Positions 1 to 64,000 of a stretch of 64,000 nucleotides of DNA are shown here, in pieces. The stretch is taken from assembly GCA_963618265.1 (NCBI GenBank), contig CAVESB010000004.1, positions 813-64,812 on the forward strand, given 5' to 3'. The stretch comes from a bacterium. Lineage in GTDB: Bacteria > Chloroflexota > Anaerolineae > Anaerolineales > Anaerolineaceae. The position numbers were made by a program, and so were the translations under genes. Within the stretch, counting starts at the first letter, position 1; the number at the start of each line of letters is the position of its first letter. The notes beneath the pieces were generated by a model that searched no databases, had not been told where the DNA came from, and was given only the letters and a program-made list of their open reading frames with translations.

Positions 1-1
1 T

Positions 2-949
2 TCGTCTGTAATCGACTCGATAAAATCATCAAAGACTGTCCCAACATCTACCCCGCGGGCTGCCGCCGCTGTGAACTATGATTTGGTCAATTCTTCTGCG
101 GTGCCTCGAACAAAAGCTACAGCGGCGGAAACAGCCGCCGCGAACGCTTCCGCGCAAAATTCATCGCATAACAGCACAAAAACTACAGAACCTAAATTCA
201 CTTTTTTCGGCAAGCGCATTGAATACATTGCAATCGGAATGGGAAAACAATTTCAGCTTGCCTATTCGATGCCGACCGGTTATGTAATCAAATATAATGA
301 TAACGGCGTCATTAAAACGAAATGGGAAAATGACGGCTATTATATCACCGGGATGAATCCCGGTGCTTCAGCTGTAGCTATCTTTGATCGGGAAGGAAAC
401 GGAGCAGCGCTCTGCCGGATAAGTGTTCAAGAAGGAATGGATTTTTTTTTGATAGTCGCGGAAGCCGGGACGAAGAAATCGAAAGACGTATTATATATTA
501 CACAGTCAATGACGATCGACGTCGATGAATTTGTGGAGATAGGCTCTCTAATACCGGCTGAAGGTATCCTCTTTCTCGAAGATACGGACATATTCGACTT
601 GTACTTTTCAAAAATCGATAATCGGGTGAAAATTCATGGACTCAAAGAAGGCAGGTCATACTTCGCTGTGTATAACAGTGCCGGGGAAATGGTTGGTGAA
701 TACAGAGTTAAGGTCCGCTCGCCCCGTTCTACTGATTCCGAGACGCAGCCCACCAAAAGCAACAGCACCGTCACCTACAGCTTTACTGACGTAACTCCCA
801 ACCCCGCGGATGTCCCATACAAATCCGGCGGGTATACGGCGGCCGAATTGAAAGCGATGGGATTCAGAGAACGCGTCAATTCCGACGGTACGCGGTCTTA
901 TCCGGGGTTTTATCAGGCACCGAACGGGAATTACTTCCCTGTCAATTGA
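2..949 (+). CDS. C-terminal part of a larger secreted/surface protein (5' end outside window) with two Ig-like beta-rich repeats
   Basis: Frame 2 is open from the window edge to TGA 947-949. The track ORF 71..949 is only its GTG-initiated tail. Ala/Ser/Thr-rich linkers (TKATAAETAAANASAQNSS; STDSETQPTKSNST) flank two roughly 90-aa beta-rich repeats that resemble bacterial Ig-like (Big_2-type) domains. The fold call is by eye only. Confidence 0.5.
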   Translation, partial: SSVIDSIKSSKTVPTSTPRAAAAVNYDLVNSSAVPRTKATAAETAAANASAQNSSHNSTKTTEPKFTFFGKRIEYIAIGMGKQFQLAYSMPTGYVIKYNDNGVIKTKWENDGYYITGMNPGASAVAIFDREGNGAALCRISVQEGMDFFLIVAEAGTKKSKDVLYITQSMTIDVDEFVEIGSLIPAEGILFLEDTDIFDLYFSKIDNRVKIHGLKEGRSYFAVYNSAGEMVGEYRVKVRSPRSTDSETQPTKSNSTVTYSFTDVTPNPADVPYKSGGYTAAELKAMGFRERVNSDGTRSYPGFYQAPNGNYFPVN

Positions 950-1399
950 TTACGTCAGCAGATTCGTGCCGCTGCGGTTGTTGTAATCAAAAATTGTCAC
1001 ATAGAGGCTGTCCCCTTTGCGGTCGGGAGCGGTGACGATGCCGTTTTTGTTATAGAATCGTGCTGCTTTGATGTCCTCAATGTCCTCATCGGACAGCACC
1101 GTGAGGAGATACAGCACGCTGATATAAGCCAGGATGAACTCCTCGTAACGGGCGCCGGGTCGTTCGAACAGGCCGCGGGCGAGGTTTGTATCAATGGTGG
1201 TTGTGTACGCGGTTCCGGAGTCGTTTGGTACCATCTTGATGACGGTATGCTCGGCGCGGATGAGGTTAAAGCACTCACCGGTGGCGGGATTCATTCGCAT
1301 CCCGGCTTCTTTCACGCGCATGTTGAAATTTTGCAGGTTTCCGCAAATCATTTGAATGACCGGATTCATGCCGAGATCCATTACTTTTTTGTCAGACAT
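950..1399 (-). CDS. hypothetical protein (149 aa)
   Basis: An internal ATG at 1399 is preceded by a strong RBS (minus strand AAGGAGAAGAAAA-ATG). The longer track ORF (to 1480) starts at TTG without an RBS. No motif recognised. It is the last gene of the helicase/nuclease operon. Confidence 0.55.
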   Translation of the reverse strand: MSDKKVMDLGMNPVIQMICGNLQNFNMRVKEAGMRMNPATGECFNLIRAEHTVIKMVPNDSGTAYTTTIDTNLARGLFERPGARYEEFILAYISVLYLLTVLSDEDIEDIKAARFYNKNGIVTAPDRKGDSLYVTIFDYNNRSGTNLLT

Positions 1400-1476
1400 T
1401 TTTCTTCTCCTTTGCAAACAATCTCCGATAGCGAAACATAATTCTGAACATCGGGTGCAATTCTGCCCCCTCAAAA

Positions 1477-2289
1477 TCAAAACACAACTTCCTGACTTTC
1501 ATCCGGCTGCGGCAGGTCGGGGAAGTCGAAGGCGGATTGGAACGCCTCCCCGAAAGGATCTTCCTCCGGCTCCTCGGTTTTTTGCGGCAATTCCCGGCCG
1601 CAATAGGTGCGGTAGGGGCAATCAGCGCATTGCGCCGCGTCGTCCGCCATGGGATAGGCAGCCTCATTCTCAGCGGACATGGCGCGGGCTTTATCGTTGA
1701 GGTACGAAATCTCCTGTAGGTACGCTTTTTCCGAATAGGGCAGCTCGACCGGGGTGTCGGGATGGGCGGGAAACCAGTAGATCATCTCAACGTCCTCCGC
1801 CGGGATTTCCTCACGCCGTCCGAGAAGGCGTCCGCCGCAGCGTTTGGCGATGAAGCGGTAGAGATGAGTCTGCGGGGAATCCAGGCAGACGGCGTGCGGG
1901 GTCAATCTCGCGGATGTTTTCCAGTCGAAAATCAGCAGTTTGTCTCCGCGGAAGGCGATGACGTCAAAGATCCCTTCCCAGAGTACGCCCGCATGCAGGA
2001 CGGTGAGCTTTTTTTCCGTGTAAATCGGGGCGCAGTTCGCCGTCGGATTGCTGCGCAGGAATGAATCGAGCAGCTCACGCTCTTTGTCATCAACGCAGGC
2101 GGCTCGGACGCGGGACTCCGGGAAGCCGAGCAGCAGTTGTTTGACCATGGTATGAAAGTGTGAGCCGGTGTCCGTTTTGAAATTCCGGGCATTGGTCGAA
2201 GGCCAGACGAGCTGCCGCACATACTTCAGATAGTATGCGCGCGGGCAGGCCTGATATAAGCGGATTCGGCTTTGTGTGATTGTCAGCAT
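1477..2289 (-). CDS. PD-(D/E)XK nuclease, Cas4/AddB-nuclease-like, with 4-Cys Fe-S cluster signature
   Basis: 270 aa. Motifs seen: N-terminal Cys (YQACPRAYY), D (GIFDVIAF), DxK (LIFDWKTS), QxxxY (QTHLY) and C-terminal CxxCx5C (CADCPYRTYC). The start overlaps the stop of the upstream helicase gene by 7 nt. Confidence 0.8.
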   Translation of the reverse strand: MLTITQSRIRLYQACPRAYYLKYVRQLVWPSTNARNFKTDTGSHFHTMVKQLLLGFPESRVRAACVDDKERELLDSFLRSNPTANCAPIYTEKKLTVLHAGVLWEGIFDVIAFRGDKLLIFDWKTSARLTPHAVCLDSPQTHLYRFIAKRCGGRLLGRREEIPAEDVEMIYWFPAHPDTPVELPYSEKAYLQEISYLNDKARAMSAENEAAYPMADDAAQCADCPYRTYCGRELPQKTEEPEEDPFGEAFQSAFDFPDLPQPDESQEVVF

Positions 2290-4571
2290 GGCGTCTCCTT
2301 ATGCGGGCGGTTTTCCCAAACCTCCCGGAGATAACGGATGGACGTGGGTTCGGTTTGCGACTGATAGCAGCCGTTGCTGAATGAAATATGCAGACCTTTT
2401 TTAGCGCGGGTGATGCCGACATAAAGCAGGCGCAGCCGTTCGCGGACGTTATTCAGCCAGGCTTGCTTGGTTCCGTCTCCGCAGTTGTAAACCGGATACT
2501 CGTCCGGGAAAGCGACCGTTTTCAACGCCTGCAGTGCCTCTGCCTGCAGGTTCAGCTTTTCACGCACGTACCCCGGAACGGCAGAGTGGCGGCTGTATTC
2601 CTGCGGACTTCCGTTGGGGAAGTCGAAGTTGTTGCAGCTGGTCAGGTAGACCTGATCCCATTCCAAGCCTTTGGACTTGTGGAATGTGGTGACGACGATT
2701 TTCCCCGGATAGGAATTCGGGTTAAATTGGGTGTCTGAGCCCATGCCGAAACTCAGACTGCCCTCCTTGACGGCCTTCTTGATCTCTGCTGCGGCGGAAT
2801 CCAGATTCATGGTGGGATTCAGGCGGGCAGTGCGGGCGAGCAGACCGCCCAGCAGACTCGCGGTGCAGAGATCGTCCGGGTTGGTGAAAAGATCCTGCGC
2901 AATGAGAAGCACAAGCTGATCGTAGGGCAGGAAACGCGCGTCAAGCCAACGGCGCAGCAGTCCGCGGAAGCGCATCAGGATCTGGAGCAGAAATTCATCC
3001 GTGTCTTTCAATTCGGGAAGGTCGTTGAGCAGTGCTGTTTGAGCCGGATAGAAGAATTCCTCCGGATGACGGAACTTGCTCAGCAGATCCTTAATCCTTT
3101 TGCTGTCCTCGGAGTCAATGAAAAATTCCCCCTTCGCTGATTCGTTATAGATGAAGTCGAACAGGCTCAGCATCCGTTCATTGTGTAACGGCATGGATAT
3201 CCACTCGAGCACCTTGGTGATGACATCCGCGGCGGCGCGGGCTTTTCTGGTGCTGCGCAGCACTTCAATGACTTCCACCGGATAATTCGCCAGTCGGTCG
3301 ACGAACTGTTTGCCGAAATCATTGCCGGGCACCAGAATGACGATCGTCTCCGAGGGATGTTCCGCAGCGTGTTGGCAAGCTGCGGTGCAGATTACGCCGA
3401 TTTCGTTATCCGTGGAGTAAAGGCGCGGGTCGTAGTGAACACGCGAAGGATCGTCTGTCGGGTTTTTCTGGCTGTCGTCTTTGGCGGTCATTCGCACATA
3501 AGTCGGTGAAAACGCGTCACGGCAGAGCGTGTTGGGATGCTCGTTCACGACCCAGTTGACGAGATGATTGGCCTGAACCAGAATACTGCGGGCACTGCGA
3601 CCGGCTGCATCCATGGTGACGGATGTTTTGGCGGTATGCATGAAGTTCCGCAGGTATTTCGGGTCGGCGGTGGTAAATGTCTCGTTAATCGCCTGATTTG
3701 GGTCGCCGACGCGAACCCAGTTGCCGCTGCGTGCGGTCAGCATTTTGAGAACCTCTTCCTGAATCAGGGAGCTGTCCTGCGCCTCATCTTCAAGGATGTA
3801 AGGCCAGCGAATTTGCAGATGCGCAAGGTAGCCGGGATCGGTGGAGAGAAGGCGGTGCGCGTAGAACATCAGGTCGGCAAAGTCAACGGCGGGGTAGTTG
3901 CGCAGGCGGCTTTGATATTGCGCGTAGACGTTGCAGACTGCCGTGAGCAGTGTTTTCGCGAAGGGATCGTTGACGCGGTCAAGCCGTTCACGCAGCTCTT
4001 CCGGGGTGATGTGGTAATCTTTGGCTTGCGAAATGACGTTCTTGCAGAGCTTCCGGATATTCTCGGTCCAGTTCTCCTTGTATTTTTTGTCTTGAGCCTC
4101 CGGCGTCATGCCCGGTTCGACGATGGCATCAAAAGTGTCGCGAATATCGTCCTCTTGCCAGAGACGAACCGCTTCATTGAGTATGGCGTCGGCGCTGAGG
4201 TCGTCAAGCACTTCAAAGTCGTCCGCGATGCCCAACTGCTGCGTATGTCCGCGGATGATCTCAAGCGCCATGGAGTGCAGGGTGCAGACTTTGTACCCGA
4301 CACCCGGGATAAGTCCGTTGTCCGCGAGAATTGCGCCGATGCGGGCGGCGAAGTTCGCGGCGGCGGCGTTGGAGAAGGTCACAATCAGCACTTCGCGTTC
4401 GGTGCCGGTTTCTGCATCAACATTGCCTTCCGCGAGCAGTTGTTCAACCAGCTTGGCGGCAAGCGCGGAGAGTGTGAAGGTTTTTCCACTGCCGGGAACT
4501 GCGGAGACCGCCATCGTCCCGCCGGTGTAGTCATAGACTTGCTGCTGTTTTTCGCGGAGTTTGAAATTCAT
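2283..4571 (-). CDS. UvrD/PcrA-family SF1 DNA helicase (AddA-like, no nuclease domain)
   Basis: 762 aa. Walker A AVPGSGKTF, DEAQ box ILEDEAQDSS, motif III VGDPNQAI, TFHKSKGLEWDQVYL and LLYVGITRAKKGL. ATGA-type overlap with the upstream gene at 4568-4571. Confidence 0.85.
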   Translation of the reverse strand: MNFKLREKQQQVYDYTGGTMAVSAVPGSGKTFTLSALAAKLVEQLLAEGNVDAETGTEREVLIVTFSNAAAANFAARIGAILADNGLIPGVGYKVCTLHSMALEIIRGHTQQLGIADDFEVLDDLSADAILNEAVRLWQEDDIRDTFDAIVEPGMTPEAQDKKYKENWTENIRKLCKNVISQAKDYHITPEELRERLDRVNDPFAKTLLTAVCNVYAQYQSRLRNYPAVDFADLMFYAHRLLSTDPGYLAHLQIRWPYILEDEAQDSSLIQEEVLKMLTARSGNWVRVGDPNQAINETFTTADPKYLRNFMHTAKTSVTMDAAGRSARSILVQANHLVNWVVNEHPNTLCRDAFSPTYVRMTAKDDSQKNPTDDPSRVHYDPRLYSTDNEIGVICTAACQHAAEHPSETIVILVPGNDFGKQFVDRLANYPVEVIEVLRSTRKARAAADVITKVLEWISMPLHNERMLSLFDFIYNESAKGEFFIDSEDSKRIKDLLSKFRHPEEFFYPAQTALLNDLPELKDTDEFLLQILMRFRGLLRRWLDARFLPYDQLVLLIAQDLFTNPDDLCTASLLGGLLARTARLNPTMNLDSAAAEIKKAVKEGSLSFGMGSDTQFNPNSYPGKIVVTTFHKSKGLEWDQVYLTSCNNFDFPNGSPQEYSRHSAVPGYVREKLNLQAEALQALKTVAFPDEYPVYNCGDGTKQAWLNNVRERLRLLYVGITRAKKGLHISFSNGCYQSQTEPTSIRYLREVWENRPHKETPC

Positions 4572-6838
4572 TCCGCCTCCCCGTTGTCGTTCAGATCCCA
4601 GTCAATGATGACACCCGAGCGGCGCAGCTGTACATCAAGCGAAGGCTCGTCGCTGTAACCGGGGTATACCGCCTCTTCCTCGCGCAGCATCAGCGGCGGA
4701 TTAACCTCGGGGGCAGGCTCGGAGGGCTTCTCCGCTTTAAAGCGGCGCACGAGCGTGGCAAAGGTCGTCAGCAGTTTGGAGCGCTGTTCCATGCCGGATT
4801 CGCTGCGGTCGGAGGCGTAAACGCGCACCTGTTTCCGACAGCGGCAGAGCAGCCCGCGGATCTGCGAATTCATGTGAGCGTCATTGTATTCTGAGGCGGT
4901 GAGTACATCCCATTTTCGCTCGGACTGCCAGCGTTGGGAGAGGACAATGTCATTCGTCAGCTCGCCGTAGAAGCGTTCCCACCAGCGCGGAGAGCCGGCG
5001 TTCAACCAGATCTGATAAGTAACAGGTCGGTTCATCGGCAGGTAGGCGGAGGTGAGCGAAACAAGAATGCTGTCCTGCGGCTGGGCGTAAACTTCTTCGT
5101 AGTATTGCGCGGAAACCATGCCGAGACCGATGAGAGCGAAATAGTCGCTCCAATCGGGAAGCTGATCCGTTGTGTCGGGAGCGCGTCCCGCGATGTAATC
5201 CAGGACGACGCGGAACTTCTCCATGGAGTCGGCGGCTTTGCGGACGCCGAGATTGATCTCTTCCGAGTGTTTGAAGCCTTCGCGTGTCAGCACCTCATTA
5301 AAGAAGTGGGTGATGATGATTTCCGGGGAGTTATCGGTTTGGAGCCGGCACTGCTCAATCCAGCGGCGCAAAACCTCGAAGCGTTCCGCGATCTCCGCCG
5401 GTATTCGCGCACGAGCCTCGTCGGAAAAGCTCGCGAAAGGTTTGATGTCGTATTCATCCACATGCGGGGCGTGTTTTGCGCGGGGGCGGAAGGCGCGGCT
5501 GACGAGCAGATTGCCGCGCATCGGGTCGAGCCCTTCGATGAAGGTCTGCATCATTTGAACAATGTCGAGCAGGCGCACACTGATGCCGCCGACAGGCATG
5601 ACCAGTTCACAGAGGGTCAGCAGAGCGCGGGTGACGGATTCGTTGATCAGCGGACGGGAGGGACGGCGCAGATAGACCTTGATCCCGTGATCCCGAAATT
5701 CGCGCTCCATTGAGGTGTAAAGCACATCACTGACGAGCGGCGCCAGAATGACGATCTCGCTTGGCGGTACGCCTTTGATGTTGACCAGCTCGACGGTGTC
5801 GCTGACAGCTTTTTTGATCATTTCCGGGTAGGTCGCGGAGGCGGAAAAGCTGAAAGCGGAACGCGGACCGGGGGCAAAATCTGCATTCGCGGGTGTCGGG
5901 TCGGCAATCACCCGCTTCAGAGTGCTGATGGGGGGAGAGCAGACGAAGGATGCGTTCATCTCTACGCTTTCCGAACAGAGTGCGCTCAATTCGCCTGCGG
6001 AGATCGGGTCGCAGCCCATGAAATTGCGGTATCCGCCGTCGGTGTCGCTGATGAGCAGCAGGGAACGGAAGGAGTCCGCCAGTTCGCGGATGATGCGGTG
6101 CGCCGCGGGGACTTCTTCCTCAGTGTTGTCGAATATGACGTGGAAGTGCTGTCCCCTGACCCATTTGCGGAACAGCGGGTTGGGGAGCAGCCGTTTAATG
6201 AAGAGCTCTGTCTGTAAGGAATAATCGAGCAGGTCGTTTTTGAGGCAGACCTCACGGAACAGTTTGCCACATTCCAGCGCCTGTTGAAAGACAGGCAGGA
6301 GCGCGGGGTCGCCGCCCCAGGTGCCGCTCAGGGTTTCCGCGTATTTCTCGTAAGGGATTTCCGCCGCGGCGCATTTGTGCATCCCCACGAGAACCTGGTT
6401 GAAAACGCGGCTCTGCGAGGAAGCGAGGGCGGAGAAGTATCCGTCATCCATGCGTTCGCGAATCAGCTTCGCCATGATGATCTGCGCGGACTCAATGGTC
6501 AGGAACATCGGGTATTCGTTCGGATGCCCGGTGCCGGCTTTGTCGGAGATGATCGGCCAGAAGAGTTTCAGACAGCGTTGCGTGAAGCTGTTGCAGCTGG
6601 TCACAGCGGGCTGAATTCCGTCCGCTGAAATGATATCTTCATAAGCGGCGGAATAAGCACGCCCCGGCGTGAAGATCATCAGCTCCGGCCATTGTATGTC
6701 GTGCTCAAGAATATACCGCGCACGAAGTGCCGCCGCAGTGGACTTGCCGCAACCGGCATACCCGGTCAGGCTGATGCGGGCGTCAAGCGGCGCTTCAATG
6801 ATCTGCCGCTGCAGCGGGGTCGGGACAACTTCACGCAA
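4568..6838 (-). CDS. degenerate UvrD-like P-loop protein (AddB/AdnA-like subunit lacking a nuclease domain)
   Basis: 756 aa. UvrD-like N-terminus (PLQRQII, Walker A GYAGCGKST). The Walker B position reads VIFDNTEEE and motif III is degenerate (GGYRNFMGCDP). No PD-(D/E)XK motifs seen. Confidence 0.7.
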   Translation of the reverse strand: MREVVPTPLQRQIIEAPLDARISLTGYAGCGKSTAAALRARYILEHDIQWPELMIFTPGRAYSAAYEDIISADGIQPAVTSCNSFTQRCLKLFWPIISDKAGTGHPNEYPMFLTIESAQIIMAKLIRERMDDGYFSALASSQSRVFNQVLVGMHKCAAAEIPYEKYAETLSGTWGGDPALLPVFQQALECGKLFREVCLKNDLLDYSLQTELFIKRLLPNPLFRKWVRGQHFHVIFDNTEEEVPAAHRIIRELADSFRSLLLISDTDGGYRNFMGCDPISAGELSALCSESVEMNASFVCSPPISTLKRVIADPTPANADFAPGPRSAFSFSASATYPEMIKKAVSDTVELVNIKGVPPSEIVILAPLVSDVLYTSMEREFRDHGIKVYLRRPSRPLINESVTRALLTLCELVMPVGGISVRLLDIVQMMQTFIEGLDPMRGNLLVSRAFRPRAKHAPHVDEYDIKPFASFSDEARARIPAEIAERFEVLRRWIEQCRLQTDNSPEIIITHFFNEVLTREGFKHSEEINLGVRKAADSMEKFRVVLDYIAGRAPDTTDQLPDWSDYFALIGLGMVSAQYYEEVYAQPQDSILVSLTSAYLPMNRPVTYQIWLNAGSPRWWERFYGELTNDIVLSQRWQSERKWDVLTASEYNDAHMNSQIRGLLCRCRKQVRVYASDRSESGMEQRSKLLTTFATLVRRFKAEKPSEPAPEVNPPLMLREEEAVYPGYSDEPSLDVQLRRSGVIIDWDLNDNGEAE

Positions 6839-6841
6839 TGA

Positions 6842-8545
6842 TTACGCTCCCCAGGAGACAAAGTCCGCCAGGTTGGAGCCTCCGATAAATTCGGCGAGAA
6901 TGGAGTTCGCCGGAACCAGAGAAAGATCCAGCGGCTTGACCCATTCCAACAGCGTAAGCAGGCGTTTTGCGTCGCTGTATTCATCCGAGCCCCAGGGAAC
7001 CATGCGCAGGGCGGGCTCAGCAGAGCTTTTCAACGCGGAGAGCTCATAGACCAGCGAGGTGTTGATGAACATATCCGCTGTGTCCTGATAAGGGATGATG
7101 TATTTGTCTTCCCCGTTGCGGACGGATTCCCAGCGGGCAATTGTCGCCTCCGCACTGTATCCGCGGTCGCGGAAATCGCGCACGATGCGGCGGATCAGGC
7201 GAACATCGGTGATGGAAACGCGGTTATAGTGATCCATGTTGACCTGTGTCATCGGAGAAATGAAGATGCGGTAAATTTGTTCCTCAGGCAGGCCCTCTGT
7301 CATGATCGGGTTCAGTCCGTGAATGCCTTCCACGATAAGGATTTGGTTCTCTTTCAGTTGGAGCACATTCCCGAGTTCCGGTATGCCTTTCTTGAAATTG
7401 TAGCGCGGCATCTGCACTTCCTCGCCTTTCATCAGACGGCTCATGCAGTCCATAAACAGCCGGATGTTCAGCGCTTTCACATCCTCAAAGTCATAATTGC
7501 CTTGTTCATCGCGGGGATAAAGCTCCCGCGGCAGGAAAAAATCATCCATTGCGACCGGAATCGGGGAAATGCCGTGCGCCAGCAGCTCAATCGAGAGCCG
7601 TTTGGATGAAGTGGTCTTCCCGGAGGAGGATGGTCCCGCGATCATGACCATGCGGACTTTCGGACGGGAGACAATGGCTTCCGCGGCGCGCATGAATTCA
7701 CGGTTCTGCAGGGATTCGGAAACGAGGATGACATTCTCAATGCGCTTTTCTTCAATCGCATGGTTGATCGAGCTGATTGTGTCGATATCGAGGCGCTTCT
7801 GCCAATTGTTGTACTCGGCAAAAATCGGCTGCAGACGCTTGTATTTGGTCAGCGGTTTGATCTCCGGTGAGGTGCCGTGACGCGGGAAGCGCAGCAGGAA
7901 CTGGTTCTTTTCACCGGCTTTTTCAAGCCTGAAATATTTCAGGTAACCCGATGAGGGCAGCATGTAACCGTAGAAGTAGTTTCGGAAATCTCCCATGGTA
8001 TAGGTGACGAGATAGTCCTTCTTGCGGTAGCTCAGCAGGTCGAGCTTATCCTGCTGTCCCTTGCGGCGGAAGATTTCCCGCGCTTCTTCGATCGGGATCT
8101 CTTCACGGATGATGGGCAGATTTTGCTTGACCGCGGTGCGCATTTCGGCTTCCAATGCTTCGCGATCCTTATCCGTGAACTCGCCGCCGCTGACTGTGCA
8201 GAGCGTGCCGCCGCCGTTGATGGAATGTTTCACTTCCAGCTGCATGGAGGGGAAGAGCTTTTCGAAGCAGGCGGCGGTCAGAAAGCCCAGGGAGCGTTTG
8301 TAGATCACCATGCCGTCCTTGCCGGCCATGGTGATGGGGCGGATAACGGCATCATGCAGAAGCTTGTATCCGAGTTCGCGCAGCTCGCCGTTGACCATCG
8401 CCGCCATCAGATCGGCGGGAAGCTCATCAAGGATCAGGGACAGAAAGTTCTCAACAGTCGCGCCGCGGGGTCCTTCAATTTTACGGCCGTCGGGGAGTTC
8501 CACGTACACAAAGTCTTTATTCTTGATAAAATGAATACCGTTCAT
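6842..8545 (-). CDS. TGS-domain / uridine-kinase-like nucleoside kinase
   Basis: 567 aa. N-terminal TGS/ThrRS-N-like region (VELPDGRKIEGPRGATVENF). C-terminal Udk-type P-loop (MIAGPSSSGKTTSSKRL, DDFF). RBS GAGGA lies upstream of ATG 8545. Only 3 nt separate it from the next gene. Confidence 0.75.
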   Translation of the reverse strand: MNGIHFIKNKDFVYVELPDGRKIEGPRGATVENFLSLILDELPADLMAAMVNGELRELGYKLLHDAVIRPITMAGKDGMVIYKRSLGFLTAACFEKLFPSMQLEVKHSINGGGTLCTVSGGEFTDKDREALEAEMRTAVKQNLPIIREEIPIEEAREIFRRKGQQDKLDLLSYRKKDYLVTYTMGDFRNYFYGYMLPSSGYLKYFRLEKAGEKNQFLLRFPRHGTSPEIKPLTKYKRLQPIFAEYNNWQKRLDIDTISSINHAIEEKRIENVILVSESLQNREFMRAAEAIVSRPKVRMVMIAGPSSSGKTTSSKRLSIELLAHGISPIPVAMDDFFLPRELYPRDEQGNYDFEDVKALNIRLFMDCMSRLMKGEEVQMPRYNFKKGIPELGNVLQLKENQILIVEGIHGLNPIMTEGLPEEQIYRIFISPMTQVNMDHYNRVSITDVRLIRRIVRDFRDRGYSAEATIARWESVRNGEDKYIIPYQDTADMFINTSLVYELSALKSSAEPALRMVPWGSDEYSDAKRLLTLLEWVKPLDLSLVPANSILAEFIGGSNLADFVSWGA

Positions 8546-8561
8546 TGTTTATCCTCACTCA

Positions 8562-9830
8562 TCAACCGTCAACCGTCAATACGCCGTTGATCGGCGCACC
8601 GACCTTGACCGTCTCGATTTTATTCCGTATCGGTTGCGGGAAAATCTTCCGCAGGGTCAGATAATTCCCGGTCAGACCGTGTGTTTCGTATCCGCCTTCC
8701 GGCAGCGGCGTTGAAGACTCCCACAGCACCTGCTGTCTGCTGCCGATGAATGAACGGGCGAAGATTTCCGCCTGCCGCGCAAACTCATCCCGAAGCTGCT
8801 TGGCGCGTTCCTTCTGTACTGCTTTGGGAATCTGCCCTGTCATCCGTGCGGCGGCGGTGCCGGGGCGCGGGGAGTAGGGGAAGACATGCCCGCCCGCGAA
8901 GCGCAGGGAGCGGATGAAGTCCAGCGTCTGCGCGAATTCGTCATCCGTCTCACCCGGGAAGCCTGCGATCACATCCGTCGTGACGGCGAAGTCCGGGTTG
9001 ATTGCCATGGCGGCGTTGACCAGGCGGCGGAACTCCTCCGGCGTGGTGCGGCGCGCCATACGGTGCAGGACGGACGGGGATCCCGACTGAAGCGGCAGAT
9101 GAAAGTGCGCACACATGCGCGGGTTCTCCCACAGGCGCAGGAAGCGCTCGGAGAGGTTCCATGACTCTAATGAAGAAAGACGGATCCGCGGAATGTCTGT
9201 CTCGTTCAGCAGGAATTCAATCAGATCTGCCAGTTCCTGCGCCGGTTCGAGGTCAAGCCCCCAGGCGCCGAGATTGACACCGGTGAGGACGATCTCCTTT
9301 CCGCCGGCGTTGATTGCCGCCCGGGTATCCTTCAGAATTCGGCTCTTATCCACGCTGCGCGCTTTGCCGCGCACGATGTGCGTGACGCAGAAAGTGCAAT
9401 GGTTGTCGCAGCCGTCCTGAACCTTAATGAAAGCGCGGGTGCGGGCGTGGATGCCGGGAAGCGTAACCCGTTTCAGCGGCTCAAGGTCAAAATCCTCCGG
9501 TGCGCCGCCCAATGTCAGCGCGGTGAGGTCGTCTTTCTCTTCGTTCGCTACGACCAACTTCACCCCGTCCATGGCGGCGGCGATTTGCGGCTCCATGGTG
9601 CTCCAACAGCCGGTGACGACGACCTGCGCACCGTTCTTCGCCGCGGAGCGAATCTTGCCGCGTGAATCCGAAGCGGCGGCGGCAGTGACGGAACAGGTGT
9701 TGACGACGACCAGATCCGCAGATTCCGCATCGCCGACGAGTTCATGTCCGCGGGCGAGGAACTGCGCGGCATAGCGTTCGATTTCCGCCTGGTTCAGGCG
9801 GCAGCCGATCGTGTCGAAAAATACTTTCAT
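8562..9830 (-). CDS. mtaB: MiaB-family radical-SAM tRNA methylthiotransferase (MtaB-like)
   Basis: 422 aa. N-terminal three-Cys domain (FDTIGCRLN, VVNTCSVT, VTGCW) plus radical-SAM CDNHCTFC. The subgroup assignment (MtaB rather than MiaB/RimO) is by N-terminal pattern only. Confidence 0.7.
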   Translation of the reverse strand: MKVFFDTIGCRLNQAEIERYAAQFLARGHELVGDAESADLVVVNTCSVTAAAASDSRGKIRSAAKNGAQVVVTGCWSTMEPQIAAAMDGVKLVVANEEKDDLTALTLGGAPEDFDLEPLKRVTLPGIHARTRAFIKVQDGCDNHCTFCVTHIVRGKARSVDKSRILKDTRAAINAGGKEIVLTGVNLGAWGLDLEPAQELADLIEFLLNETDIPRIRLSSLESWNLSERFLRLWENPRMCAHFHLPLQSGSPSVLHRMARRTTPEEFRRLVNAAMAINPDFAVTTDVIAGFPGETDDEFAQTLDFIRSLRFAGGHVFPYSPRPGTAAARMTGQIPKAVQKERAKQLRDEFARQAEIFARSFIGSRQQVLWESSTPLPEGGYETHGLTGNYLTLRKIFPQPIRNKIETVKVGAPINGVLTVDG

Positions 9831-10634
9831 TTATTCTTTACCCAGTTCAATGGTGCGCTTCAAACACGCCCACATACCGTCCGCCAGCGCGGTGCGCAGT
9901 CCTTCCTTTTCCATGACAGCCAGTGCTTCGGCAGTGGTGCCGCCGGGGGAGGTGACTTCATTCTTGAGAATGACCGGATGCTTGCCGGATTGCTTCATGT
10001 ACTCGGCTGAGCCGAGGACGGTCTGCAAGGCGATCTGCTGCGCAATCGGGCGCGGAATGCCCATGTGAACGGCGGTATCGGTCATGGCTTCGATGAAGAG
10101 GAACACATAGGCAGGTCCCGAGCCGCTGACCGCGGTGACGAGGTCAAGCATACTCTCGCGCTGCGCTTCGAACTGCATACCCAGCGCGGAGAGGATCTTT
10201 TCAGCGAGCTTCTTCTGTTCAGCGGAAACCGGACCGGCGGCATACCAGGCGCATACGCCTTCGCCGACCTGCGCCGGGGTGTTCGGCATGATGCGAATAA
10301 TGCGCTGTGCTCCCATAGCTTCGGGGTAGTAACTTGTCGGAACGCCCACAACAATGGTCATGAGCAGCGCGTCCGCAGGGATGTGACCCTTGATCTCGGC
10401 GGAGACATCGGCGAGAAACTGCGGTTTGACTGCGATTAACACGACATCCGCGCCGCTGACCGCGTCGAGGTTGGAGGCGGCGCAGGAAGTGCCCTGCGCG
10501 TCATGCAGCTGCTTGACTTTATCACTCATGGCGTCGCTGATGAAAATATCCGACGCCTTCAAAACATTTTTGTTGACGATACCTTTTACAATGGCGCTGC
10601 CCATCATGCCTGCGCCGATTACTGCCATTTTCAT
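9831..10634 (-). CDS. proC: pyrroline-5-carboxylate reductase
   Basis: 267 aa. Rossmann motif VIGAGMMGSAI and ProC signature VTSPGGTTAEAL. Abuts mtaB with no spacer. Confidence 0.85.
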   Translation of the reverse strand: MKMAVIGAGMMGSAIVKGIVNKNVLKASDIFISDAMSDKVKQLHDAQGTSCAASNLDAVSGADVVLIAVKPQFLADVSAEIKGHIPADALLMTIVVGVPTSYYPEAMGAQRIIRIMPNTPAQVGEGVCAWYAAGPVSAEQKKLAEKILSALGMQFEAQRESMLDLVTAVSGSGPAYVFLFIEAMTDTAVHMGIPRPIAQQIALQTVLGSAEYMKQSGKHPVILKNEVTSPGGTTAEALAVMEKEGLRTALADGMWACLKRTIELGKE

Positions 10635-10693
10635 AGATAATCACCTCAAAAATCATGACCGTCATCGGATTATGACGGAATTTTTGCTGCTGT

Positions 10694-11593
10694 TTAATCC
10701 CTCATCCAGCGGCCGTAGACTGCCATGGAAAGCAGACGCCCCGCGTTATCCTGATTGCAGACTTCGCCGGCCGAGACGATGCCGCCGTGGGAGAGTGTCT
10801 TCTCCCGGATGGCGTTATAAAGTGTAACGGAAGACGCCTTCACCGCGTAAGCCGTCACCAGCATGAAGTCCGCGTGTTCGGACAGCACCCCGGCGCAGGC
10901 CTCAAGCAGCTCAGGAAAGCCCTTATAGAATTCCCAGACCTCACCTTTCGGACCGCGTCCGAATTTCGGCGGATCCAGAATGACCCCTTCATACAGGGAG
11001 CCGCGGCGGTACTCACGGCGCACGAATTTCAGCGCATCGTCCAGGATCCAGCGGATTTTATCCTGCGGGATTCTGCTCAGTTCCTGATTTTCCTTCGCCC
11101 AGGCAACCGCTTTTTTGGATGCGTCAAGGTGGGTGACATTCGCCCCGGCCGCCGCGCACGCCATTGAGATCGCGCCGGTATAGCCGAAGAGATTCAGCAC
11201 CTTAAAGGGATGCTTCCCGGCTTTGCGGATGCGCTCGCCGACCCAGTCCCAATGACAGGCCTGTTCCGGGAAAACGCCCAGCTGTTTCGAGTTCGCGAGC
11301 TGCGCCTTGAGCGTCAGATGCCGGTAGCGGATGATCCAACTGTCGGCGACTTTTTTGTACTGCTTCCAATGCCCGCCGTTTTCCTCGGCAGTCGGGATAA
11401 ACTCTGCGGAGGCTTTCTGCCATTCGCTTTCATTCATGCGCGGACTCCAGACGGCTTCCGCTTCCGGGCGGATGAAGCGGTAGGGACCGAACTGTTCCAG
11501 CTTTCTGCCGTTCCCGCTGTCAAGCAGCCTGTAATCCGACCAGCGCGGCGAGGTCATTAAATTCACTTCCGGTTTGATTGCGGTATTTTCCAT
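10694..11593 (-). CDS. class I SAM-dependent (rRNA-type, RlmI/YccW-like short form) methyltransferase
   Basis: 299 aa. SAM motif I LNLFGYTGAISMA and DPPKFG motif. First gene of the minus-strand operon. Confidence 0.7.
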   Translation of the reverse strand: MENTAIKPEVNLMTSPRWSDYRLLDSGNGRKLEQFGPYRFIRPEAEAVWSPRMNESEWQKASAEFIPTAEENGGHWKQYKKVADSWIIRYRHLTLKAQLANSKQLGVFPEQACHWDWVGERIRKAGKHPFKVLNLFGYTGAISMACAAAGANVTHLDASKKAVAWAKENQELSRIPQDKIRWILDDALKFVRREYRRGSLYEGVILDPPKFGRGPKGEVWEFYKGFPELLEACAGVLSEHADFMLVTAYAVKASSVTLYNAIREKTLSHGGIVSAGEVCNQDNAGRLLSMAVYGRWMRD

Positions 11594-11898
11594 AACAATG
11601 ATTATACTCTTATCGTGCCTTGCAAAAAGTGTTTAATGGGTCTTCCATAACATTTATATCCTGATTGGCGGTATAATTTGATAGCGGCTGTTATTATGAA
11701 AACGGTAGGTATCGGACAAGTGTTATATGAACAGCGCACTTTTGTTCCGAACCGCCGGTGATGGGTTGAAGTCCGAAAGGCATAAAAACGCCGTGAATTA
11801 ATTCATGCTTTTATAGTACAATTTGTTTGTATCGTCTGTGAGAGTAGTTTTATCGTGCAATGACGGGATCTTGTTTGTGAAGTGTAGAGGACGAATTT

Positions 11899-13299
11899 AT
11901 GGAAGAAAAAATCAGAGTAGGTATCCCGAGTTATGATGAATCAAAGCTTGATTGTACGACATACAATCCCGAAGTATTGAATGTCGTGAATTTGATTTCC
12001 GAGCCGCTGCTCCGAATGTATGACGGAAAAATCTGGCCGGCTCTGGCACGCAGCTGGCAGGTCTTCCAAAAGGGATGCCGCTGGCTGTTTTATATTCCGC
12101 AGAATACGTTGTTTAATGACAGCACGCCCTGTACGGTCGCGGATGTGGTTGAGAGTATCAATTACATGAAAGAAACCGCGGACGATCGCGGTCATCAGAG
12201 TTCGTACGCACGCTACCTGAAGGATGTCACGTTTAACATTCTGAACCGCTACGCGCTTGAGGTTGTCTGTCCCAAGCCCTGCGGCGATATCGCAGAGATC
12301 CTCAGTTCCATCCCTGTTTTGAAGCCGAACCGTCTCGGCAAGCGCATTGTCGGCACAGGCAGTTACAAATATTCCAACTATTGGGCGAATAAGTCCATTC
12401 GCTTGAACAAGCTTTCCGGGCTTAAGTATCTTTCCGCCTATAAGCAGATCACTTTCTTTGTGGAGCCGGATCCGCAGAAGCGGCTGGAAATGCTGCGCAA
12501 GGGCGATGTGCATATCGTATCCGGGATGAACGATATCCCGCGAGAGGAACGGAACGACGGTAATTTCTGGTGGGAATGCCGCCAGAATCAAAGCGTCATG
12601 GGAATGCTGAACGGTTACCGTGCGCCTTTCAATGATCCTGCGGCGCGGAGAGCGGTAAACCTGGCGGTGGATGTCAAGCATATCATTGCCACCCTTTTGG
12701 ATGGTCACGCCAGTCCGGCTGCCTCCGTTGTCAGCCCGTATCACTGCGGGTGCAGCAGTCTGCTTGACCCGATTCCTTATGACCCGGATGAAGCACGCCG
12801 TCTCTTCTCTCAAGTCGATACCGCTGAAGAGGTTGTCGTCACGGCTGCTGCGGGTTGTCCCCGGGAGTCATTCGCGCTCGCGGATATGATCGCACAGTAT
12901 CTTGCCGATGTCGGCCTGAAGGTTCGTGTAGAGCGTTATGATGATGCAGATGCGTATTATGAAAAAGTCTCCGCAGGCAATCTGGCTGACATCATGCTCA
13001 TGCACACCATGAACAGCAGCACCTATCGTCTCCTGCGGGATACGATTGACTGCGAGGAACCCGGCCCGATGTGGCAGGGCGTACGCGATGCGGAGGTTCA
13101 GCGGCTGATTCATGAGGCGAATGTTGAATGTGACATCACCGACCGTGAACGCCGCTACGCGAAAGCCATTGCCTATCTCAACCGCAACCCGCACTGGCTG
13201 TATCTCTACCATCCGTCTGGGGTATTCGCTTCGCATCCCGATGTGACGGATGTGGAAACGCTGCACAGCGGTGTTTTCCGCTTCCCAGGCGCTTGGTAG
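11899..13299 (+). CDS. family-5 solute-binding-protein homolog without signal peptide (predicted cytoplasmic), orphan copy
   Basis: 466 aa. SBP_bac_5-like throughout (EPLLRMYDG..PALARSWQV, GTGSYKY, NDPAARRAVNLAVD). The N-terminus MEEKIRVGIPSYDES has no hydrophobic leader and the ORF cannot extend upstream. Paralog of 22988-24388. Confidence 0.75.
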   Translation: MEEKIRVGIPSYDESKLDCTTYNPEVLNVVNLISEPLLRMYDGKIWPALARSWQVFQKGCRWLFYIPQNTLFNDSTPCTVADVVESINYMKETADDRGHQSSYARYLKDVTFNILNRYALEVVCPKPCGDIAEILSSIPVLKPNRLGKRIVGTGSYKYSNYWANKSIRLNKLSGLKYLSAYKQITFFVEPDPQKRLEMLRKGDVHIVSGMNDIPREERNDGNFWWECRQNQSVMGMLNGYRAPFNDPAARRAVNLAVDVKHIIATLLDGHASPAASVVSPYHCGCSSLLDPIPYDPDEARRLFSQVDTAEEVVVTAAAGCPRESFALADMIAQYLADVGLKVRVERYDDADAYYEKVSAGNLADIMLMHTMNSSTYRLLRDTIDCEEPGPMWQGVRDAEVQRLIHEANVECDITDRERRYAKAIAYLNRNPHWLYLYHPSGVFASHPDVTDVETLHSGVFRFPGAW

Positions 13300-13313
13300 C
13301 GCATTCCTGATTC

Positions 13314-14750
13314 TCAGTTGCCCATCATGTCACTGACGAGAGAGGCCAGCGTTCTGAAAATCGGCTTCATCTCGGGCGTGAACGGGGCGGCATTCATCCG
13401 CAGACAATTTGAATATGTGTTATTGACCGAGAACATCCCGCCGGGAGCGAGCGAGATGTTCTTTTCGCGCGCCCGGTTATAGAGCTTCAATGTGTCGATT
13501 CCGCTCGGCAGCTGCACCCAAAGGAAGAAACCGCCCTGCGGACTGCTGACCGTCGTTCCTGAGGGGAACATTTCGCGGATGTACGCGCTCATGCTGTCAA
13601 TCTTCTGGTGATAGGCAGCGCGGGCTTTATGCATCTGCCGCTCGAAGCTGCCGTGCGCCAAGTATTGGGCGATGGACTGCTGCAGAAGCGGGGATGTGGC
13701 AAGGTTCAGCGCGTGTTTGAATTGCACGACCTGCTTGCGGAACTTGCCCGGCACGATCCATCCGATACGGTAAGACGGCGCCAGCACCTTTGAGAAAGAT
13801 GAACAGTAAATGACCAGTCCCTTGCGGTCATGTGCCTTGATGGTGCCGGGGCGGCTTTTCCCGAAGTAAAGGTCGCCGATGGAGTCATCCTCAATGAGCG
13901 GTACATTGTATATCTCAATGAGTGCCGCCAACTTCTTTTTTCCGGCCTCGGGCATGATGGTGCCGCGCGGGTTATTGCAGTTCGGGTTGACATAGACCGC
14001 TTTGATGGGGTTCATCTCCAGCGCGGAGCGCAGTGCATCCGTGTCGATTCCGTCTTCGGATGAGGGGATCTCAATCGCACGCAGACCCAGTTCCTGCAAA
14101 ATCTGCAGCACGCCGAAATAGCAGGGCGATTCGACTGCCACCAGATCGCCCGGATTGCACACAACGGAAAAGGCAATAAACAAAGCCTCGTTGCAGCCCG
14201 AAGTGACGATGATGTCGTCTGCCTGTGTCGGCGTGCCCGCGAGGAACATATGCTTCGCCAGCTGCAGACGCAGTGCCGAGACACCTTCCGCGCTGCCGGT
14301 GATCTGCAGCGGCACCTGTTCGGACTGCAGCAGCTTGGCGGTGATACGCGCCAGTTTCGCGACAGGCAACAGGTTCTGGGACGGAACGCCCGAACCCAGC
14401 GGGATCAGCGTCTCATCGTTCGAGTCCAGCAACACCAGACGGGTCATGTCCGGCATTTCCACATGCTTCGGGGAAGACAGCTCCACCGGTTTTCGCGGGT
14501 CATTGAGTTCCTGACGAACCGACACATAATAACCGGACTGCGGCTTCGAGACAAGATAACCGCGCAGCAGCAGCTCCTGGTAGGATTTCAGCACCGTCAT
14601 GATGCTGATGCCGCGGGCTTCGCTCATATGGCGGATGGAAGGCAGCTTATCTCCCGGTTTATATATGTTTTCCTCGATGTTCTTAATAATATCCTCGACT
14701 AATTGTATATATAATGGGCGCTTTGGCTCAGCGTTGATTCTTTCCGCCAT
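13314..14750 (-). CDS. MocR/GabR-type transcriptional regulator (GntR wHTH + fold-type-I aminotransferase-like domain)
   Basis: 478 aa. N-terminal GntR HTH (LPSIRHMSEARGISIMTVLKSYQELLLRGY). C-terminal PLP domain with SSFSKVLAPSYRIGW lysine motif. Divergent from the 15138 operon. Confidence 0.85.
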   Translation of the reverse strand: MAERINAEPKRPLYIQLVEDIIKNIEENIYKPGDKLPSIRHMSEARGISIMTVLKSYQELLLRGYLVSKPQSGYYVSVRQELNDPRKPVELSSPKHVEMPDMTRLVLLDSNDETLIPLGSGVPSQNLLPVAKLARITAKLLQSEQVPLQITGSAEGVSALRLQLAKHMFLAGTPTQADDIIVTSGCNEALFIAFSVVCNPGDLVAVESPCYFGVLQILQELGLRAIEIPSSEDGIDTDALRSALEMNPIKAVYVNPNCNNPRGTIMPEAGKKKLAALIEIYNVPLIEDDSIGDLYFGKSRPGTIKAHDRKGLVIYCSSFSKVLAPSYRIGWIVPGKFRKQVVQFKHALNLATSPLLQQSIAQYLAHGSFERQMHKARAAYHQKIDSMSAYIREMFPSGTTVSSPQGGFFLWVQLPSGIDTLKLYNRAREKNISLAPGGMFSVNNTYSNCLRMNAAPFTPEMKPIFRTLASLVSDMMGN

Positions 14751-14776
14751 TTAACTTTTGTCTCCTTGTAAAATAT

Positions 14777-14801
14777 AACAGGACGGCAAAACAGTCCTGT
14801 T
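14777..14801. promoter_or_regulatory. inverted repeat AACAGGAC-N9-GTCCTGTT in the mocR-like 5' region
   Basis: Perfect 8-bp arms, 27-51 nt upstream of the regulator start codon (14750). Could be an operator or a 5'-UTR hairpin. Confidence 0.35.
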
Positions 14802-14974
14802 TACTGGCAAAACTGTTAAAACTGCAATACTGATTTGTAATTTTATCTCTGTTTTTACAGAATACAGTGACGACGAACATCATAAATTACAAATGACAAC
14901 GTTTTCATAAAAAATGACATAGTTCCCGCAGACAGGCTTCGGAACGGCTTGAATTCCATGCCGGTTCGATGAAT

Positions 14975-14991
14975 TTTGTCACATTGTCATA
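14975..14991 (-). promoter_or_regulatory. 17-bp box TATGACAATGTGACAAA (read on minus strand), candidate operator
   Basis: Tandem TGACA-N3-TGACA. It matches the box at 30141-30157 at 15/17 positions. Extra TGACA half-sites lie at 14894, 14915 and 15004. Confidence 0.4.
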
Positions 14992-15015
14992 CGAATAAAG
15001 AAGTGACACGGCTGC

Positions 15016-15024
15016 TGTTATAAT
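15016..15024 (+). promoter_or_regulatory. extended -10 promoter element TGtTATAAT for the PPC-RidA-... operon
   Basis: TGTTATAAT seen directly, about 115 nt upstream of ATG 15138. The -35 is weak. Confidence 0.45.
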
Positions 15025-15137
15025 AAACTCGTAAAACATTTGTATCTGTTATTTGTTTATTGAGTTCGTTATACTGATAACAATTGCTTTACAAAAACGA
15101 TTTTGTCTCTTATTTTTATGCTATGGAGGAAATAACA

Positions 15138-15641
15138 ATGGCTAACAAATACAAGGCTGTACGTTGCACCCGCGGGCGTGAATGGATCTTCCGCTGTTCC
15201 ACCGGGCAGGATGTTTATGATGCTTTCCAGCAGTTTGCGATCGACAACAAGATCGAGTTTGCGAAGATCGACACTGCTTTCATGGGCGGCTTCGAGCCTG
15301 CGCGTATGCTGGTTTGGTCTCCGGATTCAACCAACCCGGAAAACTGGCATCATGAAACCGCGATGGATGTCCAGAACCTGACCATGCTCCTGAGCATCGG
15401 CGGTTTCATCCATATCCGCAAGAATGACAAGGGCGAACGTGAACCGTTCCCGGCGATTCACTACATCGTCGGCGCTGCCTGGAACGCTCCGATCTGCGGC
15501 GGACACCTGATCCCCGGCACCATCGCGAAGGGCAACCTCGAATGTTTCATCACCGAAATTCTGGACATCGAAACCTTCCTGGATGATGATGTCAATGTCG
15601 GCGCTCCCGAGACCTGGTATTACAACACCAAAGGCGAATAA
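15138..15641 (+). CDS. PPC (DUF296) domain protein
   Basis: 167 aa from ATG 15138, with GGAGGA 7 nt upstream. PPC-like pattern: RGREWIF..GQDVYDAFQQFA..IEFAKI, then GGFI, IHYIVGAA, ICGGHL. Paralog at 37216-37779. Confidence 0.65.
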   Translation: MANKYKAVRCTRGREWIFRCSTGQDVYDAFQQFAIDNKIEFAKIDTAFMGGFEPARMLVWSPDSTNPENWHHETAMDVQNLTMLLSIGGFIHIRKNDKGEREPFPAIHYIVGAAWNAPICGGHLIPGTIAKGNLECFITEILDIETFLDDDVNVGAPETWYYNTKGE

Positions 15642-15682
15642 TCGGTAATCATTCGAGTGGACTCGGAGAGAGGTATTTCATA

Positions 15683-16069
15683 ATGGGTATTGAAAAGAAA
15701 GTGATCTTGGACGGCGGCGCGATGCCGTTCTCCAAGGTCATTCGTATGGGTAAAACAGTTTACGTTTCCGGCATGGTCGGACGGCGTGATGATGACGGCA
15801 CGATTCCCGCGACGGTTGCCGAACAGACCCGTGTGACCATGGATAAGATCGCCGGTCTGCTGCGCGCCGCGGACACCGAATGGAACAACGCGCTGAAGGT
15901 GACGATTTTCGTGACCGATATGCGTTATTTCGGCGAAGTCAACGAAGTCTACAAGACATACTTCGCCGCCGGTCAGATGCCCGCCCGCTCCTGCGTGGCG
16001 GTCTCTTCCCTGCCCGATCCCGACGCGAAAGTCGAGATTGAGCTGATCGCTGAGGTTCCGAATGCCTGA
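15683..16069 (+). CDS. ridA: RidA/YjgF-family reactive enamine/imine deaminase
   Basis: 128 aa. Typical family pattern (VYVSGMVG, VTIFVTDM, ARSCVAVSSLP, VEIELIA). Confidence 0.85.
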   Translation: MGIEKKVILDGGAMPFSKVIRMGKTVYVSGMVGRRDDDGTIPATVAEQTRVTMDKIAGLLRAADTEWNNALKVTIFVTDMRYFGEVNEVYKTYFAAGQMPARSCVAVSSLPDPDAKVEIELIAEVPNA

Positions 16070-16961
16070 AAACAAACGCCGTGTATTGATTCTTGACGCA
16101 TTCACCGACACGCCTTTCCTCGGAAACCCGTGCGGTGTAGTGCCCGATGCCAACGGCATGACCGATGAGGAAATGCAGAAGGTTGCCCGCGAACTGAACA
16201 CGCCCGAAACCAGCTTTGTCTCCAAATCCGATAAAGCCGACTTCCGCGTCCGCTATTTTACCCCGCATTATGAGATCGGTTTCGCCGGTCATCCGACCAT
16301 CGCGACCTCTTTCATGCTTGGGCTTGAAGGCATGACCGCTGTTGACAAACCCGTCAATACGATCTCTCTTGAGTTCAACATCGGCGTTTTGCCGGTGGAT
16401 ATCCGAAGCGAAAACGGCAAGCCGGCTTCCGCTGTGATGACCCAGGCTCTGCCGACTTACGGCGCTTCCGTTGAGCCGGAAGAAATGGCTGCCTGCTTCA
16501 AGAACTTCACCAAGGATGACTTCGCTGACGGAATTAAACCGCAGGTCGCCGGTACCGGTACCAATTTCCTCATGGTGCCGATCAAGTCCCTGGACAAGCT
16601 CGCCGCTATTGAGATGAATCGTGATAAGCTCTGTGAGATCGTCGACCGTGTCGGCGTGCAGGGCTCCTATGTGTTTGTGCCTTACGGCTTCGCTCCCGAG
16701 ACCGGCATGCATGCCCGCCTCTGCGATCCGCGCGGCACGCAGGAAGACCCCTTCACCGGTTCCGCTGCGGGCGCTGCCGGCTGTTTTATGCTCGATCACG
16801 GCATGACCGATAAAGAGGTCATCAACATCGAGCAGGGCAACTTCATCGGCCGTCCGGGCCATGGTACGCTTTATCTGAAGCGTGAAAACGGCAAAATCAC
16901 ATCCGTCCGCCTCGGCGGTTGCGCTGTGAAAGTCTCCGACGGCATGATGCAGTTGAGCTGA
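16062..16961 (+). CDS. PhzF-family isomerase/epimerase-like protein
   Basis: 299 aa. LDAFTDTPFLGNPCGVV, MQKVARELNTPETSFV, RYFTP. The start overlaps the ridA stop by 8 nt. Confidence 0.8.
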   Translation: MPENKRRVLILDAFTDTPFLGNPCGVVPDANGMTDEEMQKVARELNTPETSFVSKSDKADFRVRYFTPHYEIGFAGHPTIATSFMLGLEGMTAVDKPVNTISLEFNIGVLPVDIRSENGKPASAVMTQALPTYGASVEPEEMAACFKNFTKDDFADGIKPQVAGTGTNFLMVPIKSLDKLAAIEMNRDKLCEIVDRVGVQGSYVFVPYGFAPETGMHARLCDPRGTQEDPFTGSAAGAAGCFMLDHGMTDKEVINIEQGNFIGRPGHGTLYLKRENGKITSVRLGGCAVKVSDGMMQLS

Positions 16962-16978
16962 ATCAGACAGGAATACCA

Positions 16979-18142
16979 ATGAAACGCAAGAATCGTGTTG
17001 AGACACTGTTGAGCGAGAGCAAGAATTTTGACGCTTTTGTTGTCAAGTCTCCTGCCGATATCGCTTATTTGATCGGAATCGTCTTCCCGTATCCCGATCA
17101 GTCGCCTTTCTCTGCGGCACTCGTTGCCTGCAAGGGAAACAATAAATACACCCTGATCATTCCGGTGGAGTGGGAATGTGTGCTTCCCAACTTCACATGG
17201 AAGGGTCTGACCAGAACTTACAGCATCAATGACGGCGATCCGGACACCGCTTTCCGCGGCGCGCTGAAATCCGTTCTTGAGAGCATGGAACCGAACGGCA
17301 AGAATATCGGCATCGACTACTCCTCCTGGACGGTTGCCGAGATTCGTTTTCTCAAGGAAACCTTTGACGGCGCAGGTCTCGTCGATATCGACCCGGAACT
17401 GAGTGCCGCCCGTGAGATCAAGAGCGCGGAAGAGATCGTCAACATTAAATTGGCTTCCCACATCGCCGACCGCGGGATGATCGGTGCTCTGAACCATGTT
17501 GAAGGGACCATCGGCACCGCCGAGTATACCCGCGCTGAGTTTCTCGAACGCATCCGCGTTCATGCCATTGAGTTCGGCGCGAACTGCACCGGTCATCTGA
17601 ACCTTTCCGAAGGCCGTTCCGGACGCAGCTGGCTGACCCCAATCCGCGATCTCTCTTTCACCGAAGACGGACACACGATCCGTGCGGATTATTCCGTCTG
17701 CATGAACGGCTGCTGGACTGTCTGCTCCCGTATGTTCTTCACCGGCAAGCCGGATCAGGCCGCTGTTGATGCTTATGCCGACAACATGATGATCAAGAAT
17801 TTCGCGGTTGACATTCTGAAGCCGGGCATCCGTGTCTCCGAGTTCTGCGAAGCCGTCCGTCTGAAGGCTGAGGAAGAATGTATCGAGCTGATGCTGGATG
17901 AAGGTCTCGGTCACGGCGTTGGCATGTCGGAACATGAGAAGCCGTTCCTGACCGCCGATAACGATGAAGTTCTGAAGCCGAATATGGTGATTGCTTTGGA
18001 CATCAAGACGATCGGCTCTGTCAACGAAATGATTCACTCGATTGATATTTATCAGCTGACCCGGGACGGCAACGTCAAGCTCAGCGATTTCCGCGAGTGG
18101 AACACCATGTATCTGATCAACGGTATGCGTTCAACGCACTAA
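16979..18142 (+). CDS. M24 (pita-bread fold) Xaa-Pro peptidase/creatinase-like hydrolase, paralog 1
   Basis: 387 aa from ATG 16979. Creatinase_N-like N-terminus (FDAFVVKSPADIAYLIG). C-terminal GLGHGVGMSEHEKP motif is present, but the EPG/RIE positions are altered (VIALDIKT, HSIDIY). Confidence 0.75.
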   Translation: MKRKNRVETLLSESKNFDAFVVKSPADIAYLIGIVFPYPDQSPFSAALVACKGNNKYTLIIPVEWECVLPNFTWKGLTRTYSINDGDPDTAFRGALKSVLESMEPNGKNIGIDYSSWTVAEIRFLKETFDGAGLVDIDPELSAAREIKSAEEIVNIKLASHIADRGMIGALNHVEGTIGTAEYTRAEFLERIRVHAIEFGANCTGHLNLSEGRSGRSWLTPIRDLSFTEDGHTIRADYSVCMNGCWTVCSRMFFTGKPDQAAVDAYADNMMIKNFAVDILKPGIRVSEFCEAVRLKAEEECIELMLDEGLGHGVGMSEHEKPFLTADNDEVLKPNMVIALDIKTIGSVNEMIHSIDIYQLTRDGNVKLSDFREWNTMYLINGMRSTH

Positions 18143-18153
18143 GGCAGGGTAGT

Positions 18154-19335
18154 ATGTCTGCGAAAAACAACGTCACAAAAATCAGTAAATTTATCCAGTC
18201 CAATCTTGAGATTGACGGTATCGTGATCACCGACCCCGCGAACCTGGCCTACGCGACCGGGTTGAACTACGAAGGTCTTTACAGCATCACGAACCTGATC
18301 GTTATCGCTTTCTTCAGCGCAAGCAAGCGTTTCCTTGCCTGCCCGAAGATCATGGCCTCTGCCTATCAGAATGCCGGCTGGGATGACAGCATCATCACCT
18401 ATGATAACTGCTCCGACCCTGAATCGGCTGCGGCGGGCATTTCCTCCGCTTTCATCACCGAGCTTTTCGGCGGCAACAGAGCCACGATCGGCTTTCTCGG
18501 CGACCGTATGCACCAGTCTCTGTTTGAAAAACTGACTGCCCGCATCAAGAGCTGCGATTTTATTGACATCAGCGAATCTTTCGCCCGTCTGCGCCAGATC
18601 AAGTCTGCTTCCGAACGCCGCATTATCGAAAAGGCTGCCGCCCTTACCGATCACGGCATCGCCGGTGCTGTTCATCACGTCTCCCGCAACGGTGCGAAGA
18701 GCGAGAAGTTCCTGACGGAGGATATCCGCGTACATTGTCTGGAACGCGGGTTGCCCGTGAACGGCTACCGCGCTGTGGCGCAGGCTGTTTCGGAAGATCA
18801 TGCGACCATTCTTTGGCCGAATGCCCCGTACTATGCAGTCGGCCGCGACGGGAATTTCTTTGAAGGCAAGTTCATCCGTCTTGAAATGACCGGCATCCTC
18901 GACGGTTACTGGTCCAATGATTCCCGCATGATGGTCAAAGGCGATATGAACCCCAGCCAGAAGACCTTCGCCGAAAAGATGACCGCGCTGCGCAAGTATG
19001 CCTGCTCTATCATCAAACCGGGCGCCGTCTGCAAGGATATCTTCTATGCCATCAACAAAAAGGCTGTCGAGATGGGCATCGTTATGGCTCCTGAATTCGG
19101 TTACGGCGCCGGCATCGGTGTCTCCCCGGTTGAGCCTCCGTACATTTCCGCCGCAGATGAAACCGTGATTGAGAAGAACATGATGATCGTTCTCTCTCTG
19201 GGCGCTCGTTATACCGCGGGCGGCGGTGAGCTTTACATCACCAGGGATACGCTGCGGATCACGGACAACGGCTGTGAAATTCTCGGCTGGTATGAGAATT
19301 GGGATTATCCGTACACCGCGGCTTACACCTTCTAA
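18154..19335 (+). CDS. M24-fold creatinase/prolidase-like protein, paralog 2 (metal-ligand motifs not recognisable)
   Basis: 393 aa from ATG 18154. Same domain layout, but the HxGH..HE.P region reads GYGAGIGVSPVEPP and the EPG position reads LSLGA. Confidence 0.7.
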   Translation: MSAKNNVTKISKFIQSNLEIDGIVITDPANLAYATGLNYEGLYSITNLIVIAFFSASKRFLACPKIMASAYQNAGWDDSIITYDNCSDPESAAAGISSAFITELFGGNRATIGFLGDRMHQSLFEKLTARIKSCDFIDISESFARLRQIKSASERRIIEKAAALTDHGIAGAVHHVSRNGAKSEKFLTEDIRVHCLERGLPVNGYRAVAQAVSEDHATILWPNAPYYAVGRDGNFFEGKFIRLEMTGILDGYWSNDSRMMVKGDMNPSQKTFAEKMTALRKYACSIIKPGAVCKDIFYAINKKAVEMGIVMAPEFGYGAGIGVSPVEPPYISAADETVIEKNMMIVLSLGARYTAGGGELYITRDTLRITDNGCEILGWYENWDYPYTAAYTF

Positions 19336-19386
19336 AGATTTGCTGCAGGGAGTATTTCCCTGTAAAAAAGAAAAGGAGAAAGATTG

Positions 19387-20967
19387 ATGAAGAATTCTAA
19401 ACTGTTCCTCCTCGTGCTTGTGTTGGTTGCTGTATTGTGCGCGAGTGTTGTCGTCTCCGCCGCTGATGACCGGGCTTCTACCCTTGTCATCGCCGCGGAT
19501 TCCGATCCCGCCGGCATTGACCCCGCCTATGATAAGGCTTACCCGGTCGGATGCGAAATCATCATCAACGTTTTTGACACCCTGGTTGCCTGGCAGGCTC
19601 CGGATTATACCGAACTCGAAGGACGTTTGGCTGAGTCCTGGAACATTTCCGAAGATGGCAAGACCTACACCTTCAACATCCGACAGGGCGTAAAATTCCA
19701 TGACGGTACCGACGTGAACGCCGAAGCTGTCATGGCAGCTCTCGAACGCACCAAGACGGAGTCCTCCTATATGCAGAAGAACTTCGGCTACATTGAAAGC
19801 ATGAACGTTCTTGATGAGTACACCCTTGAGATCAACCTGACCGAAGCTATCTCCGTCTTCCTCTCCTGGCTTGCCATGCCTGAGGCTTCCATCGTCAGCC
19901 CGGCCGCTGTCGAGACCCTGGGCGAAGATTTCTCCACGCATCCGGTCGGCTCCGGCCCGTTCATCTTTGAATCTTATGTCCCGGATACCGAAGTTGTCCT
20001 GAAGGCGAACCATGACTACTGGCGCGGCGCTCCGCAGATCGAAACCATCGTCTACCGCATCATCCCGGACGCCTCCACCCGCCGTCTCGAACTGGAAGCA
20101 GGCAATGTTGACCTGAGCCAGCAGAACGGTCAGATTTCTTCCCTGCCTGTTGAGGATATCAAGGCCTTTGAATCCAACCCGGACATCGAAGTCATCTCCG
20201 TCCCGTCCCAGATCGTCCGCGAACTGGCTTTCAACAACAACAGTGAAACCTCCCCGGTTGCCACCAACAAGAAGCTGCGCGAAGCCATGGCCCACGCGGT
20301 TGATTACGACGGCGTTGTTGAATATATCCTCGGCGGAACCGCTTCCCGCGTTTACGGTCCGATCACCTCGAACAGCTGGGCTTTCAACGAAGACATTCTG
20401 GAAGATTCCCCGTACACCTACGATCCGGAACTTGCCAAGCAGCTGCTTTCCGAAGCCGGATACGAACCGGGCGAACTGAACTTCAATATCTACACCTTCC
20501 AAGGTACCCTCTGGGGCAATGTTGCAACCTACCTGCAGGAATGTTTCGCTGAAATCGGCATCAACACCGAAGTTGTCCAGATGGAATTCCCTCCGCTGCG
20601 CGACATCATTGTCTCCGGTGATTTCGATATCTATCTCGGCGGACGTCAGCCCTGGTACAACGATCCCGAAGCGCATATCACGATCGACTATCTCTCCACC
20701 CTGGCCAACACTGCGATGACCATGCGTATGCCCGAGAACGCCGAGCTTGATCAGCTGATCCTCGATGCCCAGAAGGCTTCCTCTCAGGAAGAACGCATTG
20801 AGCTCTACGGTGAGATTCAGGAAGAGATCGTTGACGAGATCCCCGCGCTGTATCTGTTCTCCAACAACGTGATTGTCTTCAAACGCGCTGAAGTCAAGGG
20901 ACTGGTCGTCAACAGCGCTCCTCCGCTCAATGAATACTGGTCCGTCAACAAAGAAGCCGGCAACTGA
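19387..20967 (+). CDS. secreted family-5 ABC substrate-binding protein (peptide/opine/nickel class)
   Basis: 526 aa from ATG 19387, with AGGAGA 8 nt upstream. Signal peptide MKNSKLFLLVLVLVAVLCASVVVSA-ADD, followed by SBP_bac_5 motifs. Confidence 0.85.
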   Translation: MKNSKLFLLVLVLVAVLCASVVVSAADDRASTLVIAADSDPAGIDPAYDKAYPVGCEIIINVFDTLVAWQAPDYTELEGRLAESWNISEDGKTYTFNIRQGVKFHDGTDVNAEAVMAALERTKTESSYMQKNFGYIESMNVLDEYTLEINLTEAISVFLSWLAMPEASIVSPAAVETLGEDFSTHPVGSGPFIFESYVPDTEVVLKANHDYWRGAPQIETIVYRIIPDASTRRLELEAGNVDLSQQNGQISSLPVEDIKAFESNPDIEVISVPSQIVRELAFNNNSETSPVATNKKLREAMAHAVDYDGVVEYILGGTASRVYGPITSNSWAFNEDILEDSPYTYDPELAKQLLSEAGYEPGELNFNIYTFQGTLWGNVATYLQECFAEIGINTEVVQMEFPPLRDIIVSGDFDIYLGGRQPWYNDPEAHITIDYLSTLANTAMTMRMPENAELDQLILDAQKASSQEERIELYGEIQEEIVDEIPALYLFSNNVIVFKRAEVKGLVVNSAPPLNEYWSVNKEAGN

Positions 20968-21000
20968 TTTGTAGTCGTGAAACTCTCTTGAGAGTACCGG

Positions 21001-21037
21001 CCGCAGGGACTGGAACTCCCCGTCCCTGCGGTTTTTT
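21001..21037 (+). terminator. hairpin + T-tract after the SBP gene (attenuating terminator)
   Basis: CCGCAGGGAC-N11-GTCCCTGCGG followed by TTTTTT. Confidence 0.7.
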
Positions 21038-21070
21038 CTAAAGTGATTCAGAATTGAAAAGAGGACAAAT

Positions 21071-22072
21071 ATGATAAAGTTTGCCGGAAGGCGTTTGTTA
21101 TCAAGTTTGCCGGCTTTGATCCTGGTTTTGCTGCTCGTCTTCTCCCTTGTGAGAATGATCCCCGGCGATCCGGCAGTCGCGCTGCTGGGCGCGGGCGCCA
21201 CCGATGAGCAGATTGAGTTCTTACGTGAACAGCTGAACCTCAATCAGCCGTTCCTTCAGCAGCTGGGTACCTATCTGGTTGATATTCTTCACGGCGATCT
21301 CGGCGACTCTATGCGCACGAAGCAGCCGGTCATGCAGGAACTTCTCAACCGTCTGCCCGCAACCCTTGAATTGTCAATTTTCGCGGCGATCATCGCTGTT
21401 CTCATCGGCGTACCGCTTGGTATTCTCTCAGCGAAGAAACCGAACAGCTTCATTGATCATTTCACCCGCGTTTTTTCACTGATCGGCGTTTCCGCCCCGG
21501 CTTTTTGGCTGGCGTTGATTCTTCAGCTGATTTTCTCCCTGTCCTTGGGCTGGTTCCCTGTCTCCGGGCGTCTTGACGCGACCATCCGCAGCGCGGATGC
21601 GGGTAATTTCGTAATATTCGGCAACCTCTTCAACGGTCATCTTGATTATGCGTGGTCGGGTATTAAGCACATTATTCTGCCCGCTTTTGTACTTGCGGCT
21701 TTTTACGGAGCAGTGATCGCCCGCTTCCTGCGCACCAGCATGATCGAGGTGATCCATTCCGACTATATCCGCACTGCCAAGGGCAAGGGCGTCAAAAAAG
21801 GCATTATCCTGCGCTCGCATGAGCTGCGGAACGCATTGCTTCCTGTCGTCACCATTATGGGGTTGAAATTCGCGGAAATGCTCAGCGGTTCCATTCTGAC
21901 CGAAACCGTTTTCTCCTGGCCGGGCATCGGCCGCTACATGCGTGACGCGATTTCCAACCGTGACTACCCTGTGGTTCAGGGTGCTGTCTTGATGTTCGCG
22001 CTGATCTATATGATTTCTTCCTTCATCGTTGATATCATCTACGGTCTGCTGGATCCCCGCATCCGCATGTAA
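21071..22072 (+). CDS. Opp/Dpp-type ABC permease (DppB/OppB-like)
   Basis: 333 aa, multi-TM. Signature SDYIRTAKGKGVKKGIILRSHELRNALLPVVT. Confidence 0.9.
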   Translation: MIKFAGRRLLSSLPALILVLLLVFSLVRMIPGDPAVALLGAGATDEQIEFLREQLNLNQPFLQQLGTYLVDILHGDLGDSMRTKQPVMQELLNRLPATLELSIFAAIIAVLIGVPLGILSAKKPNSFIDHFTRVFSLIGVSAPAFWLALILQLIFSLSLGWFPVSGRLDATIRSADAGNFVIFGNLFNGHLDYAWSGIKHIILPAFVLAAFYGAVIARFLRTSMIEVIHSDYIRTAKGKGVKKGIILRSHELRNALLPVVTIMGLKFAEMLSGSILTETVFSWPGIGRYMRDAISNRDYPVVQGAVLMFALIYMISSFIVDIIYGLLDPRIRM

Positions 22073-22089
22073 ACGGAAAGGAAAACCCA

Positions 22090-22980
22090 ATGCCATATAT
22101 TGAGCCCAAAGAACAAAACATCAAAAGCGGCAAACATGAAACTTGGGATAACCTCGTTTACTTCCTCAAGAAGAATCCGCTGGCTGTCCTCGGCATCGTT
22201 CTGCTGTTTATCATCATTCTCGCCTGTCTTTGCGCACCTTTGCTGACGGACTACTCCCCGACCAAGACATCCCTGCGCGAACAGCTCTCCGCGCCGAGTT
22301 CGAAACACCTCTTCGGCACGGATCAACTCGGACGCGATATCTTCGCGCGTATCCTTTACGGCGGACGGAACACGATTTTCATCGGCTTTGTTGTGATCGT
22401 GATCGCCTTCATTGTGGGTGTCGCGATCGGTATTTTCTCCGGCTTTATGGGCGGATGGATCGATAATGTCATCATGCGCGTGATCGATGCTGTGCTGTCC
22501 TTCCCGACACTGGTGCTTGCAATCGCGCTTTCCGCCGTGCTCGGTCCGAACCTGAAGAATGCGATGATCGCCGTGATCATCACCATGATCCCGCAGTTCG
22601 CGCGCATTTCCCGCGGCCTCGCGCTGAACGTTCGTGAGCTGCTCTTCATTGAATCCGCCGAAGCCCTCGGCGCCTCCACCAGGGATATCCTTTGGACGCA
22701 TGTTCTTCCCAATTGTCTGAGTTCGCTTTTCGTCCAGGCTTCCCTGAACTTTGGCTCCGCCATTCTGCAGACCGCCAGCCTCGGCTTCCTCGGTTTGGGC
22801 GCTCAGCCGCCTACGCCGGAATGGGGTGTGGATGTCTCCGCCGCCTCCGCGTACATCCGCGAATCCCCCTGGGTGGCGCTTTATCCGGGCTTCGCCATTC
22901 TGCTTACCGTATTGTCTTTCAATCTGGTCGGTGACGCGTTATCCGACTGGAACAACCCCCGCGCGAGAAAGAATAACTGA
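22090..22980 (+). CDS. Opp/Dpp-type ABC permease (DppC/OppC-like)
   Basis: 296 aa. LFGTDQLGRDIFARI and ESAEALGASTRDILWTHVLPN motifs. Confidence 0.9.
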   Translation: MPYIEPKEQNIKSGKHETWDNLVYFLKKNPLAVLGIVLLFIIILACLCAPLLTDYSPTKTSLREQLSAPSSKHLFGTDQLGRDIFARILYGGRNTIFIGFVVIVIAFIVGVAIGIFSGFMGGWIDNVIMRVIDAVLSFPTLVLAIALSAVLGPNLKNAMIAVIITMIPQFARISRGLALNVRELLFIESAEALGASTRDILWTHVLPNCLSSLFVQASLNFGSAILQTASLGFLGLGAQPPTPEWGVDVSAASAYIRESPWVALYPGFAILLTVLSFNLVGDALSDWNNPRARKNN

Positions 22981-22987
22981 TTTGGCC

Positions 22988-24388
22988 ATGAAAAATATAC
23001 GTGTCGCATTGGAAAAATGCCGTATGATGCCGCTCGGTCAGACAACCGACGGTTGGGATGTGCTGACTGTTCAAAACCTGATTTACGAACCGCTTGTCCG
23101 CGCCCGCTGCGGGCAGATGAATCCCGCGCTTGCGAAGGGTTGGATGGTATCCGACGACGGCTGCCGCTGGGTTTTCTACCTGCGTGACGATGCGAAGTTC
23201 TCCGACGGCAGCGATTGCAGCATGGAAGACGTGCGCCGTTCTTTCGAGGAAATGCGCAATGCGAAGGATTCCTTCGGTATGCCCGGCCCGTTCTCCCGCT
23301 ATCTCGCCGGTTTGGAATTCAGGGTTCTCAATGCGAAGACCCTTGAAATCACTTCTGAGAAGCCGAACGGCGATGTCGCTGACTTCCTCTCCGAAATTTT
23401 CATCCGCAAGACGGTTGCCGGGAAAGAACACTCGATCGGTACCGGATCCTATGAACTCGAGGAATTCATCCCGAATCAGAAGATCGCTCTGCGCAAAGTT
23501 GCGGGGAAGGATATTCCCGAAGCCTATGACCGCATTGATGTTCTCATCGTCCCCGATGCGAATCAGCGTTGGAACATGCTGAAGAAGGCTGAAGTTGATA
23601 TCGCGATGGATCTTGATCAGCTTGAGACGGTTCCGTTTGACGATCCCGCTGTTACCTTCCGCAAGGCGGTCAACACACTTTCCGTCATGGGTTTTTTGAA
23701 CGGATATGAAAAACCTTTCAACGATCCGAAGGCGCGGCTGGCGTTGAACTACGCCGTCAACGCAGAGCGGATAATTGAAAAGGTCCGGAAGGGTCTTGCT
23801 GTTCCTTCCGCTACCATCGTCAGCCCGTACCACTGCGGTTTCTATTCCTCCATCAAGCCGATTCCGTACGATCCCGAAAAAGCGAAGTCCCTTTTCGCCG
23901 AATGTGATATGCCGGAAACGATTGTTCTGCGCACCCCGACTTACATGCCGGAACGCGCACCCCTCGTCGCGGAATGTATCGCCGAAGACCTGCGCGCTAT
24001 CGGCATCAAGGTCGAAGTCGAAGTCAGGACCGACCGTCCCGAATACGCCCGCGAAGTCGGACGCAAAGAGACCGGGCACATCGCCATCTTCGATTCCTCC
24101 CCGCACAGTTCATACCGTGTCCTTTCCGACAAGATCAGCGGACGCGGCGGCGGCATCTGGTGGCAGGGTATCGGCATTGACGAAGTTGATGACATGATCG
24201 ACGAAGCGCACGCGACTTCCGATGTCACCATGCGCCAGTTTGCGTATTCAAAGCCGCTGCATTACCTGAACGAACATCCGTACTGGATTTACCTCTATCA
24301 TCCGATGCTGGTCTGCGGCTGTGCGGATCCTGCGATTGATGTTGAGATCACGCATGAAGGACTGCTGCACTTCCCGGGTACTTGGTAA
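22988..24388 (+). CDS. family-5 solute-binding-protein homolog without signal peptide (predicted cytoplasmic), in-operon copy
   Basis: 466 aa from ATG 22988. The track extension back to 22751 lies inside the permease gene in another frame. N-terminus MKNIRVALEKCRMMPLGQ has no leader. Shares DGCRW.FY, GTGSY, VSPYHCG, PIPYDP, W.YLYHP and FPG.W with 11899-13299. Confidence 0.7.
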   Translation: MKNIRVALEKCRMMPLGQTTDGWDVLTVQNLIYEPLVRARCGQMNPALAKGWMVSDDGCRWVFYLRDDAKFSDGSDCSMEDVRRSFEEMRNAKDSFGMPGPFSRYLAGLEFRVLNAKTLEITSEKPNGDVADFLSEIFIRKTVAGKEHSIGTGSYELEEFIPNQKIALRKVAGKDIPEAYDRIDVLIVPDANQRWNMLKKAEVDIAMDLDQLETVPFDDPAVTFRKAVNTLSVMGFLNGYEKPFNDPKARLALNYAVNAERIIEKVRKGLAVPSATIVSPYHCGFYSSIKPIPYDPEKAKSLFAECDMPETIVLRTPTYMPERAPLVAECIAEDLRAIGIKVEVEVRTDRPEYAREVGRKETGHIAIFDSSPHSSYRVLSDKISGRGGGIWWQGIGIDEVDDMIDEAHATSDVTMRQFAYSKPLHYLNEHPYWIYLYHPMLVCGCADPAIDVEITHEGLLHFPGTW

Positions 24389-24422
24389 ACCGAACTACAA
24401 CCTGAAATAAGGAGTAAACACA

Positions 24423-24803
24423 ATGAAATTACAGTCTCAGATCACTTTCTTCTATTACAAGAACCTTGAGGAAGCCGCCCGCTTCTATGAAGATATTTTC
24501 CACCTTGAAATCATCCAAGACCAGTCTATGGCGAAGGTCTACAAACTTGGCAAGTCCTATTTCGGCATCGTTGACGGCGTTAAAGGCAGCCTGAAGGCGC
24601 AGGATTACAACGCCGCCATGCTCACCATTCTGGTTGATTCTGTTGAGGAGTGGTGCGCTTATCTTGATGAAAAGGGCGTGAAATGCCGCAAACCCTGCAG
24701 CTGCGGCAAGTTCGCGAAGTCCGCTTTTTATGAAGATCCCGGCGGTTATGTCATCGAGATCCAGCATTTCATGAATGAAGAAGTTCATAAGGAATTTGAA
24801 TAG
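24423..24803 (+). CDS. VOC (glyoxalase/bleomycin-resistance fold) family protein
   Basis: 126 aa. ITFFYYKNLEEAARFYEDIFHLE..., DPGGYVIEIQ. Roughly 50% identical by eye to 36815-37195. Both are 126 aa and end in KEFE. Confidence 0.7.
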   Translation: MKLQSQITFFYYKNLEEAARFYEDIFHLEIIQDQSMAKVYKLGKSYFGIVDGVKGSLKAQDYNAAMLTILVDSVEEWCAYLDEKGVKCRKPCSCGKFAKSAFYEDPGGYVIEIQHFMNEEVHKEFE

Positions 24804-26836
24804 TGAACAGCGCTTTTGAAAATATCAAGAAAGAATTTGAAGCCGATACCGCGTCGGGTTATATTCCGCTTTTGGTGACTTACACCAGGGAAGATGCTGA
24901 GATCAACGGTCTGCGTAAGGCCAAAAAGACCGACACCGTCGACCGTGAAGCGGAATATTTCAGCGCCGTTGAGGCGCTCGGGCGCAGCAAGCGCGCCATG
25001 TTCCTCGGTGAAAAGGGGATGGGGAAGAGCACCTTCCTGAAGATGCTCGCCCTCTGCATGGCTGGCGAACAGTGCGGCGATATGAAATATACCCTTGCCA
25101 AACTGACCGAACCCGTCAGCCGCACGAATTCCTGCAAAGCTCCCGAAGCGCAGGAATGGACAGCCGGTGTCTTGGACACGATCTGGGTTAATCTCGCCGA
25201 ATATCCCGAAGGCAACCTTCCCGCAGAAATTCGCGACGCACAGCTGATTTTGCTGGACGGCGTTGAATACGCTACCGCCAACGGCTGGCAGTCCATCAAA
25301 AACGAGCTTGATGAAGTCATCGCCGCGAACCCGGATGTGTATATCGCCGCCGCGTGCGAAGCCAATGTGATCAACCGTTTGCGCCCGCGTCTGCAGGGCT
25401 TTACGAATTACACCATCAATTCTCTGATCAATCCGCAAAAGAAGCAGATCGCCGAGAACTGCGGACAGACCGGTATTGCGATCCCTGAAGCATTGCAGAG
25501 CGTCCTCTGCAAGACCCAGGATTATATCCTGTGGATGCAGAACGGCAGAACGGCGGAAACCCCGTCCGACTACTTCAAGTCCATCTGCCGCGTTGATGCC
25601 GCGTATGCCGAAAAGGCAGCTTTTGATCTGCTGGTCGGCGATGTGAACATGGCTCATATTGCCTCCATGATTCGGGCGTTCAGTCACTGTGACAGCCTGA
25701 TCAAGTATCTCGCCTGCCGCTACTGCCTGAACAACAATTTCAGCGAAAACTTCGGCGTGCTCATTGACAACCTGCATTATGAAAGCTGGTCGGCTCTCAA
25801 TATGCTGAAGCTCATCATCAACGAGAACGATCCGGAGCCGTACATTGAGCATATTATTTCTCTCTGCCCGGATAGCGAACCGAATGAGGAAAACGCGCTG
25901 AAGGCACTCTTCTCCGCTGAACTTGCCTTCGGAATCCGTGAGCGCGTTGAGAACAACAGCGCGTATATTGCCGGGCTGAAAAAATGGATGAAAGCCATTG
26001 TCTGCAATGCATGGCTCTCTGTCTATGACCGCATTGAGGCCGGCAAGCGCCTTTCCTGGCTCGGTGATGACCGCGAACTTGACGCGCTGGTTGAGATCCC
26101 GGCGGGTGAGTTCACGATGGGCGATTACCTGATCGCGAATAACCAACCTGTTGAGAAGATCCACGTCGATGCCTTCAAGCTCAGCGAGTATCCCGTCACG
26201 AACGCCCGCTATGCCGAATTCATCGCCGAGACCGCTGCACCCTGGCTTTCCAACGAGGGCGATAACATTGAACGCCGCAGCTATCCCGCCATCAACCTGA
26301 CCTGGTACGAAGCCGTCAAATTCTGCGATTGGCTGACCGAAAAATGGCGTAAAGCCGGGCGTATTGCCGAAAATGAATTTGTCCGCCTGCCGACAGAAGC
26401 CGAATGGGAATACGCCGCACGCGGCAAACGCATCTCCGAACCGGGAAAGATGATCTTCCCCTGGGGCAATGAATGGGTTGATGATGCCGCCAACACCGCC
26501 GAACTCGGGCTCAATGACACCTGCCCGGTCGGTCTGTTCCCCGGCAATGTCAGCGACTTCGGTATACGCGACATGATCGGCATGGTTTGGGAGTGGAACA
26601 CTACGAACTGGGGCAATGACCCGAAGCATCCGGCTTTCCCGTATCCGTACAACGCGGAAGACGGTCGTGAAAACAGCCGCCATGCCGCCGACGATGTTCG
26701 CCGTGTAATGCGCGGCGGTTCATTCGGCAGTACCGCGGATCACGCGACGGCTTCCTATCGCGGTCACTTGGAGCCGATCGGCTTCTGGCGCGGCGACGGT
26801 TTCCGCGTTGCCGTTTCCGAGAAATCTCATGACTGA
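24803..26836 (+). CDS. STAND (NACHT-like) P-loop NTPase fused to a non-catalytic FGE-sulfatase (SUMF1-fold) domain
   Basis: 677 aa. Walker A GEKGMGKST and Walker B-like LILLDGVEY. The C-terminal roughly 235 aa carry VTNARYAEF, NLTWYEAVKFCDWL, LPTEAEWEYAARG, WEW, RGGSF and GFRV. No Cys pair follows RGGS. GTG start overlaps the VOC stop (TAGTG). The stop overlaps the next start (ATGA). Confidence 0.75.
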   Translation: MNSAFENIKKEFEADTASGYIPLLVTYTREDAEINGLRKAKKTDTVDREAEYFSAVEALGRSKRAMFLGEKGMGKSTFLKMLALCMAGEQCGDMKYTLAKLTEPVSRTNSCKAPEAQEWTAGVLDTIWVNLAEYPEGNLPAEIRDAQLILLDGVEYATANGWQSIKNELDEVIAANPDVYIAAACEANVINRLRPRLQGFTNYTINSLINPQKKQIAENCGQTGIAIPEALQSVLCKTQDYILWMQNGRTAETPSDYFKSICRVDAAYAEKAAFDLLVGDVNMAHIASMIRAFSHCDSLIKYLACRYCLNNNFSENFGVLIDNLHYESWSALNMLKLIINENDPEPYIEHIISLCPDSEPNEENALKALFSAELAFGIRERVENNSAYIAGLKKWMKAIVCNAWLSVYDRIEAGKRLSWLGDDRELDALVEIPAGEFTMGDYLIANNQPVEKIHVDAFKLSEYPVTNARYAEFIAETAAPWLSNEGDNIERRSYPAINLTWYEAVKFCDWLTEKWRKAGRIAENEFVRLPTEAEWEYAARGKRISEPGKMIFPWGNEWVDDAANTAELGLNDTCPVGLFPGNVSDFGIRDMIGMVWEWNTTNWGNDPKHPAFPYPYNAEDGRENSRHAADDVRRVMRGGSFGSTADHATASYRGHLEPIGFWRGDGFRVAVSEKSHD

Positions 26837-28055
26837 AACGCGTAAACATTCACGCAATCCGTTCTTCGAGAACTGCCCGGATCGACGCCATAACGCCGAA
26901 AGCAATAAATGGCACCGCATCCCCGAAGGATATCTGCCGCTGAGTATCGCAGATATGGACTGTATGTCACCGCTCGAAGTGCGTGATGCCTTGAGCAGGC
27001 GTGTCGAGCATAATGTCTTCGGTTACGGCAGACCGCTCCCTGAACTGCACGCGTTGATTTGCGATCACATGGGGAAGAAGTATAATTGGCAGATTTCCGA
27101 GGACAGCATCCGCTGGTCCGCGGGAGTCATTATGGGCTTCAATCAGGTCCTTGACGGTCTGGCGGAGTCCGATGACGGGATCGTCCTGCAAACCCCGAAT
27201 TATCCTCCTATTCTGGAAACGCCGGGATTCCGTCATCTGCCGATGACTTCTTCCCCGTTGGTGAAGGACGCGAGCGGGCGTTATGAGATCGACTTCGACC
27301 TTTTTGAGAAGTCGATCACCCCGCGGACGAAGTTCTTCCTTTTCAGCAATCCGCAGAACCCGACGGGGCGCGTGTTTACCCGTGAAGAGTTGGAAAAGAT
27401 CGCGGAAATCTGCCTGCGTCATCACCTCTGGATTCTCTCCGACGAGATTCATCAGGATATGATTTTCAGCGGACATCATCATATTCCGATTGCTTCGCTG
27501 GATAAAGAAGTCGAGAACATCACCGCGACATTCACTGCGGCAAGCAAAACCTATAATATCGCCGGGCTGAAATGCTCCTACGCTGTCATTCCCAACCCGG
27601 TGCTGCGCGGTGCGTTCGACCGCGGCGGCGCGGGACTGGTTGACAGTCTCAACGTGTTGGGACTGACCGCCCTGGACGCGGCTTACCGTTACGGGGACCG
27701 GTGGCTGGCTGATGTCATGACTTATCTGGAAGAGAACCGCGATTATGTTGCCGATGAAGTCGCGTCCATTGACGGGATGAGCATGTATAAACCGGAAGGT
27801 ACCTACCTCGCCTGGATCAACTGCGAAGGGCTGAACCTCGGCTGCTCCCCGTACAGGTTCTTCTATGACAACGCCCATATCGTGTTCAACGAAGGCAGCA
27901 CTTTCGGAGACGGCTGCGGGAATTACATCCGTATGAATTTCGGCACCTCGTTTGAGAGACTGCAGAAGGCTTTCGCCGATATGCGCGTCGCGCTGGATAA
28001 GCGCAATACATCGGGGGACTGCTGTCCTTCCCGTACACCGAAAGGACTTTTGTGA
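26829..28055 (+). CDS. PLP-dependent C-S beta-lyase, MalY/PatB family
   Basis: 408 aa from ATG 26829. NAESNKWHRIPEGYLPLSIADMDCMSP, SDEIHQDM and the Schiff-base motif AASKTYNIAGLK. Confidence 0.8.
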   Translation: MTETRKHSRNPFFENCPDRRHNAESNKWHRIPEGYLPLSIADMDCMSPLEVRDALSRRVEHNVFGYGRPLPELHALICDHMGKKYNWQISEDSIRWSAGVIMGFNQVLDGLAESDDGIVLQTPNYPPILETPGFRHLPMTSSPLVKDASGRYEIDFDLFEKSITPRTKFFLFSNPQNPTGRVFTREELEKIAEICLRHHLWILSDEIHQDMIFSGHHHIPIASLDKEVENITATFTAASKTYNIAGLKCSYAVIPNPVLRGAFDRGGAGLVDSLNVLGLTALDAAYRYGDRWLADVMTYLEENRDYVADEVASIDGMSMYKPEGTYLAWINCEGLNLGCSPYRFFYDNAHIVFNEGSTFGDGCGNYIRMNFGTSFERLQKAFADMRVALDKRNTSGDCCPSRTPKGLL

Positions 28056-29044
28056 TGACAAAAATTCTTGAAGTCAATAATCTGAAAACCGAGTTCAAAA
28101 CCAAGGACGGCATTGTTCACGCCGTGAACGGTGTTTCCTTCTCGCTGGATGAACGGGAGACGCTCGGCGTTGTGGGCGAATCCGGCTGCGGCAAGAGCGT
28201 CTCGATCATGTCCATGCTGCGCCTGATTGACTGCCCGCCGGGGAAAATCGTTGCCGGTGAGGTCATGTACAACGGTCAGGATCTGCTGAAATTGAAAGAA
28301 GAAGAACTCCGCCGCATCCGCGGCAACGACATTTCCGTCGTTTTTCAGGATCCGATGACCTTCTTCAACCCCGTGATGACTATCGGCGACCAGGTCGCCG
28401 AGACCTATCTGATGCATCATAAAGCCTCAAAGAAGGAAGCCCTTGAACGAGCACAGAAGTATCTTGAGCTGGTGGGCATTCCGCACGCCAAACAACGTCT
28501 TAAGAGCTACCCGCATGAGTTCTCCGGCGGTATGCGCCAGCGCGCCATGATCGCCATGGCTCTCATCAGCGAGCCGAAAATCCTGATCGCCGATGAGCCG
28601 ACAACCGCACTGGACGTTACGATTCAGGCGCAGATCGTCGAGCTGGTGAAGAAGCTGCGTGACGAGATCGGCATGTCCATCATTTGGATTACGCATGACC
28701 TCGGACTTATCGCCGGTCTTGCGGATCGCATCAACGTGATGTACGGCGGTTTGATCATCGAGACGGCGCCCGTGAAGAGCCTTTACAGCAATCCGCGGCA
28801 TCCGTACACGATCGGGCTGCTGGGTTCCCTGCCCCGCATGAACGAGAAGTCTTATTACCGCCTGACCTCCATTGACGGGATTCCGCCCGTGCTGATGACC
28901 GAGCCGGATTACTGTCCCTTCGTCAACCGCTGCAAATTCGCCGTGGAAAAGTGTAAGAACCAACGTCCGTCCCTGCAGCCGATTGATGACAACGGTCATC
29001 TCTGCGCCTGCTGGATTGATCCCGAAACCGGAAAGGAGCGTTGA
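28052..29044 (+). CDS. Opp/Dpp-type ABC ATPase (DppD/OppD-like)
   Basis: Walker A GESGCGKS, signature SGGMRQR, Walker [11 protein letters not shown]-terminal oligopeptide-type extension. Start is GTG 28052 or ATG 28055. Both overlap the lyase stop (GTGATGA). Confidence 0.9.
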
Positions 29045-29050
29045 TCGCAT

Positions 29051-30040
29051 ATGGAAAATAAAGAAGTTCTTCTGAGCGTTCAGGATCTGAAAAAGTATTT
29101 TCCCATCAAAGACGGCATCATTTTCTCACGTACCGTGGGGAATGTCCACGCTGTGGACGGCTTGACCTTTGACATTTATAAAGGTGAGACTTTGGGACTT
29201 GTCGGCGAGTCCGGCTGCGGCAAGTCCACAACGGGACGCACCATTCTGCAGCTGCAGCGTGCAACCTCCGGCAAAGTGCTCTTCAACGGACAGGATTTGA
29301 CACAGCTCACAGGGAATGACCTGCGGGCGATTCGCAAGGATTTGCAGATCATCTTCCAGGATCCTTACGCAAGCCTTGACCCGCGTATGTCCGTTGCGCA
29401 GCTGATTGGTGAACCCATGCGCATCCACAAAATCAACAGCGGTGAGGCGCGTACACAGCGGGTCAAGGAGCTGATGGAGCTCGTCGGGCTGAATCCTGCC
29501 TTCATCAACCGCTTCCCGCACGAGTTCTCCGGCGGTCAGCGTCAGCGTATCGGCATTGCCCGCGCTCTGGCACTGCAGCCGAAGATGATCGTCTGCGATG
29601 AGCCGATCTCCGCGCTGGATGTCTCCGTGCAGGCGCAGGTTGTCAACCTGCTTGAGGATCTTCAGTCTCAGATGGGACTGACCTATCTCTTCATTGCGCA
29701 TGACCTTTCCATGGTGCGCCACATCTCCAACCGCATCGGCGTGATGTACCTCGGCGTGATCGTTGAGCTTGCCGAGCGCAATGAGCTGTATGACGAGCCG
29801 CTGCATCCCTATACCCAGGCACTGCTTTCCGCCGTGCCGTATCCGGATCCCTTCGTGGAAGAATCCCGTCAGCGCATCATTCTTGAAGGCGATGTTCCCT
29901 CGCCGATCAACCCGCCCTCCGGCTGCCGTTTCCGCACACGCTGCCGATTCGCAAAAGATATCTGCGCGAAAGAGCGTCCGGAATTCAAAGAGTACAAACC
30001 CGGTCATTTTGCCGCCTGCCATTTCGCCGGGCAGCAGTAA
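29051..30040 (+). CDS. Opp/Dpp-type ABC ATPase (DppF/OppF-like)
   Basis: Walker [30 protein letters not shown]-terminal [10 protein letters not shown] motif. Confidence 0.9.
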
Positions 30041-30051
30041 GCAAAGGCATT

Positions 30052-30084
30052 ACAGCCGGCGGGGTTCACCCGCCGGCTGTTTTG
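30052..30084 (+). terminator. rho-independent terminator of the 15-kb operon
   Basis: ACAGCCGGCGG-N7-CCGCCGGCTGT followed by TTTTG. Confidence 0.85.
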
Positions 30085-30140
30085 TGAAATACGGGTTTTA
30101 CACAGCAAAAATGTGTAACAGCCGCAGCGTGAAACGGTCA

Positions 30141-30157
30141 TATGACATTATGACAAA
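30141..30157 (+). promoter_or_regulatory. 17-bp box TATGACATTATGACAAA, candidate operator upstream of iorA
   Basis: Tandem TGACA-N3-TGACA, 228 nt upstream of the iorA ATG. Matches 14975-14991 (minus) at 15/17 positions. A further TGACA lies at 30239, and an inverted repeat TTACACA-N7-TGTGTAA at 30098-30118. Confidence 0.4.
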
Positions 30158-30384
30158 TATAACAGCCATACGGTTCGTTTGTCCAACAATCGCCTCGTGA
30201 ACAGCGAAAAAAGACTGACGAATGTAATAAAAATAATATGACATATTGCTTTCTGAGCTTAATGCGAAATGTACTTATCAAGAAAACAATTTGGTAGATA
30301 ATAGGTTTAATTAGCATTTCAGTGGGATCGGTCAACCTGTGCTTGATCCTGTTTATTTTCAAAATTAGGAGAAGAGGAACCTAA

Positions 30385-32178
30385 ATGAAAAGATTAATGA
30401 CTGGTAATGAAGCCCTGGCTCGTGGCTGCTACGAAGCCGGCGTGAAAGTCGCCACCGGTTATCCCGGCACCCCGAGTTCCGAGATTCTGGAAAACATGGT
30501 TCAGTATAAGGATGTGATCTATTCCGAGTGGGGCACCAACGAAAAGACCGCTACGGAAGCCGCCATCGGCGCCGCATTCGCCGGCCGCCGTGCCATCACG
30601 ACCATGAAACAGGTTGGCATGAACGTTGCCGCCGACGCGTTTTTCTTCTCTGCGTACACCGGCGCCCGCGCCGGCTTGATCATCCTCGTTGCGGATGATG
30701 CCGGCATGTTCAGCTCCCAGAACGAACAGGACAACCGTCATTATGCTCCTTTCGCCAAAATGCCGCTGTTCGAGCCTGCTGACAGCCAGGAAGCCAAAGA
30801 CTTTGTCAAGATCGCCCTCGAACTCTCCGAGAAGTGGGATGTCCCTGTCCTCTACAGAACCTGTATGCGCGTAGCTCATTCCGCCTCCCCGGTCGAACTC
30901 GGTGAGCGCAATTGGGATGACGAAAAGCTGCCCGAAAAGTGGGTTCGCAATCAGCCGAAATACGTCATGTCCGCCGCTTGGGCAAAACTGAAGCGCCCGA
31001 TGATTGAGCAGCGCCTGATTGACCTCGTTGAAGAATCCAATAAGATCTCCATCAACCGCCTTGAATGGGGCGACCGCAAGCTCGGTATCATTGCCTCCGG
31101 TCCTGTCTATCATTACGCCCGCGAAATCTTCCCGGATGCCACTTTCCTGAAACTCGGCATGACCTATCCTCTTCCGGAAGGTCTGATCCGTGAAATGGCT
31201 GCCGGTGTTGATCAGGTTCTCGTTATCGAAGAGCTTGATCCTTTCATCGAACAGCAGGTCAAGGCCATGGGCATCAACTGCATCGGCAAGGAAATCTTCT
31301 CACGCTACGGCGAACTGCTCACCGGTGATATCGAACGCGCCTGCGCCAAGGCCGGTCTGCTTGACCCCTCCAAGGTTGCCGAACAGCGCGACGTCCGGCC
31401 GCAGAACCTGCCGCAGCGTTCTCCGTGCCTCTGCCCGGGCTGCCCGCATCGCTCTACCTTCTTCAACCTTGCGAAGATGAAGGATCTTATCATTGTTTCC
31501 GATATCGGCTGCTACAACCTCGGCGCGCTTGCTCCGTTCCACGCGACTGACTTCATGGGTTCCATGGGTGCCGGTTTCGGCGTTGCTCACGGTTTTGAAA
31601 TCGCCGATCAGCTCAAGACCGGTCAGAAGATCATCGGTATCGTCGGCGACTCCACTTTCTACCACAACGGCGTCACCCCGCTGCTGAACATGGTTCACAA
31701 CGGTTCCAACATTACCCTGATGGTGCTCGACAACAGCACCACCGCAATGACCGGCCGCCAGGATCATCCGGGCGTCCCGATGACGCTCATGGGCAAACCC
31801 GTCAAGGGTATTGATATGGAAGCTTTCGTCCGTTCCATGGGTGTTGAGGATGTTGTCAAAGTCAATGCCTTTGACGTGAAGGCTGTTGACAAGACCATCC
31901 GCGAAGCTCTGGATCGCGAAGGTCTCTCTTTCGTCATCGTTCAGGGACCGTGCTATCAGATCGCCCGCAAGAACAAGCCGGCTCCGGTTGTTGATGCGAC
32001 GAAGTGCAACGGCTGCGGTACCTGCTTCAAGCTCGGCTGCTCTGCGATTGCCCGTACCAACGAAGTCGATGAAAAGACCGGTTTCAGAAAGTCTTCTGTC
32101 GACCCGGTTCTCTGCGTAGGCTGCACAATGTGCGAACAGGTCTGCCCGCGCCATGCGATTGGCCCCAAAGCTGACTAA
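30385..32178 (+). CDS. iorA: indolepyruvate:ferredoxin oxidoreductase, alpha subunit
   Basis: 597 aa. N-terminus MTGNEALARGCYEAGVKVATGYPGTPSSEI, a TPP domain, and two C-terminal ferredoxin motifs (CNGCGTCFKLGC; CVGCTMCEQVCP). Confidence 0.85.
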   Translation: MKRLMTGNEALARGCYEAGVKVATGYPGTPSSEILENMVQYKDVIYSEWGTNEKTATEAAIGAAFAGRRAITTMKQVGMNVAADAFFFSAYTGARAGLIILVADDAGMFSSQNEQDNRHYAPFAKMPLFEPADSQEAKDFVKIALELSEKWDVPVLYRTCMRVAHSASPVELGERNWDDEKLPEKWVRNQPKYVMSAAWAKLKRPMIEQRLIDLVEESNKISINRLEWGDRKLGIIASGPVYHYAREIFPDATFLKLGMTYPLPEGLIREMAAGVDQVLVIEELDPFIEQQVKAMGINCIGKEIFSRYGELLTGDIERACAKAGLLDPSKVAEQRDVRPQNLPQRSPCLCPGCPHRSTFFNLAKMKDLIIVSDIGCYNLGALAPFHATDFMGSMGAGFGVAHGFEIADQLKTGQKIIGIVGDSTFYHNGVTPLLNMVHNGSNITLMVLDNSTTAMTGRQDHPGVPMTLMGKPVKGIDMEAFVRSMGVEDVVKVNAFDVKAVDKTIREALDREGLSFVIVQGPCYQIARKNKPAPVVDATKCNGCGTCFKLGCSAIARTNEVDEKTGFRKSSVDPVLCVGCTMCEQVCPRHAIGPKAD

Positions 32179-32199
32179 TTGAAAGGAACGAACTAACTC

Positions 32200-32796
32200 A
32201 TGGAAACTATTAACTTCCTCATCACCGGTGTTGGCGGCCAGGGTACCGTTCTGGCCAGCGAAATCATGGCGGCTGCCGGTTTCGCCGCAGGTTTTGATGT
32301 AAAAAAATCCGACCTTCTCGGTCTGTCCGTCCGCGGCGGTGCCGTCCTCGGTCATGTCCGCTGGGGTCAGCCCGTTTATTCTCCGATCGTTCCCGAAGGC
32401 CGTGTTGATTACCTCCTTGCCTTTGAAGAACTCGAAGCCATGCGCCACCTCGGTCAGGTGAAATCCACCGGCACCATTCTGGTCAACAAACAGAAGATTT
32501 TCCCTGTTTCTGTTTCCGCCGGTGAAGCTGTTTACCCGTCCGATGAAGAAATCAACACCGCGCTGCACAAGTGCGCCGGGAACGTCTACATGGTTCCGGG
32601 CATTGATATGGCGCTCGAAATCGGCAAGTCCCAGTGTCTGAACGTCGTTCTCATCGGCGCCATCTCCGGCCTGTTCGATGATATTTCCGCCGACATTTGG
32701 GAAAACACCCTCCGCGAACGTGTAAAGCCGAAGTTCATTGACATGAACATTGCCGCTTTCCGTGCCGGCCGCAATTGGATGCAGGAGAACAGATAA
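32200..32796 (+). CDS. iorB: indolepyruvate:ferredoxin oxidoreductase, beta subunit
   Basis: 198 aa. ITGVGGQGTVLAS, GLSVRGGAVLGHVRWG. Confidence 0.8.
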   Translation: METINFLITGVGGQGTVLASEIMAAAGFAAGFDVKKSDLLGLSVRGGAVLGHVRWGQPVYSPIVPEGRVDYLLAFEELEAMRHLGQVKSTGTILVNKQKIFPVSVSAGEAVYPSDEEINTALHKCAGNVYMVPGIDMALEIGKSQCLNVVLIGAISGLFDDISADIWENTLRERVKPKFIDMNIAAFRAGRNWMQENR

Positions 32797-33503
32797 TGCG
32801 TATTTTTGTCATCAACCCGAATTCATCCGAACATGTAACGAAGCATGTTGAAGAAGCGCTGATGAAGATCAAGCGCGCCGACACCGAGCTGACTGTTGTC
32901 TGCCCGGAACACGGTCCGATCTCTATCGAATCCGCTTATGACGAAGCACTCGCCGCTTACAACATTCTGCCGCTGGTCAAGCGTGCGAATGAAGAAGGTT
33001 ACGATGCCGTGATCCTTGCCTGTTTCTCCGACCCCGGTCTGGATGCCGCGAAGGAAATCTCCGACATTCCGGTTATCGGTATCGAAGAGTCCACCCTGCA
33101 TATGGCCGCTATGCTCGGTCACAAGTTCTCCATCATGACCGGCATGAAGCGCCGCGTCCCGACCCGCGACTGCCATTGCCGTGAGCGCGGTGTGCTGGAC
33201 TTCTACGCTTCCTCCCCGGCGCTTGAGATGAGCGTCACCGAGATGGATGCCGATGCCGCGAAGGCGAAGGCCCGCATCATTGAAAAGGCTCGCGTCGCTG
33301 TTGAAAAAGACGGCGCTGAAGTGATTATTCTCGGCTGTGCCGGTCTTGCCGGTTATGCCGAAGATATTGAGAAGGAGCTGGGCGTTGTCGTCCTGGATCC
33401 GAGTTCTGTTGCGCTGAAGGTGACGGAAGCCATTGTTGACCTGGGTCTGCATCACAGCAAGGTCGGCCGCTTCTCCTATCCTCCGAAGAAGGAAATCAAA
33501 TAG
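32796..33503 (+). CDS. Asp/Glu/hydantoin racemase family protein
   Basis: 235 aa from ATG 32796 (TAATG overlap with iorB). MRIFVINPNSS, with both catalytic-Cys contexts present (ACFSDPGL and LGCAGLAG). Confidence 0.75.
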   Translation: MRIFVINPNSSEHVTKHVEEALMKIKRADTELTVVCPEHGPISIESAYDEALAAYNILPLVKRANEEGYDAVILACFSDPGLDAAKEISDIPVIGIEESTLHMAAMLGHKFSIMTGMKRRVPTRDCHCRERGVLDFYASSPALEMSVTEMDADAAKAKARIIEKARVAVEKDGAEVIILGCAGLAGYAEDIEKELGVVVLDPSSVALKVTEAIVDLGLHHSKVGRFSYPPKKEIK

Positions 33504-33533
33504 TTTTTACAAAATCTTGGAAAGGGATTCTCT

Positions 33534-34604
33534 ATGATCAATATTACCCGTGGTGTTCCTCCGCTCGACGTTTTCCCGATCGACGAGCTGATTGAAGCCG
33601 GCAACGCGAACCTTCGCGAAGACGGTAAGCGCGTATTGCAGTACCTGCACGCGCCCGGTTATCCTCCGCTCCTTGAGCTGCTTGCCAAGAAGCACAATGT
33701 TGATCCTTCTCAGGTCATCCTCGGCAACAGCTCCCTTGAACTGCTGCACTTCGCGACCATGACCGAGGTGAAAAAGGGCGGTACGATCTTTATTGAATCC
33801 CCTTCCTATGACCGTGCCAATACGCTGGCTCTGCGCTGCGGCGCGAATGTGGTTGGCATTCCGGTTGAAACCGATGGCGTTGACCTCAATGCTTTTGAAG
33901 ATGCGCTGAAGAAGAACCGCCCGGATCTGCTCTACATCATCGCCGACTTCCAGAACCCGATGGGCATCACCACAAGTGCCGCCAAGCGCGAACAGATCGC
34001 CAAATGGGCACGTGAATATGACTTCCTCGTTCTTGAGGACGCTCCTTACCGCGAACTGCGCTACTTCGGTGAATCTCTGCCCTCCATCTCGTCCTTCGCT
34101 CCGGAACATGTGCTGACCACCTCCTCCTTCTCCAAAACGCTGGCACCGGGTCTGCGCATGGGCTACGCTTACGGTCCGAAAGAAGTCATTCAGCGTCTGA
34201 CCGCCTGGGAAGTCGATACCTATATCGGTACCGTCACCCCGACGCAGGGTATGGTTTACCAATACATGAAGGAAGGCAAATACGAGCCGAACCTTGAGAA
34301 GTTGCGCAACCTCTACCGCCCGCGCCTGCAGGCCATGCTTGAGGTGATTCAGGAGAATCTGCCCGATGCCGTTTATCCGAAGCCGGAAGGCGGTTACTTC
34401 ATCGGTGTGACCCTCCCCGAAGGCAACAGCATGGAAGAGCTTCTGCCCGCCGCCGCCGCTGCCGGATACAAGATCACGGACGGCCGCGGTTATTACCTGA
34501 ACCCGAAGGACGGCGATCGCTTCCTGAGAATGCCGTTCCCGGCGATGACTCCGGAAGAAATCCGCAGAGATGTTCCGGGCTTATTCAAACTCATCAAGAA
34601 ATAA
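33534..34604 (+). CDS. class I/II PLP-dependent aminotransferase
   Basis: 356 aa. ITRGVPP, LEDAPYRELRY, SSFSKTLAPGLRMGY lysine motif. Confidence 0.8.
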   Translation: MINITRGVPPLDVFPIDELIEAGNANLREDGKRVLQYLHAPGYPPLLELLAKKHNVDPSQVILGNSSLELLHFATMTEVKKGGTIFIESPSYDRANTLALRCGANVVGIPVETDGVDLNAFEDALKKNRPDLLYIIADFQNPMGITTSAAKREQIAKWAREYDFLVLEDAPYRELRYFGESLPSISSFAPEHVLTTSSFSKTLAPGLRMGYAYGPKEVIQRLTAWEVDTYIGTVTPTQGMVYQYMKEGKYEPNLEKLRNLYRPRLQAMLEVIQENLPDAVYPKPEGGYFIGVTLPEGNSMEELLPAAAAAGYKITDGRGYYLNPKDGDRFLRMPFPAMTPEEIRRDVPGLFKLIKK

Positions 34605-34673
34605 GATGGACACTGACAATGAGGACCGGCAAACGGCCCTCATTGTATCTCATTAAAAGGAAAAAGAAAAAGA

Positions 34674-36815
34674 ATGACCTCTCAATTCAAAGATTTGACC
34701 CCGCTTCTTGAACCGAAAAGCATTGCTGTGCTCGGCGCATCCGAACGTCACGGCAGTGCCGGCCGTCTGGTCATGGAGAACCTTGAAAAAGTCGGTTATC
34801 AGGGTGAAATCTATCCGATCAACCCGAAGAGCGAAACCGTTCTCGGACACAAATGCTATAAGTCCCTTGAAGAAGTCGGCAAACCGATTGACATGGTTGC
34901 CATCCTGATCGCCGCGAAGAATGTCCTCCCGACACTCAAAACGATGAAGACCCTCAATATCCCCGCCGCCTGGGTATTGGCCGCCGGTTTTTCCGAATCA
35001 GGCGCCGAAGGCAAGGCGATGCAGGAAGAAATTACTGCGTTTGCCAAAGAGAATAATCAGCTTGTCCTCGGTCCGAACTGTATCGGCGTGGTGAACCTTC
35101 CGAGTCATTCCGCTACCTATTCCGTCGCCATCCCGGACAAGGCCAAAGCCGGCAACATCTCCGTTGTCATGCAGTCCGGCGCGATCCTCATGGGGCTGCT
35201 GAACTCCGCCCGCTGCGGTTTCCGCTATCTGATTTCTGCGGGCAACCAGGCCGTTCTCGAAACTTCCGACTTCATCGGCTTCATGGCCGACGATCCCGGC
35301 ACCAAGGTCATCTGCACTTTCGTTGAAGGCATCAAAGATACCGAAAAGTTCATTGCCGCCTGCCGCGCCGCCCGCGCCGCGCATAAACCGGTCATCATGC
35401 TGAAAGTCGGCCGTTCCGAAGCCGCTCAGCGCGCTGTTCAGGCGCACACCGGTTCGCTTGCCGGTTCCGATAATGTTCTGAGCGCTGTTTTGAAACGTGA
35501 AGGCGTCATCCGCGTGAACTCCCTGGACGAACTGCTTGAGACTGCTGAACTTTTCTCCTCCTGCCCGCTCCCGAAGAGCGACGGCATCGGTCTGCTCAGC
35601 CTTTCCGGCGGGCAGATTGGTCTTATCGGCGATATTTCCAACGGGATGGGGTTGAATTTCCCCAAGTTCTCCGATGAAGCCACTGCCGAACTGATGACCG
35701 TTCTGCCGGACTTCTGCAATCCGACCAACCCGCTGGATGCCTGGGGCAACGGCGATCTTGAGAAAATGCTGCCGGGCTGCATCAATGTCATGTCCAAACA
35801 GGATAACCTCGGCTTGATCGGCATTTCCCGCGATACCCCGCTCGGTGCGGCTGAACGTGAAATCGAAATGTCCACTCGCATTGCCGAAGCCGCCGTGAAA
35901 GTGAAGAAAGAAACCGACAAAGGAATCTTCATGTTCTCCAACGTTTCCGGTTCCTTTGACCCGAGCGTCGAGAACTATCTGCGTGAGAACGGCGTGCCGT
36001 ATCTGCAGGGTACGCAGGAAGCCATGTTCGCACTGCAGCAGCTGGAAGAGTTCACAAAATTCGTGAATCAACCGGCACGTGTTGAGGCTGTCAACCCGGT
36101 TTCCGATGCTGTCCGCGCTGAATGGAAAGCCCGCTTCGCTTCCCTTGACCGTCCGCTGACGGAGACAGAAAGCCGCGAGCTGCTTGCCGCTTACGGTATT
36201 CGCGGTCCGCTGGAAAAGACTGCCGCGACCGCCGAGGAAGCCGTGAAGCTCTGTAATGAAATCGGCTACCCTGTCGTCATGAAGATCCTCTCCCCCGATA
36301 TCAAACACAAGACTGAATGCGGCGGCGTGAAAGTCGGTTTGAAGAGCGATGCCGAAGCTGTTGCCGCTTTCGATGAAATCATGAAGAATGCCGCGGCCTA
36401 CGATCCGAAGGCTCGCCTTGAGGGCGTGATCATCCAGGAAATGATCCCGAGCACCGCTGTGGAAGTCCTGCTCGGTGTGATTCAGGATCACTCCTTCGGC
36501 CCCGTCATTGTCTTCGGCGCCGGCGGTATTCTGGTTGAGTTGATGAAGGATTCCGTCCTTGGTTTGGCTCCGTTGAACAAAGACGACGCTTTGGGAATGA
36601 TCAGGAGCACCCGCATTTACAAGATGCTCAAGGGCTTCCGCGGTAATCCGGAAACCGACATTGACGCGCTTGCCGATGCGCTCGTGAACCTTTCCTTCCT
36701 CGCGTCCGACTTCGCGGATGAAATGTCCGCGCTTGACATCAACCCGCTGATGGTTCTGCCGAAGGGCAAGGGCGTCTGTGCAGTTGATGCGCTGATTGAG
36801 GCTAAGAAAAAGTAA
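34674..36815 (+). CDS. ADP-forming acyl-CoA synthetase (fused alpha+beta; CoA-binding + ATP-grasp)
   Basis: 713 aa. SIAVLGASERHGSAG CoA-binding N-terminus, phosphohistidine loop VQAHTGSLAGSD, C-terminal ATP-grasp (GYPVVMKILSPDIKHKTECGGV). Confidence 0.8.
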   Translation: MTSQFKDLTPLLEPKSIAVLGASERHGSAGRLVMENLEKVGYQGEIYPINPKSETVLGHKCYKSLEEVGKPIDMVAILIAAKNVLPTLKTMKTLNIPAAWVLAAGFSESGAEGKAMQEEITAFAKENNQLVLGPNCIGVVNLPSHSATYSVAIPDKAKAGNISVVMQSGAILMGLLNSARCGFRYLISAGNQAVLETSDFIGFMADDPGTKVICTFVEGIKDTEKFIAACRAARAAHKPVIMLKVGRSEAAQRAVQAHTGSLAGSDNVLSAVLKREGVIRVNSLDELLETAELFSSCPLPKSDGIGLLSLSGGQIGLIGDISNGMGLNFPKFSDEATAELMTVLPDFCNPTNPLDAWGNGDLEKMLPGCINVMSKQDNLGLIGISRDTPLGAAEREIEMSTRIAEAAVKVKKETDKGIFMFSNVSGSFDPSVENYLRENGVPYLQGTQEAMFALQQLEEFTKFVNQPARVEAVNPVSDAVRAEWKARFASLDRPLTETESRELLAAYGIRGPLEKTAATAEEAVKLCNEIGYPVVMKILSPDIKHKTECGGVKVGLKSDAEAVAAFDEIMKNAAAYDPKARLEGVIIQEMIPSTAVEVLLGVIQDHSFGPVIVFGAGGILVELMKDSVLGLAPLNKDDALGMIRSTRIYKMLKGFRGNPETDIDALADALVNLSFLASDFADEMSALDINPLMVLPKGKGVCAVDALIEAKKK

Positions 36816-37195
36816 TGAAGCAGTATTCCAATATCACTTTCTTCTACTATGACAACTACGATGAAGCGGTTGACTTCTATGAAAACATCTTTCATCTGGA
36901 AGTTGTCCAGGATCAGGGCGGCTGCAAACTGTACCGTCAGGGCAAAACCTTTTTCGGTATCGTCGACTCCGCTCACGGTACGCTGAAAGCTCAGCCGAAG
37001 AATGCCTGTATGCTCACCATCATCGTTGATGATGTCATGGAATGGTATGAATACCTGACCTCCAAAGGCGTCAAGGTGTACAGCGGACCGAACCATACCC
37101 CGTTCGTGGACAATGTCTTTTACGTTGATCCGGGCGGTTATATCGTTGAAACGCAGAAATTCCTGGATGAGAAGATCCAGAAAGAATTTGAATAA
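36815..37195 (+). CDS. VOC (glyoxalase fold) family protein, second copy
   Basis: 126 aa. Paralog of 24423-24803 (ITFFYYDNYDEAVDFYENIFHLE, DPGGYIVETQ, C-terminal KEFE). TAATG overlap with the synthetase gene. Confidence 0.7.
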   Translation: MKQYSNITFFYYDNYDEAVDFYENIFHLEVVQDQGGCKLYRQGKTFFGIVDSAHGTLKAQPKNACMLTIIVDDVMEWYEYLTSKGVKVYSGPNHTPFVDNVFYVDPGGYIVETQKFLDEKIQKEFE

Positions 37196-37215
37196 TCAAT
37201 AAGGAGTGTATAAAC

Positions 37216-37779
37216 ATGTTGGAAGTCAAACAGTCTGATCTGCCCGAATGGCAGCGCGATGCGTCTTGTGAAACCGAGGCCTGGAGCTGCGAAGCCCGCC
37301 GCGGCCGTGAATTCATCGTTCGTATGAACACCGGCGCCGACCCTGTTAAGGCTATCGAAGAGTTCGCCCGCAAGAACAACATCCGCTTCGGTAAGGTTCA
37401 CGCCACGTTCATGGGCGCCTTCCAGCCCTGCCGTTATTATGTCTGGGTTCCGGATGTCACGGACTACAGCAACTGGCATTATGAAGGCGAAGCCCAGTGC
37501 GACAACCTCGTGATGCTTGCCGCGATCGGCGGTATGATCGGCCAGCGTACCGGCCGTGACGGCAATGAAGAAACCTTCGTCGCGATGCACTTCGTCGCCG
37601 GCGGCGCCTGGGATAACCCGACCATCTCCGGTCACTTGATCGAAGGCACCAAGGTCAAGGGCTGTATGCAGGTCTTCGTTACCGAGCTGCTCGACATTGA
37701 TGTCCTGAAACCGGTTGACATTTACGGAGAAGAATACACCCTGCCGGAAAACTTCTATCAGAACATCGCCAAAAAATAA
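37216..37779 (+). CDS. PPC (DUF296) domain protein, second copy
   Basis: 187 aa. AAGGAG 9 nt upstream. RGREFIV..GADPVKAIEEFA, IGGMI, MHFVAGGAW, ISGHL. Paralog of 15138-15641. Confidence 0.65.
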   Translation: MLEVKQSDLPEWQRDASCETEAWSCEARRGREFIVRMNTGADPVKAIEEFARKNNIRFGKVHATFMGAFQPCRYYVWVPDVTDYSNWHYEGEAQCDNLVMLAAIGGMIGQRTGRDGNEETFVAMHFVAGGAWDNPTISGHLIEGTKVKGCMQVFVTELLDIDVLKPVDIYGEEYTLPENFYQNIAKK

Positions 37780-37791
37780 TCAGGGCAAAGC

Positions 37792-37825
37792 AAAAGTCCG
37801 GGACGATCAAATCCCGGACTTTTTT
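37792..37825. terminator. bidirectional rho-independent terminator
   Basis: AAAA-GTCCGGGA-N8-TCCCGGAC-TTTTTT between convergent genes. Confidence 0.85.
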
Positions 37826-37845
37826 GATTAAACCCGTTTTCGGCG

Positions 37846-38226
37846 TTAATTCACCGGATGCCCCATCAGAATATAGATGATGAGGATAATGAACAGCGCA
37901 CCCGCCATGGCGTAACGACCCTTCTTGAACTCCAGATGCAGTTTATCCATGATGAGCCGCCTGCTGAGAATGATCACAACGATACAGAGGAACAGCTTTG
38001 TCCCCTCCTCGATATACCGATTCGGGACGATGAACATGATCAAGCCCGTCAAAACCCCGAGCGCGGCCCCGAGAATGATCTCTTTGCGATCCTCTTCCCC
38101 GGTCTGTATGTGCGGTGTCTCAGGTTCGGGTGCGGGAATGTCACAGAGGTGAATGTTCCCCTCGTCCCGCTTCCCTTCAGCCGGTACTTCGATGTCGGGT
38201 TTCTCTTCTGTATGATTATTTTCCAT
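37846..38226 (-). CDS. small membrane protein (3 predicted TM segments), acidic N-terminus
   Basis: 126 aa. Hydrophobic stretches IILGAALGVLTGLIMFIV, LFLCIVVIILS and AGALFIILIIYILM. Lies 16 nt downstream of galM on the same strand. Confidence 0.5.
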   Translation of the reverse strand: MENNHTEEKPDIEVPAEGKRDEGNIHLCDIPAPEPETPHIQTGEEDRKEIILGAALGVLTGLIMFIVPNRYIEEGTKLFLCIVVIILSRRLIMDKLHLEFKKGRYAMAGALFIILIIYILMGHPVN

Positions 38227-38242
38227 TGCTCTCCGTCAGGCT

Positions 38243-39280
38243 TTATTGCGCTGTGAAGCGGAACTCCGTATGATGATGGTAGGTTTCACCCGGACGCAAG
38301 ATCGAGGTCGGGAAGTTGGGATGGTTGATGGCATCCGGGTAATGCTGCGGCTCAAAGCACATGCCACTGAATTTCGTGTAAGTGCAGCCGCCCTTGCCGT
38401 TGCGCTTGGTAATGGAGTTGCCGGTGTAGAACTGCATACCTTCCTGATCGGTGGACGCGGTCATGGTGATGCCGGACTTGTCCCCGCTGAGGATCGCGGC
38501 TTCGCGGAAAATGCCGGGTTCGCCGAGAATGTAGTTGTGGTCGTAGCCGCCGGTGATCAGCTTCACGGTTTCAGAGATGTCTTTGCGGATGACCTTCGGT
38601 GCGGTGAAGTCCAGCGCGGATCCCTTTTCGACATCAAGGATCTTGCCGGTCGGGATGAGACCTTCGCGGATCTCGTTTGTCTTGTCTGAATGAATCGTCA
38701 GAACATGATCCAGAATGTCCCCCGCGTCGTGACCGTTCAGGTTGAAGTACCAGTGATTGGTCAGGTTGAGGACAGTCGGCTTGTCGGTGACGGCAAAGTA
38801 GTCGATGGTGAAGGTGTTGTCTTCTTTCAGCGTATAGACTGCTTTGGCCTCAACCTCGCCCGGGTAGCCCTGTTCGCCGTCTGCGGACTTGGTGGTGAAG
38901 GTCACGGAGTTCTCTGCCTCGTTCAGCTCATAATTCCAAATCTTTTCGTTCCAGCCGTGGGCACCGCCGTGAAGGTGATTCGGTCCCTCGTTCTTCGTAA
39001 GCTCGTAATGAACGCCGTCCAGGTCAAAGGCGGCGCCGCCGATACGGTTGGCGCAGCGTCCCGGGGTCGAACCGAAATATCCGTTGTTGCTGACATATTC
39101 CTCGATGGTGTCATAGCCGAGGCAGATATCCACCGGTTTGCCGTCCTTGTCAGGGACGATGACGCTGCGGATATCGGTACCGTAGGTGAGGGCAGAGACT
39201 GCCATCCCGTTATTGTTTGTCAAGGTGATTTCATGGATTTTGATGCCCTTGATGTCACCGAATTCACGTACATTGATCAT
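38243..39280 (-). CDS. galM: aldose 1-epimerase (galactose mutarotase)
   Basis: 345 aa. GSTPGRCANRI, NEGPNHLHGG, HWYFNL, FCFEPQHYPD-type motifs. Confidence 0.85.
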   Translation of the reverse strand: MINVREFGDIKGIKIHEITLTNNNGMAVSALTYGTDIRSVIVPDKDGKPVDICLGYDTIEEYVSNNGYFGSTPGRCANRIGGAAFDLDGVHYELTKNEGPNHLHGGAHGWNEKIWNYELNEAENSVTFTTKSADGEQGYPGEVEAKAVYTLKEDNTFTIDYFAVTDKPTVLNLTNHWYFNLNGHDAGDILDHVLTIHSDKTNEIREGLIPTGKILDVEKGSALDFTAPKVIRKDISETVKLITGGYDHNYILGEPGIFREAAILSGDKSGITMTASTDQEGMQFYTGNSITKRNGKGGCTYTKFSGMCFEPQHYPDAINHPNFPTSILRPGETYHHHTEFRFTAQ

Positions 39281-39494
39281 GATTGCCTCCTGTGAAAAAT
39301 CGCTGCTTCTATTATACTTTATCCGTTAAATGCGCGGAGTATTCCGTCGGGCGGGTTGGCGCGGCGTGACGAATATTACCTGTTCTTTGTGATATTCTTC
39401 CGGTAGTTAAAGATGACAGCTCCCATATTGCGCTGTGCCTCGTATATGAGTTATAGTTATTAAAATCATGCCTGTTTTTTTTAGGAGGTATTCT

Positions 39495-40637
39495 TTGAAA
39501 AAGCTTTCTGTTGTGATGCTTGCGCTTTGCGTCTCTCTCTTCGCTGTCTGCTGCGCTTTCGCCGCAGATGTGCCGGATGAGATCTCGATCGGCGTTCTCG
39601 GCTCTTTCAGCGGCGCGCAGGCTGCCGGCGGACAGAGCATGAAAGATGCCATCGCGGTTGTCAGTGCTGAAACAGGCAATACGATTGAAATCAACGGCAA
39701 GTCCGTCTCGATCAACTGGGTTTTCGCGGACACTGCTTCCGACTCTCAAAATGCCGCGCAGGCTGTCGTTAAGATGATTGAGAACGACGGCGTTATTGCC
39801 ATTATCGGTCCGGAGAACAGCGGTGAAGCCCTTGCCGCAGCCTCGATTGCGCAGGAAGCGGGCATTCCGCTGATTACGACCACCGGCACCAACAATGAGA
39901 TCACGGGGATCGGCGACTTCATCTTCCGCATGTGTATGTCCGATGATGTTCAGGGGCGTGTGGCTGCAAAATACGCTGTTGACCAGCTGAAACTGATGAC
40001 CGCTGCTGTGATTTATGACAAATCTGACGTTTTTTCCTCCGGTCTTTACACTTCGTTTGAATCCGCTTATACCGCGCTCGGCGGCAGGATTCTCTGCGTT
40101 GAGTCCTTTGAAGGGCAGGATGCTTCCCTCTTCGGGACGAACGGCAGCGATTTAGCTTCCTGTGGCGCAGAGCTCATTTACGTTCCTGTCCATCATGACA
40201 ACGCCCCGTGGATCCTGAAATACATCAAGAACTCCGGCACCAATGCCGTTGTCCTGGGTCCGGATTCATGGGATTATGACTCCATGGTTCAGAATACCGG
40301 CGCTTCCGTTCTTGAAGGATCCTACATCACATCCGGCTTTGCCGCAGAAATGGAATCAGCGAAGGAATTCACGATCGGGTTCGCTGCGTTGAACGGTTCT
40401 CGTCCCTCTTTCAATGCCGCCATGACTTATGAAGCCGCGTATACCATCCTGAATGCCCTCGTCAATACGAAGAGCATTGACGGCACCGGCATCCGGGATG
40501 CGATCAAGGCCGCGGGCAGCCTTGCACTGCCGACCGGCAGCGTGAACTTTGACGACAACGGCGACGCTGTCAAATTCGGCATCGTCAAGCAGTTCCGGGA
40601 CGGTGTGCGTGTCTATGTAACATCAATCGCTCCGTAA
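39495..40637 (+). CDS. Liv-type (HAAT, Peripla_BP_6) amino-acid-binding protein A1
   Basis: TTG start 39495, with AGGAGG 6 nt upstream. Signal peptide (M)KKLSVVMLALCVSLFAVCCAFA. ISIGVLGSFSGAQAAGG. Confidence 0.8.
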   Translation: MKKLSVVMLALCVSLFAVCCAFAADVPDEISIGVLGSFSGAQAAGGQSMKDAIAVVSAETGNTIEINGKSVSINWVFADTASDSQNAAQAVVKMIENDGVIAIIGPENSGEALAAASIAQEAGIPLITTTGTNNEITGIGDFIFRMCMSDDVQGRVAAKYAVDQLKLMTAAVIYDKSDVFSSGLYTSFESAYTALGGRILCVESFEGQDASLFGTNGSDLASCGAELIYVPVHHDNAPWILKYIKNSGTNAVVLGPDSWDYDSMVQNTGASVLEGSYITSGFAAEMESAKEFTIGFAALNGSRPSFNAAMTYEAAYTILNALVNTKSIDGTGIRDAIKAAGSLALPTGSVNFDDNGDAVKFGIVKQFRDGVRVYVTSIAP

Positions 40638-40661
40638 TATAAGGACAGGTTAAGGAATCAG

Positions 40662-40690
40662 CGGCTGCTCTGCAAGAGCAGCCGTTTTTT
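40662..40690 (+). terminator. rho-independent terminator after SBP A1
   Basis: CGGCTGCTC-N5-GAGCAGCCG followed by TTTTTT. Confidence 0.85.
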
Positions 40691-40777
40691 GGTATTTTTG
40701 ACCTGAAAATGACATTTGGCAGGGTACTGATAGTGTTGATAAACAGGTGGTGCGGAAAAAGAATACGGTGATGTAAT

Positions 40778-40807
40778 GTGACGGAAGAGCCCCAATCCGT
40801 GACGGAA
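40778..40807 (+). repeat. direct repeat GTGACGGAA x2 spaced 21 bp, overlapping the -35 region of the SBP A2 promoter
   Basis: Copies at 40778-40786 and 40799-40807. TATAAT lies at 40825-40830. Confidence 0.4.
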
Positions 40808-40878
40808 AATCACAAAAGAATTTGTATAATTATATTAATATCCGATCAACCCAACAGGATATAAGAAAGGAAAAAAGC

Positions 40879-42018
40879 ATGAAAAAGTCTTTAGTAATTT
40901 TGTTGGTTGTCTGTTTTGTTATGAGCACCTTTGTCGGCGCGTTCGCGAAGGACATTCCGGATGAAATCACCATCGGCATGATTGGCGCCATCTCCGGTGC
41001 GCAGGCTCTTGACGGGCAGAACATGCAGGACGCTCTGAAGGTTCTGCGATCCGAAATCAATGATACCATCACCATTGACGGCAAGGACGTCCATGTGAAC
41101 TGGGTCTATGAAGACTGCGAAGCCAAACCGGAAATCGCTGTCAACGCCGCCCAGAAACTCGTTGAGCAGGATCACGTCATCGCCATCCTCGGCCCGAATA
41201 ACAGCTCCGATGCCATTGCCGCCGCCGCGATTACTCAAGATGCAGAAATTCCGTTGATCTCCAACACCGGTACCAACATCGCTGTGACCCAGGTTGGCGA
41301 TTACACTTTCCGCGCTTGCATTATTGATCCTTTCCAGGGTAAGGTCGCTTCCAAGTTCGCGTTCGATAACCTTGGCTACACCAAGGCCGCTGTGATCTAT
41401 GACAATGCCGACGCTTATTCCACCGGTCTGTATGAAGCTTTCGCTGAATCCTTCAAGGAACTCGGCGGTGAAGTTGTCGCTGCCGAAGCCTTCTCCGGCG
41501 CTGATGTCCGCGACTACTCCGCTCAGCTGATCAACATCAAGGCCGCGAATCCGGAAGTCGTCTTCGTTCCGTGCCACATCGACAACATCCCGCTCATTCT
41601 CCAGCAGATCCGCGGTATGGGCATTGAAGCCACACTCCTGGGCTGCGACTCCTGGGATTATGACGCTCTGCCGGGTCTTGTCGGTCTTGATGTCATCGAA
41701 GGCGCTTATTACATTACCGGTTTCGCTCCGGATGCTGAAACCGCTAAGGATTTCGTGCAGAAATTCAAGGAAATGAACGGCTATCTGCCTTCCTTCTGCT
41801 CCGCTATGATGTACGAAGCCGGCCGCATTGTCATCAACGCGATTCAGAATGCTGAAACCATTGACGGTACCGGTGTCCGCGATGCCATGCTTGCTACCGA
41901 CATTGACCTGCCGACCGGTCATGTGACCTTTGATGAGGATCGCAACCCGATCAAGTCCGGTGTCATCCTCCAGGTTCTCAATGGTGAACGTGTCTACGTC
42001 ACCTCTGTTGCTCCGTAA
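40879..42018 (+). CDS. Liv-type amino-acid-binding protein A2
   Basis: 379 aa from ATG 40879. Signal peptide MKKSLVILLVVCFVMSTFVGAFA. ITIGMIGAISGAQALDG. Paralog of A1. Confidence 0.85.
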   Translation: MKKSLVILLVVCFVMSTFVGAFAKDIPDEITIGMIGAISGAQALDGQNMQDALKVLRSEINDTITIDGKDVHVNWVYEDCEAKPEIAVNAAQKLVEQDHVIAILGPNNSSDAIAAAAITQDAEIPLISNTGTNIAVTQVGDYTFRACIIDPFQGKVASKFAFDNLGYTKAAVIYDNADAYSTGLYEAFAESFKELGGEVVAAEAFSGADVRDYSAQLINIKAANPEVVFVPCHIDNIPLILQQIRGMGIEATLLGCDSWDYDALPGLVGLDVIEGAYYITGFAPDAETAKDFVQKFKEMNGYLPSFCSAMMYEAGRIVINAIQNAETIDGTGVRDAMLATDIDLPTGHVTFDEDRNPIKSGVILQVLNGERVYVTSVAP

Positions 42019-42048
42019 TCTGCGGACGAATTAAACCATTGTCGCATC

Positions 42049-42079
42049 CCCTGTCCGGCAGATATGCCGGACAGGGTTT
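42049..42079 (+). terminator. post-SBP hairpin (weak terminator/attenuator)
   Basis: CCCTGTCCGGC-N6-GCCGGACAGGG followed by TTT. Confidence 0.55.
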
Positions 42080-42146
42080 ATAAAAAATACCGTGCAGGCT
42101 GCGGTATTCCGAATTCAATCCAAAAAGATAGAAAAGGAAAGCCTCT

Positions 42147-43049
42147 ATGGCACGATTCATTCAACTGATCGTTTATGGCTTGCAGTTGGGAAGTATTTAT
42201 GCGCTGCTGGCAATCGGTTATACCATGGTGTTCGGTATTATCCGCATGATAAATATGGCGCATGGCGATTTCCTGATGATGGGCTCTTACGCTGTGTTCT
42301 TCCTCGTCAGCCTCTGCTTCGGCGGCGAACTGGTCGGACCGGCTGTTGCATTGCTGGTTTTGATACTTTCTGCCGGCATTACGGGTATGATCGGTGTCGG
42401 CGTGGAACGGGTTGCCTACAAACCGCTGCGCAACCGTCCGAAGATTTCCTCGATGATTGCTGCAATCGGTGTGTCCCTGTTTACACAGAACCTGTTCCGT
42501 GCGCTTCCGTTTATCGGTCCGAATCCGCGCACAGCTCCGACGCTGATTAAAGACAAACTGTTCATGGTAGGCGGCGTCCAGCTGAGCCTTGCCCGTATTA
42601 TTGTAATTCTTCTGTCTGTTGTCATCATGCTGGTTCTGTATTACATCATTATGAATACGAAGATCGGTATGCAGATGCGCGCGGTTTCCTGCGATAAGGA
42701 TGCCTCCGCTCTGATGGGTTCCAATGTTGACAGCGTAATTTCCGCGACTTTCTTCATCGGTGCGGCGCTGGCCGCTGTCTCCGGTGCTTTCTATTCCAAC
42801 AGCTACCCTGTACTTCAGGTTACCATGGGTTCCACCCTCGGCAACAAGGCATTCATCGCCGCTGTGATGGGCGGTATCGGCGACATTCGCGGCGCGGTTC
42901 TCGGCGGTTTTATTATGGGCATCTCCGAGATCCTCATTTCCTCTGTCTATTCCGAGATCGCCTACGGCTTCTCGTTTGTCATTCTTGTTGTGATTCTGCT
43001 CTTCAAACCGGAAGGTCTGCTCGGTAAACCGCAGATCGAGAAAGTGTAA
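42147..43049 (+). CDS. livH: HAAT ABC permease LivH-like
   Basis: 300 aa. LGSIYALLAIGYTMVFGIIRMINMAHGD. Confidence 0.9.
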   Translation: MARFIQLIVYGLQLGSIYALLAIGYTMVFGIIRMINMAHGDFLMMGSYAVFFLVSLCFGGELVGPAVALLVLILSAGITGMIGVGVERVAYKPLRNRPKISSMIAAIGVSLFTQNLFRALPFIGPNPRTAPTLIKDKLFMVGGVQLSLARIIVILLSVVIMLVLYYIIMNTKIGMQMRAVSCDKDASALMGSNVDSVISATFFIGAALAAVSGAFYSNSYPVLQVTMGSTLGNKAFIAAVMGGIGDIRGAVLGGFIMGISEILISSVYSEIAYGFSFVILVVILLFKPEGLLGKPQIEKV

Positions 43050-44089
43050 TGGGGGAAAAGATGAATTGGCTCAAGAAAAACAACGAAGTAATCCTTCTCC
43101 CGCTGCTTTATATCGTGATCGCTGTGGCTCATAAATGCGGTCTGGTGAACAACTACTTCATGCAGATCCTTATGCTCGGCGGCATCAACGTCATCATGAC
43201 CGAATCCCTGAACCTGGTCAACGGTTTCACCGGTCAGTCTTCACTGGGGCACGCGGGCTTCATGGCTGTCGGCGCTTACGTCTCCGCGCTCTTCACAAAG
43301 GTTCTCTTCAACGTCGGCAAGATGAATGATGCCGCTCAGGTCGGGATGTTCCTCTTCGCGACGCTGATGGGCGGTATCGCCGCCGGGATCTTCGGCTACA
43401 TCATCGGTGTGCCGTCCCTGCGCCTCAAGGGCGACTACCTCGCCATTGTGACCCTTGGCTTCGGCGAAGTGATCCGTTCCATCATCCGCATTACCCCGAT
43501 TGTCGGGAAAGCTTTCGGCTTGACCGGTATTCCGAAGCTCTGCAACTTCTTCTGGGTATACCTTTTTGTCGTGATTGTGATTTACGCCTGCCGCAACTTC
43601 ATGGATTCCTCCTACGGCCGTGCCTGTATGGCCATCCGTGATAATGAAATCGCCGCAGACACCATCGGCATTGATGTCGCGAAATATAAGATCATCTCTT
43701 TCGTCTGCTCCGCTTTCGTCGCCGGTATCGCGGGTTCTCTGTACGCTCACGTCATGCGCTACCTGCACCCGGACGTCTTCGCTTACACCAAGTCCACCGA
43801 CTTCCTTGTCTATCTGTACGCCGGCGGCGTCGGTTCTATCTCCGGTTCTTTCCTCGGCGGTTTCATTCTGACCGCCCTGCCCGAACTGCTCCGCGCTCTT
43901 GCTGAATGGCGTCTGGTCATCTACGGCGCCCTGCTGGTCTGCATTATCCTCTTCCGCCCGACCGGTATGTTCGGCGGCAAGGAGTTTGCCTTCCTGAAGG
44001 TTAAGACCGGCGGCATCCAACTGATCGGGCTCTCCAATCTCGGCGATCTCTTTAAGAAGAATAAGAAAGCTCAGGAGGCTGCGAAATGA
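43049..44089 (+). CDS. livM: HAAT ABC permease LivM-like
   Basis: 346 aa. SLGHAGFMAVGAY, LRLKGDYLAIVTLGFGE. The start could instead be ATG 43061. Confidence 0.85.
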   Translation: MGEKMNWLKKNNEVILLPLLYIVIAVAHKCGLVNNYFMQILMLGGINVIMTESLNLVNGFTGQSSLGHAGFMAVGAYVSALFTKVLFNVGKMNDAAQVGMFLFATLMGGIAAGIFGYIIGVPSLRLKGDYLAIVTLGFGEVIRSIIRITPIVGKAFGLTGIPKLCNFFWVYLFVVIVIYACRNFMDSSYGRACMAIRDNEIAADTIGIDVAKYKIISFVCSAFVAGIAGSLYAHVMRYLHPDVFAYTKSTDFLVYLYAGGVGSISGSFLGGFILTALPELLRALAEWRLVIYGALLVCIILFRPTGMFGGKEFAFLKVKTGGIQLIGLSNLGDLFKKNKKAQEAAK

Positions 44090-44868
44090 GTATCTTAAAA
44101 GCTGATCACATCAGTATTCAGTTCGGCGGTCTGCGCGCTGTCAATGATTTTTCGATTGAGTTGAACAAGGATGACATTTCCGCGATCATCGGACCGAACG
44201 GTGCCGGCAAGACCACTGTCTTCAACATGCTGACGGGCATTTACCAGCCGACCGAAGGCAAAATTTACGTGAACGGAAAAGACATGACGGGCTGCCGTGC
44301 TTATCAGTTCGCCGAAGCCGGTCTTGCCCGCACTTTCCAGAATATCCGGCTCTTCAACGGCTCCACGGTTCTGGATAACGTTAAAATGGCGCATACCTTC
44401 AAGACTCATTACAACTTCTTCAACATGCTGACCCGCTCCGGCAACTACGCCGCTGAGGAAAAACGCATCACCGAGGAGTCCATGGCTCTGCTGGATATGT
44501 TTGACCTCGCCGACAAGAAAGATTACTTCGCGAACAATCTGCCGTATGGTGAACAGCGCCGTCTGGAAATCGTCCGCGCACTTGCGACCGATCCGGAAAT
44601 CGTTCTGCTTGATGAACCTGCCGCCGGCATGAACCCGAATGAAATCGACGAAGTCATCGAACTCATCGACCGCGTTCATACCGAACTGGGCAAAGCGATC
44701 CTCATCATTGAGCATCATATGAAGATGGTCATGTCCATCGCGAAGTTCATCAAGGTCATTGACTTCGGCGAAACAATTTGCGAAGGCACACCGGAAGTTG
44801 TTCAGAATGACCCGAAGGTCATCGAAGCTTATCTGGGCAGCCATGCCAATGAAGGAGCGAAATCATGA
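44086..44868 (+). CDS. livG: HAAT ABC ATPase LivG-like
   Basis: GPNGAGKTT, LPYGEQRRLEIVRAL, LLDEPAAGMNP. Confidence 0.9.
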   Translation: MSILKADHISIQFGGLRAVNDFSIELNKDDISAIIGPNGAGKTTVFNMLTGIYQPTEGKIYVNGKDMTGCRAYQFAEAGLARTFQNIRLFNGSTVLDNVKMAHTFKTHYNFFNMLTRSGNYAAEEKRITEESMALLDMFDLADKKDYFANNLPYGEQRRLEIVRALATDPEIVLLDEPAAGMNPNEIDEVIELIDRVHTELGKAILIIEHHMKMVMSIAKFIKVIDFGETICEGTPEVVQNDPKVIEAYLGSHANEGAKS

Positions 44869-45581
44869 CAACACCGATTCTTGAAGTAACGGATCTGCAT
44901 GTTCACTACGGTGCAATTAAGGCCGTCAAGGGCATTACTTTTCATGTCGATCCCGGTGAGATCGTCGCGCTGATCGGCGCAAACGGCGCCGGCAAGACCA
45001 CCACCCTGCGCACTATCACCGGCCTTGAAAAGGCCGCCGCCGGTTCCATTAAGTACAAGGGGATGGAAATCACGAAAGTCCCCGCTCACAAGATCGTTCA
45101 GATGGGCATTACGCATGTTCCGGAAGGCCGCCGCATTTTCACGAATATGACCGTCCGCGAAAACCTGCTGATGGCCGCTCTGACGGTGAATGACAAGGCG
45201 GATGTCAGCGAACGAATGGAAGAAGCCTTCCAGCTCTTCCCGCGTCTGAAAGAGCGTATCAAGCAGCCCGCGCTGACCCTTTCCGGCGGTGAACAGCAGA
45301 TGCTTGCCGTTGCCCGCGCGATTGTCACCGGCGGCGACCTTGTCGTTATGGATGAACCTTCCATGGGTCTGGCTCCGAAGATTGTTGATGAAATCTTTGA
45401 GGTTGTCGAGATGCTGAACAGGCGCGGAAAGACCATCCTGCTCAACGAACAGAATGCGTTCATGGCGCTGAGTGCCTGCAACCGCGCCTACGTTTTAGAG
45501 ACCGGAAACATCACGATGTTCGGTCCCGGTAAAGAATTGCTGAATGACCCGCGCGTGCGCGAAGCTTACCTCGGCAGCTGA
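44865..45581 (+). CDS. livF: HAAT ABC ATPase LivF-like
   Basis: GANGAGKTT, LSGGEQQMLAVARA, MDEPSMGLAP. Confidence 0.9.
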   Translation: MTTPILEVTDLHVHYGAIKAVKGITFHVDPGEIVALIGANGAGKTTTLRTITGLEKAAAGSIKYKGMEITKVPAHKIVQMGITHVPEGRRIFTNMTVRENLLMAALTVNDKADVSERMEEAFQLFPRLKERIKQPALTLSGGEQQMLAVARAIVTGGDLVVMDEPSMGLAPKIVDEIFEVVEMLNRRGKTILLNEQNAFMALSACNRAYVLETGNITMFGPGKELLNDPRVREAYLGS

Positions 45582-45607
45582 TCCGACCGAACAACCGCTT
45601 TGAGTTC

Positions 45608-45642
45608 AATCAACCCCTGCTCGCAGTGAACAGGGGTTGATT
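45608..45642 (+). terminator. 12-bp hairpin at the 3' end of Liv operon A (no clear U-tract)
   Basis: AATCAACCCCTG-N11-CAGGGGTTGATT. Confidence 0.45.
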
Positions 45643-45684
45643 CATGATGAGGAATGTCAGTGGATAACCTTGTAATTTTGACCT

Positions 45685-45713
45685 TTGCAAAAAAGCCGCA
45701 AATATGGTATATT
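45685..45713 (+). promoter_or_regulatory. infC operon promoter (-35 TTGCAA, 17-nt spacer, extended -10 TGgTATATT)
   Basis: Read directly. Followed by a short hairpin GCCGCG-N8-CGCGG-TTTT (45735-45758) just before the RBS. Confidence 0.55.
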
Positions 45714-45780
45714 GATACCGTTATACTGATTCCGGCCGCGCTTGATGACGCGGTTTTGGAAAAACACAAGGAGTAAAGCT

Positions 45781-46410
45781 ATCAGCACACAAGATTTTCG
45801 CGTAAATGAGATGATCCGCATTCCGGAGATTCGTGTTATTGACGACCGTGGTAATAACCTGGGAGTCATGTCCAGCAAAGAAGCGTTGCGGATTGCCCGC
45901 GAACGTGACCTGGATTTAGTAGAAGTATCCCCCAACGCCAATCCGCCGGTATGCCGTATTGTCTCCTTCGGCAAATTCCTTTACGAACGGACCAAGAAGG
46001 AAAAGGAAGCCAAGAAAGCTCAGGCGAAAGTTGAAGTCAAGGAGATCCGTCTCCGCCCGAAGACGAACGAGCATCACCGCAGTTTCAAAACCCGTGACGC
46101 CCGCCGTTGGCTGATGGAAAAGAAAAAGGTTCGCGTCACCATCCGTTTCCGCGGCCGTGAGATCACCTATCCGGAACTCGCTCTTGAGGACTTGAAAGAG
46201 ATTGCCGAAGAGCTCCGCGATATCGCGATCATTGAACAGCCGCCGGCCATGGAAGGCCGCGTCATGCGCATGCTCCTCGGTCCGGATGTCAAGAAGATCG
46301 AGAAAGTCAAGGCTGAGCTTGCCGCCCATCCGGAGCTGCAGGCCGTGCTTGAGGCTGAAGAAGATTACGATGAAGAAGACGACGATTTCGAAGATGAGGA
46401 AGAAGAATAA
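45781..46410 (+). CDS. infC: translation initiation factor IF-3, probable non-canonical ATC start
   Basis: AAGGAG lies 7 nt upstream of ATC 45781. From there the N-terminus (M)STQDFRVNEMIRIPEIRVIDDRGNNLG aligns with the start of typical IF-3. PPVCRI and KEIRLRP motifs present. The upstream TTG/ATG of the track ORF lacks an RBS. Confidence 0.8.
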   Translation: MSTQDFRVNEMIRIPEIRVIDDRGNNLGVMSSKEALRIARERDLDLVEVSPNANPPVCRIVSFGKFLYERTKKEKEAKKAQAKVEVKEIRLRPKTNEHHRSFKTRDARRWLMEKKKVRVTIRFRGREITYPELALEDLKEIAEELRDIAIIEQPPAMEGRVMRMLLGPDVKKIEKVKAELAAHPELQAVLEAEEDYDEEDDDFEDEEEE

Positions 46411-46515
46411 TAATTATAAATTCTTCCGAAATTTGAAAAACCGTGTATAATTTATCATGCTAACGAAATAGCATTCTTTTAGAGTGCTATTAATTTTGTT
46501 GTAAGGAGTTTTGTT

Positions 46516-46746
46516 GTGCCACGCAAACAGACAGCTGGAAAATATAAGTTGAAGACCCATAAGGCGACATCCAAGCGATTTCGCATGACCGGGTCCGGCA
46601 TGCTTGTGCGTACCAAGGGCGGTAAGAGCCATTTCCGCCGCCGTACCTCCGATCGCACAAAGCTGCTTCTGTCTGAGATGATCCCGGTCGAGGGTAAGAG
46701 CACCATCGCCCGTGTGAAGCGTCTCGCTCCCTATATGGAGCACTAA
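46516..46746 (+). CDS. rpmI: 50S ribosomal protein L35
   Basis: GTG start with AAGGAG 7 nt upstream. KTHKATSKRFRMTGSGML. Confidence 0.85.
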   Translation: MPRKQTAGKYKLKTHKATSKRFRMTGSGMLVRTKGGKSHFRRRTSDRTKLLLSEMIPVEGKSTIARVKRLAPYMEH

Positions 46747-46830
46747 TCGGTTTTTCTTTTTTAGTACGGCTGTCGGGTGTAAGCAACGGATCATATGATC
46801 GACGCCCGAGGGTTCGTAAAGGAGTAATAT

Positions 46831-47181
46831 ATGGCACGTGTTAAGGGAGGTCCGAAAGGGCATCTCCGTCACAAGAAGTTACTGAAACAGGCAGAGGGGT
46901 ATCAACTCACTCGCCGCAAGCTGTTCCGCCGCGCCAATGAAACCATGCTGAAAGGCCTCTGGTACGCATTCCGTGATCGTCGTGTACGCAAGCGCGATAT
47001 GCGCAAGCTCTGGATCGCGAGAATCAATGCGGCTGCCCGGCTCAACGGAATTTCCTACAGCCGCCTGATTGGTGGTCTCAAGAAAGCGAACATTGCCCTG
47101 AATCGCAAGATGCTGGCAGACATCGCTGTCCGCGACCCGCAGGCTTTCAGCAAGATCGCCGAGATGGCGAAAGCTGCATAA
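46831..47181 (+). CDS. rplT: 50S ribosomal protein L20
   Basis: [38 protein letters not shown]. Confidence 0.9.
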
Positions 47182-47196
47182 GCAAAACGTTTAGCA

Positions 47197-47228
47197 CAAA
47201 AAAAGACCCTGGCAACAGGGTCTTTTTT
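47197..47228. terminator. bidirectional rho-independent terminator
   Basis: AAAAAAA-AGACCCTG-GCAA-CAGGGTCT-TTTTT between convergent rplT and the racemase gene. Confidence 0.85.
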
Positions 47229-47265
47229 CGTATCCCGTCCGCTACGGACAGCTTCGAGGCTTTGA

Positions 47266-47961
47266 TCAGGCTCCGGCGCCCGCGTATTGGCGGAACTTGG
47301 ATGTGGTGTAACCGGCTTTTACCATGCCGACGGCCAGCATCAATGCGCAGATGATGCCGTCGAGAACGGGAACATTGAATTCTTTTTGGATCGCCTTATC
47401 AATCCCTGCCATGCCCGCGCATCCCAGGACGAGGACTTCCGCAGCATCTTTCTCAATGGCGGTCTTTGCCGCGCTCAGAAAGAGATCCGCGCTGTTGTAG
47501 GAAGTGACATCGGCTTCCGGTGCGCGAACGGATGCGGCGGCAGTGTCCAGCCCGTACTTGTGAATGAGCATTTCCTTGTTCGCGATGGAGTGTGAGCCTG
47601 TGGAAATCACGGAGAAGGAGTGTCCGAGCATGCTGGCCATTTTCATGGAGGCTTCACCGATGCCGATGACCGGCTTGTCGCAGACTTCCTTCAGCAGATC
47701 CAGGTTCGGGTCGCAGTGGCAGGCAACAATAAAGGCATCGTACTTATCATAATTGTCGCGGATCAGCTGCAGCATCCCGGGAGCGGCCTGCGCTGCATCA
47801 ATGTAATAATCAATGAATTCGGGAGCACCGGGGGTGCAGACGGTATCGACGCGGAATTCGCCGTCGGCGTACGCTTCCGCAACACGCTGAACATCATCGG
47901 TCATTGCCTGACTGCTGTTCGGGTTGATGATCAAAACACTGATATCCTTGAATTTCTTCAT
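47266..47961 (-). CDS. Asp/Glu/hydantoin racemase family protein, second copy
   Basis: 231 aa. ISVLIINPNSS, ACHCDPNL and LGCAGMAG catalytic-Cys contexts. Confidence 0.75.
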   Translation of the reverse strand: MKKFKDISVLIINPNSSQAMTDDVQRVAEAYADGEFRVDTVCTPGAPEFIDYYIDAAQAAPGMLQLIRDNYDKYDAFIVACHCDPNLDLLKEVCDKPVIGIGEASMKMASMLGHSFSVISTGSHSIANKEMLIHKYGLDTAAASVRAPEADVTSYNSADLFLSAAKTAIEKDAAEVLVLGCAGMAGIDKAIQKEFNVPVLDGIICALMLAVGMVKAGYTTSKFRQYAGAGA

Positions 47962-48026
47962 TCGTTTCCTTCCTGCTTTTGAGAGTTGTTACGCCTATTA
48001 TAATGTTGCGCATACGTCTTAAATGT

Positions 48027-48052
48027 ATGACATTTCCCCTCATGATTGTCAT
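48027..48052. promoter_or_regulatory. inverted repeat ATGACA-N14-TGTCAT in the divergent racemase/Liv-B promoter region
   Basis: Perfect 6-bp arms. Same TGACA core as the 14975/30141 boxes. Confidence 0.35.
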
Positions 48053-48094
48053 GGAAAAAACAGGTAATTTGTTACATAAAAAAATCAGGTTGTT

Positions 48095-48103
48095 TGTTAT
48101 AAT
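48095..48103 (+). promoter_or_regulatory. extended -10 element TGtTATAAT for Liv operon B
   Basis: Read directly, 55 nt upstream of ATG 48158. Confidence 0.5.
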
Positions 48104-48157
48104 CTAAGGCGTTACAGTTGCAGTAAGAAACACAATATAACATAAAGGAGCCAAATA

Positions 48158-49297
48158 ATGAAACGTATTGCTTTGTTAGTTCTGGTTTGTGTACTGGCTG
48201 TTGTCGGTACTGTCTGCGCTGCCGACGATACCATCCGTATCGGTGTTTACGGTCCTCTGTCAGGCGACTCTGCTATGGTAGGTGCTACCATGGTTGAGGG
48301 CGTGCAGCTGGCTGTTGATGAATTCAACGAGGCCGGCGGCATTGACGGTCATCTCATTGAGCTCTTCATTGAAGATGACGAGCAGTCCCCGAAAGTCGCT
48401 GTCAACGCTGTCAACAAGCTCATCTATGAAGACAACGTCATCGGCATTATCGGAACCGTCAACAGCTCCTGCGTTCTTCAGTCCATGGAAGTTTCCTGGG
48501 ATGCCGAAGTTCCGCACATCACCCCGATCGGTTCCAATACCAGCATTACTCACAAAGGCAATCCGTGGATCGCTCGTTTGCAGGCTTCCGATGCCCTGCA
48601 GGCCGGTGCTATCACCCGTTACGCTGTTGAAGACCTCGGTGCCAAGAGAATCGCTGTGATCTTCCAGTCCGATGACTACGGTACCGGCGGCGCCGAAACC
48701 GTCAAGCAGGTTCTTGCCGACGAATACGGCATGGAACCGGTCGCTTACGAACCGTTTGAGCCGTCCGCTCTGGATGTCTCCGCTCAGGTTCTGAACATCA
48801 AGAATGCCAACGCTGACGCGATCGTCATCTACTCCATGTATCAGCAGGGTGCCCTTGTTGCGAAGAAAGTCCGCGAACTCGGTATCGACGCTCCTCTGAT
48901 GGGCTGCGGCGGTCTGACCAATGCGAAACTGTTCGAACTCGGCGGCGACGCTGTTGTTGGACTGGTCAATACCCAGACTTTCTTTGCCGACGCTTCCAAG
49001 GCTGCCCCGGCTGCTGCGGAATTCATCGAGAAGTTCCAGGCGAAATATGACGGCCGTCTTCCGGACTCCAACAACGCCATGGCTTACGACTCCGCCCGTG
49101 TCATGATCGAAGGTCTGAAATACTCCTACGAGAAGGAAGGCGACTTCGTCAACACCGCGATCATGGAAGGCATCAAGTCCGTCAAGGATATGCCGCTTGC
49201 CACCGGCACCATCACCATGGATGAAAACGGCGATGCCAACCGCGATATCCTTATCATCGGCATCACCGAAGACGGCGGATACACGCTTGTTAAATAA
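48158..49297 (+). CDS. Liv-type amino-acid-binding protein B
   Basis: Signal peptide MKRIALLVLVCVLAVVGTVCA. IRIGVYGPLSGDSAMVG. Confidence 0.85.
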   Translation: MKRIALLVLVCVLAVVGTVCAADDTIRIGVYGPLSGDSAMVGATMVEGVQLAVDEFNEAGGIDGHLIELFIEDDEQSPKVAVNAVNKLIYEDNVIGIIGTVNSSCVLQSMEVSWDAEVPHITPIGSNTSITHKGNPWIARLQASDALQAGAITRYAVEDLGAKRIAVIFQSDDYGTGGAETVKQVLADEYGMEPVAYEPFEPSALDVSAQVLNIKNANADAIVIYSMYQQGALVAKKVRELGIDAPLMGCGGLTNAKLFELGGDAVVGLVNTQTFFADASKAAPAAAEFIEKFQAKYDGRLPDSNNAMAYDSARVMIEGLKYSYEKEGDFVNTAIMEGIKSVKDMPLATGTITMDENGDANRDILIIGITEDGGYTLVK

Positions 49298-49323
49298 ATT
49301 CTTCGCTCACTGATTGTTGTATT

Positions 49324-49363
49324 GGGAAGGAGATGGGGAAAAACCTTCTCCTTCCCTTTCTTT
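49324..49363 (+). terminator. post-SBP hairpin + T-rich tract (attenuator)
   Basis: GGGAAGGAGA-N13-TCTCCTTCCC followed by TTTCTTT. Confidence 0.6.
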
Positions 49364-49399
49364 ATATTCTGACCGAATCTTTTATACAAGGAACAATTT

Positions 49400-50275
49400 A
49401 TGGAAACTTATGTTCAGGCATTGATTCAGGGTATCGCCATGGGCTCCCTTTACGGGCTGATCGCCATTGGCTACGTCCTGATCAACAATGCGTGGGGTAT
49501 TTTGAACTTCGCACAAGGAGACATGGTGATGATCGGCGCCTTTGCCATTCTCGTCACCCATGTCAAATGGGGACTGCCGATTTGGCTGGCGCTGCCGCTG
49601 GCTCTGGTGATCTGCATGATTATCGGCTTCCTCATTGAACGCACCGCGTTCAGCCCGTTGATCGACGCCATCAGCTCGCGCCGTTTGATCGCCACGATCG
49701 GTATCGGCATTTTCCTCCGCAACCTTGTCCGTTACATCTTCGGCGCGGATCCTTATCCCTTCCCCTCCATCTTTGGCAGCACCCCAAAAAAAATCGGGGC
49801 TCTGACCATTGTTCCCCAGAACATTTGGAACATGGTGATCGGTTTCGCTCTGATCATTGCCCTTTCAATCTTCCTCAAGAAGACGACAGTCGGTAAAGCG
49901 ATGCGCGCGACTGCTCAGGATCGTGAAGCTGCCCGTCTGATGGGCATCAACGTCAAGCAGTCCATGTCTCTGACCTTCATCATGGCCTCTGCGCTCGGCG
50001 GGCTTGCCGGTATGCTGATTGCCCCGGTCTTCTTCGTGATCCCGACCCTTGGCACATCCATGGGCAATAAGGGCTTTGCCGCTGCCTTGTTCGGCGGCAT
50101 CAATTCCGATGCCGGCTCCATGATCGGCGGTATCGTCCTCGGTATCCTTGAGGCGCTCGGCGCGACGACACTGTCCTCCGCATATCAGTCCAGTATCGCT
50201 TATGCGGTTCTGTTCCTGGTCCTGATCTTCATGCCGAACGGCTTGATGGGTAAGAAAGAATCCAGAAAGGTATAA
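49400..50275 (+). CDS. livH: HAAT ABC permease LivH-like
   Basis: 291 aa. MGSLYGLIAIGYVLINNAWGILNFAQGD. Confidence 0.9.
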   Translation: METYVQALIQGIAMGSLYGLIAIGYVLINNAWGILNFAQGDMVMIGAFAILVTHVKWGLPIWLALPLALVICMIIGFLIERTAFSPLIDAISSRRLIATIGIGIFLRNLVRYIFGADPYPFPSIFGSTPKKIGALTIVPQNIWNMVIGFALIIALSIFLKKTTVGKAMRATAQDREAARLMGINVKQSMSLTFIMASALGGLAGMLIAPVFFVIPTLGTSMGNKGFAAALFGGINSDAGSMIGGIVLGILEALGATTLSSAYQSSIAYAVLFLVLIFMPNGLMGKKESRKV

Positions 50276-50278
50276 GCC

Positions 50279-51277
50279 ATGAGTACATTCAACAAAATCT
50301 ACAAGGCAACCCGTATCTGGATCCTGCTGATTCTCGCGATCCTGCTTCCGAAGTTCGTCAACCGCTATTACCTCGGTGTGGTCAACATCGCGCTGATTTT
50401 CGGTATTCTGACCATGTCTCTGAACATCCTCTCCGGCTGTACCGGGCTTTTCAATGTCGGCTTCATCGCCTTCTACGGTATCGGGGCGTACACAGCAGCA
50501 ATCCTCAGCACCCGCTTCGGCGTGCCGATTCTGCTCTGCATCTTCCTTGCCGGTGTGGTTTCCGCCCTGTTCTCGCTGATTCTGGCATTGCCGACCATGC
50601 GTCTGCGCGGTATGTATTTCGCCGTGGCGTCCCTTGCCTTCGGTGAAATCATGTACCAGATTTTCGTCAACGCCCGCTCCGTGACCGGCGGCACTCAGGG
50701 TATCAGCAGTATTCCGTCCCCTGAATGGTTCGGCATCCGCTTCCGACAGCCGCAGAATTTCTACTATATTCTGCTCTTCTTCACGGTTCTCATCATCATC
50801 CTGATCCGCAATCTGATCAATTCGCGCTCCGGCCGCGCCATGCTCGCCATTCGTGAGAATGACATTGCTGCCGAGGCCATGGGCATTAACGTCCCGAAGT
50901 ACAAGACATTGGCATTTGCCGCCGCCACGTTCTTTGCCGGCGTTGCGGGTGCGCTCTATGCCTTCTACTCCCACTTTGTCTCTCCGGAATCCTTCGTGAA
51001 CTCCGAATCCTCCGCGGTTCTTGCGATGATGGTCGTCGGCGGCATCGGTTCCATTTCCGGTGCTTTTATCGGCGGTCTCGCGCTTTCCATTCTGCCTGAA
51101 TTCATGCGCTTCCTCGGCAACCTCCGCCTGGTCATTTACGGTCTGGCGGTTGTCGTGATCATTATCTTTGCCCCGAAAGGGATCGGCGGTGCGGTTGAAT
51201 GGATTGACGGCGTTCTCTGCGGAACCATCAAAGTCGGAAAAACGAAAACTGCTGTTGAGAAAAAGGAGGCTGAATAA
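50279..51277 (+). CDS. livM: HAAT ABC permease LivM-like
   Basis: 332 aa. MRLRGMYFAVASLAFGE. Confidence 0.9.
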   Translation: MSTFNKIYKATRIWILLILAILLPKFVNRYYLGVVNIALIFGILTMSLNILSGCTGLFNVGFIAFYGIGAYTAAILSTRFGVPILLCIFLAGVVSALFSLILALPTMRLRGMYFAVASLAFGEIMYQIFVNARSVTGGTQGISSIPSPEWFGIRFRQPQNFYYILLFFTVLIIILIRNLINSRSGRAMLAIRENDIAAEAMGINVPKYKTLAFAAATFFAGVAGALYAFYSHFVSPESFVNSESSAVLAMMVVGGIGSISGAFIGGLALSILPEFMRFLGNLRLVIYGLAVVVIIIFAPKGIGGAVEWIDGVLCGTIKVGKTKTAVEKKEAE

Positions 51278-52044
51278 TGACTGCAATCCTTGAAACCAAA
51301 GGCATCGGCATCCATTTCAGCGGCCTCCGTGCGGTGGATAACGTCAGCTTTACCGCGGAACAGGGTTCCATTACCGCGATCATCGGCCCGAACGGCGCGG
51401 GGAAAACCACGCTTTTCAACCTCATTGCCGGGTTCTATTCCCCGACAGAGGGACAGGTCTTCTTTGACGGGAAAGATATTACCAATGTTCCGACTTACAA
51501 ACGAACCAATCTCGGTTTGACCCGTACCTTCCAGAATATCAACCTTTTCCGCGATCTTTCTGTTATGGACAATGTTCTCGTCGGACTGCATACCAAAACG
51601 AAATCCGACCCGCTCAGCGCGATGTTCCGTCTGCCGAACAACAACCGCGAAGAGAAGAAAAGCCGTGAGCAGGTCATGGAAACGCTGAAGTTCCTGGATC
51701 TTGACCACCTCGCGAACGAAAAGGCCGGCAGCCTTTCATACGGTATGCAGAAGAACCTTGAGATCGCCCGTGCGATGGTCTCTCATCCGAAGGTCATTCT
51801 CCTCGATGAGCCCGCGTCCGGTCTGAACACCAACGACCTCGATTCCCTTTCTCAGCGCATCTCCAAGATCCGCGAGAGCGGCATTACCGTTGTTCTGATT
51901 GAACACAAGATGGATGTTGTCATGACCATTTCAGATAAGATCATTGTGCTGAACTTCGGCAAGAAGATCGCCGACGGCACGCCGGAGCAAATCGCGAATG
52001 ACCCGGACGTCATCGAAGCTTATCTGGGAAAGGATGATGATTAA
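51277..52044 (+). CDS. livG: HAAT ABC ATPase LivG-like
   Basis: GPNGAGKTT, LSYGMQKNLEIARAM, LLDEPASGLN. Confidence 0.9.
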   Translation: MTAILETKGIGIHFSGLRAVDNVSFTAEQGSITAIIGPNGAGKTTLFNLIAGFYSPTEGQVFFDGKDITNVPTYKRTNLGLTRTFQNINLFRDLSVMDNVLVGLHTKTKSDPLSAMFRLPNNNREEKKSREQVMETLKFLDLDHLANEKAGSLSYGMQKNLEIARAMVSHPKVILLDEPASGLNTNDLDSLSQRISKIRESGITVVLIEHKMDVVMTISDKIIVLNFGKKIADGTPEQIANDPDVIEAYLGKDDD

Positions 52045-52045
52045 T

Positions 52046-52765
52046 ATGCTGCAGCTCAAGAACGTCTATGTAAGTTACGGTAACATTGAAGTCCTTCACG
52101 GCATCAATATCGAAGTTCGGGAAGGCGAGATCGTCACCATCATCGGTGCCAACGGCGCCGGCAAGTCCACGACGCTGAAGGCCATCACCGGGATAGTTCC
52201 CAAGAAGAAGGGATCCGAGATTATCTTCAACAATGAGAACATCACCAAAACCGCCGCGGAAAAAATCGTCGGCAAAGGCATTTCCCTTTCACCGGAAGGA
52301 CGCCGCATTTTCCCGGATATGACTGTCGTTGAGAACCTTGAAATGGGTGCTTACCTGCGCAGTAAGGACAAGGCAGGCGTCAATAAGTCGATGAATTTCG
52401 TTTTCGAGATGTTCCCCCGTCTGGAAGAACGCCGCAACCAGTCCGGCAAGACGCTCTCCGGCGGTGAGCAGCAAATGCTCGCGATCGCCCGCGCCCTGAT
52501 GTCCAGGCCGAAGATGCTCATGCTCGATGAGCCTTCCACCGGTTTGGCGCCGCTGATTGTGAAAGACATTTTCGCCAGCATCAAGAAAATCAACCGTACC
52601 GAAGGAACCACGGTGCTGCTGGTTGAGCAGAACGCGAAAATTGCCCTGCGTACCGCGGATCGCGGATACGTGCTCAAGAACGGCAACATTATCATGGAAG
52701 ATCGGGCTGAGTCACTGATGGCGAATCCCGACATTCGTGCGGCGTATCTCGGCGAAATCAAATAG
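52046..52765 (+). CDS. livF: HAAT ABC ATPase LivF-like
   Basis: 239 aa from ATG 52046. GANGAGKST, LSGGEQQMLAIARA. Confidence 0.9.
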   Translation: MLQLKNVYVSYGNIEVLHGINIEVREGEIVTIIGANGAGKSTTLKAITGIVPKKKGSEIIFNNENITKTAAEKIVGKGISLSPEGRRIFPDMTVVENLEMGAYLRSKDKAGVNKSMNFVFEMFPRLEERRNQSGKTLSGGEQQMLAIARALMSRPKMLMLDEPSTGLAPLIVKDIFASIKKINRTEGTTVLLVEQNAKIALRTADRGYVLKNGNIIMEDRAESLMANPDIRAAYLGEIK

Positions 52766-52804
52766 GCAGTATAATTACGGTACTGCTCTGATAACAGATA
52801 AACC

Positions 52805-52831
52805 AAAGCGGGGCTCAACCCCGCTTTCGTT
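52805..52831 (+). terminator. rho-independent terminator after Liv operon B
   Basis: AAAGCGGGG-CTCAA-CCCCGCTTT followed by CGTT. Confidence 0.75.
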
Positions 52832-52874
52832 ATCCCGAAACGGAGCGGATAATTCAGAAAGAACGGCAAAACAT

Positions 52875-53648
52875 ATGCAGGAGATCACAACAATCATCAG
52901 TAACGTCGAGATCACTCCCGGGTATCACCGGATGCTGCTCTCATGTCCGGGGATTGCTTCCGAGGCGCGGCCCGGTCAGTTTCTCATGCTGAAATACTGG
53001 CGCGGAAACCGGCTGTTTTTCCGCCGTCCCTTCAGCATCAACTCCGTTCACCGTTCCGACGGTACATTGGAGATCCTTTATAAAGTTGTCGGTGAGGGTA
53101 CGGAACTTATGGCGGCTCTGCCTGCCGGTGCGGAAGTCGATGTGCTCGGTCCGCTCGGAAACGGCTTCCCGCTGCGTCCCGAAATGAAGCGTATCGCCGT
53201 TGTTGGACGCGGTGTGGGTGCGGCTCCGATGCGTTTTCTGGCTGAGGAAGCCCGACGTATGGACATTAAGGTTCAGGCTTATATTTCCAGCGCGAAAGAA
53301 GAATATCTGTTTGACCGCGACCTCTACTCCGCCTGCGGCTGCGACTTCAACGGCATGGTCGGCAACGACATGAACGTCACGGCATTCCTTTTCAATGATG
53401 TGCAGAAAATGCATTTCGATGCCGTTTATGTCTGCGGGTCAAAACGCTTGATGCGGGATGTTTATGACATGCTGGAACCGGATCATTTCGAGGCTTACTG
53501 CTCCCTTGAGGCGCACATGGCCTGCGGTATCGGTGCCTGCAAGGGCTGTATTGTTTCCGCATGGGATGAAGACGGCACGGAACACTATGTCCGCGTCTGC
53601 AAGGACGGCCCCGTGTTCCCTCTGAAACGGATGGTGAAACATGACTGA
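52875..53648 (+). CDS. pyrK: dihydroorotate dehydrogenase B electron-transfer subunit-like (FAD/2Fe-2S)
   Basis: 257 aa from ATG 52875. RRPFSI FAD motif. C-terminal MACGIGACKGC...VCKDGPVF 2Fe-2S motif. Confidence 0.75.
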   Translation: MQEITTIISNVEITPGYHRMLLSCPGIASEARPGQFLMLKYWRGNRLFFRRPFSINSVHRSDGTLEILYKVVGEGTELMAALPAGAEVDVLGPLGNGFPLRPEMKRIAVVGRGVGAAPMRFLAEEARRMDIKVQAYISSAKEEYLFDRDLYSACGCDFNGMVGNDMNVTAFLFNDVQKMHFDAVYVCGSKRLMRDVYDMLEPDHFEAYCSLEAHMACGIGACKGCIVSAWDEDGTEHYVRVCKDGPVFPLKRMVKHD

Positions 53649-54558
53649 AATCAACACTCAGCTTACAATCGGCAGTCTGCGGATGAAGAATCCCGTCATG
53701 CCCGCTTCCGGCGCGTATGACTATTTTGAGGACAATGCCGATGTCTTCCCCGTCAGCGAACTCGGTGCGATTATGCTGAAGTCGATCCACCGCCGCGCAC
53801 GTGCGGGCAACCCGGCGCCGCGGATTTGTGAAACTGCGGCCGGCATGTTGAACGCTGTCGGTATTCCTTCTGTCGGGATTGAGGCTTTTATCAAGAATAA
53901 ATCACTTGAGCATTACCGCGAACTCGGCGCGCCGATCATTGTCTCCATCTCCGGCAACTCCGCGCAGGATTATGTCGAATGTCTTGAGTTCCTGAACGAT
54001 CAGCCGGATGTCGCCGCGGTTGAGCTGAACCTCTCCTGTCCGAACGTCGGCACCGGTCTGCAGCTCAGCTCCGATGTGAAGACCCTGGACGAAGTCGTCA
54101 GTGCCGCGCGGAAAGCGACGAAACACACGATTTTTGCCAAGCTTTCCCCGAACGTGACGGACATCCGCCTCACTGCCAAGGCTTCCGAAGATGCCGGTGC
54201 AGATGCCGTCACCATTGCCAACACCTACATGGGAATCGCCATCAGCACCAAGACGAAGAAACCAGTCCTCGGCAATAAACAGGGCGGGCTCTCCGGTCCC
54301 GCGATCAAGCCGCTGACCCTCTTCAAAGTCTATCAGGCATACAGCGTCGTCAAAATCCCGATCATCGGAGTCGGCGGCATTATGTGCGCCGAAGACGCGA
54401 TCGAGTACATTCTCGCCGGTGCATCCGCAGTGCAGGTGGGCGCGGGTAATTTCATCGAGCCGATGCTTATGCATCATGTCATCCGGGGCATTGAGGAATA
54501 CATGCGTGAGAATGACTTCCCGACCATTGAGAGCTTCCGCGGACTGGCGCAGGGATAA
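53641..54558 (+). CDS. pyrD: class 1B dihydroorotate dehydrogenase catalytic subunit-like
   Basis: 305 aa. MKNPVMPASG, GNPAPRICET, GMLNAVGIPS, ELNLSCPNV (catalytic Cys). 8-nt overlap with pyrK. Confidence 0.8.
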   Translation: MTEINTQLTIGSLRMKNPVMPASGAYDYFEDNADVFPVSELGAIMLKSIHRRARAGNPAPRICETAAGMLNAVGIPSVGIEAFIKNKSLEHYRELGAPIIVSISGNSAQDYVECLEFLNDQPDVAAVELNLSCPNVGTGLQLSSDVKTLDEVVSAARKATKHTIFAKLSPNVTDIRLTAKASEDAGADAVTIANTYMGIAISTKTKKPVLGNKQGGLSGPAIKPLTLFKVYQAYSVVKIPIIGVGGIMCAEDAIEYILAGASAVQVGAGNFIEPMLMHHVIRGIEEYMRENDFPTIESFRGLAQG

Positions 54559-54586
54559 GGGAGCAGTCAACAGACAGCAAACAATT

Positions 54587-54629
54587 GCAGCCGATAACAG
54601 AAGCTTAATTCCGTTATCGGCTGCTTTTT
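54587..54629 (+). terminator. rho-independent terminator
   Basis: GCAGCCGATAAC-N14-GTTATCGGCTGC followed by TTTTT. Confidence 0.85.
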
Positions 54630-54653
54630 CAGTTATCGCTTACGATGACCGAT

Positions 54654-55274
54654 TCATTCAAAAATCAGATAGTCCGCCACATGTCCGCAGGGAGGCAGCA
54701 CCACCCCAAGCAGACCCGCAGCACGAGCCGCGTCAATGTTGACCTGCAGGTCATCGAAGAAGACGGTGTGCGCCGCATCGAGCGCGTAGGTGTCAATCAG
54801 CAGCTTGTAAATCGCGGGATCCGGCTTGCACAGTCCGCAGCGGCAGGAAATGACGGCGCCGTCGAAATCATGCAGGAAGATATTATGCTCCTCGGCATAG
54901 GCAAAGGAACGCGGTTGATAATTGGAGAGGACGTAGGTTTTCACGCCCATGGCTTTGATGTCATAAAAAGCCGCGACATTGTGCGTGACGGCGGGGCAGT
55001 GCTCCGGCCAGTGCTTGTGGTAGGTGATGATTTCCTTCTTGAGCATCGGTTCTTTTAGCAACGCACGGGCGAGGAATTCATCTTCCGTGATCATCCCTTT
55101 GTCCAGCTCAAGCCATTCCGGCGAATTGGGAAAAATCTCCTCCAGACGGTCATAATACTTTTGATCAATGCCGAGTTCAAACATAAAGCGGCGCGGATTG
55201 TAGTCAAACAAGACATTGCCGAGGTCAAACACGACCGCTGAGAGGGGCGTCTTATTCTCTTTCAGGTAAAGCAT
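54654..55274 (-). CDS. HAD-IA family phosphatase (YihX-like)
   Basis: 206 aa. Motif I VVFDLGNVLFDY. C-terminal FFDD motif. Confidence 0.75.
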   Translation of the reverse strand: MLYLKENKTPLSAVVFDLGNVLFDYNPRRFMFELGIDQKYYDRLEEIFPNSPEWLELDKGMITEDEFLARALLKEPMLKKEIITYHKHWPEHCPAVTHNVAAFYDIKAMGVKTYVLSNYQPRSFAYAEEHNIFLHDFDGAVISCRCGLCKPDPAIYKLLIDTYALDAAHTVFFDDLQVNIDAARAAGLLGVVLPPCGHVADYLIFE

Positions 55275-55287
55275 CGGTCATCCTTTC

Positions 55288-55323
55288 AAAAAGAAGCGGA
55301 TCGCAGTCAGACGAATCCGCTTC
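55288..55323 (-). terminator. rho-independent terminator of serS
   Basis: Minus strand GAAGCGGAT-N13-ATCCGCTTC followed by TTTTT. It ends 14 nt upstream of the HAD start codon. Confidence 0.75.
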
Positions 55324-55374
55324 ATGGTTTTATTTTCGCGGCATCCGTATTCGGAGCGGATTGCCTGCCGTATG

Positions 55375-56652
55375 TTAATCAGCCTTTTCGAGGCGGGTGA
55401 TGCCGCCCATCCACGGAGCAAGACATTCCGGAACGAGGATTGAACCGTCCGGCTGCTGGTAGGTTTCCATGATGGAAATCAACGTGCGGGGCAGACCGAG
55501 ACCGGAGCCGTTCAGAGTATGCAGAAGGCGCGGCTTGCCTGTCGCGCTGTCACGGTAACGGATCTGCGCACGGCGAGCCTGGAAATCCCAGTCATTGGAG
55601 ACGGAGGAAACTTCCAGCCATTCCCGGCAGCCCGGAGCCCAGGTTTCGATATCGTAGCAGATGCGCGCGTTGAAGCCGAGATCGCCGGAGCACTGAATGA
55701 CAACACGGTAGTTCAGCCCCAGCTGTTTGCAGGTTTCCTCGGCGGCGTTGAGCATCCGTTCGTGCTCTTCCTTGGACTTTTCCGGCAGGCTGTAACAGTA
55801 CATCTCGACCTTGTCGAACTGATGCCCGCGCTTGATGCCGCGCACATCGCGCCCGGCGCTCATCTTCTCACGGCGGAAGCACGGCGTGTAAGCGGTGAAG
55901 CGCATCGGCAGCTTCGCCTCGTCAACGATTTCGCCCATGTAAAGACCGGTGAGCGGAACTTCAGCGGTCGGAACCATCCAGAAATCTTCCTCGGCATCAT
56001 GATAAAGGTTGTCAATGAATTTCGGCAGCTGACCCGCGCCGTAAAGAATGTCGGATTTGATCATGAACGGCGTGTAGCGTTCTTCGTAACCCTGCTTGAT
56101 GTGCAGGTCGAGCATGAAGGCGATAATCGCACGCTGCAGACGGGCAAGCTGACCGTTCAGCACATAGAAACGGGTGCCCGTGATTTTCACGCCGCGGTCG
56201 AAATCAATCATGCCGAGGTCGGTGCCCAGATCCCAGTGCGGTTTGTCGCCGAAGTCATGCTGCAGCTCGGAGCCGCAGACCTTCACAACCCGGTTCTCAG
56301 CATCGCTGACGCCGTAAGGAACGAGTTCATCGGGGATGTTCGGAATATTGGCAAGCAGGTTCTTCAGCTCGTCTTCGGTCTCTTTGTTGTTCCTGTCCAG
56401 CTCGGTGATGCGGTCGGACACAGCCTTCATGGCCTCAATGCGGGACTTGCGCTCTTCGGGATCTTTGGTCGCGCCGATCGCCTTGGACGCGGTATTGCGC
56501 TGAGCTTTCAGACCTTCGACTTCCGCGAGCTGTTCACGGCGGATTTTGTCCAGTTCGATAACACGGCTGACGCTCTCGTCACTCATCTGACGGTCGCGCA
56601 TGGATTTCTTTACAATTTCGGGATTCTCTCGGATAAATGCGATATCAAGCAT
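55375..56652 (-). CDS. serS: seryl-tRNA synthetase
   Basis: 425 aa. MLDIAFIRENPEIVKKSM N-terminal coiled-coil arm. Class II core (FRRE, GSGLGLPR). Confidence 0.9.
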   Translation of the reverse strand: MLDIAFIRENPEIVKKSMRDRQMSDESVSRVIELDKIRREQLAEVEGLKAQRNTASKAIGATKDPEERKSRIEAMKAVSDRITELDRNNKETEDELKNLLANIPNIPDELVPYGVSDAENRVVKVCGSELQHDFGDKPHWDLGTDLGMIDFDRGVKITGTRFYVLNGQLARLQRAIIAFMLDLHIKQGYEERYTPFMIKSDILYGAGQLPKFIDNLYHDAEEDFWMVPTAEVPLTGLYMGEIVDEAKLPMRFTAYTPCFRREKMSAGRDVRGIKRGHQFDKVEMYCYSLPEKSKEEHERMLNAAEETCKQLGLNYRVVIQCSGDLGFNARICYDIETWAPGCREWLEVSSVSNDWDFQARRAQIRYRDSATGKPRLLHTLNGSGLGLPRTLISIMETYQQPDGSILVPECLAPWMGGITRLEKAD

Positions 56653-56694
56653 AGTGTTTGCTCCTGCTTTGTCTAAAGTGCATTTGAATTATAT

Positions 56695-56734
56695 AACAAA
56701 AGACGCCTGTGACCGCGGAGGTGTTACAGACGCC
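56695..56734 (-). terminator. second terminator-like hairpin between rpsT and serS (forms only on minus-strand RNA)
   Basis: Minus strand GGCGUCUGUAAC-N9-GUCACAGGCGUC followed by UUUUGUU. 11 of 12 positions pair, two of them as G-U. On the plus strand those two would be A-C mismatches. Confidence 0.5.
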
Positions 56735-56740
56735 GGGAAT

Positions 56741-56770
56741 AACAAAAGCGCCCGCTTTCATGACGGGCGC
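56741..56770 (-). terminator. rho-independent terminator of rpsT
   Basis: Minus strand GCGCCCG-N9-CGGGCGC followed by TTTTGTT. Confidence 0.75.
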
Positions 56771-56785
56771 CCTGTAACGGCAAAA

Positions 56786-57055
56786 TTATTCCGCGTTTTG
56801 GGCATCAGCCAGCTTGTGCATCAAGCGGCTCTTATGGCGGGCGATGTTGTTCTTGTGAATGACACCCTTCTGGGCGGCTTTGTCAAGAGCTTTGATCGCG
56901 GCGGCAACCATGGCTTCGGCGTTTTCATCGCCGGACTCGATGGCAAGGCGGGCATTCTTCAGCGCAGAGCGGGTGATACCACGGACGTTGCGGTTGCGCA
57001 GTCTGCGTTTTTCATTCTGAAGATTGCGCTTTTTCTGTGATTTAATGTTTGCCAT
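56786..57055 (-). CDS. rpsT: 30S ribosomal protein S20
   Basis: 89 aa. MANIKSQKKRNLQNEKRRLRN. Confidence 0.9.
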   Translation of the reverse strand: MANIKSQKKRNLQNEKRRLRNRNVRGITRSALKNARLAIESGDENAEAMVAAAIKALDKAAQKGVIHKNNIARHKSRLMHKLADAQNAE

Positions 57056-57168
57056 TTATTTCCTCCAAAGGTTCAACATAACCGTTTTTCACGGGCAGGC
57101 CTTTTTATGACCTTTTGTTCGTCCGCTCAAAACGCTTGAGGGTATGTTTGGAACTTTAGAACAACAGA

Positions 57169-57197
57169 ATTATGCCCTTTTCCCCGCATCTTGTCAA
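57169..57197 (-). promoter_or_regulatory. rpsT promoter (-35 TTGACA, 17-nt spacer, -10 CATAAT)
   Basis: Read on the minus strand. Implies a 5' UTR of about 105 nt. Confidence 0.6.
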
Positions 57198-57418
57198 CCG
57201 CGTTTTCGTGAATTTGTGAGTGCCGTGCGCGATATTTCCGCTGCTTTTACGAGTAAAGCGCATGAATGATATGTCCTGCGGGCATTTTCATGCTTCGGGA
57301 CGGATGCGGGAGAATTCGCTGCACGCTCCGAACCGGGCTTGTATCAAAATAAAGAAAAGAGAAAACAAAAGTCATAAAAAAAAGGTGTCATAATTAATCA
57401 TAAATTTCAATTTTGGCA

Positions 57419-57446
57419 TTGACTTCAGGTGAATTCTCAATATAAT
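57419..57446 (+). promoter_or_regulatory. sigma-A-type promoter (-35 TTGACT, 16-nt spacer, -10 TATAAT)
   Basis: Read directly, 43 nt upstream of ATG 57489. Confidence 0.7.
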
Positions 57447-57488
57447 CTAAAACATCTCACGTAAAGAAATCTATTTAGGAGGTCGGAT

Positions 57489-57734
57489 ATGCAGAATCAA
57501 ATGAATTACGCATTCAACAGTGAACAGAATGATTCCGCTTGCTCCGCCGCCTGCTTACGGAATCGAGTCAGTGTGCTGACAGCCATCATGTGCCTGATGG
57601 CTGTTTTAATATCTTCTGCCGCCGCTCTCAGCGGGGTTGTTGCTGTTTCCGTTGTCATCGTACTTGGCGTACTCCTTTTGGGAGTCATTATTATTATTCG
57701 GAACAACAAAACGGCTGAAGACAGAACAAATTGA
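57489..57734 (+). CDS. small membrane protein (81 aa, 2 TM)
   Basis: AGGAGG RBS. TM segments VLTAIMCLMAVLISSAAAL and VAVSVVIVLGVLLLGVIIII. Has its own promoter and terminator. Confidence 0.55.
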   Translation: MQNQMNYAFNSEQNDSACSAACLRNRVSVLTAIMCLMAVLISSAAALSGVVAVSVVIVLGVLLLGVIIIIRNNKTAEDRTN

Positions 57735-57750
57735 AAGGTAAGAGTTAAAA

Positions 57751-57784
57751 AGGGTTCTGCACTTCAGCAGAACCCTTTTTTTTG
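57751..57784 (+). terminator. rho-independent terminator
   Basis: AGGGTTCTGC-N6-GCAGAACCCT followed by TTTTTTTT. Confidence 0.9.
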
Positions 57785-57808
57785 AACCTGAAAAGGAGGA
57801 TGATAACC

Positions 57809-58438
57809 ATGAGAAGCATAGTAACCTATGAAACACAGCACGGAAGCGCCAAAAAACTGGCTACCGCCATCGCGGAAAGATTAAAATGCCTCTGCATTAA
57901 TGTGGATACCCCCTTTCAAGCGGAAGACGAATCGGCATATGATGCGTTGATCCTTGTTTTCGGTTTTCGCGGGCCGTATACCGCGCAGCTGACCAGGCTT
58001 TTTATCGGCAGGATGCAGGGCAAGCTCCGTTACAAACACCTGATTGTGGTGGGAGAAGGCCTGTTCTCGGAAAAGGAATTTCCGTCGGTGGCAAGCGGTT
58101 TGAGAGACTTGGCGGATCCTTACAGTTTCCATTCTTATTTCATGAAAGGGCAGCTGCGCGTCGCTGTGCTGACACCGGAGGAACGGGCAATTCTCGGAAA
58201 GTTCAGCGAATTGACGGGAATGGAAATCAAGGATATGGGCGAGTTTGACCCGAATGTTGCAGAAGGCATTGCCAATCAAATCGCGCAACTGCTGGAGACT
58301 TTCGCGATCCCGGAAGATCCCACTGCCGGATTGCCGAAATGGATCTGCACCGTCTGCGGATATGTCCACAGCGGCGAGGTGCCTCCCGAACGCTGCCCGC
58401 TGTGCGGACAACCGTCCTCTGTCTTCAAACAGATGTGA
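57809..58438 (+). CDS. flavodoxin-like domain protein with C-terminal rubredoxin-type zinc/iron ribbon
   Basis: 209 aa from ATG 57809, with AAGGAGGA upstream. N-terminus IVTYETQHGSAKKLA. C-terminus WICTVCGYVHSGEVPPERCPLCG (CxxC..CxxC). Confidence 0.7.
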   Translation: MRSIVTYETQHGSAKKLATAIAERLKCLCINVDTPFQAEDESAYDALILVFGFRGPYTAQLTRLFIGRMQGKLRYKHLIVVGEGLFSEKEFPSVASGLRDLADPYSFHSYFMKGQLRVAVLTPEERAILGKFSELTGMEIKDMGEFDPNVAEGIANQIAQLLETFAIPEDPTAGLPKWICTVCGYVHSGEVPPERCPLCGQPSSVFKQM

Positions 58439-58579
58439 CTGCGGAGAGCTGTTTTTTCGGATATGAGGAAAGACGGCTGAAAGAAGAAAGCCCCTGTTGG
58501 TTTTGGACTTTCCGATAATGTGTCAAAAACGGCATACTTGGAAAACAGGCTGCCGTAAAGATTCAAAGGAGTTATTCTT

Positions 58580-59710
58580 ATGAAAAAATTGTTCGTTATT
58601 GTTCTTGCTGTCGCTATGATGGCGCTGTCTTTCACTGCCGTTTTCGCGCAGGACGCTTTCAAAATCGGCGGAACCGCCCCTCTGACCGGCGGCGCCGCGA
58701 TCTACGGCAACGCCGCGAAGAACGGTGCTGAAATCGCCGTCGCTGAAATCAACGCCCTGGGCGGCATTCAGATTGAACTGCGCTATGAAGACGATACGCA
58801 CGATGCCGAAAAGGCTGTCAACGCCAACAACACGCTGAAGGACTGGGGTATGCAGGTTTCCCTCGGCGCCGTCACTTCCAAACCGTGTGAAGCAGTTGCC
58901 GAAGAGAACTACGCGGATCGCATTTTCAGCCTGACCCCGTCCGCTTCTTCCACCGCCGTCATTGAAGACAAGGACAACATCTTCCAGATGTGCTTCACTG
59001 ACCCGAATCAGGGTACGGCTTCTGCTCAGTATATCGTTGAGAACGGTCTCGGCACCAAGATCGGTGTGATTTGGAAGAATGATGATGTCTATTCCAAGGG
59101 CGTTTATGACACCTTCATGGCGAAAGCCGAAGAGCTTGGGCTCGAAATCGTGTCCGACACCACCTTCAATGATGGCAATGACACCGACTTCTCCGTCCAG
59201 ATCGCTGACTGCCAGTCCAACGGCGCCGATCTCGTCTTCCTCCCGATTTACTATCAGCCGGCTTCACTGATCTTTGCTCAGGCTGCTGCCGCAGGTTATG
59301 CTCCGCAGTGGTTCGGTATCGACGGTATGGATGGCATTCTCACCATGGAAGGCTTTGATCCTGCCCTCGCCGAAGACGTTATCCTCCTGACCCCGTTCAA
59401 CGCTGACTCCTCTGATGAGAAGACTGCCAACTTCGTCGCGAAGTACAAGGAACTGCACGGTGAAATCCCGAACCAGTTCGCCGCTGACGCTTATGACTGC
59501 ATTTACGCGATTGCTCAGGCTCTTGAAGCCGCCGGCGCCACGACCGATATGAGCGCTGAAGAGCTGAACGACCTCCTCATCGGTGAGTTCACCTCCATGA
59601 CCTACAACGGTTTGACCGGTGAGAACATGACCTGGAGCACGGACGGTGCCGTGTCCAAGAGCCCGAAGGGCATGGTGATTAAGAGCGGTGCTTACGTCGG
59701 TCTTGAGTAA
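58580..59710 (+). CDS. Liv-type amino-acid-binding protein C
   Basis: Signal peptide MKKLFVIVLAVAMMALSFTAVFA. FKIGGTAPLTGGAAIYG. Confidence 0.85.
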   Translation: MKKLFVIVLAVAMMALSFTAVFAQDAFKIGGTAPLTGGAAIYGNAAKNGAEIAVAEINALGGIQIELRYEDDTHDAEKAVNANNTLKDWGMQVSLGAVTSKPCEAVAEENYADRIFSLTPSASSTAVIEDKDNIFQMCFTDPNQGTASAQYIVENGLGTKIGVIWKNDDVYSKGVYDTFMAKAEELGLEIVSDTTFNDGNDTDFSVQIADCQSNGADLVFLPIYYQPASLIFAQAAAAGYAPQWFGIDGMDGILTMEGFDPALAEDVILLTPFNADSSDEKTANFVAKYKELHGEIPNQFAADAYDCIYAIAQALEAAGATTDMSAEELNDLLIGEFTSMTYNGLTGENMTWSTDGAVSKSPKGMVIKSGAYVGLE

Positions 59711-59722
59711 GCTGTAATCAAT

Positions 59723-59756
59723 GGAAAAGAGGGGCAGGATTTCTCCCCTCTTTTCC
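59723..59756 (+). terminator. post-SBP 12-bp hairpin (attenuator, weak U-tract)
   Basis: GGAAAAGAGGGG-N10-CCCCTCTTTTCC. Confidence 0.5.
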
Positions 59757-59831
59757 GATATTTACGGACACGGTCATCTTCGTTTTCCCGTGACCGCAAG
59801 TATCGGAATTTTCAATCAAGAGGTAAAGCCT

Positions 59832-60707
59832 ATGCAATTTTTGTCTTTTTTGATCAGCGGACTGAGCCTGGGAAGCATCTACGCCATTATCGCGTTGGGC
59901 TACACCATGGTTTACGGCATCGCGAACATGCTGAACTTCGCCCATGGTGATGTGATCATGGTGGGCGGGTATATCTGCTTTTTCGCCATTGCCCGATATC
60001 ATCTGCCTCCGGTTGTTGGCATTGTTCTCGCGATGATCGTCTGCACCGTCCTCGGCATTGTGATCGAACGCCTGGCGTATAAACCGCTGCGTTCCGCGCC
60101 GTCTCTGGCGGTATTGATCACCGCAATCGGTGTCAGCTACTTCCTGCAGAACAGCGCATTGCTGCTCTGGACTTCCAGCCCGAAGGTGTTCCCCTCCGTG
60201 GTCGGCAACGGCAAAATCGCGCTCGGCGGGTTGACGATCTCGTATGTCACCCTGCTGACGGTCGCCCTTTGCCTGATCATTATGTTCGCCCTGACCTGGT
60301 TCACGGGCAACACGAAAACCGGCAAGGCGATGCGCGCCTGCGCCGAAGACAAGGGCGCGGCTCAGCTGATGGGCATTGATGTCAACCGCACGATTTCCAT
60401 TACCTTCGCTATCGGCTCCGGTCTGGCGGCTATCGCGGGTGTGCTGCTCTGTTCCGCTTACCCGAACCTGACCCCGACTACCGGTTCCATGCCGGGCATT
60501 AAGGCCTTCACCGCCGCAGTCTTTGGCGGTATCGGCTCCATCCCCGGTGCTTTCGTCGGCGGTCTGCTGCTGGGAATCATTGAGACAATGGCGAAAGCTT
60601 ATATCTCAACACAGCTTTCCGACGCGATCGTGTTCTCCGTGCTGATCGTTGTCCTGCTGTTCCGTCCTGCCGGTCTGCTCGGCAAGATTATGCCGGAAAA
60701 GGTTTGA
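59832..60707 (+). CDS. livH: HAAT ABC permease LivH-like
   Basis: 291 aa from ATG 59832. LGSIYAIIALGYTMVYGIANMLNFAHGD. Confidence 0.9.
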   Translation: MQFLSFLISGLSLGSIYAIIALGYTMVYGIANMLNFAHGDVIMVGGYICFFAIARYHLPPVVGIVLAMIVCTVLGIVIERLAYKPLRSAPSLAVLITAIGVSYFLQNSALLLWTSSPKVFPSVVGNGKIALGGLTISYVTLLTVALCLIIMFALTWFTGNTKTGKAMRACAEDKGAAQLMGIDVNRTISITFAIGSGLAAIAGVLLCSAYPNLTPTTGSMPGIKAFTAAVFGGIGSIPGAFVGGLLLGIIETMAKAYISTQLSDAIVFSVLIVVLLFRPAGLLGKIMPEKV

Positions 60708-60720
60708 TGGAGGCATGGCA

Positions 60721-61773
60721 ATGAAAAAGAAATTTACCCAAAAGAATATTTCCTTCGCGCTTGTGACGATTGCCTTTGCGATCTGCCAGGGCTTAGTCGC
60801 TTCCGGCGGGATGAGCTCCACGATGAAAGGCATGCTTGTGCCGATCACCGCGTATATCGTGATGGCGATTTCCCTGAACCTGACCGTCGGCATTCTCGGC
60901 GAACTGAGTCTCGGTCACGCGGGTTTCATGAGCGTCGGCGCCTTCTCCGGCGTGACGGCCTCTTTTATCCTCGCGGATAAAATTGTGAATACCAACGTCC
61001 GACTGGGCGTCAGCATGCTCGTCGGTGCGATTTTCGGCGGCATTGCGGGCTTCATCATCGGCATCCCTGTCCTGCGTTTGAAGGGAGACTACCTCTCCAT
61101 TGTGACGCTGGCGTTCGGTGAAATTATCAAGGTTCTCATTAACAACCTCTACCTCGGTTTTGATAAGTACGGCATTCATCTCCGTCTGCTTTCCGATAAG
61201 GGCATGAAGCTTGAACCGGACGGCATGATGATCATTCAGGGTGCAATGGGCATCGGGAAGATCAAGAAAATCTCCACCTTCACCGGCGGTTTCATCCTGA
61301 TTCTGATCACACTGCTGATCGTCTATCATCTTGTCGAGAGCCGTTACGGCCGCGCCATTATGGCGATTCGCGACAATTACATTGCCGCCGAATCCGTCGG
61401 CATCAACGTAACGCGCTACAAGATGACCGCGTTTATCATCTCCGCCGCGATTGCGGGTGCCGCCGGTGCGCTCTACGCCATGAACTATTCAACCGTCGTC
61501 GCCAACAAATTTGACTTCAACCAGTCAATTCTGATCCTGGTGTTCGTCGTGCTCGGCGGGCTGGGCAACATCACGGGTTCCATTGTTTCCGCCACGATTC
61601 TTACGGTTTTGCCGGAATTGCTGCGCGCGTTTGCGACCTATCGTATGCTGATTTATGCGATTGTCCTGGTGCTGATTATGCTCGCGACGAACGCCCCGGG
61701 CGCGAAGAACTTCTTCAGTTCGCTTACTGCGAAAAAAGACGATGAAGAGGAGGCTGAGAATGGAAAAGCGTAA
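60721..61773 (+). CDS. livM: HAAT ABC permease LivM-like
   Basis: Start ATG 60721 (GGAGG 7 nt upstream) or 60715. SLGHAGFMSVGAF, LRLKGDYLSIVTLAFGE. Confidence 0.85.
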   Translation: MKKKFTQKNISFALVTIAFAICQGLVASGGMSSTMKGMLVPITAYIVMAISLNLTVGILGELSLGHAGFMSVGAFSGVTASFILADKIVNTNVRLGVSMLVGAIFGGIAGFIIGIPVLRLKGDYLSIVTLAFGEIIKVLINNLYLGFDKYGIHLRLLSDKGMKLEPDGMMIIQGAMGIGKIKKISTFTGGFILILITLLIVYHLVESRYGRAIMAIRDNYIAAESVGINVTRYKMTAFIISAAIAGAAGALYAMNYSTVVANKFDFNQSILILVFVVLGGLGNITGSIVSATILTVLPELLRAFATYRMLIYAIVLVLIMLATNAPGAKNFFSSLTAKKDDEEEAENGKA

Positions 61774-62599
61774 ACTGATAACGATCCCTTCCGATTCCCA
61801 TATTCCTGCCCGTGATGTAGGCAAGATGCCGGTTCTGGAATGTAAACATTTGGGCATTTCTTTCGGCGGTCTGCAGGCAGTTGAGGAATTGAACCTGACG
61901 CTCAGCCCCACCGAGATCTGCGGCATGATCGGCCCGAACGGCGCGGGAAAGACCACCGTCTTCAACCTGTTGACGAAGGTCTATACCCCGACTCACGGCA
62001 CGACCTTGCTGAAGGGGAAGGACACCATCAATATGACGATTGAGCAGGTCAATCAGGCCGGGATCGCCCGTACCTTCCAGAATATCCGCCTGTTCTCCAA
62101 CCTGACGGTCGAAGAGAATATCAAAGTCGCGATGGATCAATCCCTCAAATACGGTTTGGTCGAAAGCTTCCTGCGCCTGCCCCGCTACCGCAGCGAGGAA
62201 CGCCAAGCGCATGAACGCGCCATGAGCCTGCTTCATATCTTCAATATGGAGAAAATGGCGGATGTCCGTTCCGGCTCTCTGCCTTACGGTGCTCAGCGCC
62301 GTCTGGAGATCCTGCGTGCGCTTGCTACGAATCCGTGCGTTTTGCTGCTGGACGAACCGGCCGCCGGCATGAACCCGTCCGAGACAGAAGACCTGATGAC
62401 CAATATTACCAAGATTCGCGATACCTTCCAAATCGCCATCCTGCTCATTGAGCATGACATGAATCTCGTTATGAACATCTGTGAAAGCATCTGCGTGCTG
62501 AATTTCGGTAAAGTTATCGCAAAGGGCACCCCGGCTGATATCCAGAATAACGAGGCCGTCATCGAAGCCTATCTCGGCAAGAAGAAAACGGAGGCATAA
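61760..62599 (+). CDS. livG: HAAT ABC ATPase LivG-like
   Basis: 279 aa from ATG 61760, with GAGGAGG upstream. GPNGAGKTT, LPYGAQRRLEILRAL. Confidence 0.9.
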   Translation: MEKRKLITIPSDSHIPARDVGKMPVLECKHLGISFGGLQAVEELNLTLSPTEICGMIGPNGAGKTTVFNLLTKVYTPTHGTTLLKGKDTINMTIEQVNQAGIARTFQNIRLFSNLTVEENIKVAMDQSLKYGLVESFLRLPRYRSEERQAHERAMSLLHIFNMEKMADVRSGSLPYGAQRRLEILRALATNPCVLLLDEPAAGMNPSETEDLMTNITKIRDTFQIAILLIEHDMNLVMNICESICVLNFGKVIAKGTPADIQNNEAVIEAYLGKKKTEA

Positions 62600-62600
62600 A

Positions 62601-63320
62601 ATGGGCACGATCCTGAAAGTTGAGAACATTCATGTCTATTACGGCAGCATCCACGCGATTAAGGGCGTTTCTTTCCATGTGGAGAAAAATGAAATCGTGA
62701 CCCTGATCGGTGCAAACGGCGCAGGAAAATCCACAACGCTGAACACCATTGCCGGACTGATGCATCCGCGGAGCGGCAACATTTTCTTCAGAGGTGATAA
62801 TCTCGGCAAAGTTCCGCCGCATAAAATCGTGGAACGCGGGCTGGTCATGTGCCCCGAAGGGCGCCGCATCTTCCTGAAGATGACCGTGGAAGAGAACCTT
62901 GAGATGGGTGCGTTCGTCGCCAAGGATATCAACCTTGACGAAGAGAAGGAAAAAGTCTTTGATCTTTTCCCGCGCCTGAAAGAACGCCGCCGTCAGATCA
63001 GCGGGACACTCTCCGGCGGTGAACAGCAAATGCTCGCCATGGGGCGCGCATTGATGAGCCGCCCGAAGATGATCATGCTCGATGAGCCGTCCATGGGGCT
63101 TGCACCGATCCTGGTGGAGCAGATTTTTGAGATTATCAAATCCCTGCACGACAACGGTGCGACCATTCTGCTTGTAGAGCAGAACGCCCAAGCGGCGCTG
63201 TCCGTCGCGAACCGCGGTTACGTTCTCGAGACCGGCAAGATTGTCGCTGAGGGTACCGGCTCCGAATTGCTGGCCTCGCCGGTCATCAAGGCTGCGTACC
63301 TCGGCGGTGCGAAGAACTGA
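62601..63320 (+). CDS. livF: HAAT ABC ATPase LivF-like
   Basis: GANGAGKST, LSGGEQQMLAMGRA, LDEPSMGLAP. Confidence 0.9.
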   Translation: MGTILKVENIHVYYGSIHAIKGVSFHVEKNEIVTLIGANGAGKSTTLNTIAGLMHPRSGNIFFRGDNLGKVPPHKIVERGLVMCPEGRRIFLKMTVEENLEMGAFVAKDINLDEEKEKVFDLFPRLKERRRQISGTLSGGEQQMLAMGRALMSRPKMIMLDEPSMGLAPILVEQIFEIIKSLHDNGATILLVEQNAQAALSVANRGYVLETGKIVAEGTGSELLASPVIKAAYLGGAKN

Positions 63321-63342
63321 CCGCTCGTATTCGGCAGATTTC

Positions 63343-63373
63343 ATAAGGACAGGGTTCATCTCCCTGTCCTTAT
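63343..63373 (+). terminator. hairpin terminator after Liv operon C
   Basis: ATAAGGACAGGG-N7-CCCTGTCCTTAT followed by TGCTT (weak U-tract). Confidence 0.6.
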
Positions 63374-63419
63374 TGCTTAATTTGTGAACTCATGTTCGGA
63401 ATTTTGCGGTTTTTTCCTG

Positions 63420-63428
63420 TGGTATAAT
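63420..63428 (+). promoter_or_regulatory. extended -10 element TGgTATAAT
   Basis: Read directly, 46 nt upstream of ATG 63474. Confidence 0.55.
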
Positions 63429-63473
63429 ACGAGTGTTTTTGTATCGAAAAATCTCTGCGTGTTGGAGGCGGCT

Positions 63474-64000
63474 ATGTTGGAAGTGTATAAGAATCAGGAA
63501 CTGGATCTGCTGCGTTTGAACGAAATCGTTCCGAATTCATGGATCAATCTGACCTCCCCTTCGCAACAGGAAATTGAGACAGTCGCTGCGCTCGGAATTC
63601 CGCAGGATTTCCTCACCTATCCGCTGGATGTTGACGAACGTCCGCGTATTGAAGAAGAGGATGATGGCACAATCCTGCTCATTGTTCGTGTCGCAACGAA
63701 GCACGGTCAGGATTCCGACATACCTTACGGTACCGTTCCGCTCGGCATTATTCTTGCCGACAAATACATTGTCACCGTCTGCTCGCAGGAAACCACCGTA
63801 ATGCAAAACTTTGCCTCGGGCAAGGTCGCGAAGCTTTCGACGACCAAGCGTTACCGTTTTACGCTGCGCTTGCTGATGGCGTTCACGACCCGTTACCTTG
63901 ACTGCGTGCGTGAAATCAGTCAACTCACCGATAACCTTGAAGAAAAGCTGATCAATTCGCTGACTAATTCAGCCCTCCTGGAGCTGTTTAAATGCCAGAA
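63474..64000 (+). CDS. corA: CorA-family Mg/Co transporter, N-terminal part (3' end outside window)
   Basis: Not in the ORF track because it has no stop in the window. ATG 63474 has GGAGG upstream, and the frame stays open to nt 64000. Translation MLEVYKNQELDLLRLNEIVPNSWINLTSPSQQEIETVAALGIPQDFLTYPLDVDERPRIE... matches the cytoplasmic N-domain pattern of CorA-like proteins. Confidence 0.7.
   Translation, partial: MLEVYKNQELDLLRLNEIVPNSWINLTSPSQQEIETVAALGIPQDFLTYPLDVDERPRIEEEDDGTILLIVRVATKHGQDSDIPYGTVPLGIILADKYIVTVCSQETTVMQNFASGKVAKLSTTKRYRFTLRLLMAFTTRYLDCVREISQLTDNLEEKLINSLTNSALLELFKCQ

Follow-up and report, generated by a model that had tools for sequence, protein, structure and literature searches.

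Organization of the operon

The window, a 64,000-nucleotide stretch of an Anaerolineaceae genome, carries 14 tightly packed genes on the forward strand at positions 15138–30040 (Table 1). The open reading frames all lay where the initial annotation had placed them, and its domain calls were upheld throughout by Pfam and NCBIfam, with the weakly scoring PCC/DUF296 protein matching no NCBIfam model. Junctions between the genes overlap or are short: the PhzF start overlaps RidA by 8 nt, the lyase ATG overlaps the NTPase-FGE stop by 8 nt, and the lyase and ATPase D genes overlap by 4 nt. Spacers of ~50 nt or more indeed occur only at 19336–19383/6 and 20968–21070. The hairpins noted after the secreted SBP gene and after the last gene both proved real, with none of 200 shuffles folding as well in either case, although a simple terminator scanner, owing to its rules on loops and T runs, missed them. 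The hairpin after the SBP gene is a candidate partial terminator or stabilizer. Base composition shows no break across the region, and purifying selection acts on each of the 14 genes (dN/dS 0.02–0.11 against a relative at 92% identity). The description of the genes as a single operon-like unit for uptake and cytoplasmic breakdown is supported.

Table 1. Genes and sequence elements of the locus, in window coordinates.
Feature	Position	Strand	Details
Leaderless SBP5 paralog, 466 aa	11899–13299	+	Pfam SBP_bac_5 152.7 bits; just upstream of MocR gene
MocR-type regulator (GntR HTH, class I/II aminotransferase-like domain)	13314–14750	-	Pfam GntR, Aminotran_1_2
Candidate operator, direct repeat CTGTTAT ... 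CTGTTAT	15015–15052	+	31 nt start to start; in 387-nt divergent intergenic region
PCC/DUF296 protein, 167 aa	15138–15641	+	Pfam PCC 29.2 bits, cut-off 25 (weak); GGAGG 8 nt upstream
RidA-family enamine/imine deaminase	15683–16069	+	Pfam Ribonuc_L-PSP 113.9 bits
PhzF-family isomerase/epimerase-like protein	16062–16961	+	Pfam PhzC-PhzF 202.8 bits; TIGR00654 222, cut-off 76
M24a, creatinase/prolidase fold, incomplete metal site	16979–18142	+	Pfam Creatinase_N, Peptidase_M24
M24b, creatinase/prolidase fold, degenerate metal site	18154–19335	+	Pfam Creatinase_N, Peptidase_M24
Secreted SBP5 with signal peptide	19384/19387–20967	+	Pfam SBP_bac_5 303.8 bits
Post-SBP hairpin with U6	20999–21039	+	dG -27.8 kcal/mol, z -4.6
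Permease B, DppB/Opp2B-like	21071–22072	+	Pfam BPD_transp_1, BPD_transp_1_N
Permease C, DppC/DdpC-like	22090–22980	+	Pfam OppC_N, BPD_transp_1
Cytoplasmic (leaderless) SBP5-fold protein, trio gene 1	22988–24388	+	Pfam SBP_bac_5 204.6 bits
Small VOC/glyoxalase-fold protein, trio gene 2	24423–24803	+	Pfam Glyoxalase 38.6 bits
NACHT-type STAND NTPase (aa 1–420) fused to FGE-sulfatase-like domain (aa 425–672), trio gene 3	24803–26836	+	Pfam NACHT 29.7, cut-off 26.7; FGE-sulfatase 142 bits
PatB/MalY-family PLP-dependent C-S lyase	26829–28055	+	TIGR04350 349.8, cut-off 340
ATPase D, OppD/DppD-like	28052–29044	+	Pfam ABC_tran, oligo_HPY
ATPase F, OppF/DppF-like	29051–30040	+	Pfam ABC_tran, oligo_HPY
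Intrinsic terminator-like hairpin, 12-bp G+C-rich, then TTTTGTG	30052–30086 (hairpin 30052–30080)	+	dG -32.1 kcal/mol, z -6.0
Asp/Glu/hydantoin-racemase-family protein	32775–33503	+	Pfam Asp_Glu_race 182.6 bits; outside operon, after IorAB

The divergent MocR-type regulator was confirmed; its score with the NCBIfam PdxR-like model (295 bits) is under the cut-off of 320, and the position of the gene is kept in three related loci (L001, L005 and L099). When the intergenic regions of the window and these loci were aligned, the two CTGTTAT repeats were the only invariant blocks and may constitute the MocR operator. No Rfam family matched the operon leader. The leaderless SBP5 paralog beyond the regulator gene had been overlooked. 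Its full-length identity to the leaderless SBP5 within the operon is 38%; the gene is also present upstream of the MocR gene in L005 and has its closest context elsewhere after another Opp operon (L007). The organism itself looks anaerobic, with IorAB and an ADP-forming acyl-CoA synthetase present.

Among the enzymes, RidA scored 101.3 bits with TIGR00004, just under the 106.25 cut-off. The two M24 proteins, only 26% identical to each other, both depart from a full dinuclear metal site: the five ligand positions are D, V, H, D and I in M24a (compared with prolidase 5cdl), and positions D209, D220, H284, E313 and E327 of prolidase 1pv9 are E, D, A, S and R in M24b, which also matches ectoine hydrolase and creatinase weakly. 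The PLP-lysine SKT motif of the C-S lyase aligns with that of 3t32, followed in rank by PatB 6qp3 and the cysteine-S-conjugate beta-lyase 9k71. The secreted SBP5 falls under every NCBIfam equivalog cut-off, and the residues that anchor the dipeptide termini in DppA are replaced in it (D408 by W and R355 by T).

Conservation of a six-gene core

The initial annotation read the locus as a canonical oppABCDF operon split by a four-gene cassette of leaderless SBP5, VOC, NTPase-FGE and lyase genes. Synteny did not bear this out. Metagenome loci were sampled with the leaderless SBP5 as anchor; in all 46 of them this gene, and never one for an ATPase, came directly after the second permease gene; a contiguous ABCDF arrangement, which had been named as the outcome that would count against the earlier reading of the locus, was found in no relative. 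The same junction recurs in records labelled Alphaproteobacteria, Gammaproteobacteria and Actinobacteria. The leaderless SBP5 gene is usually followed by the VOC and then the NACHT-type NTPase-FGE genes, and of 46 loci with sufficient downstream flank, 26 had both VOC and FGE genes. The order secreted SBP, B, C, leaderless SBP5, VOC, NTPase-FGE is kept in Agrobacterium rosae, Terrarubrum, Alloyangia, Allorhizobium and Rhizobium BG6, as well as in a record labelled P. putida and a metagenome-assembled genome labelled Gordonia. The invariant core consists of six genes whose order is fixed: secreted SBP5, permease B, permease C, cytoplasmic SBP5, VOC and NACHT-FGE NTPase.

The secreted SBP (54–56% identity), permease B (55–58%) and permease C (53–58%) of the window resemble their proteobacterial module counterparts more closely than an unrelated Opp system, for which values are 28–36%. 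These identities of 53–58% identify the loci as carrying one orthologous module. ATPase D is 42–49% identical to module ATPases of Proteobacteria. What moves in the module are the ATPase genes, which are located upstream and divergent, downstream and convergent, at the end as in the window, or absent. The importer looks split because the ATPase genes happen to sit after the lyase gene in the window. Closer to the window, the 14-gene order is identical in clade relatives at 92%, 60% and 45% identity, whereas a relative at 51% identity retains everything except ATPase genes at the locus. The M24 pair and the PCC gene recur with the core in another arrangement in two bioreactor loci (L106 and L182), in the second of which the PCC gene follows PatB.

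Recent interruption of a contiguous opp/dpp operon by a mobile cassette unrelated or loosely linked to the transporter has the appeal that, in the window, four genes do separate permease C from ATPase D. Moreover, another Opp-type operon from a similar metagenome (L007) also is interrupted by enzyme genes, and insertions at such a point therefore do happen. However, the invariant junction in the relatives, the linkage of the three trio genes to orthologous SBP and permease genes in several phyla, the variable position of the ATPase genes rather than the trio, the uniform base composition and dN/dS values of 0.02–0.10 for the four putative cassette genes leave this proposal a negligible probability, and it is refuted by the synteny data. 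Instead, three of the four genes belong, together with those for the SBP and permeases, to an ancient unit that is shared across phyla.

Properties of the trio

Residue numbering of the leaderless SBP5 coincides with that of mature DppA and NikA when the proteins are aligned, so that the protein truly is without a leader. Its family comprises 563 clusters, the top 120 of which are all 453–490 aa in length; approximately one-third of homologs are found outside the module context. The dN/dS value of the gene is 0.058 against the relative at 92% identity, and that of the VOC gene is 0.019. The VOC protein is highly conserved among 40 non-redundant orthologs. Its canonical metal positions are T8/D51/T68/E112, and where most orthologs have H56, H78, C98 and H100, the window protein has S, C, A and S. 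In the NTPase-FGE protein, Walker A residues G72, G74 and K75 and Walker B residue D152 are invariant in 11 orthologs, among which there are 97 invariant columns that include both Walker motifs and the greater part of the FGE-like domain. The AF2 model of the N-terminal region (pLDDT 89) is nearest to the NACHT modules of NLRP3 and NLRP9 (TM 0.45–0.50), and the C-terminal domain is nearest to ToxD, FGE, EgtB and OvsA. A C-x9-CC cluster is kept in the FGE-like domain of most orthologs. As Cys and His residues conserved in other VOC and FGE-like orthologs are replaced in the window clade, whatever chemistry these residues perform elsewhere may be absent from it.

Gene partners and possible roles of the module

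Partner genes were counted in 37 core metagenome loci. A rhodanese accompanied 30 of these loci, ATPases 28–29, PatB 19, a GntR regulator 18, an ErtD-like hydrolase 16, a racemase-like gene 15 and a DHDPS-like gene 11. The recurrent hydrolase scored 503 bits with the NCBIfam model for ErtD, a hydantoin-5-propionate amidohydrolase, compared with a cut-off of 600. The racemase-family gene at 32775–33503 of the window, which had been overlooked, belongs to the conserved gene set of the module: homologs with 29–36% identity adjoin the core in A. rosae, Terrarubrum, Allorhizobium, Rhizobium BG6 and L103 in addition to the metagenome loci, and its position is kept in L001, L005 and L099. It matched no NCBIfam equivalog. 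Neither a rhodanese nor an ErtD-like gene was found in the clade of the window, and the M24, PhzF and RidA proteins may be the equivalents there of the hydrolase, racemase-like and DHDPS-like proteins. The lyase of the window is 37% identical to the PatB that adjoins the Alloyangia module and about equally similar to unrelated PatB and C-S lyases of known structure, and the two therefore may be independent recruitments rather than orthologs. Literature searches returned neither a description of the module nor a characterized homolog from any of its loci.

The sulfur theme of the initial annotation is borne out and is much strengthened by the frequency of rhodanese and PatB lyase genes. Its proposed substrate fared unevenly: a sulfur-containing amino compound remains probable and a cyclic amide, given as an alternative, is plausible, whereas the peptide-like label is weakened by the lost DppA anchors and the incomplete metal sites of both M24 proteins.

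Metal delivery is often driven by P-loop NTPases, and metal binding is a classic property of the VOC and FGE folds. The module might import a chelate of nickel, cobalt or copper, perhaps a thiol- or thioamide-based metallophore, with the trio as an intracellular metal-release or metallochaperone device and the lyase and rhodanese recycling a sulfur-containing ligand. The SBP and permeases score highest with NikA, Opp2B/C nickel and CntA/C opine-metallophore models, albeit always under the cut-offs; TonB-dependent receptors accompany the module in six loci, and in the Pseudomonas-labelled locus an ECF sigma, FecR and TonB receptor set and a second TonB receptor border the module. The C-x9-CC cluster and the VOC His/Cys residues of most orthologs also would suit such a role. 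Nevertheless, the window clade has lost these putative ligands, yet all three trio genes are under strong purifying selection. The NTPase is NACHT-like rather than a G3E metallochaperone GTPase, the regulators are of metabolite type (MocR and GntR-FCD) instead of NikR, Fur or Zur, and the genes that recur beside the module encode catabolic enzymes (hydantoinase-like, racemase-like, DHDPS-like, SDR and PatB). Chelate import consequently is considered unlikely.

Very unlikely is a locus for biosynthesis or salvage of a thiohistidine-like compound, comparable to ergothioneine or ovothiol, in which the FGE-like domain would be an EgtB/OvoA-type C-S bond former, PatB an EgtE/OvoB counterpart and the rhodanese an EanB counterpart. 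The FGE-like domain does match EgtB, SenA and OvoA models and EgtB and OvsA structures, the lyase gene overlaps the NTPase-FGE gene, rhodanese is the commonest partner and the ErtD-like hydrolase of the ergothioneine pathway is frequent. However, the scores are far under the cut-offs (72 versus 360 for EgtB and 73 versus 420 for SenA), and a NACHT NTPase takes the place of the N-terminal DinB domain, on which the iron ligands reside. Moreover, a methyltransferase is absent, the function of ErtD is catabolic, a secreted SBP and an importer are the dominant features of the locus, and O2-dependent sulfoxide synthases fit poorly with an organism that looks anaerobic. Slighter still is the probability that the NACHT-FGE protein, alone or together with its two neighbors, is an anti-phage or conflict STAND receptor merely lodged in a transporter operon. 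In bacterial defence proteins, STAND NTPases, NACHT among them, that carry FGE-sulfatase ('FGS') domains have been described as sensors of the antigen-receptor type (bioRxiv 10.1101/2022.07.19.500537; PMC13581612), and TIR-like or SIR2 effectors occur in more distant relatives (P0130–P0133). In contrast, the protein here has only ~60 conserved residues before Walker A and no effector domain, PADLOC matches are at P-loop level (19 bits or less), and the FGE-like domain is extremely conserved (~75 invariant columns) instead of diversifying as antigen-receptor sensors do. Fixed gene order and translational coupling to transporter genes at more than 40 loci in several phyla also are unlike defence islands.

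The operon is more probably one lineage's version of a widespread, uncharacterized uptake-and-breakdown locus for an organosulfur amino compound, an explanation held with reasonable but far from complete confidence. The substrate would be non-canonical, sulfur-bearing and probably cyclic. The secreted SBP would capture this ligand, as opposed to a plain alpha-dipeptide, and the ABC transporter would bring it into the cell, where the cytoplasmic SBP5 paralog may receive or sense it and, with the VOC and the nucleotide-switched NACHT/FGE-like protein, may process, deliver or gate it. Accessory enzymes would then dismantle the compound. A racemase-like or PhzF-like isomerase may equilibrate a stereocenter before ring or amide opening by a hydrolase, which would be the recurrent ErtD-like hydantoinase in Proteobacteria and the two M24 proteins, probably as a heterodimer, in the window. 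PatB lyase would cut the C-S bond to yield a thiol or persulfide, pyruvate and ammonia, with RidA quenching aminoacrylate and, in aerobes, a 3-mercaptopyruvate-sulfurtransferase-like rhodanese handling the sulfur. Induction would be by MocR, or by GntR-FCD in Proteobacteria. The leaderless SBP5, VOC and NACHT-FGE proteins are a conserved, uncharacterized partner set of this transporter family that is found across several bacterial phyla near sulfur-releasing enzymes.

Gene order and conservation of the importer module

The initial annotation held that an Opp/Dpp-type importer is split in the window by a four-gene cassette encoding a leaderless SBP5, a VOC protein, an NTPase-FGE (NACHT-FGE) protein and a lyase. 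Insertion of this cassette into a contiguous importer operon was not supported when gene neighborhoods were compared. With the leaderless SBP5 as anchor, a scan of metagenomes yielded 80 more loci. In all 46 metagenome loci that contain the permease C gene, the gene for the leaderless SBP5 is next, with a median gap of 21 nt. Among 46 loci selected for a downstream flank of 2.7 kb or more, the VOC gene comes next in 29, and the VOC and NTPase-FGE genes together in 26. Genes for the ATPases lie upstream and divergent in 16–20 metagenome loci, downstream and convergent in 8–9, upstream and co-directional in one, and downstream and co-directional after a PatB gene, as in the window, in one other (L171). 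As the leaderless SBP5 gene always comes after permease C and the ATPase genes are variably placed, the importer is not a canonical ABCDF operon that was cut by an insertion. Gene order indicates that the leaderless SBP5, VOC and NTPase-FGE genes (the trio) are part of the ancestral unit and that the ATPase genes are the mobile part.

The order of the 14 genes is the same in relatives of 92, 60 and 45% identity (L001, L005/L006 and L101, respectively). A further relative (L099, 51% identity) keeps everything up to the lyase gene, and the ATPase genes are absent from the locus. Either this transporter is inactive or it has to rely on ATPases whose genes lie at another site. Clade and outside-clade loci were reached by tblastn on plasmids and by exact-protein look-ups. 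Genes for the secreted SBP5, permeases B and C, leaderless SBP5, VOC (~127 aa) and NTPase-FGE (590–720 aa) occur in this exact order in Agrobacterium rosae, Terrarubrum flagellatum, Alloyangia pacifica, Allorhizobium pseudoryzae, Rhizobium sp. BG6, a record labelled Pseudomonas putida and a metagenome-assembled genome (MAG) labelled Gordonia; taxa are named here as in the source records, and the names given to MAGs may be incorrect. Identities between these records and the window are 54–56% for the secreted SBP, 53–58% for the permeases, 39–42% for the leaderless SBP5, 39–48% for VOC and 34–35% for NTPase-FGE. An unrelated Opp system in L007 shows 28–36% identity to the window. On these values, the module is a single orthologous one. 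Thus, an ABC importer and three cytoplasmic proteins constitute a conserved, co-inherited module.

The leaderless SBP5 family comprises 563 clusters at E ≤ 1e-10, of which the best 120 all are 453–490 aa in length. Approximately one-third of the homologs reside in contexts other than the module. A rhodanese gene precedes that for the leaderless SBP5 in four loci of reduced context (L154, L157, L160 and L166), and in three others (L143, L144 and L168) the leaderless SBP5 gene is convergent with an NTPase-FGE gene. The NTPase-FGE protein of L144 is 681 aa with nSTAND3/AAA_16/NACHT and FGE-sulfatase matches. Transporter genes were not detected nearby in any of these seven loci. Selected ORFs of L166, a high-GC locus, had no Pfam matches, probably because they were taken from the wrong strand. 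The Opp-type permease and ATPase genes of L007 are separated by genes for a GFO/IDH/MocA oxidoreductase, a 2-hydroxyacid dehydrogenase and an M20 peptidase, with a leaderless SBP5 gene after the operon. Non-contiguous opp operons therefore are not rare.

Architecture of the operon, its regulation and its accessory enzymes

ORF listing and translation bore out the 14 co-directional genes that had been proposed, and all of the domains named in the initial annotation were supported by Pfam and NCBIfam, the PCC domain match being weak (29 bits, Pfam). The RidA and PhzF genes overlap by 8 nt, VOC and NTPase-FGE by 1 nt, NTPase-FGE and lyase by 8 nt, and lyase and ATPase D by 4 nt. The third of these values assumes the lyase start codon that is implied by how the gene is called in L001, at 92% identity. 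The hairpin noted previously after the secreted SBP gene is real (dG −27.8, z −4.6, U6 next), as is the terminator-like hairpin 3′ of the last gene (dG −32.1, z −6.0). No break in base composition was found across the operon region. Two features absent from the initial annotation are a second leaderless SBP5 paralog, which has 38% identity to the in-operon protein, and a gene of the Asp/Glu/hydantoin-racemase family. The nearest relatives of the paralog elsewhere follow a different Opp operon (L007). Long antisense ORFs similar to the example listed in the table are situated opposite most of the operon genes and presumably are non-coding by-products of codon and base composition.

Coordinates of features in the window and in related loci
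Feature	Sequence	Positions	Strand	Description
Second leaderless SBP5 paralog	Window	11899-13299		466 aa; convergent with MocR gene; also upstream of MocR in L005 (60% identity relative)
Direct-repeat pair, GGCAAAAC[A/T]GT	Window	14785-14816		21 nt spacing; adjoins MocR start, largely kept in L001
Direct-repeat pair, AAATGACA-containing 18-mers	Window	14886-14924		21 nt spacing
Direct repeat CTGTTAT...CTGTTAT	Window	15015 and 15046		Candidate MocR operator
Fourteen-gene operon	Window	15138-30040	+	PCC, RidA, PhzF, M24a, M24b, SBP, permeases B/C, leaderless SBP5, VOC, NTPase-FGE, lyase, ATPases D/F
Long antisense ORF	Window	18139-21243	−	1034 aa; across M24b and SBP genes
Leaderless SBP5	Window	22988-24388	+	Trio gene
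VOC	Window	24423-24803	+	Trio gene
NTPase-FGE	Window	24803-26836	+	Trio gene
Lyase start codon	Window	26829	+	ATG
Gene set after operon	Window	30385-36815		IorA, IorB, racemase-family gene, class I/II aminotransferase, ADP-forming acyl-CoA synthetase
Asp/Glu/hydantoin-racemase-family gene	Window	32775-33503
Site without ATPase genes	L099 (GCA_040767845.1)	12096-13999		After lyase just a 60-aa ORF before IorA; no ATPase genes
Interrupted Opp operon	L007 (ENA ERZ27280797)	694-9774		Enzyme genes lie between those for permeases and ATPases
Module flanks	L102 (labelled P. putida)	2320-6356 and 17518-19977		ECF sigma factor, FecR-like protein, TonB-dependent receptor

The divergent orientation of the MocR-type gene also was verified. 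Its product has the MocR architecture of Pfam GntR and Aminotran_1_2 domains, and its best NCBIfam match is PdxR-like (295 against a cut-off of 320). Rfam searches revealed no riboswitch or known RNA in the 387-nt divergent leader or in the whole window. The CTGTTAT blocks are the only ones that are invariant across the intergenic regions of four relatives, down to ~51–60% protein identity, and the repeat is a candidate operator for MocR. Two other direct-repeat pairs are present in the leader region.

The secreted SBP matches PF00496 (SBP_bac_5) with 303.8 bits, and its N-terminus, MMKNSKLFLLVLVLVAVLCASVVVSAADD, reads as a signal peptide. The PepT-family set is complete, with two BPD_transp_1 permeases (OppB- and OppC-like, OppC_N) and two ATPases that possess the oligo_HPY C-terminal region. 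The proposed Opp/Dpp-type importer therefore stands at the level of Pfam family membership, but the SBP is not a DppA equivalog: it scores 176 bits against an NCBIfam DppA cut-off of 1005, and the anchors of the dipeptide termini in DppA are replaced (D408 by W424, and R355 by T). Thus, the assignment describes a family and not a substrate. The nearest solved structures are DppA, GsiB/YliB and HbpA. The NikA and CntA models gave scores of 199 (cut-off 393) and 169 (cut-off 800), respectively, and the permeases were near misses to the Opp2B (333 against 350) and Opp2C (293 against 300) models, which is a lead towards metal chelates, with which the scores are compatible. The system shares with E. 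coli DppABCDF and GsiABCD the secreted SBP_bac_5 protein, two BPD_transp_1/OppC_N permeases and two oligo_HPY ATPases. However, it falls below every NCBIfam equivalog cut-off, and permease C is followed always by the SBP5 paralog, VOC and NACHT-FGE genes and not by those for the ATPases.

The lyase surpasses the TIGR04350 cut-off (349.8 against 340) and is nearest to PatB and cysteine-S-conjugate β-lyases; the SKT motif with the PLP lysine aligns with 3t32, with PatB 6qp3 next in rank. The RidA-like protein scores 101.3 with TIGR00004 (cut-off 106.25) and 113.9 bits with Pfam Ribonuc_L-PSP. PatB/MalY-type lyases release 2-aminoacrylate, which RidA quenches. In comparison with PatB, MalY, cystalysin and RidA, the window lyase passes the PatB cut-off with its PLP lysine in place, and the RidA gene is in the same operon, an arrangement that would fit release and quenching of 2-aminoacrylate. 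The lyase is 37% identical to the PatB protein of the Alloyangia module and is no closer to proteobacterial module-linked PatB proteins than to generic ones, and lyases thus may have joined the module on more than one occasion. The M24a and M24b proteins are 26% identical to each other. Although the fold is present, the five dinuclear-metal ligands (D, D, H, E, E) read D,V,H,D,I in M24a and E,D,A,S,R in M24b. These incomplete ligand sets led to rejection of a canonical prolidase pair, and both proteins are more like family members of the creatinase or ectoine hydrolase type than like peptidases. The adjacent, divergent M24 genes suggest that the products may form a heterodimer.

The cytoplasmic trio

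The leaderless SBP5 truly is devoid of a leader, as residue n aligns to residue n of mature DppA and NikA. In SgrR-type regulators, a cytoplasmic SBP_bac_5 domain acts as a sensor. The SBP5 fold is located inside the cell in both cases and the NCBIfam SgrR model weakly matches the SBP5 proteins of the window. However, the leaderless SBP5 is a stand-alone protein of ~460 aa without an HTH motif, and its gene is coupled to that for permease C. The VOC fold is present (Pfam, 38.6 bits), and the protein is among the most conserved encoded by the operon (dN/dS 0.019). The canonical metal positions are T8, D51, T68 and E112 in all 40 non-redundant orthologs and not of the H/E/H/E type, and the score with TIGR00068 is 34.8 against a cut-off of 120. 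Thus, identity as a metal-dependent glyoxalase I-type protein was discarded.

The NTPase-FGE protein possesses an FGE-sulfatase fold (PF03781, 142.4 bits; Foldseek to human and bacterial FGE, probability 1.00). The copper-binding catalytic cysteines of FGE form a C-x4-C pair, C336 and C341 in the human protein. The corresponding region in the window protein, RGGSFGSTADHATASYRG, has no Cys, and other orthologs display C-x9-CC with a spacing unlike that of the FGE pair; the protein was rejected as a true FGE on this basis. Scores for EgtB (72 against 360), SenA (73 against 420) and OvoA (54 against 400) are far under the cut-offs, the N-terminus is a NACHT-type NTPase and there is no DinB domain, the part that bears the iron ligands in these synthases; EgtB and OvoA identities thus were eliminated. 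The C-terminal domain matches ToxD, FGE, EgtB and OvsA, and ~75 columns in this FGE-like domain are invariant, including C508 and C574. In the N-terminal half, the Pfam NACHT match is 29.7 (cut-off 26.7) and Walker residues G72, G74, K75 and D152 are invariant across orthologs. An AlphaFold model of residues 1–424 (pLDDT 89, pTM 0.86) is closest to the NACHT modules of NLRP3 and NLRP9 with TM values of 0.45–0.50 and modest E-values of ~1e-4, and it resembles clamp-loader AAA+ proteins less. The N-terminal half thus is predicted in the model to be a STAND/NACHT NTPase with Walker A and B motifs and helical, winged-helix arm domains.

Proteins that combine NACHT/STAND and FGE-sulfatase ("FGS") domains have been read as antigen-receptor-type immune sensors (bioRxiv 10.1101/2022.07.19.500537; PMC13581612). 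The window protein shares with these bNACHT/Avs-type receptors a NACHT-like module followed by a C-terminal FGE-sulfatase-fold domain. However, Pfam revealed no effector domain and PADLOC no defence family (P-loop-only matches ≤19 bits), the FGE-like domain is highly conserved and not diversifying, and the gene has a fixed position within a nutrient importer operon in several phyla with transporter and catabolic neighbors in >40 loci. A recognizable anti-phage STAND protein of the Avs or bNACHT type therefore was rejected.

A contig scan with an alignment of the NTPase-FGE protein caught generic FGE motifs and returned only unrelated FGE proteins (L015–L094); a full-length word-indexed search, also dominated by FGE, gave 13 matches, compared with 30 when a profile was built from the N-terminal half. 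With phmmer, the N-terminal half made proteobacterial orthologs visible over residues 17–130 alone and so cannot be used to size the family. One full-length homolog (P0185; 726 aa, 24% identity at 97% query coverage) has the record name "C-type lectin protein [Penicillium taxi]" and is encoded on a contig of 4.1 Mb, which reflects either transfer into a fungus or contamination.

In nearly all orthologs of the proteobacterial type, the FGE-like domain contains RGGCFSS..KACC[TS]YRG and VOC contains GHL/WH/C[ED]H. These positions all are occupied by Ser, Ala or other residues in the window clade, yet the trio genes still are under strong purifying selection (dN/dS 0.02–0.10). The neighboring IorAB and ADP-forming acyl-CoA synthetase genes point to an anaerobic lifestyle for the window organism, and the loss of Cys and His may mean that an anaerobic lineage has moved away from chemistry that depends on metal or oxygen.

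Partner genes, predicted substrate and significance

Enzymes that release sulfur, a stereo-isomerase and a hydrolase that opens rings or amides regularly accompany the module, and its regulator is of the metabolite type. Among 37 core loci, genes were present for rhodanese (30), ATPases (28–29), PatB-family lyase (19), a GntR-FCD regulator (18), cyclic amidohydrolase (16), an Asp/Glu/hydantoin-racemase-family protein (15), a DHDPS-family protein (11) and SDR (5). Unbiased ORF clustering of 47 loci added only TonB-dependent receptors, in six loci; other recurrent clusters were antisense artefacts. The full Rhizobiaceae locus consists of a reverse-oriented PatB-SDR-DHDPS-amidohydrolase-racemase block, a forward GntR gene, a reverse-oriented fused ATPase gene and a forward block of rhodanese-SBP-permease B-permease C-leaderless SBP5-VOC-NTPase/FGE. 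The rhodanese has a CGAGMS active-site loop and no signal peptide, and 3-mercaptopyruvate sulfurtransferase is the NCBIfam model that fits it best. With ErtD, the hydantoin-5-propionate amidohydrolase of ergothioneine utilization in NCBIfam, the amidohydrolase reaches 503 bits (E 7e-151, cut-off 600), and with allantoinase only 255. Rhodanese and the ErtD-like amidohydrolase are missing from the window clade, which retains a PatB lyase and the racemase-family gene and has two M24 proteins, PhzF, RidA and PCC in addition. Two bioreactor loci (L106 and L182) also combine the core with the M24 pair and PCC, arranged differently. The gene set after the operon looks like an aryl-pyruvate fermentation unit and holds its position in three relatives (L001, L005 and L099); the racemase-family gene alone in this set is common to proteobacterial versions of the module. 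In the P. putida-labelled locus, a second TonB receptor gene is located between those for PatB and rhodanese, and luciferase-like monooxygenase and NMT1/SsuA-like binding protein genes typical of sulfur-scavenging clusters are nearby.

We infer that the substrate is a sulfur-bearing amino compound and not a plain dipeptide; a cyclic amide, a ureide or a thiazolidine-like element may form part of its structure. The imported compound would be opened, after which C-S bond cleavage would produce pyruvate, ammonia and a thiol or persulfide, with RidA mopping up the aminoacrylate that arises. Catabolism of ergothioneine itself was considered, as proteobacterial modules pair the ErtD-like amidohydrolase with a racemase-family gene in the manner of Ert and hydantoin-utilization clusters and the window retains the racemase-family gene, but has two M24 proteins in place of the amidohydrolase. 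Ergothionase and thiourocanate hydratase were not seen in the loci examined, and NCBIfam gave no Ert matches among the window proteins. As the evidence was confined to an ErtD-like paralog in proteobacterial versions that falls short of its cut-off, this pathway was rejected. The known ergothioneine transporter EgtU belongs to a family different from that of the module importer (PMC12922746). A serious alternative is that the module imports a metallophore, that is, a metal chelate: nickel and opine models score best for the SBP and permeases, and TonB receptors with the ECF-sigma/FecR set flank the Pseudomonas-labelled locus, but the catabolic partner genes, the type of regulators and the loss of putative ligand residues in the window clade speak against it.

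With uptake of a sulfur-bearing amino compound as the preferred reading, the most economical idea for the trio is that the internal SBP5 would bind the compound after import, that the FGE-like domain would engage it and that the NACHT module would serve as a nucleotide-dependent switch. The FGE-like fold recognizes cysteine thiols in FGE, EgtB and OvoA. With low confidence, it can be conjectured that the trio extends an ABC importer into the cytoplasm in a novel way, with an effector-less, NLR-like STAND protein that would serve nutrition instead of immunity. The SBP5 would take the sulfur compound from the transporter and present it to the FGE-like domain, thereby triggering a nucleotide-dependent switch or oligomer that would process or channel the compound or gate transport; the correlated loss of the Cys cluster in the FGE-like domain and of His/Cys residues in VOC in the anaerobic clade then would denote a change from oxidative or metal-based chemistry to just binding or scaffolding. 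In the maltose system of E. coli, the STAND activator MalT is controlled by the ABC ATPase MalK and by MalY, a C-S lyase of the PatB/MalY family. In the window, a lyase of the MalY family likewise shares one neighborhood with a STAND NTPase and an ABC importer, and the lyase gene overlaps the STAND gene. However, the STAND protein of the window lacks a DNA-binding domain, its sensor is FGE-like and not of the SUPR type, and the lyase gene is not adjacent to the STAND gene in most other lineages of the module. By analogy, MalT with MalK and MalY provides a functional precedent for a STAND protein that senses metabolites outside immunity, and is not a homolog in domain content.

Full-text literature searches found no description of this gene set. 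The locus is a substrate-specific ABC uptake and catabolic locus with an accessory trio that has no described counterpart. It corrects two annotation habits, namely the labelling of these proteins as "SUMF1/EgtB/PvdO family nonheme iron enzyme" and "ABC transporter substrate-binding protein", and the treatment of non-contiguous opp operons as disrupted. The culturable carriers in Agrobacterium, Allorhizobium, Rhizobium, Alloyangia and Terrarubrum make the proposals directly testable. Whereas FGE-bearing bacterial NACHT/STAND proteins currently are taken as receptors of immunity, the one described here has a fixed place, gene by gene, in an operon for nutrient import in records from several phyla, along with a solute-binding protein that is retained in the cell. 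Should the trio cooperate with the transporter, it would be the second well-defined case of a metabolic STAND protein after MalT, would reveal a new role for cytoplasmic SBP-fold proteins, and would indicate an unrecognized way to scavenge an organosulfur compound that evidently is encountered by soil, freshwater, marine and digester bacteria alike.

Follow-up and report, generated by a model that had tools for sequence, protein, structure and literature searches.

The FGE-sulfatase fold is shared by the formylglycine-generating enzyme itself (FGE, or SUMF1) and by the sulfoxide and selenoxide synthases EgtB, OvoA and SenA. In EgtB/EgtE and OvoA/OvoB, an FGE-like domain acts just before a PLP-dependent C-S lyase, which is encoded next door. 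The fold is also found in PvdO, PorK/GldK, ToxD and TvpA, which do not carry out FGE chemistry; these proteins are not known to be fused to a STAND NTPase or linked to an ABC importer. Bacterial fusions of a NACHT/STAND NTPase to such a domain (NACHT/STAND-FGS proteins) have already been described (PMC8195603; bioRxiv 10.1101/2022.07.19.500537). They consist of a NACHT P-loop module, a helical region and a single C-terminal FGS/FGE fold. The bNACHT proteins of the 'antigen-receptor type' are considered to be diversifying immune sensors (Kaur et al. 2021, PMC8195603; Kibby et al., bioRxiv 10.1101/2022.07.19.500537), and FGE-sulfatase sensors have been described (PMC13581612).

A STAND protein with a non-immune role, tied to an ABC-importer regulon, is the E. 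coli transcription activator MalT, the antagonists of which are MalY, MalK and Aes (PMC10427625). MalY blocks MalT by binding to an oligomerisation interface of its NOD; autoinhibition of MalT is governed by a loop that lies on the N-terminal side of its NBD (PMC10427625).

Operon structure

The window (the whole 64-kb stretch of DNA that was analysed) contains a gene for a NACHT-type NTPase joined to an FGE fold, here called NTPase-FGE (Table 1). The gene lies within one transcription unit that runs from about 15.1 to 30.1 kb of the window; no terminator was found before position 30052, where a strong one begins (30052-30084). It had been placed inside a transporter operon from its sequence; as there is no internal terminator, it is not transcriptionally isolated. 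The 5' part of the operon is preceded by a 390-bp AT-rich region and is conserved in five loci (L001, L003, L006, L007 and L009). The divergent MocR-type gene, which is also present at L003, L004 and L007, is likely to be the transcriptional regulator of the operon. The presence of this regulator was counted against reading NTPase-FGE as a switch, since a second sensor is not obviously needed.

Table 1. Features of the importer operon and its flanks in the window
Feature	Position	Strand	Evidence and remarks
MocR-type regulator, divergent	13314..14750	-	Pfam GntR + Aminotran_1_2
PCC-domain protein, RidA, PhzF-like protein, two M24 (creatinase/prolidase-type) peptidases	15139..19335	+	Pfam; lineage-specific 5' part
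Secreted SBP5 (Dpp/Gsi-like)	19387..20967	+	SBP_bac_5 304 bits, signal peptide; core cassette gene 1
DppB/OppB-like ABC permease	21071-22072	+	BPD_transp_1; core cassette gene 2
DppC/OppC-like ABC permease	22090-22980	+	BPD_transp_1; core cassette gene 3
Leaderless (cytoplasmic) SBP5 paralog	22988..24388	+	No signal peptide; core cassette gene 4
VOC/glyoxalase-fold protein, 126 aa	24423..24803	+	Pfam Glyoxalase; core cassette gene 5
NTPase-FGE: compact NACHT-type STAND NTPase + FGE/FGS-fold domain	24803..26836	+	Core cassette gene 6
PatB/MalY-family PLP-dependent cysteine-S-conjugate beta-lyase	26829..28055	+	TIGR04350 349.8 bits (cut-off 340); lineage-specific addition
Two Opp/Dpp-type ABC ATPases	28052-29044; 29051-30040	+	Pfam ABC_tran + oligo_HPY
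Intrinsic terminator, ends transcription unit	30052..30090	+	12-bp GC-rich stem, dG -32.1 kcal/mol, z = -5.8, then UUUUGUG

The gene junctions are tight. One base, at 24803, is common to the TAG stop of the VOC gene and the GTG start of NTPase-FGE (TAGTG), as had been noted; the GTGATGA junction between the lyase and the first ATPase gene was also read correctly. The junction between NTPase-FGE and the lyase had been given as a 4-nt ATGA overlap. The lyase starts at 26829 (ATG) and NTPase-FGE stops at 26834-26836, so that the true overlap is 8 nt (ATGACTGA). The lyase matches PDB entries 3t32, 6qp3 and 9k71, and MalY (1d2f) at E 2.5e-49. The second SBP5 was correctly described as leaderless. 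Among SBPs of solved structure, even the closest reach only about 30% identity.

Domain architecture of NTPase-FGE

The 677-residue protein has two parts. Residues 1-425 comprise a pre-P-loop motif, the NBD and a helical/WHD region; residues 426-677 form an FGE/FGS-fold domain which lacks the catalytic Cys pair. The ORF, its motifs and the C-terminal FGE hallmarks are as originally described. Walker A reads GEKGMGKST and Walker B LILLDGVEY. In an alignment of eight orthologs, K75, D152 and G153 are invariant; among orthologs from the clade of the window, the Walker A Lys, the Walker B Asp-Gly with its acidic residue and the NRLRP motif are all invariant. D152 is also invariant in a wider-family alignment of 15 sequences, in which K75 is conserved in at least 90%.

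A NACHT-like NTPase had first been proposed from the sequence alone. The Pfam NACHT profile matches residues 66-218 with a marginal 29.7 bits (gathering score 26.7), and the NOD matches both the NACHT and nSTAND3 profiles; several compact members of the family fall under the NACHT threshold. The marginal score is backed by the cassette member from Terrarubrum (30.9 bits), by longer relatives with the same NTPase module, which score above threshold (33-47 bits), and by Foldseek, which ranks the NACHT domains of NLRC4 and NLRP3 first for the N-terminal part, ahead of DnaA and RFC, at TM scores of only 0.40-0.44 (normalised to target). The AF2 model has a pLDDT of 75-90 in the N-terminal half, and is poor in the C-terminal half of the FGE domain (pLDDT < 40). 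Profile and fold searches support a STAND/NACHT NTPase.

Some 65 residues precede the P-loop. No effector is found there, as had been stated, but the segment is not featureless: residues 20-38 (Y-x-P-L-L-V-x-Y-T-x-E-D-x-x-x-x-G-L-R) belong to a pre-P-loop motif that is kept family-wide, and the Alloyangia protein begins at this motif. In the ortholog alignment, no His is invariant between residues 220 and 425, so that the usual ADP-locking contact of NLRs, made by a winged-helix His, may be absent; H647, which lies in the FGE domain, is the sole His without variation. Profile searches of the whole protein gave no match to an HTH or GerE domain, to a DinB-like or other iron-binding domain, or to an effector, in line with the preliminary description.

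The C-terminal domain matches the Pfam FGE-sulfatase model over almost its full length (142.4 bits, E 2.6e-41, model positions 2-254 of 255). It matches human and bacterial FGE in the PDB by both sequence and fold, and the best match by either measure is ToxD (7spq). The sequence after RGGS is RGGSFGSTADHATASYRG, in which the Cys pair is absent, and the alignment of orthologs has no conserved Cys in the last 100 residues. The missing pair is presumably equivalent to the Cu-binding C336/C341 of human FGE (cf. PDB mutant entries 2aft and 2afy); without it, NTPase-FGE is not an FGE, and the claim that the catalytic site is not intact holds. Like PvdO, PorK/GldK, ToxD and TvpA, NTPase-FGE has the fold without FGE chemistry. 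Nor is it EgtB or OvoA, since it has no DinB iron-binding domain. The NCBIfam models for EgtB, OvoA and SenA match the FGE part only, with 54-73 bits against cut-offs of 360-420.

Within the protein, conservation peaks in the FGE domain. Mean pairwise identity among orthologs is 70% in this domain, compared to 42-51% in the NTPase and helical parts, and 46% of its columns are invariant. Between clades it is 55-58% identical, whereas at E 1e-20 no similarity is picked up in the N-terminal half.

As judged from sequence, the combination of a NACHT-type STAND NTPase with an FGE fold that would be unable to act as a formylglycine-generating enzyme is supported. Both this identity and membership of the cassette described below are very likely.

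A conserved importer cassette

NTPase-FGE is the last gene of a cassette in the order secreted SBP5, permease, permease, leaderless SBP5, VOC, NTPase-FGE, all in the same orientation. The cassette is present in every ortholog context retrieved from the window clade (six of seven full-length ortholog clusters, 45-99% identity). It is also found on eight alphaproteobacterial replicons from three families, carried by Terrarubrum, Rhizobium, Allorhizobium, Neorhizobium and Alloyangia. In a collection of 72,556 plasmids, this SBP subtype and NTPase-FGE co-occur in 8/8 records: the secreted SBP5 is 55-57% identical in exactly those eight, and the next-best match is at 35%. The leaderless SBP5 and VOC follow the same 8/8 records, and for both the identity falls off sharply at the next matches. 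The permeases are 56-60% identical to their alphaproteobacterial counterparts, which are in the same order; the VOC protein is 39-45% identical, and the leaderless SBP5 is 39-41% identical to the leaderless SBP' of Rhizobium and Terrarubrum, with a homologous N-terminus.

The stop of VOC and the start of NTPase-FGE overlap by 1 nt at all ortholog loci retrieved from the window clade, as they do in Rhizobium sp. BG6 (TGATG). In Alloyangia the overlap is 4 nt; Terrarubrum is the exception, with an annotated gap of 8 nt.

The genes on the other side are less constant. The C-S lyase is restricted to the window clade, where its gene extends 8-32 nt over the stop of NTPase-FGE at each locus retrieved, and it is absent from 8/8 alphaproteobacterial cassettes; these end at NTPase-FGE, and a two-domain rhodanese accompanies them instead of the lyase. 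Adjacent ABC ATPase genes number two, one or none in the window clade, and NTPase-FGE is kept where both are lost; in Alphaproteobacteria they are divergent or absent. Of the order VOC, NTPase-FGE, lyase, ATPase, only the first pair is kept throughout. The invariant partners are the leaderless SBP5 and VOC, together with the secreted SBP and the permeases.

Because it is conserved in distantly related bacteria, the link to the transporter is far stronger than the preliminary description could know, and there is no pattern of unrelated neighbours. How far the window clade stands from Alphaproteobacteria is judged from a single source label (Chloroflexota) and from nearby genes of anaerobe type. 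Four findings had been named in advance as speaking against the proposal (lack of profile support for the NTPase, an intact FGE site, unlinked neighbours and transcriptional isolation); all were examined and none was observed.

Sister Dpp-type cassettes which lack NTPase-FGE also exist. Those of Sulfitobacter alexandrii and Microvirga ossetica are likewise single catabolic operons in which a secreted SBP5 and two permeases are encoded together with a leaderless SBP5 and a small VOC protein, but the gene order is different and the partners are amidohydrolase and racemase genes. This is as expected if NTPase-FGE has been added for regulation and does not belong to the catalytic core.

Possible roles of NTPase-FGE

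NTPase-FGE can best be explained, with a probability of roughly 45%, as a compact member of the bacterial NACHT-FGS (NLR-like) proteins in a non-immune role, namely as a dedicated cytoplasmic accessory of one Dpp/Gsi-like importer subtype. A ligand-gated nucleotide switch or sensor is tentatively proposed as its mechanism. The fuller picture is more tentative still: a NACHT-FGS protein turned importer subunit, in which an NLR-type switch with a cytoplasmic SBP paralog and VOC senses or hands on a sulfur-containing peptide-like compound. Given the PatB lyase with RidA here, and the two-domain rhodanese in Alphaproteobacteria, a di- or tripeptide-like compound that contains sulfur is the probable substrate.

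In such a switch, the conserved FGE-fold domain would bind the imported compound, or else the ligand-loaded leaderless SBP5 or VOC; the FGE folds of EgtB and OvoA can bind Cys or gamma-Glu-Cys. Binding would free the NACHT module from an ADP-bound resting state, after which it would exchange nucleotide and oligomerise. As there is no fused effector, the output would run via protein-protein contacts within the cassette, most likely with the translationally coupled VOC and/or the leaderless SBP5. Import would thereby be gated, or substrate passed to the downstream enzymes. A VOC-NACHT fusion which might support the partnership was looked for and not found.

The same conserved domain could instead catalyse sulfur chemistry on the compound taken up, or present the substrate for it; VOC would then contribute in trans either a metal or a second site, and the step would be gated or powered by the NTPase. 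The setting invites this account: the cassette is flanked by sulfur enzymes in both groups, translational coupling of VOC and NTPase-FGE suggests a stoichiometric complex, and the FGE domain is where conservation is highest. The C-terminal 98 residues align best with EgtB sulfoxide synthases, although weakly (E 0.04-0.06), and this weak alignment brings Tyr614 into the region of the EgtB catalytic Tyr; yet the iron-binding domain is missing. Within the window clade, D646-H647, C508 and C574 show no variation, but the Cys that follows RGG in alphaproteobacterial members is a Ser in this clade. The VOC protein, by inspection, appears to lack the usual four-ligand metal site. The cassette adjoins anaerobe-type genes (indolepyruvate:ferredoxin oxidoreductase) and yet also occurs in aerobes, so that O2-dependent sulfoxide synthase chemistry is unlikely as a shared function; this neighbourhood and the fusion to an NTPase also set the protein apart from FGE, EgtB and OvoA. 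The sister cassettes work without NTPase-FGE, and to our knowledge there is no precedent for a STAND NTPase driving catalysis, which further counts against an enzymatic role. Such a role is unlikely.

Peptide importers are a classical entry route of Trojan-horse peptide antibiotics and a possible phage target, and the VOC fold (bleomycin-resistance fold) includes drug-binding resistance proteins. An NLR-like sensor might accordingly guard the importer, helped by the leaderless SBP5 and VOC acting as decoys or by sequestration, but we consider this distinctly improbable. The NTPase module is homologous to that of the longer NACHT-FGS proteins, which carry NNH, TPR or DUF4062 N-termini, occur in variable contexts and as adjacent paralogs, and are taken in the literature as sensors against invaders (PMC8195603; bioRxiv 10.1101/2022.07.19.500537; PMC13581612). 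NTPase-FGE, in contrast, has no N-terminal effector or EAD, is not seen as adjacent paralogs and is fixed in one importer cassette across distant lineages. PADLOC gave only P-loop-level matches and no defence-family match, and at all loci the surrounding genes serve metabolism and transport, with no defence context. High conservation of the FGE domain is the opposite of what is expected for a diversifying immune sensor, which would be hypervariable, and the FGE-coding region has no DGR-type repeat partner within the window. No description of an effector-less, transporter-locked NACHT-FGS protein was found in the literature. The statement that no role was known thus stands for this form, but the domain fusion itself is known.

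The preliminary description had drawn a parallel to MalT, in which the switch would be controlled through direct contact with the C-S lyase (MalY-type) and the ABC ATPases (MalK-type) encoded beside it. In the window, a MalY-family lyase and ABC ATPases are indeed encoded nearby, with the lyase overlapping the NTPase-FGE stop, and the conserved pre-P-loop segment may be compared to the functionally important MalT loop (PMC10427625). The analogy is nevertheless not supported where the cassettes are compared, since the lyase is confined to the window clade and the ATPase genes come and go without loss of NTPase-FGE. The protein belongs to the NACHT clade of STAND NTPases and not to the MalT clade, and it has neither a LuxR-type DNA-binding output domain nor a SUPR/TPR sensor. 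Moreover, malY is unlinked to malT in E. coli, so that adjacency was never part of that system. Control of this kind is very unlikely.

That the gene is a non-functional passenger, an NLR-like gene decaying after loss of its effector and hitch-hiking in the operon, is strongly disfavoured: the N-terminal domain of longer relatives is missing and the NACHT score is marginal, but the short N-terminus is a family-wide trait, the window-clade ortholog clusters and 7/8 alphaproteobacterial records have an unbroken frame (the Neorhizobium copy was matched in 2-3 pieces), and the catalytic motifs, the invariant FGE-domain columns, the translational coupling and the co-occurrence with the importer subtype are all maintained.

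Implications

The fixed place of NTPase-FGE in an importer cassette of distant bacteria suggests an undescribed housekeeping role for an NLR-type receptor in nutrient uptake. At present, the NACHT/STAND-FGS proteins of bacteria are interpreted almost wholly as immune "antigen receptors", which have effectors fused to them and in many cases a hypervariable sensor. NTPase-FGE has the same architecture without any effector; its sensor domain is strongly conserved, and its gene is tied to a single ABC-importer cassette. If the accessory role is true, it would be an undescribed mode of transporter-coupled control, extending from an uncultured anaerobe clade to Alphaproteobacteria, and NTPase-FGE would be a rare bacterial NLR-like receptor with a metabolite, not an invader, as ligand. 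Several carriers are culturable type strains, which makes the question directly testable; Rhizobium rhizoryzae DSM 29514, Alloyangia pacifica and Terrarubrum flagellatum are among the carriers that can be cultured. If the imported compound is sensed, a natural small-molecule or peptide ligand would be defined for an FGS domain, and the recurrent accessories of Dpp operons, the leaderless SBP5 and small VOC proteins, would be explained. The cassette would also offer a tractable case of the recruitment of an NLR-type switch to or from metabolism, a question which MalT poses for another STAND clade.

Conserved importer cassette

NTPase-FGE, a NACHT-type STAND NTPase joined to an FGE-sulfatase-fold domain, is encoded within a conserved importer cassette. 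Genomic contexts were retrieved for six of seven full-length ortholog clusters (the window's own and homologue clusters P0003, P0005, P0006, P0007 and P0009); the neighbourhood of the gene is identical in all six. The order in this window clade, next to a divergent MocR gene, is PCC, RidA, PhzF, M24, M24, SBP5, permease, permease, leaderless SBP5, VOC, NTPase-FGE, PatB lyase and zero to two ABC ATPases. VOC and NTPase-FGE overlap by 1 nt at every retrieved locus of the clade. At one locus of a relative (L006, ERZ21831265 contig), many operon genes, among them those for M24, leaderless SBP5, lyase and glutamate dehydrogenase, are each broken into two ORFs; long-read indel error is a more likely cause than pseudogenisation. 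The only non-operon VOC relative (P0109) lies on a short contig with uninformative context.

Annotated plasmids and chromids (72,556 records) were searched by tblastn with a compact relative as query. Eight plasmid records, all from Alphaproteobacteria, carry a member. It is full-length in Terrarubrum flagellatum, in four strains of Rhizobium, in Allorhizobium and in Neorhizobium; the Alloyangia pacifica member is shorter. Four replicons (Terrarubrum, Rhizobium sp. BG6, R. rhizoryzae and Alloyangia) were inspected gene by gene, and in each the secreted SBP5 gene is followed by two permease genes and then by those for leaderless SBP5, VOC and NTPase-FGE. In the other four the cassette is inferred from hit coordinates, with SBP, leaderless SBP, VOC and NTPase-FGE in the same order and on the same strand. 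The transporter linkage reported in the preliminary description is thus kept in all six ortholog contexts and on eight alphaproteobacterial replicons, four of them by hit coordinates.

Compared with the window proteins, those of Terrarubrum, Rhizobium sp. BG6 and R. rhizoryzae show 57% identity for the secreted SBP5, 56-60% for the permeases, 39-41% for the leaderless SBP5, 39-45% for VOC and 34% for NTPase-FGE. The status of the two SBPs, one secreted and one leaderless, is conserved. VOC and NTPase-FGE again overlap by 1 nt in Rhizobium (TGATG); in Alloyangia they overlap by 4 nt, and in Terrarubrum the annotation leaves 8 nt between them. Across the 72,556 records, the window secreted SBP has 55-57% matches in exactly the eight NTPase-FGE records, the SBP gene lying ~5.4-5.8 kb upstream on the same strand in each; the next match is at 35%. 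VOC searches give 80-100% among the eight and then at most 43%, and leaderless SBP searches 50-100% and then at most 32%. The Chloroflexota label (NCBI, one P0007-cluster member), the anaerobe-type neighbour genes (indolepyruvate:ferredoxin oxidoreductase near the window operon) and the low identities (at most 57%) suggest that the cassette spans distant lineages. Among the matches listed for the ortholog profile in GTDB-representative genomes, there are only distant FGE-domain proteins and no orthologs.

The window also contains further paralogs. The VOC and PCC-domain genes, the two small genes of the operon at 15-30 kb, are each present a second time, and the 3' ends of the two VOC copies share 72% DNA identity. 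A third SBP5 paralog is 32-35% identical to the leaderless SBP5 of rhizobial cassettes.

Features of the window and of related loci (positions are those of the window unless a retrieved genomic locus is named)
Feature	Locus	Position	Remarks
756-aa ORF		4568-6838 (-)	No Pfam match; abuts UvrD/PcrA-like helicase gene 2283-4571 (-); may be a divergent helicase-nuclease partner
567-aa ORF		6842-8545 (-)	TGS domain fused to uridine kinase/phosphoribulokinase-family domain
Third SBP5 paralog		11899-13299	Signal peptide absent; beside MocR-type regulator
NTPase-FGE		24803-26836 (+)	677 aa; GTG start
Intrinsic terminator		30052-30084	3' of second ATPase gene; dG -32.1 kcal/mol, z = -5.8, then UUUUGUG
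Second VOC paralog		36815-37195	126 aa; ATG overlaps stop of ADP-forming acyl-CoA synthetase gene
Second PCC-domain gene		37216-37779	After second VOC paralog
Three paralogous Liv-type (branched-chain amino acid) ABC transporter operons		~39.4-46.4, 48.1-53.6, 58.5-63.4 kb	Source of most direct-repeat families in the window
Two-domain rhodanese-like gene	L123	170-1030	Directly before secreted SBP gene
Two-domain rhodanese-like gene	L124	2398-3306	Directly before secreted SBP gene
Two-domain rhodanese-like gene	L126	2386-3249	Directly before secreted SBP gene
Sister cassette	L127	66.6-74.0 kb	Sulfitobacter alexandrii NZ_CP018080
Sister cassette	L128	509-516.5 kb	Microvirga ossetica NZ_CP016619
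Long NACHT-FGE paralogs	L030	1857-4799 (+), 5973-8804 (-)	980 and 943 aa; contig attributed to Thermoflexus hugenholtzii

Reading frame and transcription unit

The NTPase-FGE reading frame is real, and its junctions are largely as first described: base 24803 belongs both to the VOC stop TAG and to the GTG start, and the lyase-ATPase junction reads GTGATGA. The overlap with the lyase gene also exists, but it is 8 nt long and not 4 (lyase ATG at 26829; NTPase stop at 26834-26836). Between 16 and 33 kb, consensus scans for promoters and terminators gave sites no more frequent than in shuffled sequence and none that isolates the gene. The terminator scan overlooked the strong hairpin downstream of the second ATPase gene, which became apparent on reading the sequence and was borne out by folding. 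Between this terminator and the indolepyruvate:ferredoxin oxidoreductase operon lies a 345-bp AT-rich gap; at the other end, the first operon gene (~15.1 kb) is preceded by a 390-bp AT-rich region, beside the divergent MocR-type regulator. Since there is no isolating site between these boundaries, the gene is predicted to be part of a single 15-kb transcription unit. No riboswitch or leader was found in the window (Rfam).

Domain architecture of NTPase-FGE

Pfam assigns residues 426-670 to FGE-sulfatase (142.4 bits, E 2.6e-41, model positions 2-254 of 255) and residues 66-218 to NACHT (29.7 bits against a gathering score of 26.7). NCBIfam matches to GldK, SenA, EgtB, OvoA and PvdO cover the FGE part only and are far under their cut-offs, so the protein is none of these. 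Eight orthologs (45-99% identity) share an invariant Walker A lysine, the Walker B Asp-Gly with an acidic residue two positions later, the motif NRLRP where NACHT has its 'TSRP' segment, and a motif before the P-loop (residues 20-38). The AF2 model is usable over residues 50-420 (pLDDT ~75-90); the C-terminal half of the FGE domain is poorly modelled because the alignment is shallow. In Foldseek searches the N-terminal ~500 residues match the NLRC4 and NLRP3 NACHT modules best, ahead of DnaA and RFC, and the C-terminus matches FGE and ToxD.

Nothing before the P-loop qualifies as an effector or adaptor domain: these residues are a family-wide motif, YxPLLVxYTxEDxxAKGLR, and the Alloyangia protein starts directly at it. 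Lying ~35 residues upstream of GK[ST], the motif may correspond by position to the nucleotide-contacting pre-P-loop segment of other STANDs. MalT has an 'N-loop' (PMC10427625), which it may likewise resemble by position.

The FGE Cys pair is missing (the sequence there is RGGSFGSTADHATASYRG), and no Cys is conserved in this region among the orthologs. The domain had been called catalytically dead. Its sequence supports this for FGE activity, but the conclusion does not extend to every chemistry, and an enzymatic or substrate-handling role is unlikely, though the best placed of the alternatives to a switch. The last 98 residues align best, if weakly, with EgtB-type sulfoxide synthases; there is no DinB domain, as originally noted, and no iron-binding domain.

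Relationship to NACHT-FGS conflict systems

Among 1.84 billion representatives searched exhaustively with HMMER, residues 1-425 had just three strong matches (E <= 1e-30); at E <= 1e-3 there were 274. The weaker matches form two groups, one compact (~590-770 aa) and one long (900-1500 aa); a later homolog search with the compact-family alignment returned the same candidates as the first homolog search. Compact members have a short N-terminus, P-loop, helical region and FGE-sulfatase domain (10 of 10 tested); one of them (P0014) is on a short contig with uninformative context. Long relatives exceed the NACHT threshold and carry NNH2, NNH5, TPR or unannotated regions before the same module, with a C-terminal FGE-sulfatase domain. 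They occur in unrelated contexts and as adjacent paralogs; the close pair on one contig (L030) is typical of conflict-type members. In this they resemble the 'antigen-receptor type' STAND/NACHT-FGS conflict systems of the literature, whose effectors or EADs vary, which are present in multiple copies in a genome and which are frequently diversified by DGRs (PMC8195603; bioRxiv 10.1101/2022.07.19.500537; PMC7159879; PMC13581612). The NACHT-FGE fusion as such is therefore known.

NTPase-FGE differs from the conflict-type proteins in having no effector or adaptor. Its FGE domain is the most conserved part (70% mean pairwise identity, 46% invariant columns); the NBD reaches 51% and the helical region 42%. 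Between clades the FGE domain is 55-58% identical, and the N-terminal half is undetected at E 1e-20. DGR diversification was considered and rejected: the FGE-coding region has no repeat partner within the window and thus no DGR signature. PADLOC defence families match at the level of the P-loop only. A residual immune or guard role, which family membership would suggest, is accordingly improbable.

Variable parts of the cassette

The preliminary description had pointed to MalT as a parallel; in a MalT-like scheme the switch would be set by a MalY-type C-S lyase and MalK-type ABC ATPases. The window lyase is a genuine PatB/MalY-family enzyme; a metagenome scan with its profile found nothing nearer than 36%. 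It is missing from the alphaproteobacterial cassettes. Adjacent ATPase genes number two, one or zero in the window clade, and NTPase-FGE is kept throughout. As seen at loci L003 (13280-13999), L005 and L121 (9605-10594), the P0006 lineage has one, and the P0007 lineage has lost both genes 3' of the lyase, leaving only a 60-aa ORF. The importer in these lineages must borrow ATPases encoded elsewhere. Conservation therefore does not support the MalY/MalK analogy, and the scheme is very unlikely. That NTPase-FGE is a passenger gene is scarcely credible beside its retention in the cassette.

A divergent, fused GsiA-like double ATPase is found in the Rhizobium and Alloyangia cassettes. Upstream, where the window clade has peptidases, the cassettes of Terrarubrum, Rhizobium sp. 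BG6 and Alloyangia carry a two-domain rhodanese. Sister cassettes in Sulfitobacter and Microvirga contain VOC, secreted SBP, permeases, ATPases and leaderless SBP, together with an amidohydrolase and an Asp/Glu/hydantoin racemase; NTPase-FGE is absent. It thus seems to have been added to one subtype within a wider class of Dpp-type catabolic importers. A leaderless SBP5 with a small VOC looks like an accessory pair that recurs, unexplained, in operons of Dpp-type importers.

Proposed role and substrate

Three of the core elements outside transport, namely the leaderless SBP5, VOC and the FGE fold, seem suited to binding rather than catalysis. VOC has no obvious four-ligand metal site on inspection, and the FGE fold is without FGE or EgtB catalytic equipment. 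Neither VOC nor the secreted SBP has a solved close homolog. VOC as a split-off N-terminal domain was rejected, as none of 150 relatives is a VOC-NACHT fusion. The NTPase part would be the fourth core element, a nucleotide switch. On the most economical reading, NTPase-FGE would be a STAND switch gated by a ligand, signalling that the imported compound is present in the cytoplasm. As there is no fused effector, output would be through contacts with the translationally coupled VOC and/or the leaderless SBP5.

The FGE-like domains of EgtB and OvoA are known to bind Cys or gamma-Glu-Cys. This precedent, the PatB lyase and RidA in the window, the rhodanese in Alphaproteobacteria and the GsiB/DppA-like SBPs suggest that the imported substrate is sulfur-containing and peptide-like.

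None of the literature searched mentions a NACHT-FGS form linked to a transporter, an SBP or a VOC. The NACHT-FGS architecture is already known; the novelty lies in the form without an effector and in its genomic and functional setting, which is conserved and not one of defence.
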